The notes under the pieces were generated by a model, which did not search any database, was not told the DNA's origin, and saw only the letters and a program-made list of their open reading frames with translations. Positions 1 to 64,000 of a DNA stretch of 64,000 bases are shown piece after piece (positions within the stretch are counted from its first letter, which is position 1; every line of letters begins with the position of its first letter). The DNA lies in NCBI GenBank assembly GCA_963758525.1, contig CAVWVQ010000004.1, forward strand, positions 109,993-173,992. Direction: 5' to 3'. Position numbers and translations under genes: made by a program. Origin of the DNA: an uncultured Phycisphaerales bacterium (lineage in GTDB: Bacteria > Planctomycetota > Phycisphaerae > Tepidisphaerales > Tepidisphaeraceae).

Positions 1-1051
1 CGTCCACGATGCGATCGTCGACGAATTGACCCCCGCGGAAGCCGAGGACGTTCGCAACCTCGAGCAATACGCGCCCGATACGGCCGGTGGAATCATGACC
101 ACCGATGTGACGGCGCTCCCGGAACACCTGACGGTCGAAGAGGCGGTCGCCGAGCTGCGCCGGCTCAATGAACAGTTCACCCAGATGTTTTATGTGTACG
201 TCATCGATCATCGGCGGCACCTGCTGGGTGTGCTCTCCATGCGCGATCTGATTTTCGAGCGGCCCGGCAAGAGACTCACGCAGGTGATGCGTTCCGAGGT
301 GACGCGCGTGCCGGCTTCCATGGACCAGGAGCAGGTCGCCCGCGTGATGCGGCGATACAACTACCTCGCCCTTCCCGTCGTGGATGATCAGAACCGCCTG
401 CTCGGCATCATCACCCTCGATGACGTGATGGATGTGATCACGGAAGAAGCCACTGAAGACGTGCAGAAGATGGCCGGCGCCGGTGCTCAGGAACGGCTGA
501 CCAGTCCCTGGCAGTTCAGCTTCAAAAAGCGCGTCTGGTGGCTCGAAGTCAACTTGCTGACGGCGTTTCTCGCCGCCGGCGTCGTCGCCAAGTTCGACAG
601 CGTGATCGCCGCCCTGCCGATCCTTGCCGCGTATCAGACGATCGTTTCCGGCATGGGAGGCAATGCGGGCGCCCAGGCGATGGCCGTCTCCATCCGCGGC
701 ATCGCGCTGGGTGAAGTCGACCAGAAAATGCTGCGCGGGATTCTCTACCGCGAGCTCATCGTCGGCATACTGACCGGGATCGCCATCGGTGTCACCACCT
801 GGCTTTGCGCTCTCTGCGGAGCCTTCAACTATCACCAGCACGCGTTCATGCTCGGGATGGTCGTTTGCCTGGCGCTGGCCCTCAACCACATCAACGCATG
901 TCTCACCGGCGTCGCGATCCCTTTCGTGATGAAATGGTTCGGTTTCGACCCGGCACAATCCGCCACCATCTTCGCGACCACGTTCACCGACTGCGGTGGA
1001 TTTTTCCTGACCCTCTACCTCGCCAAGATCTTCATGCCCTGGCTGGTGTGA
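1..1051 (+). CDS. mgtE: Magnesium transporter MgtE (5'-truncated by window edge)
   Basis: TAGGIMTT followed by a CBS pair (YVYVID, ALPVVD...LLGIITLDDV) and the MgtE membrane domain (GMGGNAGAQ, DPAQSATIFATTFTD). Confidence 0.95.
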   Translation, partial: VHDAIVDELTPAEAEDVRNLEQYAPDTAGGIMTTDVTALPEHLTVEEAVAELRRLNEQFTQMFYVYVIDHRRHLLGVLSMRDLIFERPGKRLTQVMRSEVTRVPASMDQEQVARVMRRYNYLALPVVDDQNRLLGIITLDDVMDVITEEATEDVQKMAGAGAQERLTSPWQFSFKKRVWWLEVNLLTAFLAAGVVAKFDSVIAALPILAAYQTIVSGMGGNAGAQAMAVSIRGIALGEVDQKMLRGILYRELIVGILTGIAIGVTTWLCALCGAFNYHQHAFMLGMVVCLALALNHINACLTGVAIPFVMKWFGFDPAQSATIFATTFTDCGGFFLTLYLAKIFMPWLV

Positions 1052-1054
1052 GGT

Positions 1055-2254
1055 TCAAGGTGCCAACCGCGCAAACTTCCTTCCGAGTTTCACGACGGTT
1101 GCTTTCTCGAAGGTGAATTCCTTCGCGAACTCCGTCACCCTCACGCCGTCAAGGTAAACGGCGCCTTCCTTCAGCTTGCGGATTGCCTCGCCATTGGAAG
1201 CTGCGAGCCCGGCTTTCACCAGCAGCGGCGCGAGTTTGTGCGGCCCTGGGCCGACCGCGATCTCCTTTGTGTCGTCGGGAATCCCTCCCTGTTGAGAGAC
1301 ACGGTTCCATTCCTCCTCCGCTGCCTGCGCCGCCGACGGGTCGTGGAGCCAGGAGATGACTTCTCTGGCCAGGCGAGCTTTCGCATCGCGCGGACGATCG
1401 CGGATGATCGCCCGGTATTCCTCGGGGGGAACGTCGGTGACCAGCTGGTAGTAACTCTCCATGACCGCATCGGGCAGACGCATGATCTTTCCAAACATCC
1501 CTGATTGTCCGCCGGGAGCATCGGTGACGCCGATGTAGTTGCCCTTGCTCTTGGACATCTTCATCGCGCCGTCGGTGCCGACGAGTAACGGCGTCACGAT
1601 CACCACCTGCCCATCGCCCCCCTCTTCTTTCTGAAATTCCCGGCCCACCAGGTTGTTGAAGAGCTGATCGCTGCCGCCCATTTCGACGTCCGCATGAATC
1701 GTCACGCTGTCCCATCCCTGCAACAGCGGATAGAGCAATTCGTGCAGGCGAATGTCCACGCCCTTGGTGAAACGATCCTTGAACGAATCGCGATCGAGCA
1801 TCTGGGCGACGGTCTTGCGCCCGGCCAGGCGAATCATGTCAACGAGGTTCATCTTTGCGAGCCATTCGCCGTTCCATCGCACCTCGAGGTGTTCCGGACC
1901 TGTCATGAGAATTTTGCCGACTTGCGCGACATAGGTCTTTGCGTTCGCGTCGATCTCCTCCCCCGTGAGAATGGGGCGCGTCGCGTCGCGGCCCGACGGA
2001 TCGCCGACGCGGGCGGTGTAGTCGCCGATGATCAGCACTGCCTTATGGCCCCATTCCTGGAACTGGCGGATGACGCGGAGCGGAACCGCATGGCCCAGCG
2101 TCACATCCGGAGCCGTCGGATCCATGCCGAGCTTGATGCGCAGCGGCTGACCGGTCTGTGCGCTGCGGGTGAGTTTGCGGCGCAGGTCCTCGTCGCTCAG
2201 TATTCGTTCGCAGCGCCGGCCGAGCAGATGAATCTGTTCATCAATCGAGATCAT
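1055..2254 (-). CDS. tyrS: Tyrosine--tRNA ligase
   Basis: GMDPTAPD-TLGH (HIGH variant), IGDYTARVGDPSGR, YPLLQGWD, GGSDQLFN, KMSKS, C-terminal S4-like domain. Confidence 0.97.
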   Translation of the reverse strand: MISIDEQIHLLGRRCERILSDEDLRRKLTRSAQTGQPLRIKLGMDPTAPDVTLGHAVPLRVIRQFQEWGHKAVLIIGDYTARVGDPSGRDATRPILTGEEIDANAKTYVAQVGKILMTGPEHLEVRWNGEWLAKMNLVDMIRLAGRKTVAQMLDRDSFKDRFTKGVDIRLHELLYPLLQGWDSVTIHADVEMGGSDQLFNNLVGREFQKEEGGDGQVVIVTPLLVGTDGAMKMSKSKGNYIGVTDAPGGQSGMFGKIMRLPDAVMESYYQLVTDVPPEEYRAIIRDRPRDAKARLAREVISWLHDPSAAQAAEEEWNRVSQQGGIPDDTKEIAVGPGPHKLAPLLVKAGLAASNGEAIRKLKEGAVYLDGVRVTEFAKEFTFEKATVVKLGRKFARLAP

Positions 2255-2292
2255 GGTGGTCCGGAGAGTTTACCCGAATACATCGGGCGGCT

Positions 2293-3295
2293 TCAGTGTG
2301 ACTGGCTCAGAAACTGATACGTGCTGGCGGCGTTGAACAGCGCATGCATCACGATGCTGGTCCAAAGATTCCCTGTTCGCTCGTACGCATATCCCAGGCC
2401 GATCGCCAGGAAAAAGATGGGCGGCCACATCCAACGCGGATGCACGGATGTGAAGAGTGCCGACGCGAGGACGATGGCGGTCCATGTCTGCAAGGCGACG
2501 CCGCGGGAAGGAATCGCCTGCTCCTCATGCAGTTCGATCGGCCGGGCATCGGATAAGGCTCCCGCTACCTCGTCGTGCGTTTGCGGCGCGCCAATGACGG
2601 GCAGCACGCCAGTCATTCGACAGAGCAATTCGCGCAAAAAGGTCTGAATATGAGCGCGAAAGATTAATTCCTCGAACAGAGGCGCCAGGATGACGGCTCC
2701 GACAATCAAGGTGCCGCGGGCCAGTTGATTCGTGGTGTCGCCCATCGCTTTGAGAAGCTCGTGCTCCTGCGGATGCGCGTAGTGATGCACTTCGTAAAAC
2801 CATTCGGTCAGCGCTGAGATCAGCATGATCATCGGCCACACCATCAGAATTCCCAGGACGCCGCGGAGCGCGCCCGGCAGCGGATTGCGGCGTAACCCCA
2901 GCCCTTCGAGCCGCGATGCACGTCCGAGGAGCAATGTGTCGGTGGCCAGGGCAGCACTCAGTCCGACGAACGGCGGAACAGTGGAAATAAACGCCCAGTC
3001 TTTGGGGCTCAACGTCGCCTCGGTGATGATCAATCCGGGATGCGCCGCGCAGCGCCGCGGAATAGATCGCCTGCGTGAAAAACCATGCAAAGCAGGCAAT
3101 CGAGGCGGCCAGGAGCAGACGGTAGATGATCCCGTCGACCAGCGGCAGGCGATAAGGCCCGCTGACCGACCGGGCGCGGAACAATCCGGTCGCCGCGGCG
3201 CCGGCCATGCCGGCCAGTGACATCAGGATCCACGGCGCAAGCGAGACGCTGCTGACTGGAGAGACGGATTCTGCCGCGGCGGCTAAGATGGACAT
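2293..3295 (-). CDS. CPBP/CAAX-type intramembrane metalloprotease (frameshift near 3045)
   Basis: C-terminal frame has LAPLFEELIFR, FTSVH and HALFN motifs. The hydrophobic N-terminus lies in the overlapping frame starting at 3295. Confidence 0.85.
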
Positions 3296-3372
3296 GTACG
3301 AAGGCCGTTGTAAATGTTTCCCGCTCCAGCGGATGGGGCGGGGAATCTTAATCCCGAGGCGTGCATTTTCCC

Positions 3373-4182
3373 ATGAGCAGCGTGTTGGACAAAATTATCG
3401 AAAGCAAGCGGCGCGAGGTCGCCGAGCGTCGGCAGAGCGTACCGATCGAGTCATTGCGCGAAACCATCAGCACGCTCGGCCGGCCGCGCAACTTTTTCCA
3501 CGCGGTGACGCGCAAAACGTCAAAGGCGTTAAACCTGATTGCGGAAGTCAAAAAAGCCTCCCCCAGTGCCGGCGTTATCCGAGCCGATTTCGATCCCGTG
3601 GCGATTGCCCAGACCTACGCCGCGGCCGGCGCCGATGCGCTGAGCGTTTTGACCGACGAACCCTTTTTCCAGGGCAAGCTCGAATACATTCATGCGATCC
3701 GCGACCGGGTCAGGCTGCCGGTATTGCGGAAGGATTTCATCATCGATCCGTATCAGGTGTACGAAACGCGGGCATGCGGGGCGGACGCCATGCTGCTGAT
3801 TGCCGAATGTCTGGAGACGAGCCAGATGATCGACCTGCAGATTCTGGCCACAGAGTTGAGCCTCACGTGCCTGATTGAGGTGCATGACATGGACAATCTG
3901 ATGCGCGTCCGGGATCACGTGATCGGCTTTCCGCATCGCAGTTACAGCCTGTTGGGAATTAACAACCGCGACTTGCGGACATTCCAGACCGATCTGGGAA
4001 ATACCCTGCGGCTGGCCGAACTCGTCGAAGACCGCTCCGTGCTCGTCAGTGAAAGCGGCATTCGCACGCGTGAAGATGTTCTCAAACTTGCCGCCGCCGG
4101 AGTCAGCGCAGCGCTCGTCGGCGAAAGCCTCATGCGCAGCGACGATGTAGCCGGCAAGATTCGCGAACTCTTTCACAAATAA
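3373..4182 (+). CDS. trpC: Indole-3-glycerol phosphate synthase
   Basis: IAEVKKASPSAG, LSVLTDEPFFQG, LRKDFIID, GINNRDL, VSESGI, LVGESLM. Confidence 0.97.
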   Translation: MSSVLDKIIESKRREVAERRQSVPIESLRETISTLGRPRNFFHAVTRKTSKALNLIAEVKKASPSAGVIRADFDPVAIAQTYAAAGADALSVLTDEPFFQGKLEYIHAIRDRVRLPVLRKDFIIDPYQVYETRACGADAMLLIAECLETSQMIDLQILATELSLTCLIEVHDMDNLMRVRDHVIGFPHRSYSLLGINNRDLRTFQTDLGNTLRLAELVEDRSVLVSESGIRTREDVLKLAAAGVSAALVGESLMRSDDVAGKIRELFHK

Positions 4183-4248
4183 ACCCACAGAGGCGCGGTT
4201 ACAAAACGGCCTGTTAGTAAACATCCCCATAAGTAAGGGACCATCAAT

Positions 4249-4316
4249 GTAGGGCGGGATTTATCCCGCCGGATGCCTCCGCCGGATGCGAATCGGCGGG
4301 ATAGATCCCGCCCTAC
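4249..4316. repeat. REP-like inverted doublet, family A (GTAGGGCGGGAT..ATCCCGCC)
   Basis: GTAGGGCGGGATTTATCCCGCC ... GGCGGGATAGATCCCGCCCTAC. Further copies at 10972, 32556, 57829 and 57942. Confidence 0.9.
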
Positions 4317-4349
4317 ATGTGGCCCTCTTTCAATGGGGCGCTGTAGTTA

Positions 4350-4392
4350 GGGCCCGCGCACGAATAACTTCAATTTATTCATGCGCGAGCTC
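4350..4392. mobile_element. Minimal MITE-like element, family X (18-nt TIRs, TTA flanks)
   Basis: TTA|GGGCCCGCGCACGAATAA-7nt-TTATTCATGCGCGAGCTC|TTA. Near-identical ends to 37240-37411. Confidence 0.7.
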
Positions 4393-6180
4393 TTACTGCG
4401 GCCCGTTGTTATTCCCTCCCGCCATGTCCTGCCGCGCTTTCAGCCCGGCCGAAATCAGATTCTGAATCAGCTCCGTCGGGACGAACGTGTCGAAGCGAAT
4501 CGACGGGCCGTCGGTCGCGACTGAGATGCCGATCGGCGGCAGGTCATCAGGAAGGTGCAGCTTGATCGGGAACCCGAAGTTCTCCGCCAGCTTGGAAGCG
4601 GATGTGGCGATGTTGTCGAGGAAGACGTAGTAAACGAGCACCGGCTTTTTCGCGAGATGCGACGCCACCATCGCGACGTTGGGGCGCGGGCTGATCGCGT
4701 CCTGCCCGCCTTTGGCGGAGGCAATCGCGTCAGAAATCAGTTGATCGTTGCCGCCGGTCACCACAATGTAATGACTGTCGTCCGCGGCGCCCGCGTACGC
4801 TCCCACGCCGTTGGGCCCATAAAGCAACGCGATGGCCTGTTGTGCCTGCGCTGCCTTGGGATCGTTCGGATCCATCGCCAGATTGGTCTGAAGCTGATCG
4901 AAGCTGACGCCATCCACGGTCTTCGCGTCCGGCTTGAAATCGAAGGTCATGGGAGCGTTCGTCGATTGCGGTCCGCTCTTGAGCATGTCCGCCAGTGACT
5001 GGAACACCTTCCGGTTGCTGTCGCGGATGACCTTCGAATCCCCCTTGGATACCGCCACCGACTGAAGAACTGCTTCCTGCCCCGCCGCTCCGCTGGGAAC
5101 GATATATCCCGCGCCCGAAGCATTCATGGCACCGACCGCATCCTTCATCGACGAGACCATATCGCCGACCGGCTTCCACTGATCGCCCGCTTCTCCCAGT
5201 TCCTTGACGATCGGGTCGGCCAGGTTCCCCAACATCTGTTGCGCGACTTTCGGGTCGGCCGCGTAACCGCCGACTGCGAAGTATTTCTTGTCAGGCAGGC
5301 CCGCCAGTGCGGAGTCAGCCCCGGTCCCCTTCAACTGCGCAAAGTTCTGACCGAGCCGTGAGTCCGGCTGGAACTCCGCCATCGACCCGGCGCTGATCCC
5401 CGCGTCCGACAGATCGATGCTGATCACGCCGCTGGTCCCCTGCTCGATGTAATCCTGCACCGCGTTCATATACATGTTGACGACCGCCTTGACCACCGGG
5501 GCCAGCTTCTTGCTGGCTTCGTCCTTGCCGAGATTGTTCTGCATCTCGTTGAGAAATTTCTCGCGCTGCTCCTTCAGCTTCGGCAGCCCAACCGTTCGAA
5601 GCTGCTCCATGTTTGCAAAGATCGTGATGTCCTTCGACTCAGCTTCCTTCGCCGCGAGGCCCGCGAGCTTGAAGCCGGCCGGCTTGTTCGCCAGCGTCTC
5701 CTTGTTATCCGCGACGGCAGCGAAATCGCCCCAGTGCGCGATGAAGACCGGCTTGTTGTCGTCGGTGCTGGTAGCGCTGGTGATATCGCCGTCTTCCTGC
5801 GGTTCCTTGAAGTTGCCGACAAATGCCTTGTAGTCACTGACGGGAATGATGCCCACGATTTTGGGCGGAGCACCGGCCGGCTGACCCGCGGGCATCGGAA
5901 AGAATGCAATTGCCGCATCCCCGTCCTTATTAATGCCCTGAGACATGTGACCCTTCTCCAGCATCGAGCCGAGCGGGTCCTTGAACTCCGGGACCATCTC
6001 GTCGATCCCCCACGCGTGGGCGATTTTGATGATCTTCGCATTGATCGCATTCAGATTCTTCACTTTGAGCACCGCGATCGCGTCCGATGGCACCTGGTCG
6101 AGAACCTGCGCCTGAGCACGGGCGCTCAGTGCCAACGCCAACAACGCCAATGGAATAATGAGCCGGTTGCGAATCTTCAT
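4393..6180 (-). CDS. Large exported hypothetical protein (possibly DUF3352-like)
   Basis: Signal peptide MKIRNRLIIPLALLALALSARAQA followed by LDQVPSDAIAVL. Strong coding bias; GGAGA SD upstream. Confidence 0.8.
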   Translation of the reverse strand: MKIRNRLIIPLALLALALSARAQAQVLDQVPSDAIAVLKVKNLNAINAKIIKIAHAWGIDEMVPEFKDPLGSMLEKGHMSQGINKDGDAAIAFFPMPAGQPAGAPPKIVGIIPVSDYKAFVGNFKEPQEDGDITSATSTDDNKPVFIAHWGDFAAVADNKETLANKPAGFKLAGLAAKEAESKDITIFANMEQLRTVGLPKLKEQREKFLNEMQNNLGKDEASKKLAPVVKAVVNMYMNAVQDYIEQGTSGVISIDLSDAGISAGSMAEFQPDSRLGQNFAQLKGTGADSALAGLPDKKYFAVGGYAADPKVAQQMLGNLADPIVKELGEAGDQWKPVGDMVSSMKDAVGAMNASGAGYIVPSGAAGQEAVLQSVAVSKGDSKVIRDSNRKVFQSLADMLKSGPQSTNAPMTFDFKPDAKTVDGVSFDQLQTNLAMDPNDPKAAQAQQAIALLYGPNGVGAYAGAADDSHYIVVTGGNDQLISDAIASAKGGQDAISPRPNVAMVASHLAKKPVLVYYVFLDNIATSASKLAENFGFPIKLHLPDDLPPIGISVATDGPSIRFDTFVPTELIQNLISAGLKARQDMAGGNNNGPQ

Positions 6181-6408
6181 GCGGTCTCCTTCGACAGGCC
6201 GAACAGGCCGAGGCGGCAACACGCGAGGCAGGGGACGCGCACGCGTTCCTGCCGCGCAATACCGCGATCAATGAAAGACATCCTATCGGCTCGACATCGA
6301 GCGTCAAAGGTATAATCAGCGGCCTTCCTAGTAATCGCTGGTAATCGCAATTCTCCGAGTAAACGACCGTGCGCGATCCCGCGCGGTCCGCAGTCACCGA
6401 GAAATGCA

Positions 6409-6515
6409 GAACACGAATCGACACGAATTTCGCACGAATCTTCACGAAGAAGATTTCCCCGGTTTATTCGTGAGGATTCGTGCCCATTGGTGCCCATTGG
6501 TGCCCATTGGTGTTC
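6409..6515. repeat. Inverted array of ~10-nt CACGAAT / ATT(C/G)GTG units
   Basis: ACACGAATCG ACACGAATTT CGCACGAATC ... ATTCGTGCCC ATTGGTGCCC ATTGGTGCCC. Related units at 61782-61805. Confidence 0.8.
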
Positions 6516-6651
6516 CCTCTTCATGGATTCGCGGCGAATGTGGGAGATTGACAGCGCGTGTCCGAAGTCATTTAGGGGATGGGGTAACACGTAGAGACGG
6601 GTCGTCCACCCCGGCGCAGCGGATAAAAATCGCTATGATCAACAGCACGCA

Positions 6652-7428
6652 ATGAACATCGCCTGCTGTCAATTCGATATCGCCTGGGAGCAGAAGCAGA
6701 CGAACCACGACCGCGTGGCCGGGATGCTCCGCGCTGCCGGACTTCCCGCCGGGAGTCTCGTGCTGCTCCCGGAGATGTTTGCCACGGGGTTCAGCATGAA
6801 CGTTGCCGGCATTGATGACGGCCCGAACAACGCAACCCGGGAATTTCTCATCGGACTCAGTCGCGAGTTGAAGCTGAACATTCTTGCCGGCCTGGTTCGG
6901 ACCGGATCCGACGGCGCCGGGCGCAATGAAGCGATCGCAGTTGATCCTGAGGGCAATGAGTCCGCCCGTTATCAGAAGCTGCACCCCTTCAGTTTCGGCG
7001 AAGAAAACAAGCATTACACGCCGGGGAGCAAGGTCGTCACGTTTCGCTGGAACGGGTTGTGCGTCTGCCCGCTGATCTGTTACGACCTGCGCTTCCCCGA
7101 GCCGTTTCGCGCCGCGGTCAAGCGTGGCGCGGACTGTTTTGCGATCATTGCAAACTGGCCTTCGGCGCGCGAGCAGCACTGGGTCACGTTGCTGCAAGCC
7201 CGTGCCATCGAAAACCAGGCGTATGTCGCCGCGGTGAATCGTTGCGGCAACGACCCGAAATCAACGTACTCCGGGCGCAGCCTCATTATCGACCCGCGCG
7301 GCAAGATCCTCGCCGACGCTGGTGATGGACCAGGCGTCATCTCGGTGGATATCGATCGTGCCGCGCTCCTTGCGTATCGCGCCCAATTTCCCGTGCTCAA
7401 CGACATAAGGAACGACTATGCGCTCTGA
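6652..7428 (+). CDS. Carbon-nitrogen hydrolase (nitrilase superfamily, YafV/omega-amidase-like)
   Basis: Catalytic triad contexts LPEMF, YQKLHPF, ICYDLRFPE; also ARAIENQAYV. Confidence 0.93.
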   Translation: MNIACCQFDIAWEQKQTNHDRVAGMLRAAGLPAGSLVLLPEMFATGFSMNVAGIDDGPNNATREFLIGLSRELKLNILAGLVRTGSDGAGRNEAIAVDPEGNESARYQKLHPFSFGEENKHYTPGSKVVTFRWNGLCVCPLICYDLRFPEPFRAAVKRGADCFAIIANWPSAREQHWVTLLQARAIENQAYVAAVNRCGNDPKSTYSGRSLIIDPRGKILADAGDGPGVISVDIDRAALLAYRAQFPVLNDIRNDYAL

Positions 7429-7437
7429 TGCTTCAGT

Positions 7438-7587
7438 GTGGCACGGGCATCTTGCCCGTGTTCGAGGCGCGGGTACGAAGAGAAACCCCGTTACAGAAGG
7501 TTTCTCTCTATTCCTGGACCGTCTGCACGAGCGCGACGCCGCCGTTTCGGCTCTCGCTTCAAATCACAGCCGAGACGGCCGTGCTAC
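7438..7587. repeat. REP-like doublet, family C (GT(G/A)GCAC...GTGC(C/T)AC)
   Basis: GTGGCACGGGCATCTTGCCCGTG ... CACAGCCGAGACGGCCGTGCTAC. Relatives at 17277, 19684, 21862 and 37303. Confidence 0.85.
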
Positions 7588-7632
7588 AGAGATGCCGTTC
7601 GATCCTGCTGTTATTACGCGGGTCCGCGAGTC

Positions 7633-8451
7633 ATGAGTCGAAAGCCCCGCCCGCCGCGCGACGCGTCGCGACGCTATCACGATCGCGTGGCCCGCCAATA
7701 CGATTCGATTTACGAAGACCCGTATTGGGAGTTTCACGACGAGCTCACCTGGCGGCTCATCAAGCCGTATCTCCCGACCGATCTTTCCGTCCCCTGCGCC
7801 GATCTGGGTTGCGGCACCGGCAAGTGGGGCCTGCGGCTGATCAAGAGCGGCTTTGCGGTAACGTTCGTCGACAACTCCGCGGCCATGATCGGCCAGGCGC
7901 GCGGCAAGCTCGACGAGATGGCAACCAAAGGCCAGCGCGGCACGGCGCTGGTTGCCGACATTGTCGATCTTGCAGCGATTCCCGACGAAAGCTTCGGTCT
8001 GGTGCTGGCGATGGGCGATCCGCTGTCGATCTGCTCGGACGCGTCGCGAGCCGCGCGCGAAATCCGCCGCATTCTGCGGCCCGCCGGGGTGGTGATCGCG
8101 ACAGCCGACAACCAGCTTGCGGCATTGGATCACTATGCCCAGCGCGGCAACCTCGATGAGCTGGAGGAATTCGTTCATCGCGGCACAACCCGCTGGCTCA
8201 CCAACGACGAACAGGAGCGCTTCGAACTGACGACCTTCACCCCCGCCTCGCTGCGGAAGCTTTTTGAGCACTCCGGTCTGACCGTTGAAAAGCTCACGGG
8301 CAAGCCGATTCTCCCGGTGCGTCAATACAAAACATTGCTGGAGCAGCCCGGCGCCGTCGAGCGCCTGCTGCGGCTGGAAACAGAATTGAGCCGCGATCCC
8401 GCATCAGCGGCGCGAGCGGCGCATCTGCAGATCGTGGGAAGACGCGGGTGA
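7633..8451 (+). CDS. Class I SAM-dependent methyltransferase
   Basis: ADLGCGTG motif I, FVDNS, EIRRILRPAG. Start placed downstream of the REP element. Confidence 0.9.
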   Translation: MSRKPRPPRDASRRYHDRVARQYDSIYEDPYWEFHDELTWRLIKPYLPTDLSVPCADLGCGTGKWGLRLIKSGFAVTFVDNSAAMIGQARGKLDEMATKGQRGTALVADIVDLAAIPDESFGLVLAMGDPLSICSDASRAAREIRRILRPAGVVIATADNQLAALDHYAQRGNLDELEEFVHRGTTRWLTNDEQERFELTTFTPASLRKLFEHSGLTVEKLTGKPILPVRQYKTLLEQPGAVERLLRLETELSRDPASAARAAHLQIVGRRG

Positions 8452-8532
8452 TTTAGCGGGTTTGGTACACCCTTGGGAACTCGCGCGCGGTGAGTCTTCC
8501 CGAACGCCGAGGGTGCTTGCACCCTCGGATTC

Positions 8533-10332
8533 TTATTCGTGCAGCGCCCCCAGATGCGCTTCTGCGACCTCCATCGCCTCGGCGTCGCTGTTCACAAACA
8601 AACCGCGAAGCTGTGCGTGGACGCGTTCGGCGGCGTGATGACAGAAGCGCTTGCCGGTGATGAGGTCGCGGCGAAGGTCGGGGTTGTGCCCGTTTCCGTC
8701 GGGGCCGAAGGCGATGAGCATTCCCTGCAGCTTGCTGATCACCGCCGCCGAGGCGTAGAGATCGGCGGCGCACCAGGCGACGCGCTCCTGGAGCAGTTGC
8801 ATGTCGAGGATGCGTTCGCGATGCGTTCTCAGCAGCTTACTGATGGATCGCGCGAATGAGGTTGTCAGCTTGCCGAGCGTCTGTCCCTCGTGTGTCAGTT
8901 CGGAATGCAGCCCGGCGAAATCGTGTCCGATGAGAATGTCGTCCCACTGCCCGCGCGCGAAGTGCGCGAGGCGGCCGAAGTTGCCGACCGGATGCTTGGC
9001 CGCGCGCAGCACCTTCTCAAATTCTTCGCCGACGCCTTTCATCCCCACCAGCGCGATGAACGCGGTCATGACTTCGGTCGTCCCTTCGACGATGCGGTTG
9101 ATCCGCGCGTCGCGGAGCATCCGCTCCAGACCGTGCTCGCGCATGTATCCCTCGCCGCCCCAGATCTGCACGGCATCGTCACTGATGCGCCAGAGCGCTT
9201 CGGAGCAGAAGAGTTTGGCGATCGCGGTTTCGAGCATCAGATCATCGGCATGCCGATCGACGAGGCCGGCGCAGAGATAGGTGAGCGCTTCCATCGCAAA
9301 AGTATCCTCGGCCATGCGGGCGATCTTCTGCTTGATGAGCTGAAACTCGCCGATGCTGCGGCCGAACTGACGGCGCGATTGCGCCCGATCGATGCACATT
9401 TCAAGCGCCACTTTGGCGCCGCCGACGCATCCTGCGCTGAGAGTGCATCGTCCGTAGCTCAGGACGCTCAAGGCAACCTTCAGCCCTTTTCCCACGCCGC
9501 CCAGGATCTGATCGGCCGGAACCGGCATGTCGGTGAATTCCAGGGTTCCCTGCCAAGTCCCGCGCACGCCGCACTTGCTCCGGTTGGGGCTCACGACGCG
9601 GAAGCCGCTCATGTGCGGATTGACGAGAAATGCCGTGACCTTGTCGCGCGTGCGGCCGTTCTCGGTGACGGATGTTTTTGCCATCACCGTCATCACTCCG
9701 GCGAGCGCCGAGTTGGTCGCGTACCGTTTGGTTCCGTTCAGCAGCCAGTGCGTCCCGTCGGCACTCCGTTTCGCGATGGTCTGAACGCCCGCCGCGTCCG
9801 ATCCGACCTCCGGCTCGCTCAAACAAAACGCCGCCAGCATATCGCCGGATGCGAGCGACGGCAGATACCGCTGCTTCTGTTCCTCGGTTCCCATCAACAC
9901 CAACGCCTTGAGGCCGATCGACTGATGAGCGCCCACCAGGACCGCCGTCGATGCGCAGTGTCCGGAGATGCGCTCCAGCACCCGGCAATACGCCGTGTGA
10001 CTGAACCCGCCGCCGCCGTACTCTTTGGGAACGGTCATTCCCAGGACGCCGAGCTTTGCGAGCCCGCCAATCACATGTGGCGGAATGCGCTCCTCCGCAT
10101 CGATCTGATCCGCATTCACCTGGGCAACGAGAAATGCATCGACACGCGCGATCAACTCGTCGGTGCGCCGGGCCTCGTCTGCGTCCTGCATCGGATATGG
10201 CAAGACCTGATCCGATGACAGTCTTCCAAAAAAGATCGACTTCACGAAGCCCATCGGCCCCGATGGCGCGGATTCAAGAAGGTCCTGCGCTTTCTCAATC
10301 TGCTCCTGGTCGGCACGTTTGAAGGTTGGCAT
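8533..10332 (-). CDS. Acyl-CoA dehydrogenase (VLCAD/ACAD9-like, C-terminal extension)
   Basis: FCLSEPEVGSDA, LNGTKRYATN, RRQFGRSIGEFQLI, QIWGGEGYM, RDARINRIVEGTTEV. AGGAG SD upstream. Confidence 0.95.
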   Translation of the reverse strand: MPTFKRADQEQIEKAQDLLESAPSGPMGFVKSIFFGRLSSDQVLPYPMQDADEARRTDELIARVDAFLVAQVNADQIDAEERIPPHVIGGLAKLGVLGMTVPKEYGGGGFSHTAYCRVLERISGHCASTAVLVGAHQSIGLKALVLMGTEEQKQRYLPSLASGDMLAAFCLSEPEVGSDAAGVQTIAKRSADGTHWLLNGTKRYATNSALAGVMTVMAKTSVTENGRTRDKVTAFLVNPHMSGFRVVSPNRSKCGVRGTWQGTLEFTDMPVPADQILGGVGKGLKVALSVLSYGRCTLSAGCVGGAKVALEMCIDRAQSRRQFGRSIGEFQLIKQKIARMAEDTFAMEALTYLCAGLVDRHADDLMLETAIAKLFCSEALWRISDDAVQIWGGEGYMREHGLERMLRDARINRIVEGTTEVMTAFIALVGMKGVGEEFEKVLRAAKHPVGNFGRLAHFARGQWDDILIGHDFAGLHSELTHEGQTLGKLTTSFARSISKLLRTHRERILDMQLLQERVAWCAADLYASAAVISKLQGMLIAFGPDGNGHNPDLRRDLITGKRFCHHAAERVHAQLRGLFVNSDAEAMEVAEAHLGALHE

Positions 10333-10401
10333 GGTGTTCTCCTGGCTCGATGAACCCGAATTGCCGGGGTACCGGCAAAGCGGGTTCATGAAACGATTCC
10401 T

Positions 10402-10503
10402 GCCGGGACGCGCAGCGGAGCGCGTCGGACGGCGCTGTTTTTCATAGGACCGCTCGCCCTTCCACGGGCTCCGTGCGCGTTCCGCTGCGCATCGCGGCTA
10501 ACC
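10402..10503. repeat. REP-like doublet, family E (GTTAGCCGCGACGCGCAGCGGAGCG), overlapping the fadJ 3' end
   Basis: GCCGGGACGCGCAGCGGAGCGCG ... CGCGTTCCGCTGCGCATCGCGGCTAACC. Cleaner copy at 21631-21715. Confidence 0.8.
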
Positions 10504-12928
10504 TTGGGTTCGATATCGTGTTCCCGCTTGACGGACCTGCCGACAGCGGCTGATTTCGCGTGGCGCACTCCCGCAACAGCGCTGCTGGCGCAAATCGGGA
10601 TCCGAACTGTTTCTCCAGTGCTTCGAGTTTCTCGATCACCAGAGGGAGGCCCACCGCGTTGGCAAATTGAATCAACCCGCCACGGAACGGGGCGAGCCCG
10701 AGGCCCAGGACCGTTGCGAGGTCGATCGTCTCGGTGGAATCCGTGACATTTTCCTGCAGGACGCGAGCAGCTTCGTTGACCATCGGAAGCACCAGCCGCC
10801 AGGCGATCGCTTCATTCTCCTGCCTGTGGCTGGTGGCGGTGTCAGGACGCTGAACCGAAGCTGGTTCTTGAGTAATTTGCGAGTTCTGCAATCCCTCGGG
10901 AAAGCCGCCGCGCCGGCCCTCCCCCAGAGTACTACTGGGACATTCCATCTGAATTTGCGGGTCGGTCTCCTGTAGGGCGGGATTCATCCCGCCGTGGCCT
11001 GTGGTCTTACAAAAGGCGCGGCGGGATAAATCCCGCCCTACGTTGTCCACCCGCATTTTCGACGGGAATGAACCGCTAGGGGAGGGGGAAGCCGGGGGTT
11101 GACCATCCGGCGGGGCGCTGGCCATCAGCGCCTGCTGAAGTTCCGCGTTGACTGTCAGCGGGTGCCCATGCGCGTGTTTTGCATCGTGCTCGTAAAATCC
11201 GCGGCCGGCTTTGTCGCCGAGCCAGCGGCGTTCGAGTGCCAGTTGAAGGGCAGGTGGCATTGGCGGCGGGTTGCGCAAGACGCTCCCAAGGGTTGCCAGC
11301 ACGTGAGCCGCGACGTCGAGTCCGATCGTGTCGAGCAATTCGAAAGGCCCCATCGGCATGCCCCACTGCTTGAGCGCGGCGTCGATTCGATCGATGGGAA
11401 CGCCTTCGCCTGCGACGGCCAGCGCCTCGGCGAGATAGGGGATCAGCACGCGATTGACGAGAAATCCGGGCGCATCCCGCACCAACACGGGCGTTTTACC
11501 CAACCGGCCCGCCAGCGTGGCGGCCGTCGCCAGCGGCTCTTCCCGGCTCTGGACGGTTCGCACGACTTCGACGAGCGGCATCTTCGCGACTGGATTGAAA
11601 AAATGCAGACCGATCACGCGCTCCGGGTGCGCGGTGCTGCTGGCTATCTCCGTCACGCTCAGCGAACTGGTGTTGGTCGCGAGCACGGCGTCGGGCCGGG
11701 TCAGACGATCCAGCTTCGCGAAGACTTCCTTCTTGGCTGGCATCTCTTCGAGGACGGCTTCGATGACCACATCCGCCAGGTGCAGTCCCGTCCAGTCGGT
11801 GCACGGCGCGACGCGGTTCATGGCGTTGCGTGCCGCCACGCGATCGAGCCGGCCGGCGGAGACATCATCGTCGAGCAGGCGTTTCACCCGCGCCAGACCC
11901 GCCGATGCGGCTTTGGCGTTCACTTCAACCAGCCGAACGTCGATCCCGGCACGCGCCAGCGCATGCACGATTCCCGCGCCCATCGTTCCGCCGCCAATCA
12001 CGGCCGCCCGCTTCACCTCCGCCGGCCTGGCTCGCAATTGATCGGCGATCAGCCGCTTGGCGCCTTGTTTGAGGAAAAAGAGGCGAATCAGGTTTTGGCA
12101 GGTGTCAGTCTGCATTAGGTCAATTACCGCGGCGCGCTCCGCGTCGAAGCCGGCCATTTCTCCGTCGCGACAGGCGATTTGCACGACGTCGATCAGCCGC
12201 ATGGGAGCGGGATAATGCCCCAGCGTCGTCGCGAGCGTTTCCCTGCGAGCGCGAGCCAAAATCTTGTTGCGAACGAACGGCATGCGCGCCGCGGTGTGAT
12301 CCATCAGCGACAGACGCCGGTTGGGCCGCTCGCCCATCACGCGCCGCTTCGCCGCCGCGAGCAGTGCTTCGGGACGAACCACTTCGTCGACAATTCCCGC
12401 GCGCAGCGCCTTCTTCGGCGGCATGGTCTTGCCGGCGAGCAGCAACGGCAGAGCGCGCGTCAGTCCGATCAGGCGCGGCAAGCGCACCGTTCCGCCCCAG
12501 CCCGGCAGAATCCCGAGCTTCACTTCCGGCAAACCGATAGCGATCGAGGTATCCGCCGCCGCGATGCGCATGCTGCACGCCAGCGACAGTTCCAGCCCAC
12601 CTCCCAGGCAATCTCCGTTGATTGCCGCGACCGTGGGCATCGGCAGATTCGCAATCCGCGAGAAGAGCGACTGCCCCTCGGCCAGAAACTGGGCCATCTG
12701 CTCTCGATCCATCTTGCGGATCTCAAACAGATCGGCGCCGGCGATGAACGAGCGATTTTTCCCGGAGGCAAAGATCAACCCATGCGGCCCATCGCGCTCG
12801 ACCTGGTCGAGGGCGACATTCAATTCCGCCATCACGCGAGGAGACAGCGTGTTGACGCCTTTGGCCGGTACGTCAATCCAGATCGTTGTGATCCAGTCGG
12901 AGTCAGTTGTCATGCGGAGCGTTTCCAT
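10442..12928 (-). CDS. fadJ: Multifunctional enoyl-CoA hydratase / 3-hydroxyacyl-CoA dehydrogenase (FadJ/FadB type) with in-frame repeat insertion
   Basis: FIAGADL, CLGGGLE, GLPEVKLGILPGWGG, VIGGGTMGAGI, TNTSSL, GLHFFNPV, PGFLVNR, PMGPFELLD, GLGLAPFRGG. Confidence 0.93.
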   Translation of the reverse strand: METLRMTTDSDWITTIWIDVPAKGVNTLSPRVMAELNVALDQVERDGPHGLIFASGKNRSFIAGADLFEIRKMDREQMAQFLAEGQSLFSRIANLPMPTVAAINGDCLGGGLELSLACSMRIAAADTSIAIGLPEVKLGILPGWGGTVRLPRLIGLTRALPLLLAGKTMPPKKALRAGIVDEVVRPEALLAAAKRRVMGERPNRRLSLMDHTAARMPFVRNKILARARRETLATTLGHYPAPMRLIDVVQIACRDGEMAGFDAERAAVIDLMQTDTCQNLIRLFFLKQGAKRLIADQLRARPAEVKRAAVIGGGTMGAGIVHALARAGIDVRLVEVNAKAASAGLARVKRLLDDDVSAGRLDRVAARNAMNRVAPCTDWTGLHLADVVIEAVLEEMPAKKEVFAKLDRLTRPDAVLATNTSSLSVTEIASSTAHPERVIGLHFFNPVAKMPLVEVVRTVQSREEPLATAATLAGRLGKTPVLVRDAPGFLVNRVLIPYLAEALAVAGEGVPIDRIDAALKQWGMPMGPFELLDTIGLDVAAHVLATLGSVLRNPPPMPPALQLALERRWLGDKAGRGFYEHDAKHAHGHPLTVNAELQQALMASAPPDGQPPASPSPSGSFPSKMRVDNVGRDLSRRAFCKTTGHGGMNPALQETDPQIQMECPSSTLGEGRRGGFPEGLQNSQITQEPASVQRPDTATSHRQENEAIAWRLVLPMVNEAARVLQENVTDSTETIDLATVLGLGLAPFRGGLIQFANAVGLPLVIEKLEALEKQFGSRFAPAALLRECATRNQPLSAGPSSGNTISNPRLAAMRSGTRTEPVEGRAVL
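10935..11078. mobile_element. MITE-like element, family Y, carrying a family A REP doublet and inserted into a family B hairpin inside fadJ
   Basis: Closely similar to 57798-57930. CTA duplicated at 10932-34 and 11076-78. Removing the 144 nt restores CCCTCCCCCAGAGTACTAGGGGAGGGGG. Confidence 0.85.
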
Positions 12929-12943
12929 TTCAGACTCCCGTGT

Positions 12944-14251
12944 TTAACTTCCCCGCTCCAACAAGATCGCCGCGCCCTGGCCGCCGCCGACGCAGAGGGC
13001 GGCGATGCCGCGCTCCAGATTGCGGCGGCGCATTTCGTGGAGCATTGTCAGGACGATTCGCGCGCCGGTCGCGCCGACTGGATGGCCCAGCGCGATCGCT
13101 CCGCCGTTGACGTTGAGCTTTGCCGGGTCGATTTCGCCCAGCGCCTCGTCCCGATTGAGATGTTCAACGGCAAATCGCGTAGAGCCACATGCCTTGAGGC
13201 AAGCCAGCACTTGCGCGGCGAATGCCTCATTGATTTCGAACAGTGGAATATCCGCGACCGTGAGTCCGCTTTCGCGGAGCAACTGGTCGATCGCGTAGAC
13301 CGGGCCGAGTCCCATGCGCGAGGGGTCGAGTCCCACGTAGGCGTACCCGCTGACGAAGCCGAGGACCTCGCTCCCGTTGGCTCGCGCCGCCTCGGCGTCG
13401 GCCAGAAGAAGCGTCGCCGCGCCGTCGGTGATCTGGCAGGAGTTGCCGACGGTGACAGTGCCGTCGCGACGATCGAAGATCGGCTTCAGCTTCGCCAGCG
13501 CCTCCAACGTCTGACCCGGCCGGGGTCCGGTGTCGGCTGTGACCGGAGTGAAGCGATCGCCCGCGTAAAACGTGAACATCTCCGCGTCGAATTTTCCTGC
13601 TTCGGCGCCTTCCACAGCTCGCTGATGCGAGCGAAGCGCATATTCGTCCTGTTCGAGCCGGGTGATGCCCCATTCCTGAGCGAGCAACTCGGCGGTCTTT
13701 CCCATAATCATGTCGCAGGTGGGATCAGTGAGCCCAAGCTCGAGGCCGGCGATCGGACGGAAGTGCCGGGGCCGCAGCATCGTTGCCGCCGACGCTTTTT
13801 GCATGAAGCTTTTCGCGCGGCCGAGCTGCGCCATGGGCTCCATCGTTTCGGCGGGGAAGAGCAGCGGAATATTGCTCATCGATTCGGCGCCTCCGGCAAG
13901 GATCGCCCTGCCGCGGCCGGTGCGGATGCGAGCAGCGGCTTCGGCGATCGCTTCCATTCCCGACGCGCAGTTGCGCTGCATCGTCAAACCCGGCACGCGC
14001 ACCGGCACGCCCGCCCAGATTGCCGCGACGCGTGCGAGATTCGCCGCGTCCACGGGCATCACGACGTTGCCGAGTATGACTTCGTCCAGGTCATCCGCAG
14101 GCCAGTTGGCGCGATAAAGCGTCTCTTGAATCGCCCGCTTCCCAAGGTCCGCGGCGTGAACCTCTTTGAGGGCTCCGCCGGATTTGGCGAACGGAGTTCG
14201 CGCGCCGCTGAGAATCGCCACGCGTCGATCGGACATGTTCCAGGCCACCAT
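12944..14251 (-). CDS. 3-ketoacyl-CoA thiolase (FadI/FadA type)
   Basis: RTPF, QRNCASG, EINEAFA, NVNGGAIALGHPVGATG, LCVGGGQG. GAGGAG SD before ATG 14251. Confidence 0.95.
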   Translation of the reverse strand: MVAWNMSDRRVAILSGARTPFAKSGGALKEVHAADLGKRAIQETLYRANWPADDLDEVILGNVVMPVDAANLARVAAIWAGVPVRVPGLTMQRNCASGMEAIAEAAARIRTGRGRAILAGGAESMSNIPLLFPAETMEPMAQLGRAKSFMQKASAATMLRPRHFRPIAGLELGLTDPTCDMIMGKTAELLAQEWGITRLEQDEYALRSHQRAVEGAEAGKFDAEMFTFYAGDRFTPVTADTGPRPGQTLEALAKLKPIFDRRDGTVTVGNSCQITDGAATLLLADAEAARANGSEVLGFVSGYAYVGLDPSRMGLGPVYAIDQLLRESGLTVADIPLFEINEAFAAQVLACLKACGSTRFAVEHLNRDEALGEIDPAKLNVNGGAIALGHPVGATGARIVLTMLHEMRRRNLERGIAALCVGGGQGAAILLERGS

Positions 14252-14300
14252 TTTGCTGCTCCTCTTCACATGCGGGACAACGGCTTCCGACGATCAAAAA

Positions 14301-14347
14301 CCACCCTCACCCCGACCCTCTCCCGGAGTACCAGGAGAGGGGGCAGG
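14301..14347. repeat. REP-like hairpin, family B (CCCTCACCCCGACCCTCTCCCGGAGTACCAGGAGAGGG)
   Basis: Similar copy at 19604-19647; interrupted copy in fadJ. Confidence 0.85.
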
Positions 14348-14352
14348 AGAGT

Positions 14353-16233
14353 TCACGAGTTCAAACGCGCCTCCGTATCTCCGTGCCTCCGTGGTGAACT
14401 CTTCTTGTGAGCACCGTTGCCATTCCCATTTCCGTTGACATTTGCAGCGGCGAGAGGCTCGACAAGCAGATCCTTCTTCAATAATTTCCCCAGCGGCGAG
14501 CGCGGCAGCGAGTCGATAAACCGAAATTCCGCCGGCACTTCGTAGGGCGCCAGATGCTCGCGGCAAAGATTGCGCAGGTCGCGCTCGAGCGCGTCGCGCC
14601 GATCCGCCGGCACTGCGCTGACGACGAAGGCGACGACTGTTTGCGTATGCACGATGTCGTCGCGCCCGACGACGGCTGCCTCGATCACGCCGGGGTGCGA
14701 CTGCAGCACTTTCTCGACGCGGCCGGGGAAAATCTTCAGACCGGAGCGAATGATCATGTCCTTCTTCCGATCGAGGATGACGAAATAGCCGTCCGGCTGC
14801 ATGAGCGCCACGTCGCCGGTGTGCAGCCAGGTGCGCCCGTCGGGATCGACGGTGAGTGCGCGGCGGGTTTGCTCGGCATCACCGTAGTACCCGCGCATGA
14901 CTTGGGGACCGCTGATGAGCAGTTCGCCGGGCTCTCCGGCGGGCATCTCATGGTCGGGCTGCTCGGGATCGATAATTCGACATTGCGTATCCGGCATCGG
15001 CAGCCCGATGGTGCCGTGACGCGACCCGCTGGCGAGATTCGCGTGCGTGACCGGAGAGGCCTCGCTGAGGCCGTACCCCTCGAAGACCTTCGATCCGGTG
15101 AGCTTCTCAAATCGCTCGGCAATTGCGATCGGGAGCGGCGCGGCGCCGCTGATGCAGATGCGCAATCCCTTCAAGCCGCGCGGTTGTTCTTCCTTCTCGA
15201 TTTCATTGCTCAGCGCATCGCAAATGGCCGGGACCAATGGGAAGATCGTCGGACGCTCGCGGCGCAGCGTCTCCAGCGTTTCCTCGGCGCCGAAACGGGT
15301 CAGCAGCACCAGCCGCGCCCCTGAGAAAATGCCGCTGAGCAGGCCGGTCGTCAGGCCGTAAACGTGAAACATCGGAAGGACGGTGAGGATCGTCTCCTGG
15401 CCCGGCTGGATCTTCATCCAGACGCAAATCTGCATCGCATTGGCCAGCAGATTGCGGTGGGAAAGCTCTGCGAGCTTTGGAGTGCCGGTCGTTCCGCCGG
15501 TGGGTTGCAACACCGCGGTGTCGTCCGGATCGGAAATGATTGTCGGCGGGCGCGCGGGAGCCTGCTCCAGCAGGCTGCTCAGTGTGTGGTGCCCAGCCGT
15601 GCCGCTGTGCCTTTCGCGTTCGTGCCACAGCTTGAATTGATAGCCGAGGCGTTTGAAGACGCCCTGGTAGTTCTGCAGGGAGACCCAGACAAATTGTTCG
15701 ATGCTGGTATTTTGGCCGATGCGATCGAGCGATTTCGCCTGCAGGTCCAGCCCGATGACAGCGCGCGGCCTGGTGATCTTGATGAGATGGGCCAGATCAT
15801 CCGACCCGACGAGCGGGCCGGCGTTAACAACGACCGCGCCAAGTTTTTGAATCGCGAAAAAACTGGTGACGTATTGCGGGCAATTGGGAAGCGTCAGCAG
15901 GACGCGATCGCCCTTCTCGACGCCGAGCGAAGCAAGTCCGCCCGCCAGGCGATTCACGCGTTCCAGCAGTTGGCGGTAGTTGAATCGTTCGTTGTGATAA
16001 GCGATTGCCGATGAATCGCCGAAGCGATCGGCGGTCTGATCGAGGATGCGGCAGAGGGTTGTCGAAGGGTAGTTGAGTGAACGGGGGATCTGCGCCGCAT
16101 CCAGGCTGGCGAACCACGCCGGCTCGGGGGCCGGCGCGGGATGTGGAGGCTCGGGAAACTGCGGCTGCACGGAAAGCAGGTGTTCGCCGTTTCTCCACCA
16201 CCGCAGGACTGAATCCACCGCCGTCATGGGCAA
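14353..16233 (-). CDS. fadD: Long-chain fatty acid--CoA ligase
   Basis: PTGGTTGTPK, EGYGLSEASP, GELLISGPQVMRGY, LHTGD, DRKKDMI, PLGK. Confidence 0.93.
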   Translation of the reverse strand: MPMTAVDSVLRWWRNGEHLLSVQPQFPEPPHPAPAPEPAWFASLDAAQIPRSLNYPSTTLCRILDQTADRFGDSSAIAYHNERFNYRQLLERVNRLAGGLASLGVEKGDRVLLTLPNCPQYVTSFFAIQKLGAVVVNAGPLVGSDDLAHLIKITRPRAVIGLDLQAKSLDRIGQNTSIEQFVWVSLQNYQGVFKRLGYQFKLWHERERHSGTAGHHTLSSLLEQAPARPPTIISDPDDTAVLQPTGGTTGTPKLAELSHRNLLANAMQICVWMKIQPGQETILTVLPMFHVYGLTTGLLSGIFSGARLVLLTRFGAEETLETLRRERPTIFPLVPAICDALSNEIEKEEQPRGLKGLRICISGAAPLPIAIAERFEKLTGSKVFEGYGLSEASPVTHANLASGSRHGTIGLPMPDTQCRIIDPEQPDHEMPAGEPGELLISGPQVMRGYYGDAEQTRRALTVDPDGRTWLHTGDVALMQPDGYFVILDRKKDMIIRSGLKIFPGRVEKVLQSHPGVIEAAVVGRDDIVHTQTVVAFVVSAVPADRRDALERDLRNLCREHLAPYEVPAEFRFIDSLPRSPLGKLLKKDLLVEPLAAANVNGNGNGNGAHKKSSPRRHGDTEARLNS

Positions 16234-16296
16234 GCTCCTGTTCGAAACCGCCCTTCCCTGAGCTGTCGCTACGCCATTTGCGGAACCCTTTCCCTG

Positions 16297-17121
16297 TCAC
16301 CGTTGTTTGGTTGCAACTCCCGCGCCGCGCCAGGCGCGGCGCAGGAATCGCGAGATGCGCGAAACGACCGCCGAAGGGCGTTCCGAGAGCGGGTTGTGCC
16401 CCGCGTCCTTGATCAATTCAAATTGCGCGCCGGCAATGTCGCCCGCCATCTGCCGGGCGTACGCGCTGGGAATCAGCGCATCATGCTCGCCGGCAATGAC
16501 CAGCGTCGGCGCGGTGATGCGCGAGACATCCGTCTCGCCGCCATCGTCAGCGAGACATTGAAGCTGCCGGGCGACCGCCTCGCGACTGCCGCCTTGGCAT
16601 TCAGCCTTGGCGGCGATGCGACGGTCGACTTCCTGCGGATTGGCATCAAAGAAGAGCGGACCGGTGCCCAGCACTTCAATCGTTCGCACGTAGAATTCCC
16701 ATGGCATCTTCCGCAGCGCCATCGCGAGCAGCGTCGAGACACCCCGCAGGTATGGCGTGCTCCTGTGAGCGGAGGAAATCAGCACCAGCCGATCGACTCG
16801 CGAAGGATGTTCGACGGCAAATCGTTGAGCGACGATTCCGCCCAGCGACATGCCGATGACATGAGCGCGGTCCAATTGGAGAAAATCGAGCAACTCCACC
16901 AGATCGGAAGTAAAGCAGCTGAGGGAAACGGCCGGGCGTTTGGCAACGGATTGCCCGATGCCCCGATTATCCGAGAAAACAAGAGAGAAATCGCCGGACA
17001 GCAACGCCGCGGGACGCCAGATATCGCACGTCGCACCCAGGCCGGGGATGAACAGAATTGGCTCGCCACGACCATGAACTTCGTAGTAGCAGCGCACATC
17101 CGTGAGATCTGCCCATGCCAT
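16297..17121 (-). CDS. Alpha/beta-fold hydrolase heading the beta-oxidation operon
   Basis: DNRGIGQS, GMSLGG nucleophile elbow, GEHD, AGH. Confidence 0.9.
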   Translation of the reverse strand: MAWADLTDVRCYYEVHGRGEPILFIPGLGATCDIWRPAALLSGDFSLVFSDNRGIGQSVAKRPAVSLSCFTSDLVELLDFLQLDRAHVIGMSLGGIVAQRFAVEHPSRVDRLVLISSAHRSTPYLRGVSTLLAMALRKMPWEFYVRTIEVLGTGPLFFDANPQEVDRRIAAKAECQGGSREAVARQLQCLADDGGETDVSRITAPTLVIAGEHDALIPSAYARQMAGDIAGAQFELIKDAGHNPLSERPSAVVSRISRFLRRAWRGAGVATKQR

Positions 17122-17276
17122 GGTGAATTATAGACTCTTGCCATACGCGATTCATGGCGCATCAGGAATTTCACGCGCAGGCGTGCCGCGGATCCTTCTC
17201 CAAACTGCCTTGCCCTGCCAGACCGATCGCGACATCGCGACGGCTAGCGAAGGTTCTCTTTCTCCTGCGTCGCTCA

Positions 17277-17299
17277 CACGGGCGGGACGCCCGTGCCAC
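17277..17299. repeat. REP family C single arm
   Basis: CACGGGCGGGACGCCCGTGCCAC, identical to 19771-19793. Confidence 0.8.
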
Positions 17300-17304
17300 G
17301 ACCA

Positions 17305-18063
17305 TCATTGGGAGGGTCGAGAGGACAGATCATCAAAGCGAATCGGCTTGCCGGAAAAGGGGACGCCCCAGATCGATGCTTTGCCGGCGGCGGGTGCTTC
17401 GGTGTCGTCGAAACTGAGAAGCCAATCGGCCGGCTCGGGAGTTTGATCGGGCCAGGCTTTTCCCTCGACGCGCCACAGCTTGGGATTGACCTGCCGAACG
17501 CGCATGCGAAGACGCAGCCAGCGGCCGGGCTTCCAGGCGAATGGTTTGCTTGCCCTCGCATCGTCGGCTTTGCGCAGCTCGATCGTGCCGTTGGCGGGCC
17601 AGACCCAGAGTTTGCAGCCGCCGGTGTCGTTCGCGCCGATGCCGAACTCGGGGAAGCGTCGGCCTGCGGCGTCGGCCCAGATGCGGGCGGAGACGTCGAG
17701 CGTGGCGACGTCGCCGGGACCGAACAGCACGCCGAAGGTGTCGAGCGGGTCGCCGGGGAGTTCGAGGAAGCTGTTGCCGGCCTCTTCGCGGACGGAGAAG
17801 TCGCCGTTGAGAATCTGCAGATCGTCGGCAGGCTTGCCTTTGGCGGCATGCTCGAAATCGTTGACGTAGATGGAATTGCTCATCGTTGCAGCGGAATCGG
17901 CCATCAGCACATTCGCCAGACTGATGACGAACAAAGCTGAAAGCAGAAGAAAAGCCGGAAAATAAAGAGCCGCGAAGGCGCAAAGGCGCCAAGGCAGCCG
18001 CGAAGCGGGGGGATCAAGAGAAATCGCGGATTGAGGATTGGAAATATTACAAGAGAGTCTCAC
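17305..18063 (-). CDS. Exported hypothetical protein (beta-sandwich-like), coupled to the PQQ-propeller gene
   Basis: Hydrophobic N-terminal segment then a beta-rich domain (WLRLRMRV, VEGKAWP...EPADW, IRFDDL). GTGA overlap with the upstream stop; exact start uncertain. Confidence 0.7.
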   Translation of the reverse strand: MRLSCNISNPQSAISLDPPASRLPWRLCAFAALYFPAFLLLSALFVISLANVLMADSAATMSNSIYVNDFEHAAKGKPADDLQILNGDFSVREEAGNSFLELPGDPLDTFGVLFGPGDVATLDVSARIWADAAGRRFPEFGIGANDTGGCKLWVWPANGTIELRKADDARASKPFAWKPGRWLRLRMRVRQVNPKLWRVEGKAWPDQTPEPADWLLSFDDTEAPAAGKASIWGVPFSGKPIRFDDLSSRPSQ

Positions 18064-19852
18064 TTGGCATCCTTTGCTGTTAGCGCGTAGAGATGAGTGA
18101 GCGTTCCGACGTAGAGCGTCTGGTTGGCCGCCACCGGCGTGGAGTCGATCGCATCCTTGAAATCGAGCGAGGCGAGAATCTTTTTTTCCCTGCCGGCCGC
18201 AAGGATCGTGAGCAGTCCGTTTTCATTGCCGGCGTAGACTTTGCCGTCGGCGACGAGCGCACTGCCCCAGACGTGTGCTTCGGTGTCCTGAGCCCAGATT
18301 TCGTTTCCGGTCTGCACATCGAGGCAGTGAATCACTCCCGCGAAATCGGGGAGATAGAGAAGTCCGTCGAGAATTGAGGCGCTGGAGAGGGTTCGGCCGA
18401 TCTTCTCGTTGCGCCAGAGGATTCCTGTCGTGGAGATGTCGCCTGCCTTGGCCGCGTCGATGCAGTTCAAACAGCCGGCGCCATCGCCCTGCTCGGGCTC
18501 CTGCCCCACGGCGGCATAGACGCGCCCGTCGAGAATCACCGGCGTCGCGATCACCTCGCACGGACCGTTTGGCTGTCCATACGGAATCGGCTTGCCGTCC
18601 TTGGTTTCATGGTCCGGCGGATTGCAATTGCACCGCCACAACTCGGTGAGCGTGGCGACGCCGTCGTCTCCGATCGGGCCGGGCGCGGCATCAAACCCGT
18701 AGCAGAATCCATCGCCGCCGCCGAAGACGACGATCGGCCTTCCGTTCACCATGCCGCTGGCGGGTGACGACCAGTTGCAATAAAACGTTCGCGCGCTGAT
18801 GCCGGAACGCTCTTGAGCGAGAAGCTTGCCGGTATTCTTATCGAGGCAGATCAGCGCCGGCGCGCGGGCGCGGGAAGATGCTTTCCGTTCCAGTCGACGC
18901 CGTTGGATGTTGTGACGAAGAGCCTGTCGCCGACGATCAGGACGGAGCTGCTGGTCATGTTGTGGGGGAAAACGCCCAGCTCATCGCGCATGTCGAATCG
19001 CCAGACGATGTCCGCGTCGGATGGTCCCTGGGGGATCGGCGGTTTGCCGGGGCCGGCGGTGTAGTGGGCTTCATCCAGAAACGGACCTTGATTGCTTCCC
19101 GTGAATCCCGCGGTCGTCAGGCAGATCACCTCGCAACGGTTGGTGACGGCATAGATGCGATTGCCTTCCACGGTTGGCGAGGAACAGAATCCGACTTCGT
19201 CCCAGTCGCTGACTTTTCCCGCGCGGAGTTTCGGGACGGCAAGCTGCCAGTCAAGCTGCCCGGTCTTCTCGTCGAGGCAAAGAAGGATGCCGTAATCACC
19301 GGCGTATTTTGAGACGCGGGGACTGGAATTGTTCGTGCCGAGAAAGAGACGACCGTCGGCGACGGTGACATTGCCATAGGATTGCGAGCCGAGTTGCGCT
19401 GTCCAGAGCACGTTGCGGCCGGAAGCGGGATCGGCATCGCTGACCAAGCCGGTTTCGTGAGGTGCGACCATGTTGCGAGAGGCATCGTGGCCGTATTGCG
19501 GCCAATCGTCGGCGAGGGCTTGCGTCGTCAATATCAAAATGAGCAGGGAGCACGCCAAGCGGTGCCAATTGGCGGATCTGCCATCGCCCGCTAGTCGGAC
19601 GAACCCCCACCCCAACCCTCCCCCGGAGTACCAGGGGAGGGGGCAGGCGGGGATCTTGCCGTCAATGAAATTGACCCCGCCGCGTGGCACGGGCATCCTG
19701 CCCGTGCGGGTTGCAGGGGACAGAGAAGAAACTCTGTTAGCAGCGGTCTTTGTCTGTTCCGCGACGCCAACACGGGCGGGACGCCCGTGCCACGGGGAAG
19801 CGTGCGGATCGCCGAAGATTCTGGCACCGCCCGCGCGGAAATTGAGGTTCAT
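18060..19852 (-). CDS. PQQ-like (BamB-type) beta-propeller repeat protein (frameshift near 18865)
   Basis: DWPQYGHDASRNM, NVLWTAQLGSQSYG, repeated CLD-xTG-W units. A shifted frame continues APALICLDKNTGKLL into the 18060-18752 ORF. Confidence 0.88.
19604..19647. repeat. REP family B hairpin
   Basis: CCCCCACCCCAACCCTCCCCCGGAGTACCAGGGGAGGGGGCAGG. Confidence 0.85.
19684..19793. repeat. REP family C doublet
   Basis: GTGGCACGGGCATCCTGCCCGTG ... CACGGGCGGGACGCCCGTGCCAC. Confidence 0.88.
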
Positions 19853-19880
19853 AGATCCGCTCCCAGCATCGATGGCATCA

Positions 19881-20735
19881 TCATTCGGGCTTCCTTGAGG
19901 GCGACTGAAACCGCTTGACCAGCGTGACCTGATTGCCCGCGTCGTTGTAGGAGAACTCATCCACCAGCCCGCGCGCGGTCAGGATTCCGAAACCGCCGTC
20001 GCGAAGGCCGAGCTTTTCGCGGATGGGGAGATGGCTCAGCGGATCATCGGGCTTGGCAGCGTGCGGCAGGTGGTCCGGATTAAAGCCGCCGCCTTCGTCT
20101 GTGATCACAAATTTCACCGAGTCTTCGCGCACCTCGTAATGAATCGTGACCGTCAGATCCCCTTGCCGGCGATTGCCCCACTCGGCGGCATTTTCAATCA
20201 TCTCCAACACCGCGTATCGAATCCGCCAGATCTGCTCTTCTGACATCGGCGTCAGCAGCAGCAGTTCACTGAGCATGTCATTGAGTTGCTCGCGATGGCG
20301 GCTGTCGCTCTGCATCTGCAACTCGACGGACGTGTGCGTCGCACGCCCCTCGCGACTTCTGCGGTGATCCAGCGCGTGCCGCAGCGCGTTGAGCAATACG
20401 TCGGGGGAGAAAGGCTTGGTGAGATAACCATCTGCCCCGACGCGCAATCCGACGGCGCGCGACTTCTCCGTGGCGGTGGCGGTGAGCATCAGCACGGGAA
20501 TGGCATTGGTCTTCCGGCTGATCTTGACGCGTTGGCAAACCTGAAATCCACTCAGCCCGGGCAGCATCAAATCGAGGATGACGGCATCGGGCGGCTGATC
20601 GGCGACGCGCTTCACCGCGTCGAGGCCGTCATGAACGCACTCGGCAGAATAACCCTCAAGCTCCAACAACCGGCAGATCAGCGAGGAGAGATCCTTGTCA
20701 TCCTCCACCACCAATATCCGCTCCAGTCGTCCCAT
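19881..20735 (-). CDS. Response regulator receiver fused to an RsbW-like HATPase (anti-sigma-type) domain
   Basis: ILVVEDD, ILDLMLPGLSG, YLTKPF; then EMIENAAEWGN, ITDEGGGF, GGFGI, YNDAGNQVTLVK. Confidence 0.9.
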   Translation of the reverse strand: MGRLERILVVEDDKDLSSLICRLLELEGYSAECVHDGLDAVKRVADQPPDAVILDLMLPGLSGFQVCQRVKISRKTNAIPVLMLTATATEKSRAVGLRVGADGYLTKPFSPDVLLNALRHALDHRRSREGRATHTSVELQMQSDSRHREQLNDMLSELLLLTPMSEEQIWRIRYAVLEMIENAAEWGNRRQGDLTVTIHYEVREDSVKFVITDEGGGFNPDHLPHAAKPDDPLSHLPIREKLGLRDGGFGILTARGLVDEFSYNDAGNQVTLVKRFQSPSRKPE

Positions 20736-21097
20736 CGCCGAGATTGTAGGACCAGACGGGAAAAACCGCATCCCTCTGCGGGTCTTGGTGACTCCGGACG
20801 TTTCCGCGCGTCTCAGTTCCGAACGCCGCGGGTCTGGTGAAGTAAATCCCCCAAATTGTCACTGCCGCCGGTTATGGATTGATTCGCCGGTACAGACGGC
20901 ACAGGCCGCGCCCCCATCAGCCGGCCGCGGGGGGGCGGGTCGTAAACCACATTTCTTTTCTCGCAAGCGGCTGTGGTGAATTGGATGTTCAGTCGCGTGG
21001 ACGGGGTTGTTTGTTGGCGTTGCCAACGCCCGTCTACCTCCCCTAGCCAGGAGGCGTCGCGCGGCGTCCGGTTGGACGCGGCCCGGCGATTCGAATT

Positions 21098-21595
21098 ATG
21101 ATGTCGCTCAAGTTATCCAAGTTGTCGAACTTTTCCGTGCCAACAATGCTGAACATGGGTTTGCGCCGCAAACGAGTTACGCTTCGACCCCTCAATGAGC
21201 CGATCGTGCTGCCGGCAGCACAGATGGTCCGGCTCATCAAGCGCGAGTGCGCCCGCATCGATCGCAACGGCCTTTCCTGTGCCTTGGCGGTCTTCACCAT
21301 CCCCGGCGGGCAAACCGTTGCCGCCAACGCCCAGAGCGTGGTCGCCGCGTTGCGCGAGCGGGCTCGGCTGACCGACGTTGTCGGCTGGCTCGACGAGAAA
21401 ACGCTTTGCGCATTCCTGACCGACGCCACGCTCGATGGCGCTGCCGCCTTTGCGACGGGCGTTCGCACGGCGATGGCCGATCGTCTGCCCACCATGAGTG
21501 CCACCGTCCATAACTACGACGGCAAGTGGGCCGCCGTCGGCGCTGAAGCGGGCGTTCCCGCCGAACCGGTGCCCGCGCTGGCAATGTCAGCGTAG
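21098..21595 (+). CDS. Stand-alone degenerate GGDEF-like protein
   Basis: KRECARIDR..LAVF, RARLTDVVGWLDEKTLCAFL.DATLDGAAAFA resembles the GGDEF fold but lacks GG(D/E)EF. Start may be about 21146. Confidence 0.6.
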   Translation: MMSLKLSKLSNFSVPTMLNMGLRRKRVTLRPLNEPIVLPAAQMVRLIKRECARIDRNGLSCALAVFTIPGGQTVAANAQSVVAALRERARLTDVVGWLDEKTLCAFLTDATLDGAAAFATGVRTAMADRLPTMSATVHNYDGKWAAVGAEAGVPAEPVPALAMSA

Positions 21596-21630
21596 ATCAA
21601 AGCGGTTGTTTCAAACACCCAGATTATCTT

Positions 21631-21715
21631 TCCCCGGTTAGCCGCGACGCGCGGCGGAGCGTTCCTCAGATCCCCCGGACAAAACGCTCCGCTGCGCGTC
21701 GCGGCTAACCGGGGA
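21631..21715. repeat. REP family E doublet
   Basis: TCCCCGGTTAGCCGCGACGCGCGGCGGAGCG ... CGCTCCGCTGCGCGTCGCGGCTAACCGGGGA. Confidence 0.88.
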
Positions 21716-21861
21716 TACCCAACGAACTCATCGATCCTGCGCCCGAAGTGGAGCCGAGAAATCGCGAGGCAGATCGTGCGCAAAAATCTTGACGTCTTCC
21801 GCAACCAAGTGCTCGCGCTGAACAACCTGATTCGTTTGGAGACGACGAGTGATCCAATTTT

Positions 21862-21915
21862 GTAGCACGGCCGTCTCGGCTGTGGCCCGAGTCACAGCTG
21901 GGACGGCTGTGCTAC
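21862..21915. repeat. REP family C doublet
   Basis: GTAGCACGGCCGTCTCGGCTGTG ... CACAGCTGGGACGGCTGTGCTAC. Confidence 0.88.
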
Positions 21916-21961
21916 GGAGGATCGCGCCCCTTGCCTGAGTTGGCATCGCGTTGCGATCGCA

Positions 21962-22399
21962 TCACGGCGCGGTCGCGGATCGAGGAAGCGGCACAATATC
22001 GCCCACATGCACCGCCGCGCTGTCGGCTGCGCCGAGGTTCAGCTCGATGGCGTATTGGGCCGGGTAATCGCTGGGAACCGTTGTGCGGTCGTACGGCTTC
22101 ATCTGATGGATCGAGACAACCCTGTCGGCATGATCCAGAAACAGGATGTCGAGCGGAAAGCGGGTGTTCTTCATCCAGAAACCGACTTCTCTTTCCTCGC
22201 TGAAAACGAAAAGCATCCCATGGTCGGGCGGCATCCCGTCGCGCTCCATCAGCCCCTTGTCCAACTGCGGCTCGGTTCGGGCGACCTCGAGATGGAACGT
22301 CTTTTGTCCGATTTTGACGTCTACGGTGCTCAACGGGCCGGCCGAACTGCATCCTCCCGCGAAAAAGAGGAATAGAGCGGTCGCTGCGGATGTGATCAA
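21962..22399 (-). CDS. DUF192 family protein (probable lipoprotein)
   Basis: EVARTEPQLDKGLMER, GMLFVF, FWMKNTRFPLDILF, YAIELNLG; FAGGC lipobox-like. TTGA overlap with the upstream stop. Confidence 0.9.
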   Translation of the reverse strand: MITSAATALFLFFAGGCSSAGPLSTVDVKIGQKTFHLEVARTEPQLDKGLMERDGMPPDHGMLFVFSEEREVGFWMKNTRFPLDILFLDHADRVVSIHQMKPYDRTTVPSDYPAQYAIELNLGAADSAAVHVGDIVPLPRSATAP

Positions 22400-22770
22400 T
22401 CGCGACGATCCGGGATTTTTGCCTGGAGCTGTGCGCGAAGACGGATGGTCAGCCTGAGGTCGATGATGGCAAGCACGAGAAGCAGCAGCAGCAAAAGACA
22501 TACGAAGATCCAGATGGCCTCGAATACGCTTGGATGTTCCTCGACATCAACCGCGTTGAACCCGGCGAAAAAGCAGACGCCCAAGCCCATCATCGCGCAA
22601 CCGCCAAGCCGTCGCAAGCGCGACCGGCGGCGGTTCAGCGCGTCGCGTTCCATTCCGGCAAGTCGAACCGTCGCCTGGGAGTAAAAGGTGTAGAACCAGC
22701 CCGCCGCGGCGATTCCGACGGCAATAGCGCCCGTGCAAATGCGAACAGCGTTCGTCGCGGATAGCGGCAT
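22396..22770 (-). CDS. Small membrane protein (3 TM)
   Basis: Three hydrophobic segments; lies in operon position between maf and DUF192. Confidence 0.7.
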   Translation of the reverse strand: MPLSATNAVRICTGAIAVGIAAAGWFYTFYSQATVRLAGMERDALNRRRSRLRRLGGCAMMGLGVCFFAGFNAVDVEEHPSVFEAIWIFVCLLLLLLLVLAIIDLRLTIRLRAQLQAKIPDRRD

Positions 22771-22783
22771 AGAACAGCGCCTC

Positions 22784-23392
22784 TCATGCTCGTGGCAGCA
22801 GCCGCGGCAGAATCCCCGCGCGGCTCAACAGCTCGCGCGTCTCGTCCATCGGCAATCCGACAATGTTAGTCAGCGATCCGGTCATGCGCGTGACAAACGG
22901 ATCGGGGTCCTGGATGCCGTACCCGCCCGCCTTCCCGCGCCAGCCGGCGGAAGCAACATAGTCGTCGATCTCACGCTCGGAAAGCAAACGCATCTGTACG
23001 CTGGAAACCACGACCTGGGTTTGCAGAAACGTTCGGTCGCTGTGGGCCACTGCAATCGCGGTGATCACCTGATGTGTTGTTCCGCCAAGCAAGCGAAGCA
23101 TCCGGCGCGCCGATTCGGCGTCAGCGGGCTTTCCTAAGATTGTCGAACCGAGAGCGACGATGGTATCCGCCGCCAATACCACGTCATGCGGATGGCGGAT
23201 CGACACAGCCTGCGCCTTTCGGCGCGCCAGGTGTTCGGCCAACTCACCGGGAGACAGCCCCGGCGGATGATCGCTTTCGTCGATGTCGGCCGGATCGATT
23301 TGAAAAAGGTACCCGCTCTCGCGCAGCAGTTGATCGCGACGAGGGGAGGCGCTGGCGAGAATGAGACGAGACGGCGGAGTCGCCGAACTCAC
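22784..23392 (-). CDS. maf: Maf family nucleoside triphosphate pyrophosphatase
   Basis: ILASASPRR, AADTIV, ILGKP, GKAGGYGIQ, NIVGLP. Confidence 0.95.
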   Translation of the reverse strand: MSSATPPSRLILASASPRRDQLLRESGYLFQIDPADIDESDHPPGLSPGELAEHLARRKAQAVSIRHPHDVVLAADTIVALGSTILGKPADAESARRMLRLLGGTTHQVITAIAVAHSDRTFLQTQVVVSSVQMRLLSEREIDDYVASAGWRGKAGGYGIQDPDPFVTRMTGSLTNIVGLPMDETRELLSRAGILPRLLPRA

Positions 23393-23981
23393 TTGTTGAG
23401 CTCAGGCTGCTTGGGAGTTCCGCTATCGGCAGCGGGCGGAGCGGGCGGCGGCGGCGCTGTCACCGCGGGCGCCTCGGCCGGAGGAGCGGGGGTTGGAGCG
23501 GCGGGCGCGGGTGCGGGGGCCGGCGCGGCATCCGACGCGGGGGCCGGGGCGCTGGCGGTTGACTGCGGCGCGGATGGCGCGGTGTTAAAGATATGCACGG
23601 CAAAGTCGCCGATCTGCGGAGCGCGATGACCGGCAGGCGGCGCGTCGTATCGCACATGGAGCCTGCCGTTCTGGATCGCGATGACCGAGCCGAGCGTCAG
23701 ATCGCTGAGAGTGTCGTCGAGGAAGGTGATCGGGTCGCCGACGCGGAAGTGTTCCGCCTGGATGTCCGCCACTGCCGCGAGATTGGATTCGGGCAGGACT
23801 GCGACGACGGAACCGATCTCGGTGTTGGGATTGGCGCGTTTGAACTGCTCGCGCGCCGCGTCCAGGGATACCGAGGCGACGGCCTGCGTTGCCGGAGCGG
23901 GCGCCGTCGCGGGCGGGCGCTTTGCGCGCATCCGGTGATCAAGCCCGAGACGATTACGATTCCTATCCAGCCTCTTTGCAT
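23389..23981 (-). CDS. Putative lipoprotein with Pro/Ala-rich tail (frameshift near 23917)
   Basis: [18 protein letters not shown] lipobox in one frame; the body continues in the 23389 frame. GGAG SD upstream. Confidence 0.7.
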
Positions 23982-24205
23982 GTGCACTCCACAAAAAAAC
24001 GCCAGTCCGGCTCGCATCGGCCCGGTCACTAACCCGTAGTAAACCAAGAAGATGCCATCCGCTGCAAGTGTCAAGTGAGTATGAGACAGCGAATTCTCCG
24101 CCCTGTCCGATAATACGCTGGAAATCCGATGCTGGCTGTCCCCGTCAAAACCGGTACAGTTACCTGCGTGATGACTGGTCTGCTTATGACTCTTGGGAAG
24201 TGGCT

Positions 24206-26026
24206 ATGACACATCTCAGTGCGTCGGGGAGTGCACGAGGTCTTGGGGAGGCTGCGGAGCGCTCAGGCCCGCCGGCGGGCAACGATCACGTTCGACGTTG
24301 GGTCGCGTCCTGTGCCAATTTATGTCAGCCCGACGAGGTCGTCTGGTGTGACGGGTCACTGGAAGAGCGGTCGGTGCTGCTCGAACAAGCCGTTCGCGAA
24401 GGGGTGATGCTTCGCCTCAATCCGGAGAAGCTTCCGGACTGCTACCTTCACCGCAGCAATCCCAACGACGTCGCACGGTCCGAGCAACTCACATTCATCT
24501 GCACTTCCAGCGAAGATCTGGCCGGCCCCACGAATAACTGGATGGAAACCCGCCAGGCCTACGCGAAGATGCGCGGCTTCTTCACCGGATGCATGAGCGG
24601 GCGGACGATGTATGTCGTGCCGTTCGTGATGGGTCCGATCGGATCACCGCTGGCGAAGGTGGGCGTCGAGCTCACCGATTCGATCTATGTCGCCATCAGC
24701 ATGCGGGCCATGACGCGCATGGGCGCGATCGCCTGGGAGCAGCTTGGCGAAAGCGATGAATTCACCCGCTGCCTCCACTCGCTGGGCGATGTGAATCCGC
24801 AGCGACGCTATATCTGCCATTTCCCGGCGGACAACACCATCTGGAGCTTCGGCTCGGGGTACGGCGGGAACGCCCTGCTTGGGAAAAAATGCCTGGCGCT
24901 GCGGATTGCCAGCTATCTCGGCCAGCAGCAGGGCTGGATGGCCGAGCACATGCTCCTGCTGGGCGCGACAGACCCGAACGGTGAAAAGACCTACGTTGCC
25001 GCCGCGTTTCCCAGCGCGTCGGGCAAGACCAACTTCTCGATGATGATCCCGCCGCAGCGATTTCAAAAAGCGGGCTGGAAGATCACGACCGTCGGCGACG
25101 ACATTGTCTGGATGTGGGTCGATCCGCAAAGCGGCAGGCTGCGGGCGATCAACCCTGAAGCCGGCTACTTTGGCGTTGTCCCCGGCACCAACGAGCAGAC
25201 TAATCCGAACGCCATGCGCTGCATGGCCCGCGACACCATCTACACCAACGTTGCGCTGCTTCCCGATGGCGACGTCTGGTGGGAAGGAAAAACTCCGCAG
25301 CCCCCCGCCGAATGCGTCGACTGGACCGGCAAACCCTGGACACCCGGCTGCGGACGACCGGCAGCGCATCCGAACAGCCGTTTCACAGCCCCGATGAAAA
25401 ATAATCCCGCGCTCGATCCCGCCGCCGAAGATCCCGCCGGCGTGCTCGTCTCCGCGATCGTCTTCGGCGGCCGTCGCTCGCGAACCATCCCCCTGGTGTT
25501 CCAGGCGTTCAACTGGATGCACGGCGTCTACATCGGCGCAACGCTCAGTTCCGAAACCACCGCCGCCGCGTCGGGCGAAGTGGGCATCGTGCGCCGCGAC
25601 CCGATGGCGATGCTTCCGTTCATTGGCTACAACATTCGCGACTACCTCGTCCACTGGTTCCAGATGCGCAAGCGGATGAAAGACTGCCCGCGCATCTTCC
25701 ACGTGAACTGGTTTCGCAAGGACGATGCCGGCCGATTCATCTGGCCCGGCTTCGGGGAAAACATGCGCGTGCTGAAATGGATTCTCGACCGCTGCCGTGG
25801 TCGTGCCTATGCAGTCGAAACGCCGCTCGGCTGGATGCCGCGCCCGGAGGATATCGATCTGGACGGAATTCCCATCACGATCGAGCAGCTCGAAGCGATC
25901 CAGACGATCCGCCATGATGAAGTGAAGAAGGAACTTTTGAGCCAGGAAGAATTGTTCCTCAAGCTCGCGGGGGATCTGCCCAAAGAGATGATCTTTCAGC
26001 GCGAGTTGCTGATCAGCCGGCTGTAA
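24206..26026 (+). CDS. pckG: Phosphoenolpyruvate carboxykinase (GTP)
   Basis: [77 protein letters not shown]. Confidence 0.97.
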
Positions 26027-26095
26027 CTGAATCCTTCCCCGTTCCCCTGCCAACCGCTATATCTTCACGCCGGCAGCTCACCGTGAGCGACCGCG

Positions 26096-27538
26096 ATGGA
26101 ATTTGTTCTCAAGAATGCCCGGGAAAGCATCCGGATGTCGACAGGCCCAAAGGACCAACTCGAATCAGCCGATGCAGGGCGTACCCTTATGTCCGCCGTC
26201 GACGCACCAATTACGCTTTTGCCGGAAGTTCCGCCCGTTCCGTCCTCTGGCGGTTTGTTGAAAAAGCTTGCGTCTAAAGGGGTCTGGGCGCTGGCCGATC
26301 AGGCGGTTGTCAGCATCGGCAACTTTGTCACGGTGATTCTGGTCCTTCGCAATCTCACGAACGCCAGTGAGGTGGCGCTTTTCAGAATCTGCTGGAGGTG
26401 CTGCTGTTTCTCAACGGGCTTCAGCAGGCACTGGTGATCTACCCAATGCTCGTCCGCGGCGCGGTGCTGGATGAAGCCGCCATGCAGCGCCTGGCCGGCG
26501 GGTGTCTCATTGCCACCGGAATTCTCTGTGTTCCACTGGCAATCGGAATGCTCGGCACGTCAGTCGCGCTGTATGTGTTTGGAAGCTCCGTTCATTTCGC
26601 GGCCGCGCCCCTGTTCATCTGGGCGCCGCTCGCGCTGATCTTTCAGCAGTTGCAGGAATTGATTCGCCGCGCGATGCTGGCGCACCTCCGATTTGCCGCC
26701 GTCATTCCCGGCGACGCGATCAGCTATGTTGGGCAGGCTGTGTTGCTGCTCGCACTGGGACATCGACTGACGCTTCCGCTCACCTTCGCCGTCATGGCGG
26801 TCACCTCCGCCGCGGCCGCGATCTTGCAGTCATGGCAGCTTGGCCCGCGCAGGTTTCCGCTCTCCGAATTTAAGGCGCTGCTGATCGACTTCTGGACGCT
26901 CAGCCGATGGGTGCTGTTTGCCAACCTCGGGTCGCTGGTCACTGGCAACAGCTATACCTGGATGCTCACCTTCACCTGGGGACTGGCACCGTCGGGCTAC
27001 TTCGGGATCATTGCGAATCTTGCAAAACCGATCAACCCGCTGACCACCGCGCTCAACGGATTGATCATTCCATCGGTCTCACGGGCCCGCGGGTGGCGGA
27101 ACACAATTCGCCATGCGGATCGGAATGCGATACGCCCTGCTCGGCGGCGCCGCGCTGGCGGTCTACTTCGCAGTTCTCGAATTGATCCCCGCCAGGTGCA
27201 TGCACCTGATGTACGGCAAGACGTTTGATCCTGAGCTGCCGAACTTCCTGCGTATTCTGGTTTGCAGTTGGATGCTGCTGTTCATCACGAGCATGGTCGT
27301 GGCGATTCTCAATGGACTCGGATACAGCCGTGTCAATTTCCTGACGACACTCGCAAATGCAGTGGTGACCGTCTGCGTTTCCCTGCCATTGATCTACAAG
27401 CTTGGGCTGGAGGGAACCATCCTTGGCGGACTGCTCGCAACCGCGGCTGCGACAACCGTTGCGGTGTACTGCTTTATCCGCCATCACAACGATGCGCCGC
27501 ATCATTCGGATACACCACGGGTTGCCGCGGCAACTTGA
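26096..27538 (+). CDS. Wzx/MATE-like polysaccharide flippase (frameshifts near 26380 and 27090)
   Basis: GVWALADQAVVSIGNF N-terminus and many TM segments spread across three overlapping ORFs. Confidence 0.75.
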
Positions 27539-28401
27539 TCACCGCTGGGCTTTTCAGCCACGCGCTGCATCCATGCAAGAATGTCGCCGAAGACGGCTTC
27601 CCTGTGCGTCTCCCGAAGCAGCTCGTGCAAAAAACCGGGATATCGGATGAGCTTCTTGCGGCGCGAAGCGGCGGCTTCGTGAAAGTTCACCACCGCGGCA
27701 GGGAGCGCCACCGGATCGGCTTCGCCGGTTAGACAAAGCAGCGGCAGGTTGAACTCCGCCCCGCGGGTTCGCGCCACCTTCTGCACCGCCAGCATCGAGA
27801 CGTACCACCTCGGCGTGGCCGTTCTCAATAACAACGGATCGGCGCGTGATTCGGCGAGCATTTGCTGGTCGCTCGTGATCCATGTCTCGCGCATCCCCGA
27901 CGCAAACCGCGCCCATGGCATCAGCAATCCGACAGCCCGCGCCAATGCCAGCCGGCTTCGTGACACGGGAACGCCGCTCTCCAGATAAGGCGCGCAGAGG
28001 ATCACTCCGTCGGCGGTGAGCATCCGCCGAATCACGCCCATCGACAGGATGAGTCCCCCATGACTGTGACCGAGAATAAACCTCGGCTCCGTCCCCCCGC
28101 TCAGTTTCTCCTCTTCCTCCAGCGACGCGGCCGCGTCCTCCAGAAACTCATCCCATCGGCGGACGAATCCGCGGCGCCCTGATGCCTTGCCGTGTCCGCG
28201 TTGATCAAACGCATGACACGCGACGCCGCGCGCCGCGAACCACCGCATGACATGAAGGTATCGCCCGCTGTGTTCTCCGTAGCCGTGGAAGAAGATCAGC
28301 CGGGACCATTGCGGACCTTCGGGAAAGATGGATCGTCGATGCAGTCGAACTTTGCCGGCGGGAAAGTCTGCGTCTTCTTCTTTCAACGCAATCGAGCCCA
28401 T
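27502..28401 (-). CDS. Lysophospholipase / monoacylglycerol lipase (alpha/beta hydrolase)
   Basis: HGYGEHSGRY, FDQRGHGKA, GHSHGG, GEADPV, HELLRE. Confidence 0.92.
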   Translation of the reverse strand: MGSIALKEEDADFPAGKVRLHRRSIFPEGPQWSRLIFFHGYGEHSGRYLHVMRWFAARGVACHAFDQRGHGKASGRRGFVRRWDEFLEDAAASLEEEEKLSGGTEPRFILGHSHGGLILSMGVIRRMLTADGVILCAPYLESGVPVSRSRLALARAVGLLMPWARFASGMRETWITSDQQMLAESRADPLLLRTATPRWYVSMLAVQKVARTRGAEFNLPLLCLTGEADPVALPAAVVNFHEAAASRRKKLIRYPGFLHELLRETHREAVFGDILAWMQRVAEKPSGDQVAAATRGVSE

Positions 28402-28636
28402 TTCGACTGCACCGCTTTCATGCGATCGCCTTGCATGCACACCGCTCAAAACGCCCTTCCTTTAGCTGCCGAGACGCGGCCAACGGCCCCCGGAATACCA
28501 CAAAGATCGCTATTCCAAACTAAAACCGCTCAAAAGGGGGAAGGCAACCCGCGCCCGTGCCGTCCCCAAACCCTACTGCTAGCCCCTTCTTACATGGGTC
28601 CGCAAGATATGGACACATTTTTATGATGCTAACAAC

Positions 28637-28656
28637 TTATCCACAGGATATTCACA
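28637..28656 (+). promoter_or_regulatory. Possible tandem DnaA boxes
   Basis: TTATCCACA (exact consensus) followed 2 nt later by ATATTCACA (1 mismatch), in a locally AT-richer divergent intergenic region. Confidence 0.3.
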
Positions 28657-28772
28657 TCCGGGGGCGATAGTCCCTCAAACGCCCTGCCCCGGGGATGGAG
28701 CCCCGAGCGAGCATTCAAGGAATGCGGCAGCGACTTTTTCTGGCCGCCGCCGCGGGAATGGAGCAGGCCACG

Positions 28773-31329
28773 ATGAAAAACCACAGTTGCCCCCAGGGTC
28801 CCAAGCGCGCCGATCTGCACTGCCACAGCGTTGCCAGCACCGAAGCTGACGAGGCGGCACTGATCGCGATCGGCTGTCCCGAAAGTTTCAGCGCGCCATC
28901 CGACGTTTATGCCCAGGCGCAAAGCCGCGGCATGGACTTCTTCACCATTACCGACCACGACTCGGTGGAGGGCGTCGCCCAGATTCTCGACCGCCCCAAT
29001 GTACTGACCGGCGAAGAGCTGACCTGCTATTTCCCCGAAGACGGTTGCAAGATGCACGTTCTGCTGTGGGGACTGACCCGCGAGGACCATGCCGCGGTGC
29101 AGGCAGTTGCGTCAGATATTTACGAAGTGGCGCGATATGTCGAAGAGCGGAATCTCGCCCATGCCGTCGCACACCCGGTCTACCGTCAGAACGACGTGCT
29201 GGAGCGCTGGCACCTCGAACGACTGATCCTTTTATTCAAGGGCTTTGAGTGCCTCAACGGAGCGCACAGCCCGGCTCATCGCGATGCGTTTGAGCCGCTC
29301 ATCGACGCGCTGACTCCGCAGACGATCGATCTTCTGGCGCGCCGGCACAAGCTGCCGGTGCGGTGGAACGAGCCGTGGAAGAAGACGCGGACTGGTGGAA
29401 GCGACGACCACGCGCTGCTCAACGTCGGCCGGACGTGGACTGAATTCCCGGCAGAATGCTCCACGACTGACGATCTGCTCGACTGCATTCGCACAGCCCG
29501 CTGCCAGCCGGGCGGCGAGGCGGGATCGAGCCTCAAGCTTGCCCACAATTTTCTGGGCGTCGCTGTTCGCTATGTCGGGCAGGGATTGGTCAAGAATGAC
29601 AAGTTGCAGATGCTGGTTGGGAACGGACGGCCTTTGCGGAAGCGCGATCTGATCTCGATGGTGGTAAAGGGCAAGCTGCGCCGGGTCGGCCGGCGGGTCC
29701 GCCGCGGAATCACGCGCGGTTTCGGCGGCGCATCGCAGTCGCGGGGCGGGACGGCAATGCTTGCCGATCTCTTTGAAGCATCGATCGCATCGCGGCTCAC
29801 GCAACATCCAGCAATCTGCGAAGCGATCAAAGCGGGCCGGGCGCCCTTGGCCGAGCACGAAGCGATGTTCAGCCTGATGGGAGGCGCTGAATCGTGACGT
29901 GACGCAGGGGATCTTCGCGGCCATCAGCGCGGGAATTGAGCAGGGCGATCCCGCGCCAGTCTTCGATTCGCTCTCCGCGATCGCCGGCCAGCAGTTGCTG
30001 CTGCTCCCCTACTACTTCGCGCTCTTTCACCAGAACCGCGAACGCGAGCATTTCCCCCGCATCACCGGCTATGGCGCTGACGCGAAAGCCACCGCACTCC
30101 GCGTGGGACTCTTCACCGATGACCTGGATGGGAACGGCGATCTGCCGCGCTTCACGCGGTCGGTTGCGCTTGCGGCCCATCGCCGCGGCCTGAGCCTCAG
30201 CGTGCAGACCTGCTGTGAGAACCCTTCCTCGCACGAAAATTGGCGGAAGAACTTCAAGCCGCTTGCTTCGGCTCCCCTGCCGATGGGCGGGCGAACAGTC
30301 TCACTGCCGCCGATTGCCGAGGTGCTGGAATGGGCAGACCGTCAGCAGTTTGACGTGATTCATGCGGAAACGTGCGGGCCGATGGGAATGCTCGCGTGGG
30401 TGGTGGCGAAGATGCTGCGCGTGCCGTTCGTCGCGGCATTTCAGGTCGATCTGCCCGGCATCGTGCGGACCGCGACCGGTGACTTTCGCCTTGCGATGTC
30501 GGTGAAGGCTGCGGCGACCTGGTTCTATCAGCAGGCCGACACGGTGCTGACGCGCAGCCGACGCTCGCAGGTGCTGCTTGAGTCGCTGGGCGTCGATCCC
30601 CGCAAAATGTCGATTCTTCCGGCCGAATTTGATTCGACTCTTTTCCAACCGCTGCAAACCGACGCCGGTTACTGGCAACGGCGTGGCGTGCATGAGCCAC
30701 GCACGCTCCTCTTCCGCGGCTCGGTTGCGACCGAAGAAAACCTGCCGCTCCTTGCCGACGCGTTTGAACGGCTTTGCAAAATTCGTCGCGACGTCGCATT
30801 GATTGTCATGGGTGACGGCCCGTATCTGACCGCCATGCAGTCGAAGCTGAAGGACCTGCCCGCCTATTTCAATCCGACATCTCCTGATGCGATCGACACT
30901 CGGCACTCTCCCGCCGCCGACTATGCCGCCAGTGATTTATTCGTCTTCCCATCCGCCATTGAGTGCGCCGCCCAAAGTGTCATTGAGGCACAGGCATGCG
31001 GCCTTGCGGTGCTGGTGAGCGATCAGGGCGCTTCCTCGGAGATGATGGACGACGCCGTCAGCGGAATGGTCCTTTCCGCAAGCAAACCGCGGGAATGGGC
31101 CGAGGCGATCAATGCGTTGCTTAACGATGAGCAGCGTTGTCAGCGCATGTCGCGCACGGCGCCGCAGCGCATGACGCGATTTGCCCGCTCGCGCGTCTTT
31201 GAGACGCTCTGGGACCAATACGCAACTGCGGCTACGGCCCATCTCGAACGATGCGGCGCGGTGGCCAGACCGGACGCGTCCGCCCCGGCGCGTCGCTCTG
31301 CTTCCGATATCGAGGTAACCACCCTATGA
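28773..31329 (+). CDS. PHP phosphoesterase domain - GT4 glycosyltransferase fusion (frameshift near 29885)
   Basis: DLHCHS, TITDHDS, AHP, ECLNG, GGSDDH (PHP); then FDVIHAETCGPMG and DLFVFPSAIECAAQSVIEAQACG (EX7E). The downstream ORF has no start of its own with an SD and joins by a small shift. Confidence 0.82.
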
Positions 31330-32534
31330 GCCCACGCATTCTCATTCTCAGCGCCAGTGTCGGCAGCGGCCACAACCGGGCCGCGCAGGCGATCCACCTC
31401 GCGCTGCACCGCATCCGTCCCGATGCGATCGTTGAATACGTCGACGTTCTGGACGACACCAACCGCGCCTTTCGCGGAATGTACGGCCGGGGCTATTTCG
31501 GACTGGTGGACCGTGCGCCGCACGTCGTCGGGTATCTCTACGACCGTCTCGATCAGCCGGTCAAAAGCCCGCGGATGGAGCGCGTGAGGCATTCGCTGTC
31601 GATGATGAATCTGCAGCGGCTCGTCGAGCGGCTGACCCTCAAGCCATGGGACCTGGCGATCTGCACGCACTTTCTTCCCGCCGAGATTATCGGCAAACTC
31701 CACGATGCCGGGCGGATCGATTTTCCTCAGGCCATTGTCACCACCGACTTCGACACCCATCGGCTCTGGGTGAATCCGCCAGCGGCAAAGTATTTTGTCG
31801 CAGCTCAGGAAGGCGCGATTCATCTTACTGCATGGGGCGTGCGAAACGCGGACATTGCCGTGACCGGTATTCCCATCCATCCGAGCTTTGCCGAGTTCAA
31901 ATCCTCGGCGGAATGCCGCCGTCTGCACGGAATCGGAAACACGCGTCCGGTCATCCTGCAGCTTGCCGGCGGCGCCGGCTTCGGTCCGGTTGAAAAGGTG
32001 CACCGAGCGATTTTGGATGTGCAGACGCCGCTGGAGATCATCACCGTCGCCGGGCGCAACGAGCCGCTGCGGGATGACCTGACGCGCATGCAGTGCCCGT
32101 CGCGACATATCCGTCACATCCTGGGATTCACGCATCAGATGGACGAATTAATGGCCGCCGCCGACGTCGTCGTCTCCAAACCCGGCGGACTGACAGCATC
32201 GGAATCGCTGGCTCGCGGCGCCGCAATGGTGATCTGCGACCCGATCCCCGGCCAGGAAACACGCAACAGCGATTACCTCCTGGAGAACGGCGCGGCCATC
32301 AAGGTGAACAACCTCGCGAGCCTGCCCTACAAGCTCGGGGCCATGCTCAGCGAGCGCGGGCGGCTAGAAGGACTGCGCGGCAACGCCCGGCGACTCGCGC
32401 GGCCGCATGCCGCATTTGAAGTCGCGTCGCAGTGTCTGGACCTGATCGACGCCGCAAGCGGCACGAATAAGCTTGGGCGACGCACTGAGACGATAGCTGC
32501 TTCGATGCCGGAATCGCGTTTGAGCGCGGTGTAG
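31326..32534 (+). CDS. MGDG synthase / UgtP-like GT28 diacylglycerol glycosyltransferase
   Basis: SASVGSGHNRAA, CTHFLP, VTTDF..H..W, TGIPI, SKPGGLTASE, PIPGQETRN. ATGA overlap with the upstream gene. Confidence 0.92.
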   Translation: MSPRILILSASVGSGHNRAAQAIHLALHRIRPDAIVEYVDVLDDTNRAFRGMYGRGYFGLVDRAPHVVGYLYDRLDQPVKSPRMERVRHSLSMMNLQRLVERLTLKPWDLAICTHFLPAEIIGKLHDAGRIDFPQAIVTTDFDTHRLWVNPPAAKYFVAAQEGAIHLTAWGVRNADIAVTGIPIHPSFAEFKSSAECRRLHGIGNTRPVILQLAGGAGFGPVEKVHRAILDVQTPLEIITVAGRNEPLRDDLTRMQCPSRHIRHILGFTHQMDELMAAADVVVSKPGGLTASESLARGAAMVICDPIPGQETRNSDYLLENGAAIKVNNLASLPYKLGAMLSERGRLEGLRGNARRLARPHAAFEVASQCLDLIDAASGTNKLGRRTETIAASMPESRLSAV

Positions 32535-32555
32535 TGGAGCAATCGCGTCGACTCT

Positions 32556-32624
32556 GTAGGGCGGGATTCATCCCGCCGATTCGTTGCCATTCCTCAGACC
32601 ACGGCGGGATGAATCCCGCCGTAC
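32556..32624. repeat. REP family A doublet between convergent genes
   Basis: GTAGGGCGGGATTCATCCCGCC ... GGCGGGATGAATCCCGCCGTAC. Confidence 0.9.
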
Positions 32625-32685
32625 GGAAAACGCGTCGCAGATCCGCTGCTGAGTTTTGTCTCAGCGCACGTAGCCTCGGAACCTT

Positions 32686-33342
32686 CTACGGCAACACAAA
32701 CACCTGCACGAAGCCCGGCCCATGCACGCCGGTCACGAGATTCAACTCGATGTCCGCGGTTTTTGACGGCCCGGAGATGATCGTGATGCCGGCGGAATTG
32801 CCGTCGTGGGTCAGCAGCGCGAACAGATCGACCAGGTCCGGCAGAAAGTTTGCCGCCTCGACGATCGCGACATGCGTCGGCGGCACCAGCGACAGCGCCC
32901 GCCCGTGGTCCGGCGAGGATCGCATGATCAGGCTTCCCGTCTCGGCGACGGCTTTGTAAACGTCCGTGACCGCGCAGTCGAAGTCATACAGCGCATCGAG
33001 TGTCATGTCCGGCCACGCCGCGACTTCAAACCCACCCTCGCGCAGAGCTGCGGGAACCCCAAGCTTCTCCAGCAATTCCGAACGAGGCACCGCGACGCGC
33101 CGAACAGCGCGGGAACGAAGAAGCTCGATCAATCGCGCGGGCAGCGTGCTCGGTTCCACCGCATCGACATGCATCTTGTTGGCGGTTGCCCGGGCCGTGA
33201 ACAGTTCGGAAAGTCGCGCATCCGCAAAAGCAAGACGGGTGATTTTGTCCTCGATTGCGGGCGGAATCGGCGCAACAGACAACGGCTCGCCGCGTCCGAG
33301 CGCCTTGCGCACTTTGGCCATCACGCCGGATGCATCGTTCAT
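32686..33342 (-). CDS. lutC: Lactate utilisation protein C (LUD domain)
   Basis: AVAETGSL, RALSLVPPTHVA, ISGPSKTADIEL.LVTGVHGP. Confidence 0.93.
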   Translation of the reverse strand: MNDASGVMAKVRKALGRGEPLSVAPIPPAIEDKITRLAFADARLSELFTARATANKMHVDAVEPSTLPARLIELLRSRAVRRVAVPRSELLEKLGVPAALREGGFEVAAWPDMTLDALYDFDCAVTDVYKAVAETGSLIMRSSPDHGRALSLVPPTHVAIVEAANFLPDLVDLFALLTHDGNSAGITIISGPSKTADIELNLVTGVHGPGFVQVFVLP

Positions 33343-34790
33343 GGTCCGCTCTTTCGCTTGGCCCACATCTGGTGAAACGTCTTCTCCGCCGGCGCCGGCA
33401 TGTCACGAATCTGGGTCCAGCCCGCCGCGACCGAGGGAAGCTTTTGGATCCAGCCGGTCTTTTTCGCCCGGCGGCGCAGGTCCCACTTCTGAAACATCGC
33501 GATGCATTTGTAGACGAACGGAGACAGCAACCCTCTCGCCCACGCTCGATAAATGAACCGCTCGATGGGGCTGTTGAGATGCTGGGTGACAATGTCGCGC
33601 CGCAGGTTGATCAGGTGTTTTGGAATGTCGATACGCACCGGGCATGCTTCGTAACACGCGCCGCAAAGACTCGACGCCTGCGGCAAATCCTTGAAGTTTC
33701 CCAAGCCTTGAAAGAGCGGCGTAATCAACGCGCCGATCGGGCCGGGATACACGCTGCCGTACGCATGGCCGCCGATGTTGCGGTAGATCGGACAGGCGTT
33801 GAGGCACGCGCCGCAGCGGATGCAGCGCAGCGTCTCGCGATAAGGCCCCGCGAGAATCTCACTGCGCCCGTTATCCAGGAGCACCAGGTGAAATTCCTCC
33901 GGCCCGTCGCGCTCGCCCGGCTCGCGTTTGCCGCCAAAGAGGCTCGTGTACACCGTCATCGCCTGGCCCGTCGCGCTGCGGGCCAGCAACTTCAACATCA
34001 CGGACAGGTCCACCTGCCGCGGGACCAGCTTTTCGATGCCGACCAGGCTGACCAGCACGCGCGGCGTCGTCATGCTCTGCCGGGCGTTCCCTTCGTTTTC
34101 CACAACGCAAACCTGGCCGGTATCGGCAACGAGAAAGTTGCCACCGGTGATGCCGAGATCAGCCCTGCGGAATTTTTCCCGAAGATAAACGCGAGCCTGC
34201 ATCGTCAGATGCTGCGGATCATCGTTGTACGGCGTTTTAAAGTAACTGCTGAACAGCGTCGCGATCGACTTCAGATCCTTATGAATGATGGGCGTCACGA
34301 TATGGCTGGGCTTGTCGTGATCGATCTGGATGATGAACTCCCCCAGGTCCGTTTCGACCACGTCCATCCCCGCGTGCTCCAGCGCGTGGGCCAATTCCAC
34401 TTCCTCGCTGGCCATCGACTTGCTCTTGATGCACGTCTTGAGCCCGCGGCTGCGGGCAATCTCGAGAATGATCCGCCGCGCCTCTTCGCCGGTTGCAGCG
34501 AAATGAACATGCCCGCCGCTCTTTTCGACGTTGACGCAAAGTTGATCGAGGTAGAAATCGAGGTTGTCCAGCGCGTGCTGCTTGATGTCACCGGCAAGAA
34601 TGCGCAGATCGAGCGGATTGGGCATCAGGCTGAGAATCTGCTTGCGCCCGGTATCCTGCCGCACGACGGCGTTGTTGACCGCGCGGCGCAGACGCTCGTC
34701 CCCCGCCGCCTTCACGCTGACGGAGTGAAAATCGAATTTCGAGGCCTCCGCCTCTTCCAGGAAATGCTGCGTGTTTGGATCGTTCGCCAT
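33339..34790 (-). CDS. lutB: Lactate utilisation Fe-S protein B
   Basis: KSKSMASEE, ETDLGEFIIQ, PSHIVTP, ENEGN, CIRCGACLNACP, SSLCGACYEACPV. Confidence 0.95.
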   Translation of the reverse strand: MANDPNTQHFLEEAEASKFDFHSVSVKAAGDERLRRAVNNAVVRQDTGRKQILSLMPNPLDLRILAGDIKQHALDNLDFYLDQLCVNVEKSGGHVHFAATGEEARRIILEIARSRGLKTCIKSKSMASEEVELAHALEHAGMDVVETDLGEFIIQIDHDKPSHIVTPIIHKDLKSIATLFSSYFKTPYNDDPQHLTMQARVYLREKFRRADLGITGGNFLVADTGQVCVVENEGNARQSMTTPRVLVSLVGIEKLVPRQVDLSVMLKLLARSATGQAMTVYTSLFGGKREPGERDGPEEFHLVLLDNGRSEILAGPYRETLRCIRCGACLNACPIYRNIGGHAYGSVYPGPIGALITPLFQGLGNFKDLPQASSLCGACYEACPVRIDIPKHLINLRRDIVTQHLNSPIERFIYRAWARGLLSPFVYKCIAMFQKWDLRRRAKKTGWIQKLPSVAAGWTQIRDMPAPAEKTFHQMWAKRKSGP

Positions 34791-34805
34791 CGACGTCTAT
34801 TCCGT

Positions 34806-35558
34806 TCACCAGCTGTTGAGATCGATCCCCAGCGCCTCGGCAATCAGCTCGGCGATATGGACAACCTCGGTCGGGACGCCGCTGCGATGACACATCCCCG
34901 CGATGTTCATCGTGCAGCCGGCGTCATTGCAGATCAGCGCCTCCGCCTTGGTCTCGGCAATGCACTTCACTTTATCCTCGACAATCGCGCCGCTGATCGC
35001 CGGATATTTGACGGCAAACGTTCCGCCAAAGCCGCAGCATTGATCGGTTCGCTCAAGTGGCACAAAATCGACATTCCCGATCTGTTGCAGCATCCGCACG
35101 CCCTCGTCCTTCAGGCCGATGCCCCGCAGATGGCAGGTGTAGTGATAAGACATCCGACGTTTGGCGGGCAGCGACAGATTCGAGAGATCGAGCTTCAGCA
35201 CCTTGTGCAGAAACTCGACAAACTCATGCGTTGCCGACGAAACCTTGTGCATCCGCGGCTCCCACGCGTGATCGTCCTTGAACAGGTGATGAAACTGCTC
35301 GCGCACCATTGCGCAGCATGAGCCGCTGGGCGTCACCACATAATCGTACGGCTCAAAAACCTCGATCATGCGCTCGGCAAGTTTGCGGGCCTCGGGATGG
35401 AAACCGTTATTGAAGAACGGCTGCCCGCAGCAGGTCTGCGCCTCGGGAAATTCGACGCGCCAGCCGTAGTGCTCGAGAATTTTGGTAACAGCAATGCCGA
35501 CGCGTGGATAAAACTGGTCCGTCAGACAGGTGATGAACAGCGCCGCTGTGGGTTGCAT
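34806..35558 (-). CDS. lutA: Lactate utilisation protein A (CCG domains)
   Basis: LFITCL.D, QTCCGQP, PSGSC, YHYTCH, CCGFGGTFAVK, DAGCTMNI. Confidence 0.95.
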   Translation of the reverse strand: MQPTAALFITCLTDQFYPRVGIAVTKILEHYGWRVEFPEAQTCCGQPFFNNGFHPEARKLAERMIEVFEPYDYVVTPSGSCCAMVREQFHHLFKDDHAWEPRMHKVSSATHEFVEFLHKVLKLDLSNLSLPAKRRMSYHYTCHLRGIGLKDEGVRMLQQIGNVDFVPLERTDQCCGFGGTFAVKYPAISGAIVEDKVKCIAETKAEALICNDAGCTMNIAGMCHRSGVPTEVVHIAELIAEALGIDLNSW

Positions 35559-35632
35559 AAGATGAGTGCGTCACTTTATGCGCCGAACAATCAGAGTACA
35601 AGCATTCGAATGCGCAAGCACGCAGCAGTTCG

Positions 35633-35965
35633 CTACGATGCCCGACGGCCGATCTTTTCCGCCAGGCTTTCAGCGATCAGGCCCGACAGCGTGCGCCCCG
35701 TCCGCTTGGCGTAGCGGCCTGCGGCGTTAATCAAGCTGGGAGTCATACTGATCATCACGCGCTTCGCCTTGGCCGATTCCGGCTTTGTCGGCCGACCAAC
35801 GCTCCGCGCAACGCTCTCTTCGCGGCGTTCGGTGCGCGTGAGAGGACGACCATCCTCCAATTTCAATTTCTTCGCCCAAGCATCAAGACCGGCAAAGTCA
35901 TGTTCGTCGGGAGTGAGCGTTGTGCTTGTGCTCCGGCTGCGGGCCGTTAATTTTGCCTTCTTCAT
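35633..35965 (-). CDS. Putative antitoxin with C-terminal ribbon-helix-helix (BrnA/CopG-like)
   Basis: GRPTKPE..AKRVMISMTPSLINAAGRYAK..GRTLSGLIAE. Starts 3 nt after the stop of the BrnT-like remnant. Confidence 0.7.
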   Translation of the reverse strand: MKKAKLTARSRSTSTTLTPDEHDFAGLDAWAKKLKLEDGRPLTRTERREESVARSVGRPTKPESAKAKRVMISMTPSLINAAGRYAKRTGRTLSGLIAESLAEKIGRRAS

Positions 35966-35968
35966 GGG

Positions 35969-36183
35969 CTATTTCCTTCGTCGGCGCAACTGCCGCTTCA
36001 TCTCCGCGGTGATCACTTGCATCCAACGGCCCGGAGTCGTCTTCCCCCATACACGCCGTTTGCCTTCGCCAGTTCTTGTGGGAACGGGGGCGTGGCATTT
36101 TCCACAACGAACTGCGCCTCTGCGGGCGTCACGCCATGCTTGCTCAAGTGATCACGGTTCGATTCGTCCCACGCGAAGATCAC
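35969..36183 (-). pseudogene. BrnT-like toxin, frameshifted and apparently internally deleted
   Basis: Manual translation gives (M)IFAWDESNRDHLSKHGVTPAEAQFVVENATPPFPQE, then a shifted frame GEGKRRVWGKTTPGRWMQVI-TAEMKRQLRRRRK*. Not in the ORF track. Confidence 0.7.
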
Positions 36184-36377
36184 CAATAAAATTGTACAAC
36201 GGAATTACCGCTCCGCCACCGTCCGCGCGTTCAGACGGTTCGGGGTGACGTGGTTCTTCTGTCGGCCCAAGCAGTTAAACTCGTCGCCGAGCAGCAGCAT
36301 ATGGTCCGCCATCACGAAGCCATCCGTTTGACGCGATTTTCCGCCGCCGATACGGTAGCGGGCTCCGGAGTCAGAAT

Positions 36378-36635
36378 TTGTTGCCAAGCGATGATCATTT
36401 CGAGCAAAGCATTCGCCGCCAGATTACATTGAACCGGTCTCGCACGCCGACGCAGCGTTTCCTGGCGTTGTGCGATCTTCTCGACGCCGCCAGGGCAATG
36501 GCGCCGGATGATCCGGCGGCCCGGGCGCGGCGACGCCGCGCGAACGCCGCCCGCCAACGTGAACGGGAACAATGGCATGCCCAATGCAGACGACTCTTTG
36601 CCTCCCGCGGGCCGGACGCTTCAACGGGCGTTTGA
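36378..36635 (+). CDS. Small helical protein, putative antitoxin partner of the downstream nucleotidyltransferase
   Basis: RSRTPTQRFLALCDLL motif; overlaps the start of the nucleotidyltransferase gene. Confidence 0.55.
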   Translation: MLPSDDHFEQSIRRQITLNRSRTPTQRFLALCDLLDAARAMAPDDPAARARRRRANAARQREREQWHAQCRRLFASRGPDASTGV

Positions 36636-37179
36636 TGCGCTGGTCGGCGTGCTCCACGAGCGCAAGGTCCGCTACGCCATCATCGGCGGACTCGCGATGA
36701 TTCAACATACTCGCGTGCGAACCACCGATGACATCGATACGCTGCTGGCGCTCCCTCAAATCGCCATGGCTGGCTTCTTCGAGGCACTCCAGGCTCGCGG
36801 GTTTCAGATTGAGATGGTGCGAAATATTCGGGAGCTTCGGGACGAGGGTTTGACGAAGATCGAGTTCGACGACGTGATCGTCGACCTGATGCGGCCACTG
36901 CCCGCATATGCTCATGTCCTGGACCTAGCCGTCGAGTCGAAGATTCTCGGGCATGAGGTGCGTGTCAGTTCGGCCGAGGGGTTGATCGTGATGAAGCTCA
37001 TCGCCGACAGACCGATGGACGAGACTGACATACGTGACCTGCTGGTCGCCTACGGGAACGAACTCGATTTGGGTTACGTCCAAACTGAACTCCATTCCAT
37101 CATGGAGCAGAACGACCCGCGCCTGGCAAAGCTCGAGGCGTGGATTGCGGACACGCACGATGGCACAAGTTCGCGCTGA
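36577..37179 (+). CDS. Nucleotidyltransferase (AbiEii/MenT-like toxin family)
   Basis: YAIIGGLAM..H..VRTTDDID, VDL, SAEGLIVMKL.A.RP.D..DI..L. Confidence 0.82.
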   Translation: MPNADDSLPPAGRTLQRAFDALVGVLHERKVRYAIIGGLAMIQHTRVRTTDDIDTLLALPQIAMAGFFEALQARGFQIEMVRNIRELRDEGLTKIEFDDVIVDLMRPLPAYAHVLDLAVESKILGHEVRVSSAEGLIVMKLIADRPMDETDIRDLLVAYGNELDLGYVQTELHSIMEQNDPRLAKLEAWIADTHDGTSSR

Positions 37180-37239
37180 AAACAATTTCGGCGGTAGTCA
37201 GATCCCCGCTTGAGCTCTGACGCCCTGCACCCTCTCTTA

Positions 37240-37411
37240 GCGCGCGCGCGTGAATAATCTTCCCAATTTAGTTTTGAAGCCAGCAAAGAATGATCCTCCC
37301 CCGTAGCACAGCCGTCTCGGCTGTGATTTCGGGCCACAGCCGAGACGGCTGTGCTGCAAAACTGCGTTACTGATAGCTTCGACATCGATCAAGTTATTCG
37401 TGCGCGAGCGC
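37240..37411. mobile_element. MITE-like element, family X, carrying a family C REP doublet (37303-37357)
   Basis: TTA|GCGCGCGCGCGTGAATAA ... TTATTCGTGCGCGAGCGC|TTA. Confidence 0.75.
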
Positions 37412-40051
<2,640 letters not shown>

Positions 40052-40146
40052 AACGCATTATTATATCCCAAGCCGTTTCATCGGACAGTGTGATTGGCGG
40101 CTCCCCGAATCACATCGCAGTCGTTCCCCCAGTGCCCGCTTGCTGA

Positions 40147-40271
40147 GTCCGGCGACAAGTCGCTCGGCTCCGCGCTGCCGCGACGCACATGGCCCCTCGC
40201 AGGATTTGTGCACGTAATCCAAGGGGGTTTATGTGTCGCGGCATCGCAGAGCCGGGCGACTTGTCGCCGGA
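40147..40271. repeat. Inverted doublet, family F (TCCGGCGACAAGTCGCTCGGCTC)
   Basis: The arm at 40147-40177 is identical over 31 nt to 61891-61921. The inverted mate GAGCCGGGCGACTTGTCGCCGGA ends at 40271. Confidence 0.85.
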
Positions 40272-40607
40272 TTCCCAGCGCGCGCCATGCTCGCCTCTCG
40301 TTGACTCGCTTCCGGACCTGCTGAATAATGAATTCCGATGGTTGCGGTTCTCGAATCACATCTTTGGAGCGTCTGGCCGAAAACCCAACATCGATGAGCC
40401 AGCCCGCCAAGAGTTTGGCGCGAGGACAAGCTGCGGAATTCAAGTTCGAACCATCTGGTGTCTCGCCTTCGTAAGCTGCTCGTGACAGGCCCCCGACATT
40501 GCCCGGGACGGGTCGCCTGTACTGAGCAAGCCGAGCGAGTCGAAGTGCCGCTTTTTTATCTATTGCCCTGCCGCGATGAGAAAGGTTGCCGGTTCGCGAT
40601 GAGCCGG

Positions 40608-40616
40608 TGGTATAAT
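40608..40616 (+). promoter_or_regulatory. Extended -10 promoter (TGgTATAAT), probably giving a leaderless mRNA
   Basis: Lies 7 nt upstream of ATG 40624; no SD present. Confidence 0.6.
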
Positions 40617-40623
40617 CGCGGCT

Positions 40624-41255
40624 ATGCCGGACGTCATCGGTCAGCCTCTTCTCGAAGAAGCGCTTGAGCGCAGGGAGGTGCTTGTGCGTTACACCGTTGA
40701 CCAGTACCACGAGTTCATTGCAACCGGGATGTTGCCTGAGACGATCCGAACGGAACTGATCGATGGGTTGCTGGTTCAAAAAGACCGCGCGAGCGCGGGG
40801 GATGGCCTGATGACGATCGGCGATCGGCACCGGATGGTGGTGCTTCGGCTCACCGAGTTGGCACCGCAGTTCAAGGCGTTCGGGTGTTTCCTGCAGGCGC
40901 AAATGCCGATCGCAATTCCGCCCAGCAGCGAACCAGAACCGGACATCTCTGTAATTCGGGGGGTGATTGAGAATTTTCGAGATCACCCCCCGGCAGCCCA
41001 TGACGCGTTGTTCGTTCTTGAAGTCGCCGACAGTTCGTTGCGACGTGATCTAAAGGTGAAACTGCCGATCTATGCCAAGGGTGGCATTCAGGAGTACATC
41101 TTCATCAATTTGAAGGATGATGTGATTTTGGTTTATTGCCGTCCCGACGGAGCGAATTACGCCGAAGTAACCGAACTGCGCCCGGCGACACCCTGAAGCT
41201 GCCTACCGCCGCCCACCAGACGGTGGACGTCTCGACCGCTCTGCTGCTCGGGTAG
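40624..41255 (+). CDS. Uma2 family endonuclease-like protein (frameshift near 41181)
   Basis: RYTVDQYH, ELIDG, EPEPDI, LEVADSSL.RD..VK..IYA.GGI.EY. A shifted frame gives PGDTLKLP...LLG* ending at 41255. Confidence 0.9.
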
Positions 41256-41407
41256 CCGTCTCGGGCCCGGGGATTCAGCACCTCGTAAATCCAATCTGGT
41301 AATTCACCGCGACCGGCACGTATTGCGTTCAACGCGCCAAAATGTCGCCCGCGTTTGCGATAGTCGGCGCTGCGCCTATTGTGATGCATCAGAAAGGGAT
41401 GCCGTGC

Positions 41408-42106
41408 ATGGCGGAGCGTACAACCGAAGCGATCGCGCTGGCTCATGTGAGCAAGTGGTACGGCCAGGGGCCGGGGAGAGTCGGCGCGCTGACGGATGTC
41501 AGCGTGACAATCGGCCCCGGTCGCATGGTTGCCCTGCTCGGACGCAGCGGGTCGGGGAAGACAACGCTGCTCAATCTTCTTGGGGCGGTTGACCGCCCTT
41601 CCACCGGCTCGGTCCGCATCGAGGGATGTGAACTGAGCGCGCTGTCGGAAGGGAAGCTCGCGTTGTTCCGCCGACGACGACTTGGGTACGTGTTTCAGGC
41701 TTTTCATCTCGTGCCGAGCCTCACCGCCCTTCAGAACGTAGCGCTGCCGCTCATGCTCGACCGCAAATTTGACAAGGCGCAACGTGCGCACGTTACCGGG
41801 CTCCTCGAACGATTGGGCCTCGCCGGCCTCGCAGCGCGGTATCCCGACGAACTCTCCGGCGGCCAGCAGCAGCGCGTCGCGATCGCCCGCGCGATTGTTC
41901 ATGAGCCGGTGGTGCTTCTTGCAGACGAGCCGACGGGCAACCTCGACGTGCAGACGGGGCGGGAGATTCTTGATCTTTTGCAAACGATGCCGCGCGAGCT
42001 GGGCGTCACCGTCGTGATTGCCACTCATTCCCAGGAAGCAGCCGAGCGATGCGATCAGCGCCTCGTGCTCGAAGACGGCCGCCTGATGCCTGGAGGCGCT
42101 GCGTGA
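41408..42106 (+). CDS. ABC transporter ATP-binding protein (LolD/MacB type)
   Basis: [37 protein letters not shown]. Confidence 0.95.
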
Positions 42107-44643
42107 TCCGGCTGGCGCTGCAACTGGCACGCGGACACTTTCGCAAGCACCTGCTGGAGGCGGCGCTATGCGTCATCGGCGTGGCGCTGGGAGTTGCGGT
42201 CGCAGTTGGCATCGACGGCGCGGTTTCGGCGAGCGTCGCCAGCTTTCGCGGGGCGGTGGAAAGCGTTTCAGGCAGCGCAACCCACAGCATTACCGCGACG
42301 ACCGGTGAGCTCACCGACGAACAATACATTGAGCTGGCCCGCTCCCATCACCCCTGGCCGATGACGCCCGTGATCGATCGCCGGGTCGCTGCCCTTGATG
42401 GCGACGGCGTGCCGCACGTGGTTCGACTGCTCGGCATCGATCCATTTGCTGACGATCAGATGCGTCCTTTCACCGTCTTTGATCGGAAGACGAATCCGTC
42501 CGCATTCCGCGCGTTTTACACCGAGCCCAACACCGTGGTCCTGGCAGACGAGTTGGCGGCGACGTTGCATGCGGGCGTTGGTTCGGAGGTTCGGGTGAAC
42601 GTCGGCAACCGGGTGCAGACGGTTCGAGTCGTGGCGATCGCGACGATCACCGGCCCGTTCCGATCGCAACTCGCAGACCTGGTGATCGCTGATCTGTCGA
42701 CGGCGCAGGAGTTGGTCAATGGCGTCGGTCAGATCGATCGGATCGATGTGCGTCTGGCCGCCGGTCAGGAAGCCGCGGCGGCGGCGAGTTTGCCAAGGGG
42801 GCTGGAGCTCCGCTCGGTTTCGGATCGTGCCGATCAACTCGAAGAGTTGATTGCGGCGTACAAGCTCAACCTCAATGCGCTGAGCCTGATGGCAAGCTTC
42901 GTCGCGATTTTCATCGTCTACAACGCCATGCTCGTTTCCGTGCAGCAGCGGATCAAGACGCTGGCGGTGTTGCGGTGTCTGGGAAGCTCGCGGTTGCAGC
43001 TTGGCGGGATTTACCTGATCGAGGCTGTCGCGTTTTCAGCCGCCGGGGCGGTGCTGGGAATTCTCGGCGGATGGGCGCTGTGCGCGGTGATGGTCGGCTA
43101 CGTGGGAGGAACCATCAACGAGCTGTATGCCGCGATTCGCCCGCCGGCGGCAACATTGAATAACGCCATGATCGTGAAAGGGGCGATCATCGCACTTGCC
43201 AGCGGTCTGGTCGGCGCGGCGATTCCGCTCTTTCTGGCGACGCGCACTCCGCCGATTACCAGTCTGCGGCCAAGCGCCCAGCGGAGCAACTCGCGCCGCG
43301 CGGCGTGGCTGCTCCTGCCGGTCGGCGCTGCGTGCCTGTTGCTGGCGCTGCTGCTCGACCGCGTGCCGGGCGATTCACCGCGCGTCGGGTTCGGCATGGC
43401 GCTGCTGACGGCGCTCGGCTTTGCGATGCTCTGTCCGATCGCGACCTGGTGGGTTGCGTCGATCATCGGTGGCGCGGGCCGGGCGCTGCGCGTAGTATCC
43501 GTGCAGATGGCGGCGGCGAGCGTTGCCCACGGCTTGCGCGTGACGGGCGTCGCGGTCGCCGCGATGATGCTCGCGATGGCGATGAACGTCGCGCTGCTGA
43601 CGATGGTCGCGTCGTTTCGCTCGGCGGTGATGCAGTGGCTCGATCAGCGATTTCGATCGGACGTTTTCATTGGTCCGGAGCTGCAGATCGACTATCGCAT
43701 TGATTCCATGCTCGATCCGCGGGTGATCCGTTGGGTGGAGCAGCAGCCGGAAACGGCAGAGCGATTGCTGTACCGCAAGCGGCCGCTCGAGCTGGACGGC
43801 GTCTCGACGAGCCTGGTGTGCACCGAAGTACCGACGCTGCTCGAACGCGGAATGCTGCCGTTCCGGTCTCCGCCGCCGCCAGGCGAGAGATTCGATCCGC
43901 GCCACGATCTGCTGCTGAGCGAACCGCTGGCGGGGAAAATCAAGGCCCGCCGTGGCGAGATGATTACGCTCGACACGCCCAGCGGCCCGGCGCGATTCAA
44001 GGTCTTCGCAGTTTACTTCGACTTTGCTTCCGATCGCGGCGAGGCGTTGCTCGATCGCTCTGAATATGCGCGGCTGTGGAAGGACGAGCGCGTCGACGCG
44101 ATCCACGTGCGGCTGCGCGATCCCGCCGCGGTGCATGAGGTGGTGACGCGGTGGGCCGCTGAGTTGGAGCCAAACTATCCGGTGCTGGTTCACGATTATG
44201 CGCACGTGAAGGGAGAGACAGTCAAAATCTTCGATCGCACGTTTCGCGTGACCGATGTCCTTGGCTGGATGGCAGGCGGCGTTGCCTTCTGCGGGTTGGC
44301 GGGCGCATTGCTTTCGCTTTCGATGGCCCGGCAGCGCGAGTATGGAGTGCTCTCCGCCATCGGAATGTCGGGATCGCAGACCGCGCTGTGGGTTGCGTTC
44401 GAGGGCATCATCATCGCCCTTGTCGCGGCGATGCTCGCGTCAGCCGCGGGCACGGCATTGGCGTATCTGCTCGCATACGTCATTCAATATCGCTCGTTCG
44501 GCTGGAGCATCCCGATGCAGGTTCAGCCCCGGCTGTGGGGCGAGGCGTTGAGCTGGTCGCTGGTTGCCGCGGTGCTGGCCGCCGTGTATCCGATCTATCG
44601 GCTGCGCCGCGACCCGCCGGCGCGGAGCTTGAGGCAGGAGTAA
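42103..44643 (+). CDS. Double FtsX-domain ABC permease (AttF/G-like)
   Basis: IGVALGVAVAVGI, LAVLRCLG and REYGVLSAIG repeats, VIQYRSFGWSI. GTGA overlap with the ATPase gene. Confidence 0.92.
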   Translation: MIRLALQLARGHFRKHLLEAALCVIGVALGVAVAVGIDGAVSASVASFRGAVESVSGSATHSITATTGELTDEQYIELARSHHPWPMTPVIDRRVAALDGDGVPHVVRLLGIDPFADDQMRPFTVFDRKTNPSAFRAFYTEPNTVVLADELAATLHAGVGSEVRVNVGNRVQTVRVVAIATITGPFRSQLADLVIADLSTAQELVNGVGQIDRIDVRLAAGQEAAAAASLPRGLELRSVSDRADQLEELIAAYKLNLNALSLMASFVAIFIVYNAMLVSVQQRIKTLAVLRCLGSSRLQLGGIYLIEAVAFSAAGAVLGILGGWALCAVMVGYVGGTINELYAAIRPPAATLNNAMIVKGAIIALASGLVGAAIPLFLATRTPPITSLRPSAQRSNSRRAAWLLLPVGAACLLLALLLDRVPGDSPRVGFGMALLTALGFAMLCPIATWWVASIIGGAGRALRVVSVQMAAASVAHGLRVTGVAVAAMMLAMAMNVALLTMVASFRSAVMQWLDQRFRSDVFIGPELQIDYRIDSMLDPRVIRWVEQQPETAERLLYRKRPLELDGVSTSLVCTEVPTLLERGMLPFRSPPPPGERFDPRHDLLLSEPLAGKIKARRGEMITLDTPSGPARFKVFAVYFDFASDRGEALLDRSEYARLWKDERVDAIHVRLRDPAAVHEVVTRWAAELEPNYPVLVHDYAHVKGETVKIFDRTFRVTDVLGWMAGGVAFCGLAGALLSLSMARQREYGVLSAIGMSGSQTALWVAFEGIIIALVAAMLASAAGTALAYLLAYVIQYRSFGWSIPMQVQPRLWGEALSWSLVAAVLAAVYPIYRLRRDPPARSLRQE

Positions 44644-44652
44644 TATCAATTG

Positions 44653-45859
44653 ATGCAGCTCGCAAGCTTCCGATATGCATTCCTGAATGAACGTGCGCGA
44701 TTACGCGCACGTGCGAGCAGAATGCTGCCCTTAGGGCAGCCGCTAAGCGGTTTTTGGAAGCGCGTAATCGTGCAAGGTCAACTAGTCATGCTGACCACTG
44801 CCTTGGTCTGCGCCGGTCTGGGCGCGACCGGCGCCGGCGAGGGATTCAAGGAAGCGCTCAAGCCACGCGCGTGGTCCTTCCCGCGCGACCATGGCCGCCA
44901 TGACGGCTTCCGCACGGAATGGTGGTATTTCACCGGAAATCTCAGCACTCCCGATCATCGGCCCTTCGGGTTTGAACTGACATTTTTCCGTACGTCGTTG
45001 GCGCCATCCGCAGAGCACCGCGCCAGCAAATGGGCGACGACCGATCTGTATTTCGCTCATGCGCACGTTGCCGACATTCTGGCAAAACGGTATGTCGTCG
45101 CCGATGAAAGTTCCCGCGCCCGCCAGGGCTTGGCGATGGCGTCCGATCGCGGCCTGGATGTTGCCCTGCTCGATTGGTCCGCGCCAGAGCGACGACGGAG
45201 TGATCCATTTGCGCGCCACTGGTGACGACTGCGCCCTCTCGCTCGACTGCACCATCGAGCGCGGCCCAATCTTCCAGGGGCCTGGCGGCTTGAGCGGGAA
45301 AGGCCATGAAACAGGCCAAGCGTCGTACTACTACTCCTTCACACGACTCCGCACCAAAGGCACGCTCACCGTCTCCGGCCAGTCATATCCGGTCGAAGGT
45401 CTGAGCTGGATGGATCACGAGTTCTCCAGCAATCAACTGTCCAAGGGTCAGGTTGGCTGGGACTGGATGTGCCTGCAACTGGACAACGGCACCGATCTGA
45501 TGATCTACCGCATGCGCGACGCCGCCGGTAAATCGGATTTTGCGTTTGCGACGGAGGTCACGCCGGATGGAAAAACGCGTTACATCTCCGGCAGCGAGAT
45601 CGATCTTCGCGGTTCCGATCCATGGAAGAGTGCCGCATCCGGCGGAGCATATCCGCAACGCTGGGAGGTCCGGATCGCCGGGCTGCAGCCGATGGTCGTC
45701 AAGACGCGATTTGAGGATCAGGAGTTGCGGCCCGTTCGTTCGCCGAAAGTGATTTATTATGAAGGTGCGGCGGAGGCGTTCGATGCCGCGGGTCATCACC
45801 TGGGGCTGGGGTATCTGGAAATGACTGGGTATGCGGAGTCGCTGGGGGGATCTTTTTGA
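44653..45859 (+). CDS. AttH/CrtC-like lipocalin-fold protein (frameshift near 45185; start 44653 or 44788)
   Basis: FPRDHG.H..FRTEWWYFTGNL, ASYYYSFTR, WMDHEFSS, GWDWMCLQL, YYEGA, GYLEMTGY. Confidence 0.88.
44680..44765. repeat. Dispersed ~85-nt repeat, family D (GCTGCCC..GGGCAGCCGCTAA)
   Basis: Closely matches the reverse complement of 56959-57044. Confidence 0.85.
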
Positions 45860-45890
45860 ATCCGCACGTTGATCGAAGGGGACAACAGCG

Positions 45891-46489
45891 ATGCAACCGC
45901 ATCCGGATTATAAGTCGATTCGTGACGCCGTCCGCCGGCTGCTTCCAGCCGCGAGCGCATACCGGGGCATTTGTATCGAGCTACCGATCCGCTCTACGCA
46001 AACATCCGGGATCTGTTGACAGGCGAAGGAAGTCGGAGGTACGGCGGCCGATGAAACTCGCCGGGCGGTGCGGCGACGGTCTATCTTGCGCAGCGCATTG
46101 ACGGCGCCATTGCAGAAGCATTTGGTATTCCGAAGCATTTCGGATTCGATCCCGCGAAGCGACTTCCGCTCACACTTGTTGCGATCGACTCGGTGCTCGA
46201 TGTCGTCGTTGATCTAACAGACGCTGGTCTTCGCAAGCGCATCCGCGTTACAAACGCCGCCCTGGTGAACTGCGATTGGCGAGGCGAGAATGTGCTGAAT
46301 CGCGAATCCCTTACACAGGCTTTAGGCCGCGCCGCATTCGGGTTAGGGGCAGAGGGGATGATCGTGCCCTCGGCGGTAAGGCGGGCGTTTAAGAATCTCA
46401 ACGTATTTCCCGCGAATTTGGCCAGCACAAGCTCGCTGAAAATTGTGGGGGCGGAGAGACTCCCGGCGCCATCGAAACGCGATTCTTGA
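45891..46489 (+). pseudogene. RES-domain toxin with frameshift (~45974) and in-frame TGA (46052)
   Basis: MQPHPDY...GIC / YRATDPLYAN..LLTGEGSRRYGGR*NSPG..TVYLA...AIAEA ...TQALG...EGMIVPSA..NLNVFP. Confidence 0.8.
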
Positions 46490-46569
46490 AAGAGCATGTG
46501 CGATTTTCTGCAACCTCCAAGAAGTTCTTCGTGAAGAAGTTCTTGACCACCTGATGCTTTGAGCCGATA

Positions 46570-46989
46570 ATGCTCTCGGCAGGATTGCGAATGCGAACCA
46601 CTCTTAGACCACGCTGGCACAAAGATCGTCGCGGCATCGCGGGAGGAGCCAAGTCGCTGCTTCCTGTTCATTCAGTTCAGTCGTTGCGGGCTGGACTGGC
46701 GATGCCTCGATCGCAATTCGCGCGACTGGTTGGCCGTACCGAACGAGCGGTGATCGACTGGGAAGCAGGTAAAGCCAAACCGCAAGGGCTCAGCCAGCAG
46801 CGAATTCACGAGCTGGGACGGCTCCTCGAAGCGCTGCGAGCCCTGTTCCCAGCAGAAGCGCTGGGCACATGGTTCGGCACTCCAAATCCGGCCTTTGGCG
46901 GCCTCAAACCTACCGAGGTGATTGAGCGCGGCGAGATCGACCGTCTCTGGCAGATGATCTTTGAACTCCAGACCGCAGCCCATGTTTGA
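46570..46989 (+). CDS. Xre HTH + MbcA/ParS C-terminal antitoxin
   Basis: QFARLVGRTERAVIDWEAG (HTH); WFGTPNPAFGGLKPTEVI. Confidence 0.88.
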   Translation: MLSAGLRMRTTLRPRWHKDRRGIAGGAKSLLPVHSVQSLRAGLAMPRSQFARLVGRTERAVIDWEAGKAKPQGLSQQRIHELGRLLEALRALFPAEALGTWFGTPNPAFGGLKPTEVIERGEIDRLWQMIFELQTAAHV

Positions 46990-46992
46990 CCG

Positions 46993-48243
46993 CTACCCCT
47001 TCACCACCCGCACCCCCGTCCCCTCCGGCTGCTGATACGGTCCGGGATCGTCATAGCTGGTGATGTTGTCCCGCACCTTGAGCATCGTAAACATCCCCCC
47101 CATCGCGATCGGCCCAAACTGACCTTGGCCGCTCATCATTGGCAGTGTGTTCTTCGGCAGCTTCATCCGCATCTGGGCCATGTCCCCCATGCCTTCGCTG
47201 CCCATCTGCATGTAGCCGGGAACGAGACGATCGACTTTTGACGAGATCCCCTTTTGATCGACGCCGACCAGGTTGGGCACGTCGTGGGACATGGCATTCA
47301 TCGTGTGATGATTCTTGTGACAGTGAAATGCCCAGTCGCCGGGGTTGTCGGCGACGAATTCCACATCGCGCGTGGAGCCAGGCGGAACGTCGACGGTGGC
47401 ACTGCGCCACCAGGCGGATTCGGGGATCTGGCCGGCGTCGGTGCCGGTGACCCACCAGTGATGGCCGTGGAAATGAATGGGGTGATTGTCCATGCTGAGA
47501 TTGGCGAAGCGGACGCGCACGCGGTCGCCGATGCGGGCGACGAGCGGATCGGTGCCGGGCCAGACGCGGCTGTTGAATGTGAAGAGATTGAAGTCTGTCA
47601 TGATGATCGGATTGGGCGTGGCCGACCCGGGCTCGATTGCCCATTCCTGCAGAAAGATGCAGAAATCCCGATCGATCTTCCTGGGGGCGGTTCTGGGATG
47701 AATGACGAAGAATCCCTGCATGCCCATCGCCATCTGCATCATTTCGTCAAAATGCGGATGGTACATCTGCGTGCCGTTCTGCTTGAGCGTGAACTCATAG
47801 ACAAAGGTTTCCTCGGGCTTGATCGGCCTTTGCGTGACTCCGGAGACTCCGTCCATGCCGTTGGGCAGGATCAAGCCGTGCCAATGGACAGTGGTGGGTT
47901 CAGGGAGATGGTTGGTGACGAAAATGCGCACAGTGTCACCTTCGACGGCTTCAATTGTTGGGCCGGGCGTCTGGCCGTTGTATCCCCAGCAGTTGGCGAT
48001 CATGCCGGGGGAAAACTCCCGCTTCACCGGCTCGGCAACGAGACGAAATACTTTCACGCCTCCGTCGGTCTCGAAGGGAAGCGTCGATCCGTTGGGCGTG
48101 ATGACGGGTTGATAATTTCCGCCCGGTGCGGCGGGCTGCCTTGCAGCAGCGGTGGACGAAATCGTCGCCCCCTTTGCCAACCTAGTTGCTCCCCCCGCCA
48201 GGGCCGCGGCCCCGCAGACAATCGCTTCACGTCGAGTAATCAT
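46993..48243 (-). CDS. Tat-exported two-domain multicopper oxidase
   Basis: TRRE twin-arginine signal, HWHG, MYHPH, HPIHFHGH, HCHKNHH, Met-rich C-terminus. Confidence 0.93.
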   Translation of the reverse strand: MITRREAIVCGAAALAGGATRLAKGATISSTAAARQPAAPGGNYQPVITPNGSTLPFETDGGVKVFRLVAEPVKREFSPGMIANCWGYNGQTPGPTIEAVEGDTVRIFVTNHLPEPTTVHWHGLILPNGMDGVSGVTQRPIKPEETFVYEFTLKQNGTQMYHPHFDEMMQMAMGMQGFFVIHPRTAPRKIDRDFCIFLQEWAIEPGSATPNPIIMTDFNLFTFNSRVWPGTDPLVARIGDRVRVRFANLSMDNHPIHFHGHHWWVTGTDAGQIPESAWWRSATVDVPPGSTRDVEFVADNPGDWAFHCHKNHHTMNAMSHDVPNLVGVDQKGISSKVDRLVPGYMQMGSEGMGDMAQMRMKLPKNTLPMMSGQGQFGPIAMGGMFTMLKVRDNITSYDDPGPYQQPEGTGVRVVKG

Positions 48244-49637
48244 TTTGAATCTCCCGTGGGTTGAGCTTGGGCGGCGGCTGACAACCTGCCTCCGACCGCG
48301 CGCTCCAACTGCGTGCGGGCGATCCAGTAGTCGCGGCACGCCTCGACATAGGCGCGATTCGCTTCCGCTTCGTTCTGGCGAACCATCAGCAGATCGTAAG
48401 TTCCCTTGAGCATTCCGTTGTATTGTTCGAGCGTGAGGTCCACGATGTGGCGTCGCTGATGCAGCATCGCATTCGTCGCCGTGACCATTGCTCGGAGTGA
48501 AAGCATTCGATCCTGCGCCTCGCGGACCTGGGATGTTGCGTCAACGGCGACGGCCATGCAGCGATCCTGCGCCGCGCGAAGCTGCGCCTCCGCCCGGCTC
48601 ACGCGCTCCTGTCCCTGATCGAAAATCGGAATCTGCAGCGAGAGGGTCGGCCCCGTGACGCGCTGGCCGTCGGGGGTGCGCTCCGTATCGACGCCAAACT
48701 GCACAGCGGCGAAATATCGGAAGCCCCGCGTGACCGACACCGCCTGCTCCAGTGACGCGAGTTCAACGCGTGCCGCCTGGAGATCCAGCCGTTCGTGAAG
48801 GGCGCGCTGCTCCAGTTGCGCGGTCTCCATTTCACGGGGCGGAAGCTGAGGAAGACCTGGCACCAGGGTCCAGCCTGTCTGCGCGAGGTCCAGGCCCATG
48901 AGCCGATTCAGTTGCTCGCGGTCGGCGTCGAGCTGCTGACCTGCCGTCGCCACATCCAGCCGGGACTGCGCAGCCAGCATCTGCTGATTGGCCAGTCCGA
49001 GTTCATCGATCGTGCCGGCATCAAACTGCCGTTGCGACAGCTCCGCCGCGGTCTGGTTCGATTCAGAGATGATTCGCAGTCGATCGAGCAACTGTTCGCG
49101 CGCTTGCATGGTATATGCCGCGATCTTCACATCAGCGGCCAATTGCACGACATGATCGGCCACCATGAGCTTCGCATGCTCAAAGTCAGCTGCCGCCACC
49201 TTTCTGCGAAGCGGCAGGATGAGCAGATCGAGAAAATCCTGCTCGACCGAAAGCTCGGTATCGGTTCCATGTGGCGCTTGGTCGGGCAGACGGAAGCTGG
49301 CAAAAAAGACCGGATTGTGCAGAAGCCCCGCCTGCACCAGGTCTGCTTGGGAAATTGCCAGATCCTCGAGAACCGCCTGCAGCGAACGATTGTTCAGCAG
49401 CGCAATCTCCACGGCCGCATCGACGGTGATCGGGCGCGCCAGCAGAGCGTTCACCGCCGCTTTCGCTCGATCATCCCCAATCGTCCGGCCGCGCCATTCC
49501 AACGTTTGGCCGATGCGCAGCGTTGTCATGCGCTGAACGCTCTCAAAGCCCGTATCCGGGTGCGGCGAAAAGCACCCGCAAAGCGCAGGGATGAAGCTGA
49601 GTAGCAGGAAGCTCGGCGGCTGCACAGGGAAGCTCAT
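48240..49637 (-). CDS. TolC-family outer membrane lipoprotein (copper-resistance associated)
   Basis: LCGC lipobox, AVEIALLNNRSLQA, LVQAGLLHNP, LQIPIFDQG, DYWIARTQLERAVGG. ATGA overlap with the oxidase gene. Confidence 0.9.
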   Translation of the reverse strand: MSFPVQPPSFLLLSFIPALCGCFSPHPDTGFESVQRMTTLRIGQTLEWRGRTIGDDRAKAAVNALLARPITVDAAVEIALLNNRSLQAVLEDLAISQADLVQAGLLHNPVFFASFRLPDQAPHGTDTELSVEQDFLDLLILPLRRKVAAADFEHAKLMVADHVVQLAADVKIAAYTMQAREQLLDRLRIISESNQTAAELSQRQFDAGTIDELGLANQQMLAAQSRLDVATAGQQLDADREQLNRLMGLDLAQTGWTLVPGLPQLPPREMETAQLEQRALHERLDLQAARVELASLEQAVSVTRGFRYFAAVQFGVDTERTPDGQRVTGPTLSLQIPIFDQGQERVSRAEAQLRAAQDRCMAVAVDATSQVREAQDRMLSLRAMVTATNAMLHQRRHIVDLTLEQYNGMLKGTYDLLMVRQNEAEANRAYVEACRDYWIARTQLERAVGGRLSAAAQAQPTGDSK

Positions 49638-49668
49638 GAGTTTGCGCGCTTGCCACAAATAAGCCATC

Positions 49669-50841
49669 TCACGGTGCGCGGAACGAAGACGACATGTCGG
49701 CGGGTGCTCGCTCCACCGTTTTGAGTTTCTTCTTCCCGCCATAGCGCGCGGTCATGTCAGCGATAAATCGATCGAACGCGTCCGCGTCGAGGGGCATATC
49801 GACTGCGGTTCGCGTCAATCCGGCCATCTGCATGGCGTTGCCCAATTCCAATGCAATCGCGCCGTCCTCGCCGGGGGCGATCAACGCTTCGCCGTGCAGA
49901 ATCGCGTTCACGAAGTTCTGCGTGATGATCTGATGCCCCTCGCTGGAACCCGCGGGGATCGGCACATCGCGAACCGTCGTCTTGATCTGCGCGAACGGCT
50001 CGGGGCTGGTTTCGCGCACTTCGCGCACGCTCTGGGCGGTTTCGTGAAAGAGAATCTTGCCGTTCTCCGCGATGAGCTTCCCGCGATCGCCGCAGATCTC
50101 CAGGCGGTTGGTGCCTGGTGCTTCGCCGGTGGTGGTCACAAAATGACCGATGGCGCCATTGGGATATTCGAGAATGGCGCTGACTTCATCCTCGACTTCA
50201 ATGGGATGGGTCTTGCCGATGGACGCGACCGCGGTCACGCGGCTGGGGCGCAGGCCGGTGATCCATTGAATCAGGTCCAGATTGTGAGGGCACTGGTTGA
50301 TCAGCACGCCGCCCCCTTCTCCGGCCCAGGTGGCGCGCCATCCGCCGGAGGCGTAATACGCCCAGGTCCTGAACCAGTCGGTGACGAGCCAGCTGATGCG
50401 GGAGATCTCCCCGAGTGATCCCTTCGACAGCATTTCACGCAGCGTACGGTAGAGCGGCATGGTGCGCTGCTGAAACATGACGCCGAATGTCAGTTGCGGG
50501 TGGGCCGCGGCCGCCGCGTTGACGCGGCGCGCGTCTCGAATGGTCACCGCAATCGGCTTCTCGCAGAGCACATGCACTCCCGCGTCCAACGCGGCAATGG
50601 CAATTTCCGCATGCTGCATGTGCGGCGTTGCGATGAGCAGCGCGTCGATGGAGCCCGATGAAAAAAGCTCCGCGGCCGACGTGAATCCCGGCACGGAGAA
50701 CTTTTGTGATGCCAAGTCGGTTTCTTTCGGGAACGGCGAGCAAACGGCCGCGAGCTGCGCGTTGGAGATTCCACCCAGGGCTTTCGCATGGAAAGAGCCC
50801 ATGTTTCCCAGGCCGATGACTCCAAAGCGAACAGTATCCAA
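49669..50841 (-). CDS. Gfo/Idh/MocA family oxidoreductase
   Basis: GVIGLGNMG, IATPH, HVLCEKP, WRATWAGEGGGVLINQCPHNLD, VED. Confidence 0.93.
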   Translation of the reverse strand: MDTVRFGVIGLGNMGSFHAKALGGISNAQLAAVCSPFPKETDLASQKFSVPGFTSAAELFSSGSIDALLIATPHMQHAEIAIAALDAGVHVLCEKPIAVTIRDARRVNAAAAAHPQLTFGVMFQQRTMPLYRTLREMLSKGSLGEISRISWLVTDWFRTWAYYASGGWRATWAGEGGGVLINQCPHNLDLIQWITGLRPSRVTAVASIGKTHPIEVEDEVSAILEYPNGAIGHFVTTTGEAPGTNRLEICGDRGKLIAENGKILFHETAQSVREVRETSPEPFAQIKTTVRDVPIPAGSSEGHQIITQNFVNAILHGEALIAPGEDGAIALELGNAMQMAGLTRTAVDMPLDADAFDRFIADMTARYGGKKKLKTVERAPADMSSSFRAP

Positions 50842-51003
50842 TCTCGAGCCCTCTGGTTGCGGAGGCGAGCTATCTGAATAAGGCGGCATCCCATCGAAGT
50901 CAATTCGGAGCCGTTTGACCGGGGGCGGCAGGCGAGTTATCACACCACGGCACCACACAGACGCGAAGAGCCCGTGGCGTTGCCACCGAGGAACACACGA
51001 TTG

Positions 51004-52104
51004 ATGAAAGAAGCCGATTCACTGGACAACAATACGGAGCAATCGCAGGAGACGGCCCAGCCTGCGCATGCGGTCGATCGCTCCGAGTTGGATGCCGTTC
51101 ACGCGGCCGCCAGCAGCCTCCTGGAGGCGCTCAAACAGGTGCCCGACGGGGATATCGTCGGCGAGATTGTCGCCAACGCGCTGAAACTGCTGCGCGATCA
51201 GACCAATCGCGGCGACGTCAAGCTGATCGACAAGTCGTTCAAGGAGCTGCGATACGCGCTGAAGGTGTTCGCCCCTTACCGCGACGTGCGGAAAGTGAGC
51301 ATTTTCGGCTCGGCGCGCACATCGGAAAAGGCCCAGGAATATTCCCAGGCAGCGGAATTCGGCCGCGCAATGGCCCAGGCCGGGTGGATGGTCATCACCG
51401 GCGCGGGCGGCGGGATCATGGCCGCCGGGCATGGCGGCGCCGGCGCCGAGCCGTCGTTCGGGCTCGCAATCCGGCTGCCGTTTGAGCAGGCGACCAATGC
51501 CTTCATCGCACATGATCCGAAGCTGATCAACTTCAAGTATTTCTTCACGCGCAAGCTGATGTTCGTACGATCCAGCCACGCGATCGCTTTGTTCCCCGGC
51601 GGCTTCGGAACGCTGGACGAAGGATTCGAGGTGCTCACGCTCGTTCAGACGGGCAAATCAGTGCCGATCCCCATCGTCCTGATCGACTACCCCGGCGGTG
51701 ACTACTGGGCCACGTGGGAAGATTACGTCAACACGCAACTGTTGGGCCGCGGATTGATCTCCCCCGACGACCGCCGGCTCTACAAAATCACCACCAGTGT
51801 TGAAGATGCGGTCCGCGAGGTCCGCCAATTCTATGCGAATTATCACAGCCTCCGATATGTGCGCGATCAGCTGATTCTCCGCCTGCAACGAGCGCCGACG
51901 GAAACGCAGCTCGAGGAGATCTCCCGGAAATTTGCCGGAATCTCGGTTCGGGGCGGCTTTCGCGTCAGTCCGGCGCTGCCCGCGGAGCGAGACGAGCCCG
52001 CATTGGCGCATTTGACGCGACTGGTCTTTACCTTTAACCGGCGCGACCACGGGCAGCTGCGCATCCTGATCGACTATCTCAACAACCTCCCACCATCCAC
52101 TTGA
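51004..52104 (+). CDS. LOG family (phosphoribohydrolase-like) protein
   Basis: SIFGSAR, ITGAGGGIM, FKYFFTRK, PGGFGTLDE. Confidence 0.93.
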   Translation: MKEADSLDNNTEQSQETAQPAHAVDRSELDAVHAAASSLLEALKQVPDGDIVGEIVANALKLLRDQTNRGDVKLIDKSFKELRYALKVFAPYRDVRKVSIFGSARTSEKAQEYSQAAEFGRAMAQAGWMVITGAGGGIMAAGHGGAGAEPSFGLAIRLPFEQATNAFIAHDPKLINFKYFFTRKLMFVRSSHAIALFPGGFGTLDEGFEVLTLVQTGKSVPIPIVLIDYPGGDYWATWEDYVNTQLLGRGLISPDDRRLYKITTSVEDAVREVRQFYANYHSLRYVRDQLILRLQRAPTETQLEEISRKFAGISVRGGFRVSPALPAERDEPALAHLTRLVFTFNRRDHGQLRILIDYLNNLPPST

Positions 52105-52410
52105 CCGACGTAACCAATTCGGGGAAAGATCGCCTCATGCTCGCTGCGTCGATATCGAACAGTCTGCTGCTGGAGCTCGCACGCTGGGGATCGTCGCGCT
52201 GCTCGCCATCGTCGCGCTGATTTGGTGGATCCGTCGCAACGCCTGAGAGCAGAGCTTGGTTCAGCTCGGACGGCGGGCTGATCGGTGGATTTCTGCTTGG
52301 ATGGGGGTTTTCCTGATCAAAGCGCAGAGCTCGCTTTTGCAATAATTGTCTCAGATTGCTATTCTGAAAGACGTATTGATTTTGCGGGCTTTTCCGAATG
52401 TGAGGTTCCG

Positions 52411-52821
52411 ATGGCTTCGACCTTGTCGGGGACGAAGTACTGCTGCAAGTGCGGGACAGATGTGACCGCGAAGAAGCGGATGAGGGACAGCGGCGGGAAG
52501 TATTGGTGTGTTCCCTGCGGTCAAAAAGACCAGCAAAGCAAGGCAGCCAATACCGGGATGACTTGTGCCAGTTGCGGCGAGATGTATCCCAGCGGCCAAC
52601 TGACCCAGATGAGCGGCGCGTCGTACTGCGCGCCCTGCATGAAAGCAAAATTCAAGAATTCGGGCGGCGGGGGCGGATTATCGGCCCTGTTTGACATAAA
52701 GCGATATTTCCCAAGCGGCGGTGACGATAACGAAGATGACGGCGGGCGGAAAAAGAAGTTGACGGTTATGCTGGTCGTCTTGGTTGTGCTGATTGTCGCC
52801 GTCAACTATTGGGCACATTGA
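52411..52821 (+). CDS. Cys-rich (4 CxxC) protein with C-terminal membrane anchor
   Basis: CCKC...CVPC...CASC...CAPC, Gly linker, RKKK followed by a TM helix. GAGG SD upstream. Confidence 0.8.
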   Translation: MASTLSGTKYCCKCGTDVTAKKRMRDSGGKYWCVPCGQKDQQSKAANTGMTCASCGEMYPSGQLTQMSGASYCAPCMKAKFKNSGGGGGLSALFDIKRYFPSGGDDNEDDGGRKKKLTVMLVVLVVLIVAVNYWAH

Positions 52822-52900
52822 GCCGCGCGTGACCGCTGGATCGGCTTGCCTTCCCACTGACCTGACCCTATTCTAATGCGCTAAAGGAGAACATAAACCA

Positions 52901-53335
52901 ATGGCTCGATATCTCCCCCTGTGCGGTTTGATTCTTTGCGGAGCGGTCTTTGGATGCAGTGACTCGGCGATTCGCGCTCAAGCGCCCGGTTCCCAAAATC
53001 CGATCGCGTCCAAGGCCAACACCGAAGGTGAATACGGCCTTTACCACGTTACCCAGTTCAACAACCTGGGGCAGCCCACTGAGTACAAGCAGATCGCAAG
53101 CTATCATCTGCAGGCGGGAGACCCGCTCGGATTTCACTGGATCGTCGACAAGGCCACCATCAACGCTCCCAACTCCCATCTGATTCTCGAAGCCTATGCC
53201 GGCGATCACAAAGAGACGCTTGGCCAGATCACCACGATGGTGGAAAAATACTACTGGAGCAACACCTCCTCGTGGGATACTCACTGGAAGATGGAGCCCG
53301 CAGTCGCAGTCTCCAAGCTCGCGATGATGCAGTAA
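52901..53335 (+). CDS. Putative lipoprotein
   Basis: AAGGAG SD; signal peptide ending AVFGC. Confidence 0.75.
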   Translation: MARYLPLCGLILCGAVFGCSDSAIRAQAPGSQNPIASKANTEGEYGLYHVTQFNNLGQPTEYKQIASYHLQAGDPLGFHWIVDKATINAPNSHLILEAYAGDHKETLGQITTMVEKYYWSNTSSWDTHWKMEPAVAVSKLAMMQ

Positions 53336-53432
53336 TCACGCGGATCGCGTTACTCAAAATCAAGCTCGCCGGCGCGACATGAAGAAAGCGCCGGCGATTT
53401 TTTTTGCGCCGCGCCGCTGACCTCGCCCGTCC

Positions 53433-54329
53433 TCACCCGTGAGGTCGATGCGTGTCGAGATCGGCATCCAGATTTTCAAGGTGCAACTCGGCGTGCGGCG
53501 TTTCGGGCGTGTCGAGGGTTGTGAAGTCTGTTGATTCCAGGTGAAGCTCGCCCGCGCCGGCATCCGGCGATCCCTCGGAGTGGTGCTCCGGCAATTCAAC
53601 TGACGATGCCGAGTCGGATTCCCCCAACATGTTCTCCTCCGTCAGAAACAGCTCATCTTCCTGTGGAGCGGTTTCTGCACCCTCCGGCTCAGACGGCGGC
53701 TCTTCCTCCGCGGCATAATCACCGCCGGCGCCGGCATCGGCGAACTGCGCGTCCGGCTCACTCTCCAGCGCAGCGTATTCGCCCTCGGGAACCGAATCGG
53801 CGACCTCAACATCGGCCGCATATTCTCCCTCGGCGACCAATTCTTCCCCCGTCGCATATTCTCCCTCCGCGGGCAACTCTTCTTCCGCCGCATACTCGCC
53901 TTCGGCGGGCAGTTCCCCCTCTGCCGCGTACTCCCCCTCCGAGTATTCGCCTTCCGTCACTTCGGTGTCCAGATCGGACGCGCCCCCGGCGGCCAATTCC
54001 TGCGGGGGAACCGGGTGCAGATCCTCGTCCGCGGGGACACCGTCTATCTGCAGCGCAAAGACCACCGGACCAATTTGAATCGTGTCCCCGGGCGTAAGCA
54101 CCGACTCCTGCACGCGCTCCCCGTTATGATACGTGCCGTTGGAGCTTCCCAGGTCTTCCAGGCGCAGCACTTCTCCGTCGCGCACGAGCCGGCAATGTTT
54201 TCGAGATATTTCCCCCAGGGGAATGCGCAGATCACAGTCTTCACGCCGACCGATGACGGTCATGTCGCGCGCGATCGAGAAACTCCGTCGCTCACCATCG
54301 GACCGGATCATTACGAGGACGGCCTGCAT
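53433..54329 (-). CDS. FHA domain protein with acidic tandem-repeat tail
   Basis: IGRREDCD, ISRKHC, EDLGSSNGTYHNG; EGEYAAEGELPA-type repeats. Confidence 0.92.
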   Translation of the reverse strand: MQAVLVMIRSDGERRSFSIARDMTVIGRREDCDLRIPLGEISRKHCRLVRDGEVLRLEDLGSSNGTYHNGERVQESVLTPGDTIQIGPVVFALQIDGVPADEDLHPVPPQELAAGGASDLDTEVTEGEYSEGEYAAEGELPAEGEYAAEEELPAEGEYATGEELVAEGEYAADVEVADSVPEGEYAALESEPDAQFADAGAGGDYAAEEEPPSEPEGAETAPQEDELFLTEENMLGESDSASSVELPEHHSEGSPDAGAGELHLESTDFTTLDTPETPHAELHLENLDADLDTHRPHG

Positions 54330-54449
54330 AGATGCCCCATCTGTGAGGGATATCGCGGCACACGCGCCGAAACGCCGCAGCCGCACTACACTGTAAAAAC
54401 GTAGCTGATTTGTTCAAATTCAGCAACATTATTCCCGTCCCGGAACGCC

Positions 54450-55655
54450 ATGATCCGCCAGCCAGTCGAACCGCTTGTCCCATGCACCCTTCCCCCAGCG
54501 CGGGTTGACGCGCTGTACGTTCACGTCCCCTTCTGTGCCCACAAATGCCACTATTGCGATTTTTACAGCATCACTCGCCAATCCGGCGAGCGAATGACTC
54601 ACTTCGTGGACCTCGTGCTCGCCGAGGCAGCGCTGTGGGCGGATCTTCCCGAGAATGCCCCGCGCGTGTTGCCGCGCACCATCTTCTTCGGCGGCGGAAC
54701 GCCAAGCCTCTTGCCGCTGGACCAGATGCAAAGGCTTCTGGAAGGGCTGGCGCAGCGATTCGATCTGTCGGGCGTCTCGGAATGGACAGTCGAAGTCAAT
54801 CCCGCAACCGCAACCCTTGAGTATTGCCAGATGCTCCGCGCCGCCGGCGTCAATCGTCTCAGCTTTGGCGCCCAGAGCTTCGACCAGCGCGAGCTCGACG
54901 TTCTGGAGCGTCACCATGACCCGCTCGACGTTCCGCGCAGCGTTCTCATCGCGCGCCAAGCCGGCTTCACCCGGCTGAATCTCGATTTGATCTACGCCGT
55001 TCCAGGCCAGACACTGGAGTCGTGGATGCGCTCTCTGCACCGCGCGCTCGAGCTGCACACGCCGCACCTGTCCTGTTACGGACTGACCTACGAGCCGAAC
55101 ACGCCGCTCGCGGTTCGCAAGCGCATGGGTCGTGTCACTGCGGTCGAGGAGGGCCTTGAACTGCAGATGCTGCACGCCACCCGCCAACTGCTCACGGCCT
55201 CGGGGCGCCCGCCCTACGAAATCAGCAATTATGCGATACCCGGTGAAGAATGCCGTCACAATCTCCATTACTGGACCGGTGGAAATTACCTGGGCCTTGG
55301 ACCGGCGGCGGCATCGCACATCCAGGGCTGGCGATGGCGCAATTGTCCGCATCTGGGCGAATGGGAACGCGCCGTTACCTCCGGCCGCCTGGCGGCAATC
55401 GAAGTCGAATCGCTGCCCGCGGAGCGGCGGGCTTGCGAACTGGCGATGCTCATGCTGCGACTCTCGGGGGGGTTAAACTTTGACGGTTTTGCAACTCAAA
55501 CCGGTCACGACGCCCTCATCTTTTTTGCCCCCGTCGTTAACCGTCTGCTCCGCCACGGCCTGTTGATGGCCGATCGCACCGCATTGCGGCTCACGGATCG
55601 CGGTCTGGAGGTCGCTGACGCGGTCGCTGCCGAGTTTCTCGCCCTTCCCGGCTGA
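54450..55655 (+). CDS. hemW: Radical SAM heme chaperone HemW
   Basis: LYVHVPFCAHKCHYCDF, FFGGGTPS, NRLSFGAQSF, YEISNYA, HNLHYW. Confidence 0.93.
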   Translation: MIRQPVEPLVPCTLPPARVDALYVHVPFCAHKCHYCDFYSITRQSGERMTHFVDLVLAEAALWADLPENAPRVLPRTIFFGGGTPSLLPLDQMQRLLEGLAQRFDLSGVSEWTVEVNPATATLEYCQMLRAAGVNRLSFGAQSFDQRELDVLERHHDPLDVPRSVLIARQAGFTRLNLDLIYAVPGQTLESWMRSLHRALELHTPHLSCYGLTYEPNTPLAVRKRMGRVTAVEEGLELQMLHATRQLLTASGRPPYEISNYAIPGEECRHNLHYWTGGNYLGLGPAAASHIQGWRWRNCPHLGEWERAVTSGRLAAIEVESLPAERRACELAMLMLRLSGGLNFDGFATQTGHDALIFFAPVVNRLLRHGLLMADRTALRLTDRGLEVADAVAAEFLALPG

Positions 55656-55701
55656 TTCATAAACTTCCCTGCGAACGTCAATGTAATCCAGTTCGCTGTC
55701 G

Positions 55702-56943
55702 ATGAATTCGACAATGATGTCGTTCGTTCAAAGCTGGCTCGCCGCCGGAGCCAATCCGATCGGTGTTGACTTCGGCACCAATTCCCTCCGCATGGCGCAG
55801 GTCGACTTGGTGGACGGCGAATTTCGTCTCGTCGCCGCCGCCAGCGCCCTGGTTCCCGAAAATATCCGTGAAGACCAATCCGCTCGACTCAGCTTCCTGA
55901 CGCAGACGACCCGCGACCTGCTGATTCAGGGCGACTTCCGCGGCCGCCGCGCCATTATCAGTCTTCCTGCCTCTTGCATGCAGATCCAGCACCTTCGCTT
56001 GCCCCCTGCCGACGAGGCGGCACTTCGCGGCGCATTGCCAGGCGCAGTGCGCGGCCGTCTGCAAATCGATCCGAGCGACGCGCTGCTCCGGCATCTGGTC
56101 GCGGGGCAGATCGAACAGGACGGCCAGGTGCTCAACGAAGTGATCGTGATGGCCGCGCAGCGCGCCATCGTCGATGAGCTGTTGCACGCCGCCGCCAAAG
56201 CCAAGCTGGACGTCATCGCGATGAACGTCGAACCCAAAGCGGTCGTGGACTGCTTCTCGCACGTGTACCGCCGGCGCGGCGACTCGGAGCGCACCAGTTG
56301 CTACGTCGATATCGGGGCGTCCGCAACACGCGTGGTCGTCGCGCGCGGCTCGCACATTCTCTTTGCACGCTCGATTCCGCTGGCGGGCGATCATTTCAGC
56401 CGCGCGGTGGCGGCAGAACTCCATACCACCCTCGACGCCGCCCGCGTGCTTCGCGTCAAACGGAACCTCGCCTCCAGGACTTGCGAAACCCGCGGCCGGC
56501 TCCGCGCCCAGCCGTCCGCGCTAACGCGCGATCATCGCGCCGATTTGAATTCACCCGGCGTCGCGCCTGACGAGATCGACGATCAATCGCTTGCCCTCTT
56601 CCAGCGGATTGAATCCGCAAGCCAGGCGCCGCTCCAAACGCTGATTGCCGAGCTGGCGGCGTGCCGCGCCGATCACGACGCGACATTTCCCAACAGCAAA
56701 ATCGACCGCCTCATCTTCGTAGGCGGTGAAGCGTGCGATCGTGCGATCTGTGAACGTCTGGCGCATGGCCTTGCGATTCCAGGTCATGTCGGCGATCCGC
56801 TGGTTCGCATGGGACGCATCAGCAACATTCGCGTCGAAAGCGGAATCGACCGTCGCTCGCCGCAGCCCGGCTGGGCTGTGGCCATCGGTCTGAGCATGGG
56901 CCCCGCCGCCAGCGCGGAGATGCCCGTCACCCAGGTTTCCTAA
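55702..56943 (+). CDS. pilM: PilM-like actin-fold pilus assembly protein
   Basis: PIGVDFG, VDIGASATRV, FARSIPLAG, LIFVGGEA, WAVAIGLS. Confidence 0.85.
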   Translation: MNSTMMSFVQSWLAAGANPIGVDFGTNSLRMAQVDLVDGEFRLVAAASALVPENIREDQSARLSFLTQTTRDLLIQGDFRGRRAIISLPASCMQIQHLRLPPADEAALRGALPGAVRGRLQIDPSDALLRHLVAGQIEQDGQVLNEVIVMAAQRAIVDELLHAAAKAKLDVIAMNVEPKAVVDCFSHVYRRRGDSERTSCYVDIGASATRVVVARGSHILFARSIPLAGDHFSRAVAAELHTTLDAARVLRVKRNLASRTCETRGRLRAQPSALTRDHRADLNSPGVAPDEIDDQSLALFQRIESASQAPLQTLIAELAACRADHDATFPNSKIDRLIFVGGEACDRAICERLAHGLAIPGHVGDPLVRMGRISNIRVESGIDRRSPQPGWAVAIGLSMGPAASAEMPVTQVS

Positions 56944-56958
56944 ACGACATCGGGCGAA

Positions 56959-57044
56959 CGCGTGCTTCCCAGGTCGTTTAGCGGCTGCCCCAGGGCAGCG
57001 GAGTCTGTCGCACGCGCGCGTACTCGCGCACGTTCATTTAGGAA
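56959..57044. repeat. Family D repeat (inverted relative to 44680)
   Basis: CGTTTAGCGGCTGCCCCAGGGCAGC...CGCACGCGCGCGTACTCGCGCACGTTCATTTAGGAA. Confidence 0.85.
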
Positions 57045-57116
57045 GGAGATCAACAGCATGGAGTATTTCTGAGCTGCATTCACATCGCCGATCACGTCTG
57101 ATTAATTGCAAACACG

Positions 57117-57713
57117 ATGACCACACACGCGGAGCATCAAACGATGAGCAGAAATTCCAGAACCACCGTTCGCAGACTCAGTCCTTACACAATCGGCGTC
57201 GCCGCCCTACTGACCGCGCTGACGGGCGAGAGCTATCTGATGTCACTTCATAACAACGCCTCCGCGCATGCCGAGCCGATGTCCCAAACCTCCGGCCAGG
57301 AAGTGCCGAGCACTCACGATACACCTGCTCATGTCTCCGCCGACGGCGTGGCGTCGGACCAATGCAGTCAACAAACTGCAAACTGTTCAACGAGTTCCGC
57401 GCCCATTCACCTTGCTCCCGCAACACTGCCAGCCGAACCGCTCGCTCACGAAGATCGATCCTCTGTCCGAAGGCCGTCATCAAATCCTCCTGCCACGGCA
57501 TCTTCCGAGGATCGCGCCGCGGTGCTGACTGCCCTGGCAGCGATGGAGCTTCAATCGGTGACCGTCAGCGGGACTGTTCGCTCCTGCATCATCAATGACG
57601 TCGCCTGCGAGGCAGGCCAACAAGTCGGCGGCTTCGTCATCGACAGCATCGCCAGCGGGTCGGTTACCGTAAGCATGGGAATCTATCGCTTCGAACTGAC
57701 GCCACGTCCCTAG
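57117..57713 (+). CDS. Bitopic protein with GspB/PilP-like C-terminal domain
   Basis: N-terminal TM, low-complexity linker, then ELQSV..G..RSCIIND....GQQVGGFVIDSI...VTV. Confidence 0.65.
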   Translation: MTTHAEHQTMSRNSRTTVRRLSPYTIGVAALLTALTGESYLMSLHNNASAHAEPMSQTSGQEVPSTHDTPAHVSADGVASDQCSQQTANCSTSSAPIHLAPATLPAEPLAHEDRSSVRRPSSNPPATASSEDRAAVLTALAAMELQSVTVSGTVRSCIINDVACEAGQQVGGFVIDSIASGSVTVSMGIYRFELTPRP

Positions 57714-57788
57714 ACCTGTTGCGGTGCGGGCTTCCCCTTAGGGTGAACCTCAGCGTCGAAGGCAGCCTGCAACAGCAGCCGTGCAAGC

Positions 57789-58051
57789 CCAGTGGTGCAT
57801 TCGATCTGAATTTGCGGGTCGGTCTCGTGTAGGGCGGGATTCATCCCGCCGCGGCCTCTGGTCATGCAGAAGGCGCGGCGGGATGAATCCCGCCCTACGC
57901 TGTCCAACCGCCTTTTCAACGGGAATGAACACCAGTCTCCCGTAGGGCGGGATTCATCCCGCCGTGGCCTGTGGTCATGCAGAAGACGCGGCGGGATGAA
58001 TCCCGCCCTACGCTGTCCAACCGCCTTTTCAACGGGAATGAGCCCCAGTAG
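57789..58051. mobile_element. Family Y MITE-like element with tandemly duplicated family A REP unit
   Basis: Two units offset by 113 nt (doublets at 57829-57898 and 57942-58011), each followed by GCTGTCCAACCGCCTTTTCAACGGGAATGA. Confidence 0.82.
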
Positions 58052-58282
58052 TGTGTTCCTTCTCTCCCGGAAACTCGCGCACGTCCGAGAACCCCCCGGA
58101 GCGACACTCGCGGCCATATTTCTTGACACCATTTTGCCCATTTGTTACGGTCCCCTGCCCCGCCATGCGGAGAGGCGGGAAGGTAGGAATTCGCGGATCG
58201 CCTGTTGTAAGTTGCAGAAGCGTAACGAGGTGCGCGACACACTGGCGATGCGGCCTTCCCCTCCCGCCGTCGGAGAATCCTC

Positions 58283-59392
58283 TTGAGCCGACATCAATTG
58301 CATCGCATTTGCCAGATGGTTTGCCTGACGAGTCTGGCGCTGATTTCGTCCCGCGCCGCCGCGCAAAGCATTCCTTCCATTTGGAAGACGGCCAGCGATG
58401 CAGAGGGACACCGCGCCGAAATCGCCCGGGCCGTTGATGCCAAGATTGCGAAGTTGCAGAGCGACGATACCGAAGCCCAGAAGTATGCCCGCCAATGGCT
58501 CATCGAGCAGGCCGGCACCACGCAATCGCCCACCGCCAGTTTTCTCGACGTATACGCCGACGTCATCAACAACGCGCTGGAGAACATCGCGAACCCGAAG
58601 AAGGCCCCTACCACCCAGCCGATCTCGATCCGGATCCGGCTGAATGCCGCAATCATCAATGCCGAAGTCGCAAAGCGCGCCAATAACGCGCGGCAAAGCG
58701 TCGCGACCGCCACGTTTCTCCGCGACCCCTCCGAAGCCGTCGTGCTGTGGGGCATGAAGGCCGCCAAGTACGAGCTCGCGTCCCAACTCGCGCAGCCGGC
58801 CGTGATGCGCCGGCCCGACCTGCTCCGCGCCATTCTCGACGCTGTCAGGGCGCATCCCGGCAGCGGCGCCATCGCCGCTGAGGCGTATCTCGCCCTCTCC
58901 CTGGAAAAGGCGGATCCAAATCTCAGGCTCACTTCCGACGACTCCATTAAAGAGCTCATCCCGCAGATCATGGATCTGGCCAACTTCCGTCTCTCCTTGT
59001 TCGCCGATGCCGCCCCGCCCGATCTCTTTGCCGACGGGTCTGCGGTCGTCTTCCTCACGCGAACCAAGGTCTGGAATCTTGAGACATCCGATCAGCAGCA
59101 GAAGGTGATGGATCTGCTGTATAACTATGTGGCGGCCGGTGGCAAGCTCTTCAACGATCCGGCGGTAACCGACGACCGCAGCGAGCTGCTGGACTTTATC
59201 CACCAGATCGGTCGCGCGTTTATCGCCATTGCCGTCGTCAAAGATAACAGTCTCACCAGCCCGCTGAAGAAGGCTGCCGACGCCATCTACGGAATCTCCC
59301 CTGACACCAAGCCCGAGGACTTTGACCTGCGCCTCAAAGCTCTCAAAGCCGCCATCGACGGCATGTTCCCCGGCCGCACCGCGGTGCAGTAG
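58283..59392 (+). CDS. Exported alpha-helical hypothetical protein
   Basis: Signal peptide ending SRAAA-Q; strong coding bias. No family recognised. Confidence 0.75.
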   Translation: MSRHQLHRICQMVCLTSLALISSRAAAQSIPSIWKTASDAEGHRAEIARAVDAKIAKLQSDDTEAQKYARQWLIEQAGTTQSPTASFLDVYADVINNALENIANPKKAPTTQPISIRIRLNAAIINAEVAKRANNARQSVATATFLRDPSEAVVLWGMKAAKYELASQLAQPAVMRRPDLLRAILDAVRAHPGSGAIAAEAYLALSLEKADPNLRLTSDDSIKELIPQIMDLANFRLSLFADAAPPDLFADGSAVVFLTRTKVWNLETSDQQQKVMDLLYNYVAAGGKLFNDPAVTDDRSELLDFIHQIGRAFIAIAVVKDNSLTSPLKKAADAIYGISPDTKPEDFDLRLKALKAAIDGMFPGRTAVQ

Positions 59393-59425
59393 CTCAACTG
59401 TCTCCGCGTTGGCTCGTGTGATCGC

Positions 59426-61090
59426 GTGAAAGCCTCCCCCGCCAGCATTCTTGCTTCCGCGCTCGCTGGTATCGCAATCGGCTTGTTCTTTCTCCTGCAT
59501 CACGGCGCCGTCCTGCAACGCGCCGACTTCACCTTCATCAATCGCGGCGACAACAAGAGCCTCGATCCCAACACCATGTCCTGGCTGCAGGACATCCGCC
59601 TCGCATACGCCCTCTGGGAAGGCCTCTACACTCTCGATCCCGTCACCTTGCGGCCGATTCCCGGCTCCGCCGATCCGATCGACATCAGCCCCGATCAAAC
59701 CGTCTACACCTTCCATATCCGCCCGGCCGCGCGCTGGACCAACGGGGACCCCGTCACCTCCGCCGACTTTGTTTTCGCCTGGCGGCGCATGCTCGAGCAC
59801 CCCGGCGATTACACCTACCTCCTCCTCTACATCCGCGGCGCGCAGCCCTACGAGGAGTCGTTCGCCAAAGGCGCCGCCCCCGATTTCAGCTCCGTCGGCA
59901 TTCGCGCTCCCGATCCCAAAACGCTGGTCGTCACCCTCGAGCACCCCGTCACTTTTTTCCCGTCCCTCTGCGCGTTTCCGGCTTTTTTTCCCCTGAACCA
60001 GCGATCGATGCAGCCGTTCGCGCAAACCGACGGCGCGACCGGCCAGACAACCTACGATCAACGATTCACGCGCCCCCCTGCCCTGCAGACCAACGGCCCC
60101 TACCAGATGATCGAGTGGTCGTTCAAACGCAGAATCCGGCTCCACGCCAATCCCTATTACTGGGACGCCGCCAACGTGAAGAGCAAGACCGTCGATCAAA
60201 TCTACGCCGACGACGCCCTTCCCGCCTATCTCCAGTACAACGACGGGCAGATCGACTGGCTGTCCGAAGTCAGCGGCGAGCTTGCCGCCGAGCTGAAAAA
60301 ACAGGGACGCAAAGATCTCCACGTTTTCCCCGGCTTCGGCACCTACTTCTATTCCATCAACTGCCAGCCCGCTTTCGCCAACGGCCGCCCCAACCCGCTT
60401 GCGGATGTGCGCGTCCGGCGGGCGCTGGCGCTGGCGATCGACAAGCGCCCCATCGTCGAAACCGTCACGCGGATGGGCGAGCCCATCGCTTCGACATACA
60501 TCCCGCGTGGAATCTTCCCCGATTACCCCTCTCCGCAGGGCCAGCCGTACGACGTCCCGCAGGCCCGCCGGTTGCTCGCCGACGCCGGCTACCCCGACGG
60601 AAAGGGATTTCCACCGCTGGCCCTCCTGATCAATGTCGAAGGGCAGCACAGCCAGATTGCCCAGATCGTGCAACACCAGTGGCGCAACAATCTCCACGTC
60701 GATTTCTCCCTGGACAGCGTCGAACTCAAAATCCTCGGCCAGCGACTGCACAGCAAGGACTACGCCATCGCCCGCGCCAGTTGGATCGGCGACTATGACG
60801 ACCCCTCCACCTTCACCGACAAATATCTCTCCGACAGCGACAACAACGACTCCGGCTGGCTCAGCCCGCAATACGACACCTTCTGTCACAACGCCGCCTA
60901 CGAGCCCGATCCCGCCAGGCGCCTGAACCTTCTCGCCCAGGCCGAGACGCTCCTTCTCGACCAGGCTCCGGTCATCCCCGTCTTCAACTACGTCAACGTC
61001 TACATGTTCCGCGACAACGTCCACGGCATCGCCACCGATCCGCGCAACATGGTGATGTTCAAGTCGATCTTCGTCCAAGGGACCAAGTGA
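59426..61090 (+). CDS. oppA: Peptide ABC transporter substrate-binding protein
   Basis: SLDP, LWEGL, YTFHIR..ARWTNGDPVTSADF..AWRR, TNGPY, DVRVRRALALAID, WIGDY.DP.TF, AE..LL.QAPVIP. Confidence 0.93.
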   Translation: MKASPASILASALAGIAIGLFFLLHHGAVLQRADFTFINRGDNKSLDPNTMSWLQDIRLAYALWEGLYTLDPVTLRPIPGSADPIDISPDQTVYTFHIRPAARWTNGDPVTSADFVFAWRRMLEHPGDYTYLLLYIRGAQPYEESFAKGAAPDFSSVGIRAPDPKTLVVTLEHPVTFFPSLCAFPAFFPLNQRSMQPFAQTDGATGQTTYDQRFTRPPALQTNGPYQMIEWSFKRRIRLHANPYYWDAANVKSKTVDQIYADDALPAYLQYNDGQIDWLSEVSGELAAELKKQGRKDLHVFPGFGTYFYSINCQPAFANGRPNPLADVRVRRALALAIDKRPIVETVTRMGEPIASTYIPRGIFPDYPSPQGQPYDVPQARRLLADAGYPDGKGFPPLALLINVEGQHSQIAQIVQHQWRNNLHVDFSLDSVELKILGQRLHSKDYAIARASWIGDYDDPSTFTDKYLSDSDNNDSGWLSPQYDTFCHNAAYEPDPARRLNLLAQAETLLLDQAPVIPVFNYVNVYMFRDNVHGIATDPRNMVMFKSIFVQGTK

Positions 61091-61121
61091 GTCTCCCAAA
61101 GCCGACTGTTCGGAGCAGTAT

Positions 61122-61346
61122 GAAGTCAGAAGTAAGGAGCCAGAAGTAAGAAGTCAGAAGCAAGAAGTCAGAAGCAAGAAGTCAGTTAGAGCATATTAAG
61201 ATGTGGACTGGAAGAAAAGTCCGGAGCCGCCGACAGTGGCTTTGGTCTTCCGGCTCCTTACTTCTGGCTCCTTACTTCTGACTTCTTACTTCTGACTTCC
61301 CGCTTCTGACTTCTCGCTTCTGACTTCCCGCTTCTGACTTCTTGCT
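61122..61346. repeat. Inverted heptamer tandem arrays (GAAGTCA/GAAGYAA ... CTTCTGA/CTTCYYR)
   Basis: Left arm ~61122-61185, right arm ~61247-61346, with alternating 7-mers. Confidence 0.9.
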
Positions 61347-61958
61347 ACTACTCCCGATAACAATCTCCCCTTCCTCCGCTTCGTGCCGCAGCAACGTCCC
61401 GGCGCGCCGGGATGCCTTCGTGCCTCGTCTCTCCCTCCCCTTCGTGCCTTTCCCGTCCCCATGCGACATCGCGCGACAGATTTTGCAGCGCCGCATGTCG
61501 CATCCGCCGCGCAACCTCTCGCTGCGCCGCGGGATACGCCCCAGCCTGGCGCGACACCGCGCGCAACAGTTCGCGCCGCACCCTGAAAACGAGTCATGCC
61601 CGCACGCTCGCCATGTACGATTCACCGGCTTCGCCGGCCTCCAGCCGTGCCGACAGCTTCCAGATTCTTCAATGGTTTGATTCATGCCCTGAACGTACGC
61701 AATCCCCCTCTGCGATGCGACATTTACTGCCCGGCCCGATTTTTATCAGAATGACCCGCTCCGAGCTTTACCCGTAAAGTGCCACGAATTGGCACGAATT
61801 GGCACATTTTCTAAAGCGATGTCAACCGCTCGTCTCTGTCGCGCACCGTCCCGTCTCTCGTACTGCCGCCCTGGTAGCTCGTGATTAAAGGTCCGGCGAC
61901 AAGTCGCTCGGCTCCGCGCTGGCGCGACTCGCCTGCCCCCCCCAAAGACAGCAGTTAG

Positions 61959-63997
61959 CCCAAGTTACGCAGTAAACCGCGTTTTTGAAATGCGACGGCG
62001 GTTTTCGAACACTTTTTTTCACTACATCGCGCAGACTTCGGCGACGGACGCCGGGAGTTCAAGCCGTTCACGCCGCAGATGATTCGGCAGTTCAATGCCC
62101 AGCCGGTTGAGCAGCACCGCCGTGTGCTCGTCGGGCTGAGTGACGCATCGGATCAACAGGCTTTGTCCGGCCGAGCCGTCGGCGGCGCGCGTCGTGAGCA
62201 GCACGTCGCCGCTCTTCACGGCGGCCATCTCTTCCAACAGTTCGCGCGGCGAATCACCCAGGCCGCTGGCCTTCATCCAGCCGCCCAGCGTCTTCCACAT
62301 CGCGTAGGCGATGAAGCAGACCAGGATGTGGGCCTGCACGCGTTCTTGGTGTTGATGCCAGATCGGACGCAGTTCCAATTCGTCTTTGGTAATTCGAAAC
62401 GCCCACTCGGCATCAACCAGTTGAATGTACTGCTGCCACAGTTGGACCGGGTCGGCTTGCGGCATGTTCGTGCGGAGCAGATAGCAGCCGCACAGGTCGC
62501 GCTTCGCCTGCTCGTCGCGGGTCCAGGTGATCGAGAGCTTGCCGTCGCTCTCGGCGATCTTCACGTCGAAGCAGGCGCCCGCCCGCCAGTTCTTTTCCCG
62601 CAGGCGACCCAGTCGCTCGTGAGCGGCCGATGCATCCTTGAGCCGGCCGCTGGCAGCCGACTTGCTCATCGCCGTCAGTGCTTCTTCCATGCGTTTGATG
62701 AAGCGGTCGAGCATCGCTGATTCCTTGTTCACCCGATCTTCGCTGCGGCAGAGCACCAGCGTCTCGCTGGCATCGACCTTGTCTGAATCCTCGCAGCGCA
62801 CGACCTTCACCGCGATTCCCTCACGCACCTGCTTCCAACCCTCTGCGCTGAGTTCGCCCTGCACCTGCCGCAGCATCGCCTTGGGCGTGCCGACGATGTA
62901 CTGGCCGCCGCGCTCGCGGATGAACGAGAGATTGGCCTGCGAGACGTTGCCCCGGTCCATCACCCAGATCCGCTGCGATTTGCCGTGCTCGCTCTCGACC
63001 TTTTCCACGACCTGCTGCACGGTGGTGGAATCGGCGGTGTTCCCGTCGAACACCTCGTAGCCCAGCGGATACCCATCGGTCGTGACGATCAGGGCGATCA
63101 CCACCTGCGGGCAGTCGGGCCGGCTGTCACGCGAGTAGCCCCGCCTGGCCATCGGATTGGCGGCACAAGAACCCTCGAAGTATGTGCTGGTCAGATCGTA
63201 CAGCAGGATGTCGAACGAGAGATCGAACAGCTGTCCCATGCGTTGCCGCAGGTGTTGCTCGACCGCCTTCTTCTGCTTGAGCAGATGATCCAGTCCCCGG
63301 TAGAGCCGGTCGGTCTGCACCTGCGCCGCCGTCACGTCCAGCAGATCGGCCAAGGCCGACTTGGGATAAAAGTGCCGCTCGATGTACAGCTCGCTGGAGG
63401 GATAACAGAATCTTGCGATACAGAGGATCGACGCCGTCACGCTCCACGGCACCTCTTCCAGCCCGCGCGGCATCAGGCCGCGGAGCAGCCGGTCCAGCCC
63501 GAGCATCCGCCACAATACCCACGCGAGATAGACCTGCCCGAACTCCCGAACATTCTGCAGGCGGATGTTCTTCAATTCGACGCAGGCAACCTCGTCAAAG
63601 CTCTCGTCGATCGGCGGATCAAACAGTCCCGGCCCCGGGAGTGCCCTGCCCTCCACCCGCCCGGCAAGCTTCTGCCATCCACTGACTTCCCTGGCCGACA
63701 GCTTACCGAGATAAGCAACCACCCGGTGCCGCGACCCCCTGGCGGTGCGACAGCTCTCCAGCAGCACCCAGTACTCCTGGCGGCGTCCCTTGCCCCGTGG
63801 TCGGATCCTGCGAAGAAACATGGCGACTCCTTTGCCGACGCGACAAGAAATACCGCGTTTTCGGTGGAGTTCAAGCAGTGCTCTTTTTCACTACACACGT
63901 ATTTTACGTGCGGATCATTCCGAGCGCATCGGCGGCGCGCAGCGACGGTCGCCACCCGGAAATTTAAATCGTCAAGGGATTCGATGCGTAACTTGGG
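61959..63997 (-). mobile_element. IS1634-family insertion sequence
   Basis: Perfect 13-nt TIRs CCCAAGTTACGCA (61959-61971) and TGCGTAACTTGGG (63985-63997). Left flank TTAG; right flank TTA at the window end. Confidence 0.9.
62022..63821 (-). CDS. IS1634-family DDE transposase
   Basis: LLYDLTSTYFEG, RGYSRD.RPDC.QV, VFDGNTAD, VMDRG, AEWAFRITK.EL.LRPIWHQ..RVQAHILVCFIAY. Confidence 0.95.
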   Translation of the reverse strand: MFLRRIRPRGKGRRQEYWVLLESCRTARGSRHRVVAYLGKLSAREVSGWQKLAGRVEGRALPGPGLFDPPIDESFDEVACVELKNIRLQNVREFGQVYLAWVLWRMLGLDRLLRGLMPRGLEEVPWSVTASILCIARFCYPSSELYIERHFYPKSALADLLDVTAAQVQTDRLYRGLDHLLKQKKAVEQHLRQRMGQLFDLSFDILLYDLTSTYFEGSCAANPMARRGYSRDSRPDCPQVVIALIVTTDGYPLGYEVFDGNTADSTTVQQVVEKVESEHGKSQRIWVMDRGNVSQANLSFIRERGGQYIVGTPKAMLRQVQGELSAEGWKQVREGIAVKVVRCEDSDKVDASETLVLCRSEDRVNKESAMLDRFIKRMEEALTAMSKSAASGRLKDASAAHERLGRLREKNWRAGACFDVKIAESDGKLSITWTRDEQAKRDLCGCYLLRTNMPQADPVQLWQQYIQLVDAEWAFRITKDELELRPIWHQHQERVQAHILVCFIAYAMWKTLGGWMKASGLGDSPRELLEEMAAVKSGDVLLTTRAADGSAGQSLLIRCVTQPDEHTAVLLNRLGIELPNHLRRERLELPASVAEVCAM

Positions 63998-64000
63998 TTA

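What the first reader, a model, noticed from the sequence alone, without database searches (positions are those of the whole stretch)
4347..37414. MITE family X sits exactly on TAA stop codons, in empty and REP-loaded forms
Seen: 4350-4392 and 37240-37411 share near-identical 18-nt terminal inverted repeats (15/18 arm match within each copy) and both are flanked by TTA on each side. In both cases the right-hand TTA is the TAA stop of a minus-strand gene (4393-95; 37412-14). One copy has a 7-nt core; the other has a 136-nt core holding a family C REP doublet. Established: some IS5-group transposases duplicate TWA targets. Inference: a non-autonomous element that lands harmlessly on stop codons, supplies a 3' hairpin, and may carry REPs as cargo.
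Basis: partly seen in the sequence, partly recalled or inferred. Interest (0 to 1): 0.7.

Follow-up and report, generated by a model that had tools for sequence, protein, structure and literature searches.

The report
ISAzo13-type MITE carrying a REP doublet
The two flagged repeats are copies of a roughly 170-base, gene-less jumping element with the ends of ISAzo13 insertion sequences and a pair of REP hairpins in its middle; only about one copy in six sits on a stop codon, likely as a by-product of its TTA/TAA target, and the element likely spread these hairpins around the genome.

Summary
(1) Both copies belong to a family of about 45 decayed 165-190-bp elements. The REP-loaded form is the norm. 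The 43-nt copy is a unique internal deletion, and the true REP-free form lies elsewhere (C3:2488799-2488897).
(2) The ends and 3-bp TWA duplication match ISAzo13-family elements (best 27/30 nt; 54 of 93 full elements have an exact duplication, 53 of them TWA), not the IS5 group. No intact partner was found in this assembly.
(3) Stop codons are not the rule: 7 of 41 loci examined abut one. That is above a 7% baseline, but weak once the two discovery copies are removed, and similar to autonomous ISAzo13 (6 of 34).
The GTAG REP doublet occurs without these arms in relatives, and inside an unrelated 131-bp shell in one relative. Here 44 of 76 loci keep an ISAzo13-type end, the hairpin is better conserved than the arms (92% vs 76-85%), and half lie between convergent genes (12-17% for two other REP families). 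Verdict: a new variant of a known kind, of moderate interest.

The parts
4347..4349 (.). left copy of the 3-bp target duplication (TTA), short copy
4350..4392 (.). 43-nt internal-deletion derivative: first 21 nt match the family A end 21/21, last 22 nt match the B end 19/22; only copy of this form found in the genome
4393..4395 (-). right copy of the duplication = native TAA stop of the 595-aa gene
4393..6180 (-). conserved 595-aa gene without Pfam or NCBIfam match (host gene; convergent with trpC/IGPS 3361-4182)
   Evidence: (longer 609-aa frame)
37237..37239 (.). left copy of the 3-bp target duplication (TTA), full copy
37240..37302 (.). A arm: ISAzo13-type terminal repeat (core 37240-37257, IS-like for about 27-30 nt) plus inner arm
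37303..37357 (.). GTAG-tagged REP doublet (two inverted 23-nt REPs, 9-nt spacer)
37358..37411 (.). B arm: inner arm plus ISAzo13-type terminal repeat (core 37394-37411)
37412..37414 (-). right copy of the duplication = native TAA stop of the PSCyt2/PSD1 gene
37412..39997 (-). DUF1549/DUF1553 (PSCyt2/PSD1) host gene, convergent with a DUF6036 nucleotidyltransferase gene 36508-37179
   Evidence: G000 C4:131801-131919
7539..7601 (-). degenerate REP doublet of the same family without a recognisable end
   Evidence: G000 C4:117531-117593

Best explanation
The repeats are copies of a 165-190-bp non-coding element with ISAzo13-type ends, a 3-bp TWA/TNA duplication and a central GTAG REP doublet, likely copied in the past by an ISAzo13 transposase acting in trans. 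Shown: the anatomy, the family of about 45 end-bearing loci, the match of ends and duplication to autonomous ISAzo13 elements, and the free existence of the REP in relatives. Inferred: (a) a REP doublet entered an ISAzo13-derived MITE once and the composite was then amplified, since all loaded copies carry it at the same site; (b) the burst is old (closest pair 94% identical, median 76%) and the driver is lost or unassembled; (c) TAA stops are hit because TAA is the target and duplicating it regenerates the stop, so a stop is the one site at a gene where insertion is neutral, with no targeting needed; (d) the arms then erode faster than the hairpin, leaving ordinary-looking REP doublets; (e) the 43-nt copy arose by internal deletion, likely after insertion.
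For: Ends: 93 full ISAzo13 elements of mostly 1.28-1.34 kb, 54 with an exact duplication (28 TTA, 25 TAA, 1 TAT), best end match to the MITE 27/30 nt (L203). A family relative holds a full element with near-identical ends and TTA/TTA (L290). Transposases score 567-575 bits on NF033519, cut-off 200; plasmid homologues are annotated ISAzo13. Own genome: TWA at 18 of 56 termini against 1% background, TNA at 29 of 56; exact duplication in 6 of 17 two-ended copies. 44 of 76 loci keep at least one end and 9 more keep an inner arm; in the 16 two-ended copies the REP is 92% identical to consensus and the arm segments 76-85%. The REP motif occurs in 32 of 140 other family genomes; among the loci fetched from relatives the arm profiles hit only the ISAzo13 element itself. 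Unrelated short elements with the same end and TWA duplication occur in other taxa (L028 78 bp, L033 98 bp, L039 112 bp).
Against: No intact ISAzo13 in this assembly: only a 3' relic whose end matches the MITE at 18/30; completeness is 90.9%. The inner arms beyond about 30 nt match no ISAzo13 end collected. 11 of 17 two-ended copies lack an exact duplication, and two of the six positives needed a 1-nt manual boundary shift. No base-level empty site was seen. Ten of the 16 two-ended copies seeded the consensus, so arm identities are if anything inflated, and loci were found with a profile that includes the REP, which favours REP conservation. 23 of 76 loci have neither end nor inner arm and may be independent REP insertions. 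Stop-like flanks are still enriched without the discovery pair (5 of 18, p 0.007).
Confidence: 0.8

Rival explanations
1. An empty ISAzo13 MITE spread first, and REP doublets were later inserted into many copies at one preferred site by a RAYT (Y1) enzyme, or REPINs spread by RAYT and dragged variable lengths of arm with them.
For: One REP-free copy exists with the doublet missing to the base (C3:2488799-2488897). 28 of the 44 end-bearing loci have only one end. The genome has 23 Y1 matches. The spacer occurs in several variants.
Against: Only 1 REP-free copy against 43 loaded end-bearing loci. Its junction coincides with a 4-nt direct repeat flanking the palindrome, which fits slippage deletion equally well. 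No Y1 gene here is flanked on both sides by this REP (1 of 23 has a doublet upstream only). One-ended copies often keep the TWA flank exactly at the end, a DDE signature.
Confidence: 0.12
2. The element is actively directed to stop codons, for example through coupling to translation or transcription termination.
For: 7 of 20 termini with a stop-like flank abut a called stop against 7% (p 3e-4); TAA only 4 of 10 against 6.7% (p 0.003). Autonomous ISAzo13: 6 of 34 end an open frame of >=100 codons against 73 of 1508 flank TAAs (p 0.005).
Against: 34 of 41 loci are not on a stop. Without the two discovery copies TAA is 2 of 8 (p 0.10) and the per-locus count 5 of 43 (p 0.18). Against sites within 100 nt of a gene end the excess is not significant (p 0.11-0.23; within 200 nt p 0.02-0.08). 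The IS control includes intolerable in-gene TAAs; scaled to tolerated sites p is 0.23 (a rough correction borrowed from this genome). Flanks that are stop codons are also preserved by selection while others decay.
Confidence: 0.08
3. Add-on rather than alternative: copies are retained because the symmetrical hairpin serves both transcripts at convergent 3' ends (mRNA stabilisation or termination).
For: 37 of 74 intergenic loci lie between convergent genes against 15-16% expected (p about 1e-11) and against 33 of 190 and 9 of 77 for two other REP families called the same way (Fisher p about 3e-7). The bias is equal for copies with ends (21 of 42) and without (16 of 32). ISAzo13 as a family is reported without orientation bias (PMC9208149, passage). 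The 43-nt copy folds better on the transcribed strand (-25.4 vs -20.0 kcal/mol).
Against: Convergent gaps hold no promoters and may simply tolerate a 170-bp insert best. Palindromes can be repaired by template switching, and AT-rich arms drift in a 61% GC genome. No U-tail was found. There are no expression data.
Confidence: 0.35
4. The partner is an IS5-group (TWA-duplicating) transposase.
For: Only the shared TWA duplication (recalled property of some IS5-group elements, from no call).
Against: The same ends are found on ISAzo13 elements in many genomes. IS5 ends were not collected for a direct comparison.
Confidence: 0.02

Closest known systems
ISAzo13-family insertion sequences (PF07592, NF033519; e.g. 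ISNsp4, ISNpu10, ISScl2, ISRop2 as annotated)
   Same: Terminal repeat of about 26-30 nt with the AATAAC core, 3-bp duplication (PMC10045372 passage: 3-bp TSDs, related to Zator), TWA target
   Different: No transposase; 165-190 bp; inner arms of unknown origin; central REP doublet
Bacterial MITEs (Nezha, Chunjie, ERIC, Correia, RUP; PMC3184786 section 4 read)
   Same: Short, non-coding, TIR plus TSD, ends shared with an IS found only in other genomes (as for Nezha/ISNpu3), often at gene 3' ends, folds into a stem-loop
   Different: Parent family ISAzo13, for which my searches found no MITE in print; the core is itself a member of another repeat class
GTAG REPs / REPINs with RAYT (PMC3733652, PMC3116915, PMC2817692, PMC3337134; passages read)
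   Same: GTAG-tagged palindrome, inverted doublet with spacer, extragenic, mostly downstream of genes, patchy across relatives
   Different: Enclosed in DDE-type ends with a TSD; no cognate RAYT flanked by this REP was found; known REP-IS links in those passages run the other way (ISs using REPs as targets)

Membership tests
MITE | terminal inverted repeats around a short core | tested here: met
MITE | target-site duplication | tested here: met
   6 of 17 two-ended copies exact, 5 more at 2/3; TWA at 18 of 56 termini
MITE | no coding capacity | tested here: met
   no gene called inside; two mechanical ORFs overlapping the copy were not retained by the codon model
MITE | dispersed multiple copies | tested here: met
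   44 of 76 loci with at least one end, plus the 43-nt copy
MITE | filled and empty alleles in close strains | tested here: inconclusive
   orthologues lack the element but intergenic DNA is too diverged to align; public contigs did not bridge the site
MITE | mobilisation in trans by a transposase | not testable with these tools
   needs a transposition assay
ISAzo13-derived element | ends shared with elements encoding an ISAzo13 transposase | tested here: met
   up to 27/30 nt; L290 and L109 pass NF033519
ISAzo13-derived element | 3-bp AT-rich duplication | tested here: met
   53 TWA among 54 exact duplications in 93 full elements; same target in the MITE
ISAzo13-derived element | cognate autonomous element in the same genome | tested here: not met
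   one 3' relic only, end 18/30 to the MITE; lowers 'currently mobile', not descent
IS5 family | ends shared with an IS5-family transposase gene | not tested
   no IS5 ends collected; the ends were found on ISAzo13 elements instead
GTAG REP / REPIN (core only) | GTAG tag, 20-40-nt palindrome, inverted doublet | tested here: met
   57 doublets and 16 unpaired matches
GTAG REP / REPIN (core only) | extragenic location | tested here: met
   74 of 76 loci outside called genes
GTAG REP / REPIN (core only) | cognate RAYT gene flanked by inverted copies of the REP | tested here: inconclusive
   none of 23 own Y1 loci and none of the 30 fetched (of 39) Y1 loci in five relatives is flanked by this exact REP in inverted pairs; a related REP flanks one (L356) and a variant brackets another in direct orientation (L352)

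The most novel reading that the evidence does not exclude
In this genome a GTAG REP family was spread mainly by a DDE (ISAzo13) transposase acting on a MITE shell, with no RAYT needed. The shell then erodes while the hairpin is kept, preferentially between convergent genes, so many ordinary-looking REP doublets are MITE fossils. The same REP was captured independently by a second, unrelated shell (131 bp, 8-bp duplication) in a relative, which makes MITE capture a recurrent route of REP dissemination.
Probability: 0.45. Interest if true: 0.65.

Novelty: new variant of a known kind. Interest (0 to 1): 0.42.

Why it matters
How REPs spread within genomes is described as open in the REPIN literature (PMC3337134, conclusion passage), and RAYTs are the assumed agent. 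A MITE with a clear DDE signature that carries a REP doublet, with graded remnants from full element to bare doublet, gives a testable second route. It also ties a MITE family to ISAzo13, a little-studied family, and measures that family's target on 93 elements (TWA). The stop-codon angle is of low importance: it follows largely from target choice plus selection. Interest is moderated because earlier notes of this scan record both ISAzo13-type MITEs and REP-carrying MITEs in dozens of other genomes (unchecked AI notes), so this is one more instance of a recurrent pattern.

Tried and rejected
1. Autonomous partner in the own genome: only a 3' relic; a full-length query found nothing at E<=1e-60.
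2. The composite in relatives: a DNA search of 40 other genomes found only REP-core matches and one IS end; the end pattern in five REP-bearing relatives found one full ISAzo13 and one stray match.
3. Cognate RAYT: not found.
4. Empty alleles: three soil runs as contigs gave patchy cover and no joint across the element; no RNA holder listed. Neither is evidence either way.
5. Rfam: only hairpin look-alikes far below the gathering scores.
6. Terminator/promoter scans: nothing at either copy.
7. Origin of the inner arms in ISAzo13 ends: no match beyond about 30 nt.
8. Partner of the solo end at C3:890041-890059: none within 10 kb upstream.
9. Parent IS of the second shell in G732: not identified.
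10. No tree was built to place the REP-free copy; about 110 bp at 20-25% divergence seemed too little signal.
11. One search was translated in the wrong frame and not used; one search gave the right frame. The first automatic end-finding mis-set several boundaries and was replaced.
12. Literature: searches for ISAzo13+MITE (one paper, no link in the passages read), ISAzo13 ends, MITE+REP composites and stop-codon insertion found no description of this composite. The library lacks most subscription journals, and I read no supplements, where IS or MITE lists could hold such an element.
Full report
Observation. The coordinates, arms (15/18), TTA flanks and cores are as described. The window is G000:C4:109993-173992 of a 6.47-Mb, 61% GC assembly. 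PSCyt2/PSD1 domains suggest a planctomycete (the association is recalled). Both right-hand TTAs are native stops. Orthologues of the PSD1 gene end at the same residue position (3 loci) and orthologues of the 595-aa gene end at a similar position, 10 of 11 with TAA, with no profile hit for the element in those loci.

The family. A profile from ten copies finds 76 loci. Of these, 16 keep both ends, 6 only the A end, 22 only the B end, and 32 neither; 9 of those 32 keep an inner arm. The consensus is about 169 bp: a 60-nt A arm, a 55-nt GTAG REP doublet and a 54-nt B arm. The family is old: among two-ended copies the closest pair is 94% identical and the median 76%. The loaded form is therefore the norm. 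The 43-nt copy is 21/21 identical to the A end and 19/22 to the B end, so it is an internal deletion, and it is unique. A 7-nt spacer is probably too short for a transpososome, so deletion after insertion is more likely (inference). The true REP-free form is C3:2488799-2488897, where both inner arms abut and the doublet is absent to the base. The junction lies at a 4-nt direct repeat, so it may be an ancestral empty copy or a later excision; 1 empty against 43 loaded favours excision.

Target. I curated 56 termini at 41 loci: 41 from a matrix scan next to a REP, 15 added or offset by hand (the A end of the window's own full copy fell below the matrix threshold and is not among them). TWA flanks 18 of 56 (background 1%) and TNA 29 of 56. 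Six of 17 two-ended copies have an exact duplication: 4 TWA, 1 TGA, 1 TCA.

Partner. A relative's contig end showed the same terminus followed by the start of an ORF, which led to PF07592. From class, phylum and metagenome searches I delimited 93 full elements (loci with truncated transposases or no repeat pair were dropped by the script). 54 have an exact 3-bp duplication, 53 of them TWA; the best end match to the MITE is 27/30 nt. A same-family genome has a full element with nearly the same ends and TTA/TTA (L290). These transposases pass the ISAzo13 equivalog NF033519 at 567-575 bits, and plasmid homologues are annotated ISAzo13. A 3-bp TSD for ISAzo13 is stated in PMC10045372 (passage). 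The own assembly holds only a 3' relic of a different sub-lineage, so the MITE is probably inert now. A scan of 185,579 genomes for the exact end gave 45 stretches, most apparently chance; among them are 78-, 98- and 112-bp elements with TWA duplications and unrelated cores.

Stop codons. Seven termini at seven loci abut a called stop: 4 TAA, 2 TGA, 1 TAG. Among stop-like flanks that is 7 of 20 against a 7% baseline of tolerated sites (p 3e-4). Removing the two discovery copies gives 5 of 18 (p 0.007), TAA only 2 of 8 (p 0.10), and per locus 5 of 43 (p 0.18; that denominator counts four unexamined loci as misses). One-ended copies may hide the stop-side end. Against sites within 100 nt of gene ends the excess is not significant; within 200 nt it is borderline. 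Autonomous ISAzo13 show 6 of 34, significant against all flank TAAs but not after a rough correction for intolerable sites. So about one copy in six is on a stop. This is a modest excess that TWA targeting, neutrality of a duplicated stop, and preservation of flanks that are stops can largely explain. Active targeting is not excluded but is not needed.

The REP cargo. The 23-nt REP has 130 matches here (57 doublets). It occurs in 32 of 140 other genomes of the family. In the loci fetched from relatives it lacks these arms, so it is an independent repeat. In G732 it sits inside a different 131-bp shell (43 end matches; alignment). Nine full REP-bearing copies were seen among 30 loci, 3 with an 8-bp duplication. 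No cognate RAYT was found. In two-ended copies the REP is 92% conserved and the arm segments 76-85%, with the ascertainment and palindrome-repair caveats given above.

Placement. 37 of 74 intergenic loci lie between convergent genes, against 15-16% expected and 17% and 12% for two other REP families in the same genome. Copies with and without ends share the bias (21 of 42, 16 of 32), which fits a common origin. Both window copies are between convergent genes. Tolerance and hairpin function both remain possible. Gene calls come from my own codon model (5,372 genes, 77% coding), which likely misses short genes.

Mechanism. An ISAzo13 transposase in trans would excise and insert the shell at TWA, duplicating 3 bp; copy number would rise through replication or gap repair (general DDE knowledge). 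The REP rode along from an early capture. Selection then kept copies at 3' ends and in convergent gaps, while the arms decayed. Anatomy, counts and end matches are shown; capture order, movement and function are inferred.

Comparison and novelty. It works like a MITE and meets the testable criteria except a resident partner. Its core is a GTAG REPIN-like doublet. Papers seen: PMC3184786 (passages and section 4); PMC9208149, PMC2817692, PMC3733652, PMC2759123, PMC3116915, PMC10045372 and PMC3337134 (passages only); all others as search listings. Nine searches found no ISAzo13 MITE or REP-in-MITE description. Earlier notes of this scan list 46 findings with ISAzo13 and MITE and 55 with MITE and REP doublet. 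They are unchecked and not independent support, but they show recurrence. Verdict: real, new variant of a known kind, interest 0.42.

Noticed in passing
G732, e.g. L300, L318, L322 (about 130 bp each): The same REP doublet sits in an unrelated 131-bp shell with 23-nt inverted ends and an 8-bp duplication in some copies (43 end matches in that genome). Congeners G733 and G007 have similar ends next to other hairpins. Parent IS not identified.
   Followed up: partly
G000 C3:890041-890059: A solo, near-perfect terminus with a TTA flank lies 4 nt after the TAG stop of a gene that reads towards it from the inner side; no partner end within 10 kb upstream.
   Followed up: partly
L078-L093 (G000), e.g. 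L086: A multi-copy Y1 (IS200-like) gene family; the copy inspected is bracketed by its own short inverted repeats rather than GTAG REPs, resembling the TIR-associated tyrosine transposases named in PMC3733652.
   Followed up: no
window 4247-4317, 10970-11042, 32554-32625, 57827-58012: A second GTAG REP family with 358 matches at 194 loci genome-wide; one doublet shares the gap with the 43-nt copy.
   Followed up: partly
window 61114-61356: Two inverted arrays of a 7/14-nt unit forming a long imperfect palindrome.
   Followed up: no
window 4393-6180: A 595-aa gene found in 136 of 140 other family genomes yet without Pfam or NCBIfam match.
   Followed up: no
window 37412-37414 versus L372, L373: In the two congeners another ORF starts within a few bases of the PSD1 gene's stop, whereas here a convergent nucleotidyltransferase gene and a lutAB-like operon follow, so the locus was rearranged at or near the element.
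   Followed up: no
L028, L033, L039, L055: Short elements (three measured at 78-112 bp) with the same terminus and TWA flanks but unrelated cores in distant taxa.
   Followed up: partly

Follow-up and report, generated by a model that had tools for sequence, protein, structure and literature searches.

A BoxC-like repeat and a REP-loaded IS630-family MITE nested in frame in a FadJ/FadB-type gene of a Phycisphaerales bacterium

In a 64,000-nt stretch of DNA from an uncultured Phycisphaerales bacterium of the Tepidisphaeraceae (the window, whose positions are used below), a gene for the alpha subunit of a fatty acid oxidation complex carries three kinds of repeat, nested one within another and read in frame. 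Judged from the sequence, the nest was probably built by two insertions, a BoxC-like repeat (family B) and then an IS630-family MITE (family C) already loaded with a REP-like doublet (family A), and the resulting loop is likely tolerated by the enzyme without benefit. An initial annotation had seen here serial mobile elements building new peptide in a tolerant loop of a core metabolic enzyme. Insertion in frame in the manner of Rickettsia palindromic elements (RPEs), into a tolerant loop, agrees with orthologs that lack the insert and with predicted disorder, whereas the number of events, the word core and a gain of function were not supported.

The host gene and the anatomy of the nest

The 828-aa product combines enoyl-CoA hydratase and 3-hydroxyacyl-CoA dehydrogenase domains (Pfam ECH_1, 3HCDH_N and two 3HCDH), its catalytic motifs are intact and its top PDB match is 8bnu. 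Both NCBIfam equivalog models score below their cut-offs (FadJ, 615.8 against 869; FadB, 537.8 against 968), so the gene is named FadJ/FadB-type by its domain order and is not strict FadJ. It is flanked by a thiolase and an acyl-CoA dehydrogenase, an operon order kept in close relatives. By their names, its homologs point to Tepidisphaeraceae. The enzyme had been called core, but only 8 of the 40 relatives searched gave a full-length ortholog, which means that its gene does not belong to the core of the family. In P0005, a close FadJ homolog, a B element was seen in the C-terminal tail. The features are as follows.

10442..12928, minus strand: FadJ/FadB-type fatty acid oxidation complex alpha subunit, 828 aa (Pfam, NCBIfam, PDB match, motifs)
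10467..10508, no strand: further repeat family over the last codons of the gene, outside the nest (126 blastn hits for 10430-10560)
10830..10885, minus strand: about 19 further extra loop codons, limits approximate (loop length excess)
10886..10934, no strand: family B repeat, first part, with decayed third block, left hairpin half and target TA at 10933-10934 (profile match)
10933..10962, plus strand: terminal inverted repeat of C, left end, including the target TA (match to IS630 ends)
10935..11076, no strand: family C, IS630-family MITE of 142 nt; the duplicated TA comes after it at 11077-11078 (ends match IS630)
10972..11041, no strand: family A GTAG-tagged REP-like inverted doublet, MITE cargo, at 10972-10993 (plus) and 11020-11041 (minus)
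11049..11078, minus strand: terminal inverted repeat of C, right end, including the duplicated TA and the sole CTAG of the coding sequence (11076)
11079..11090, no strand: family B repeat, right hairpin half (26/28 to the free core at the junction)
19603..19647, plus strand: free intergenic family B arm (another arm at 14303-14347)
57792..58048, plus strand: sister copy of MITE C between genes, partly duplicated in tandem (repeat search)

Most of the anatomy first described was recovered: the insert at 10935-11078 is 144 nt long, in frame and stop-free inside the gene, it contains the family A doublet and it matches the intergenic stretch 57798-57930 at 121 of 133 positions. Its removal restores a B core identical at 26 of 28 positions to the free copy at 19616, and a B-doublet profile matches the insert-free junction with E 1e-9 (nhmmer). 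The peptide quoted for the nest corresponds to residues 614-671 of the 828-aa ORF, between two 3HCDH stretches. Duplication at the ends of the insert, given at first as CTA, is present, but the best reading is TA within a CTAG target: base 11076, a C, is the last of the element itself, and the left-end base at 10935 is a private change. The extra codons at 10830-10885, in which blastn gave no repeat match, are possibly the spacer of a B doublet whose second arm was lost.

Three repeat families and a rare target site

Family B counts 281 arms genome-wide, including 60 inverted pairs, and is present in 41 of 61 genomes of the family. The published BoxC/TM(ECO) consensus finds 0 matches with a first loop of 3-6 nt and 75 with a loop of 8, so B is filed as a BoxC-like variant. 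According to the gene calls of this analysis, at least one of which is false (a DUF559 fragment), 35 of the 281 arms are located 40 codons or more within a predicted gene, about 25 genes being concerned, and an NCBIfam scan of 20 proteins from selected loci gave the names IleRS, ValRS, TsaD, DusB, pyruvate kinase, TreY, HypF and HsdM. The B insertion was lineage-specific in all six genes tested against orthologs (IleRS, ValRS, TsaD, DusB, TreY and FadJ). A 35-aa insert in IleRS is missing from 29/29 orthologs, that of DusB from 5/5, that of TreY from 3/3 and that of TsaD from 3/5, where G046 carries a B doublet of its own and the same loop of G015 holds another insert; among four ValRS relatives, one of a divergent type has no insert and three have shorter, different ones. 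At one further IleRS loop, B is common to G065 and G069.

The frame that gives the peptide PSPGxPGEG is used by 24 of the 35 arms and by the first arm in 19 of the 25 genes, where open frames alone would give a fraction of 0.335 (p 1.7e-5, binomial), and the FadJ nest is read in it as well. This Pro/Ser/Gly bias suggests that selection acts on the translated peptides of B inserts, or it could instead reflect a codon-phased target preference. The FadJ loop of P0006 reads SSGTPGEG in the same register, in which P0007 has a related hairpin; B in the loop may be of shared or of independent origin in this protein and these two, both being compatible with the tree.

Other repeats were met along the way. 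Inverted B arms flank a frameshifted DUF559 (Vsr-like) gene of the host genome, G000 (contig C3:1210797-1211270, L050), and 9 of 12 full-length but 0 of 6 partial DUF559 matches in five genomes chosen as B-rich (L243-L258), and B doublets look like the unit of such a cassette minus its gene. DUF559 has been grouped with the Vsr nucleases (PMC3424549). In-frame tandem 8-mer arrays encoding ERHGGTEARRH and EGTKGQRD peptides are found in ValRS (C2:366884-368392) and many other predicted genes of G000, several other palindrome families are also in frame in predicted genes of this genome, and the window has two inverted arrays of a 7-nt unit at 61114-61356. The genes for ValRS (L033, C2 near 366900) and SMC (C2:363913) are each split by a frameshift, probably through long-read indel errors.

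Family C occurs at about 15 loci of the genome, including 8 long copies (140-146 nt); its terminal inverted repeats are imperfect, and it is classed as a MITE on its dispersed short copies without transposase. The genic copy is 79-86% identical to the seven other long copies. A search for the parent IS, made with a short end pattern across 401 genomes of the class, led to a complete 1237-nt IS630 with HTH_32 and DDE_3 ORFs in another Phycisphaerae genome (G244), one end of which agrees with an intergenic C copy at 25/30 nt and with the genic copy at 23/30, the other end being also alike, and to IS ends at contig edges of G402 (25/30 and 24/30, respectively). All of these matching ends are seated in CTAG. 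Four of the 16 non-self loci of the end pattern were dropped as chance, as they had no matching second end or IS context. An exact 20-nt search of the C end in GTDB genome contigs gave no match, and in 60 family genomes the query used did not find C ends. Among 9 DDE_3 matches in the host genome, which is 91% complete, none has the end motif of C at its terminus, and the ends of the 7 that were read all differ from those of C. We infer that C is mobilised in trans by an IS630 transposase.

IS630 elements duplicate TA, typically within CTAG, so C is best read as 142 nt plus TA, or 48 codons. A single TA, in CTAG, stands at the insert-free junction, and the filled site is bordered by TA on either side, a state kept in only 3 of the 8 long C copies. 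Five long copies measure 144 with one TA, and from the sequence alone the duplication may be of 4 nt instead. The frame used in FadJ is open in the genic copy and in 5 of the 7 other long copies, and the genic copy is open in two of its six frames, so that retention of the frame was no great luck. Five of 14 other C loci lie within 71 nt of B, compared with 13 of 149 A doublets within 60 nt, a weak excess given thresholds that differ and sets that overlap. Tandem amplifications of parts of the MITE were observed in the host genome at C4:5781-6250 and C3:3564110-3564617, one of them joined to a B doublet via a short shared word.

With its GTAG tag, short palindrome, high copy number and inverted dimers (358 units and 149 inverted doublets genome-wide), family A belongs with the REP/REPIN sequences. 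Only 3 of the 358 units are found 40 codons or more within a predicted gene. Many doublets are carried inside MITE shells, and 17 have a C-type end. No RAYT partner was recognized, as A flanks 0 of 23 Y1_Tnp matches in its own genome and, in four relatives with A, 0 of 26. The 23 include a multi-copy Y1 element whose limits are terminal inverted repeats of its own (TIRtron-like) and not REPs, and several Y1 genes of this genome are flanked by other palindrome families. The other long C loci aligned all have A at the same place (16 rows, two of them both orientations of one locus), and searches of C ends found no empty shell. Since the long C copies aligned all carry the doublet, A is read as having arrived as cargo. 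In G176 (L205, L209, L212) and G383 (L203), the same IS630-type ends enclose different, locally abundant hairpins, and it would seem that IS630 shells capture each host's own repeat in these two other Phycisphaerae families.

A second, very young MITE with the same A doublet was noticed in the host genome (143 nt, ends GGGTGT/ACACCC, e.g. C1:270746). It has 66 copies, 45 of which are identical and 50 of which show perfect 8- or 9-nt duplications; one copy sits within a B hairpin, and an autonomous partner was not found. At 143 + 8/9 nt it shifts the frame, so it cannot stay in a gene in frame, and the finding that 0/66 copies lie within a predicted ORF is true by construction.

No 4-mer is rarer in the genome than CTAG (1255 sites, O/E 0.35). 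The gene's coding sequence has exactly one, at the junction, and those of 8/8 orthologs have none, so an earlier B insertion is taken to have supplied the gene's only preferred target. Free B variants with a CTAG centre exist and are rare (C3:1827587 and C3:3478975; one of 281 arms by the strict pattern, the second found otherwise). As the B hairpin is split, B would have come before C, and the scarcity of CTAG may have driven the choice of site. In the proposed route, a BoxC-like B would have entered, in frame, a variable loop that separates the two C-terminal dehydrogenase domains, and an IS630-family MITE with the REP doublet aboard would then have jumped into the single CTAG of B. Duplication of TA would have brought the addition to 142+2 nt, or 48 codons, with the frame kept, and the outcome would be a loop predicted to be disordered and tolerated by the enzyme without benefit.

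The loop in orthologs and alternative explanations

As had been expected, orthologs lack the insert (8/8 genomic orthologs, one of them the unpublished G004, on which the outcome does not hinge). The loop, measurable in 112 of 120 database homologs including this protein, has 130 aa here, compared with a median of 39 and a maximum of 52 in the 111 others and with 43 aa, without insert, in the four closest homologs (80-84% identity). About 87 loop residues are thus extra, 39 of them beyond the MITE (48 from the MITE, about 20 matching the B profile and about 19 remaining). The anticipated disorder was also returned by AlphaFold with a 120-sequence alignment, in which pLDDT falls below 50 only at 624-691 and in the tail, with a mean of 86.8 and an enzyme that is intact around the loop (single-sequence pLDDT, 39.7). 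Low confidence is expected for any unaligned insert, so this is disorder as predicted and not as shown. With respect to the nearest relative with DNA compared, dN is 0.104 and dS 0.978, values that average a long branch and are blind to very recent relaxation. Relative-rate tests gave excess change in this copy in 0/12 cases and in the sister in 3, and at 262 conserved columns 4 deviations were counted here, compared with a median of 7. The nine private changes of the genic C copy (3 synonymous, 6 non-synonymous) are as expected without selection, which speaks against new peptide as a gain of function; translation of the insert and its neutrality are both probable. As RNA, the insert is predicted to form a single long stem that places its two ends near each other, and Rfam returned only microRNA-precursor hairpin matches, all below gathering scores.

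A gene under recently relaxed selection, or a dying one, would also gather insertions, and the patchy occurrence of its ortholog, the repeat over its last codons and an mRNA that would hold a hairpin of -111.8 kcal/mol could be understood in this way. This is unlikely, however, for a gene with an open frame, intact motifs, a conserved operon order and no rate excess, and inserts of the same kind are borne by IleRS, ValRS and TsaD. Recruitment of the peptide as an interaction or phosphorylation tag, or of the hairpin for RNase III control of the operon mRNA, is a little less likely again: it would fit the folding z-score of -7.4, the B-type peptide of P0006 and the related hairpin of P0007 in the same loop and register, and the occurrence of B in TsaD and IleRS loops of different genera, but the private changes look neutral, the four closest homologs do without the insert, and permissive loops alone would give such recurrence.

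Three independent insertions at the site (B, an empty MITE shell and then A), close to the serial events first proposed, would suit layers of distinct element types and the shells of G176 and G383 with their different hairpins; the presence of A at the same place in the aligned long C loci and the lack of an empty shell in the end searches make them very improbable. Equally improbable is a peptide that is never made, because the hairpin is cut out of the RNA or the ribosome jumps over it. The long stem and the nearness of its ends would allow it, but an insert that is in frame and stop-free needs no removal, and the frame bias of B suggests that selection acts on peptides. Least probable of all is a long-read assembly artefact. 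Frameshifts do occur elsewhere in the assembly, as in ValRS and SMC, and none of the short-read contigs formally bridges a junction: a 162-nt contig from the short-read run X1, which may be the source sample, covers 10921-11082, including B flank bases, with 2 differences and 0 gaps (160/162), and a second covers 10773-10930, neither extending 31 nt to each side of a junction. The run gave no joint that skips the insert, the genic copy differs by at least 14% from the seven other long copies, and the junctions obey IS630 rules. Two insertions, B and then C with A aboard, are the reading preferred here.

Known repeat systems and what the nest means

In-frame repeats in conserved proteins are established, as RPEs and as MITE fusions (PMC10969869, PMC2229807, PMC3184786). 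RPEs are described as palindromic repeats of about 100-150 nt that occur between genes and in frame in conserved genes (PMC10969869, PMC2229807), and a guanylate kinase with an RPE is reported to remain active (PMC2229807). The B/C nest resembles them in being palindromic, in having intergenic and in-frame copies and in finding no counterpart in orthologs (6/6 genes). It differs in nesting three repeat classes that are unrelated to one another, of which the inner has an IS630 parent family, in a planctomycete host; the likeness drawn here is one of behaviour, and RPE models in NCBIfam were not among the families listed for the 21 proteins scanned (E 1e-8). GTAG/CGTC REPs have been recorded inside ORFs, including tRNA synthetases, with Opitutus terrae and Rhodopirellula baltica as PVC members concerned, and GTAG dimers within long palindromes are also on record (PMC3733652). 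In contrast, family A is itself rare in genes and entered this one as MITE cargo, and the enclosing palindrome here consists of IS630 ends.

TA is the IS630 target, and the pneumococcal RUP is described as a short element with terminal inverted repeats shared with IS630, a TA target and stops in all six frames (PMC2229807). C is likewise short, with IS630-type terminal inverted repeats and a TA target, but at 142+2 nt it has two open frames and a REP doublet aboard. BoxC, also named PIT or TM(ECO), denotes intrastrand triplex repeats, of which the E. coli copies are given as always intergenic (PMC4666352). B has the same three G/C blocks and a 3-nt second loop, whereas its first loop is of 8 nt and not of 3-6, about 25 genes carry it, and its FadJ copy no longer has the third block. 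That IS elements target REP sequences is established (PMC1525189, PMC3184786), and here too a repeat is the landing site of a transposable element, but the target lies within coding sequence and the incoming C keeps the frame. A literature search, with most subscription papers outside its scope, brought up nothing on nested in-frame MITE-in-repeat structures or intragenic BoxC-like repeats, and, within the same scope, accounts of DUF559 with repeats or of Tepidisphaeraceae repeats contained no description of the FadJ case. What is new is the layered, repeat-in-repeat route into a protein, in-frame RPEs and intragenic REPs being already known.

A wider reading is tentative and rather less likely than not to be right as a whole. 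BoxC-like repeats of Tepidisphaeraceae, as gene-less derivatives of DUF559 nuclease cassettes, would form a protein-writing system that returns repeatedly to the same loops of essential enzymes, is filtered for the floppy frame rich in Pro/Ser/Gly and imports rare CTAG targets for IS630 MITEs loaded with REP hairpins of the host itself, a ratchet by which loops grow and are trimmed. The interest of the FadJ nest is evolutionary, and moderate, as it shows no new function. With it, behaviour like that of RPEs reaches BoxC-like repeats of Phycisphaerae, and, together with the other genes, it maps permissive loops in IleRS, ValRS, TsaD, DusB, TreY and FadJ. Element length decides who stays, as a 144-nt MITE keeps the frame and its sister of 143 + 8/9 nt cannot. 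Altogether, the nest offers a traceable route from non-coding repeats to protein, in which one repeat would supply the transposon target that the gene otherwise lacks.
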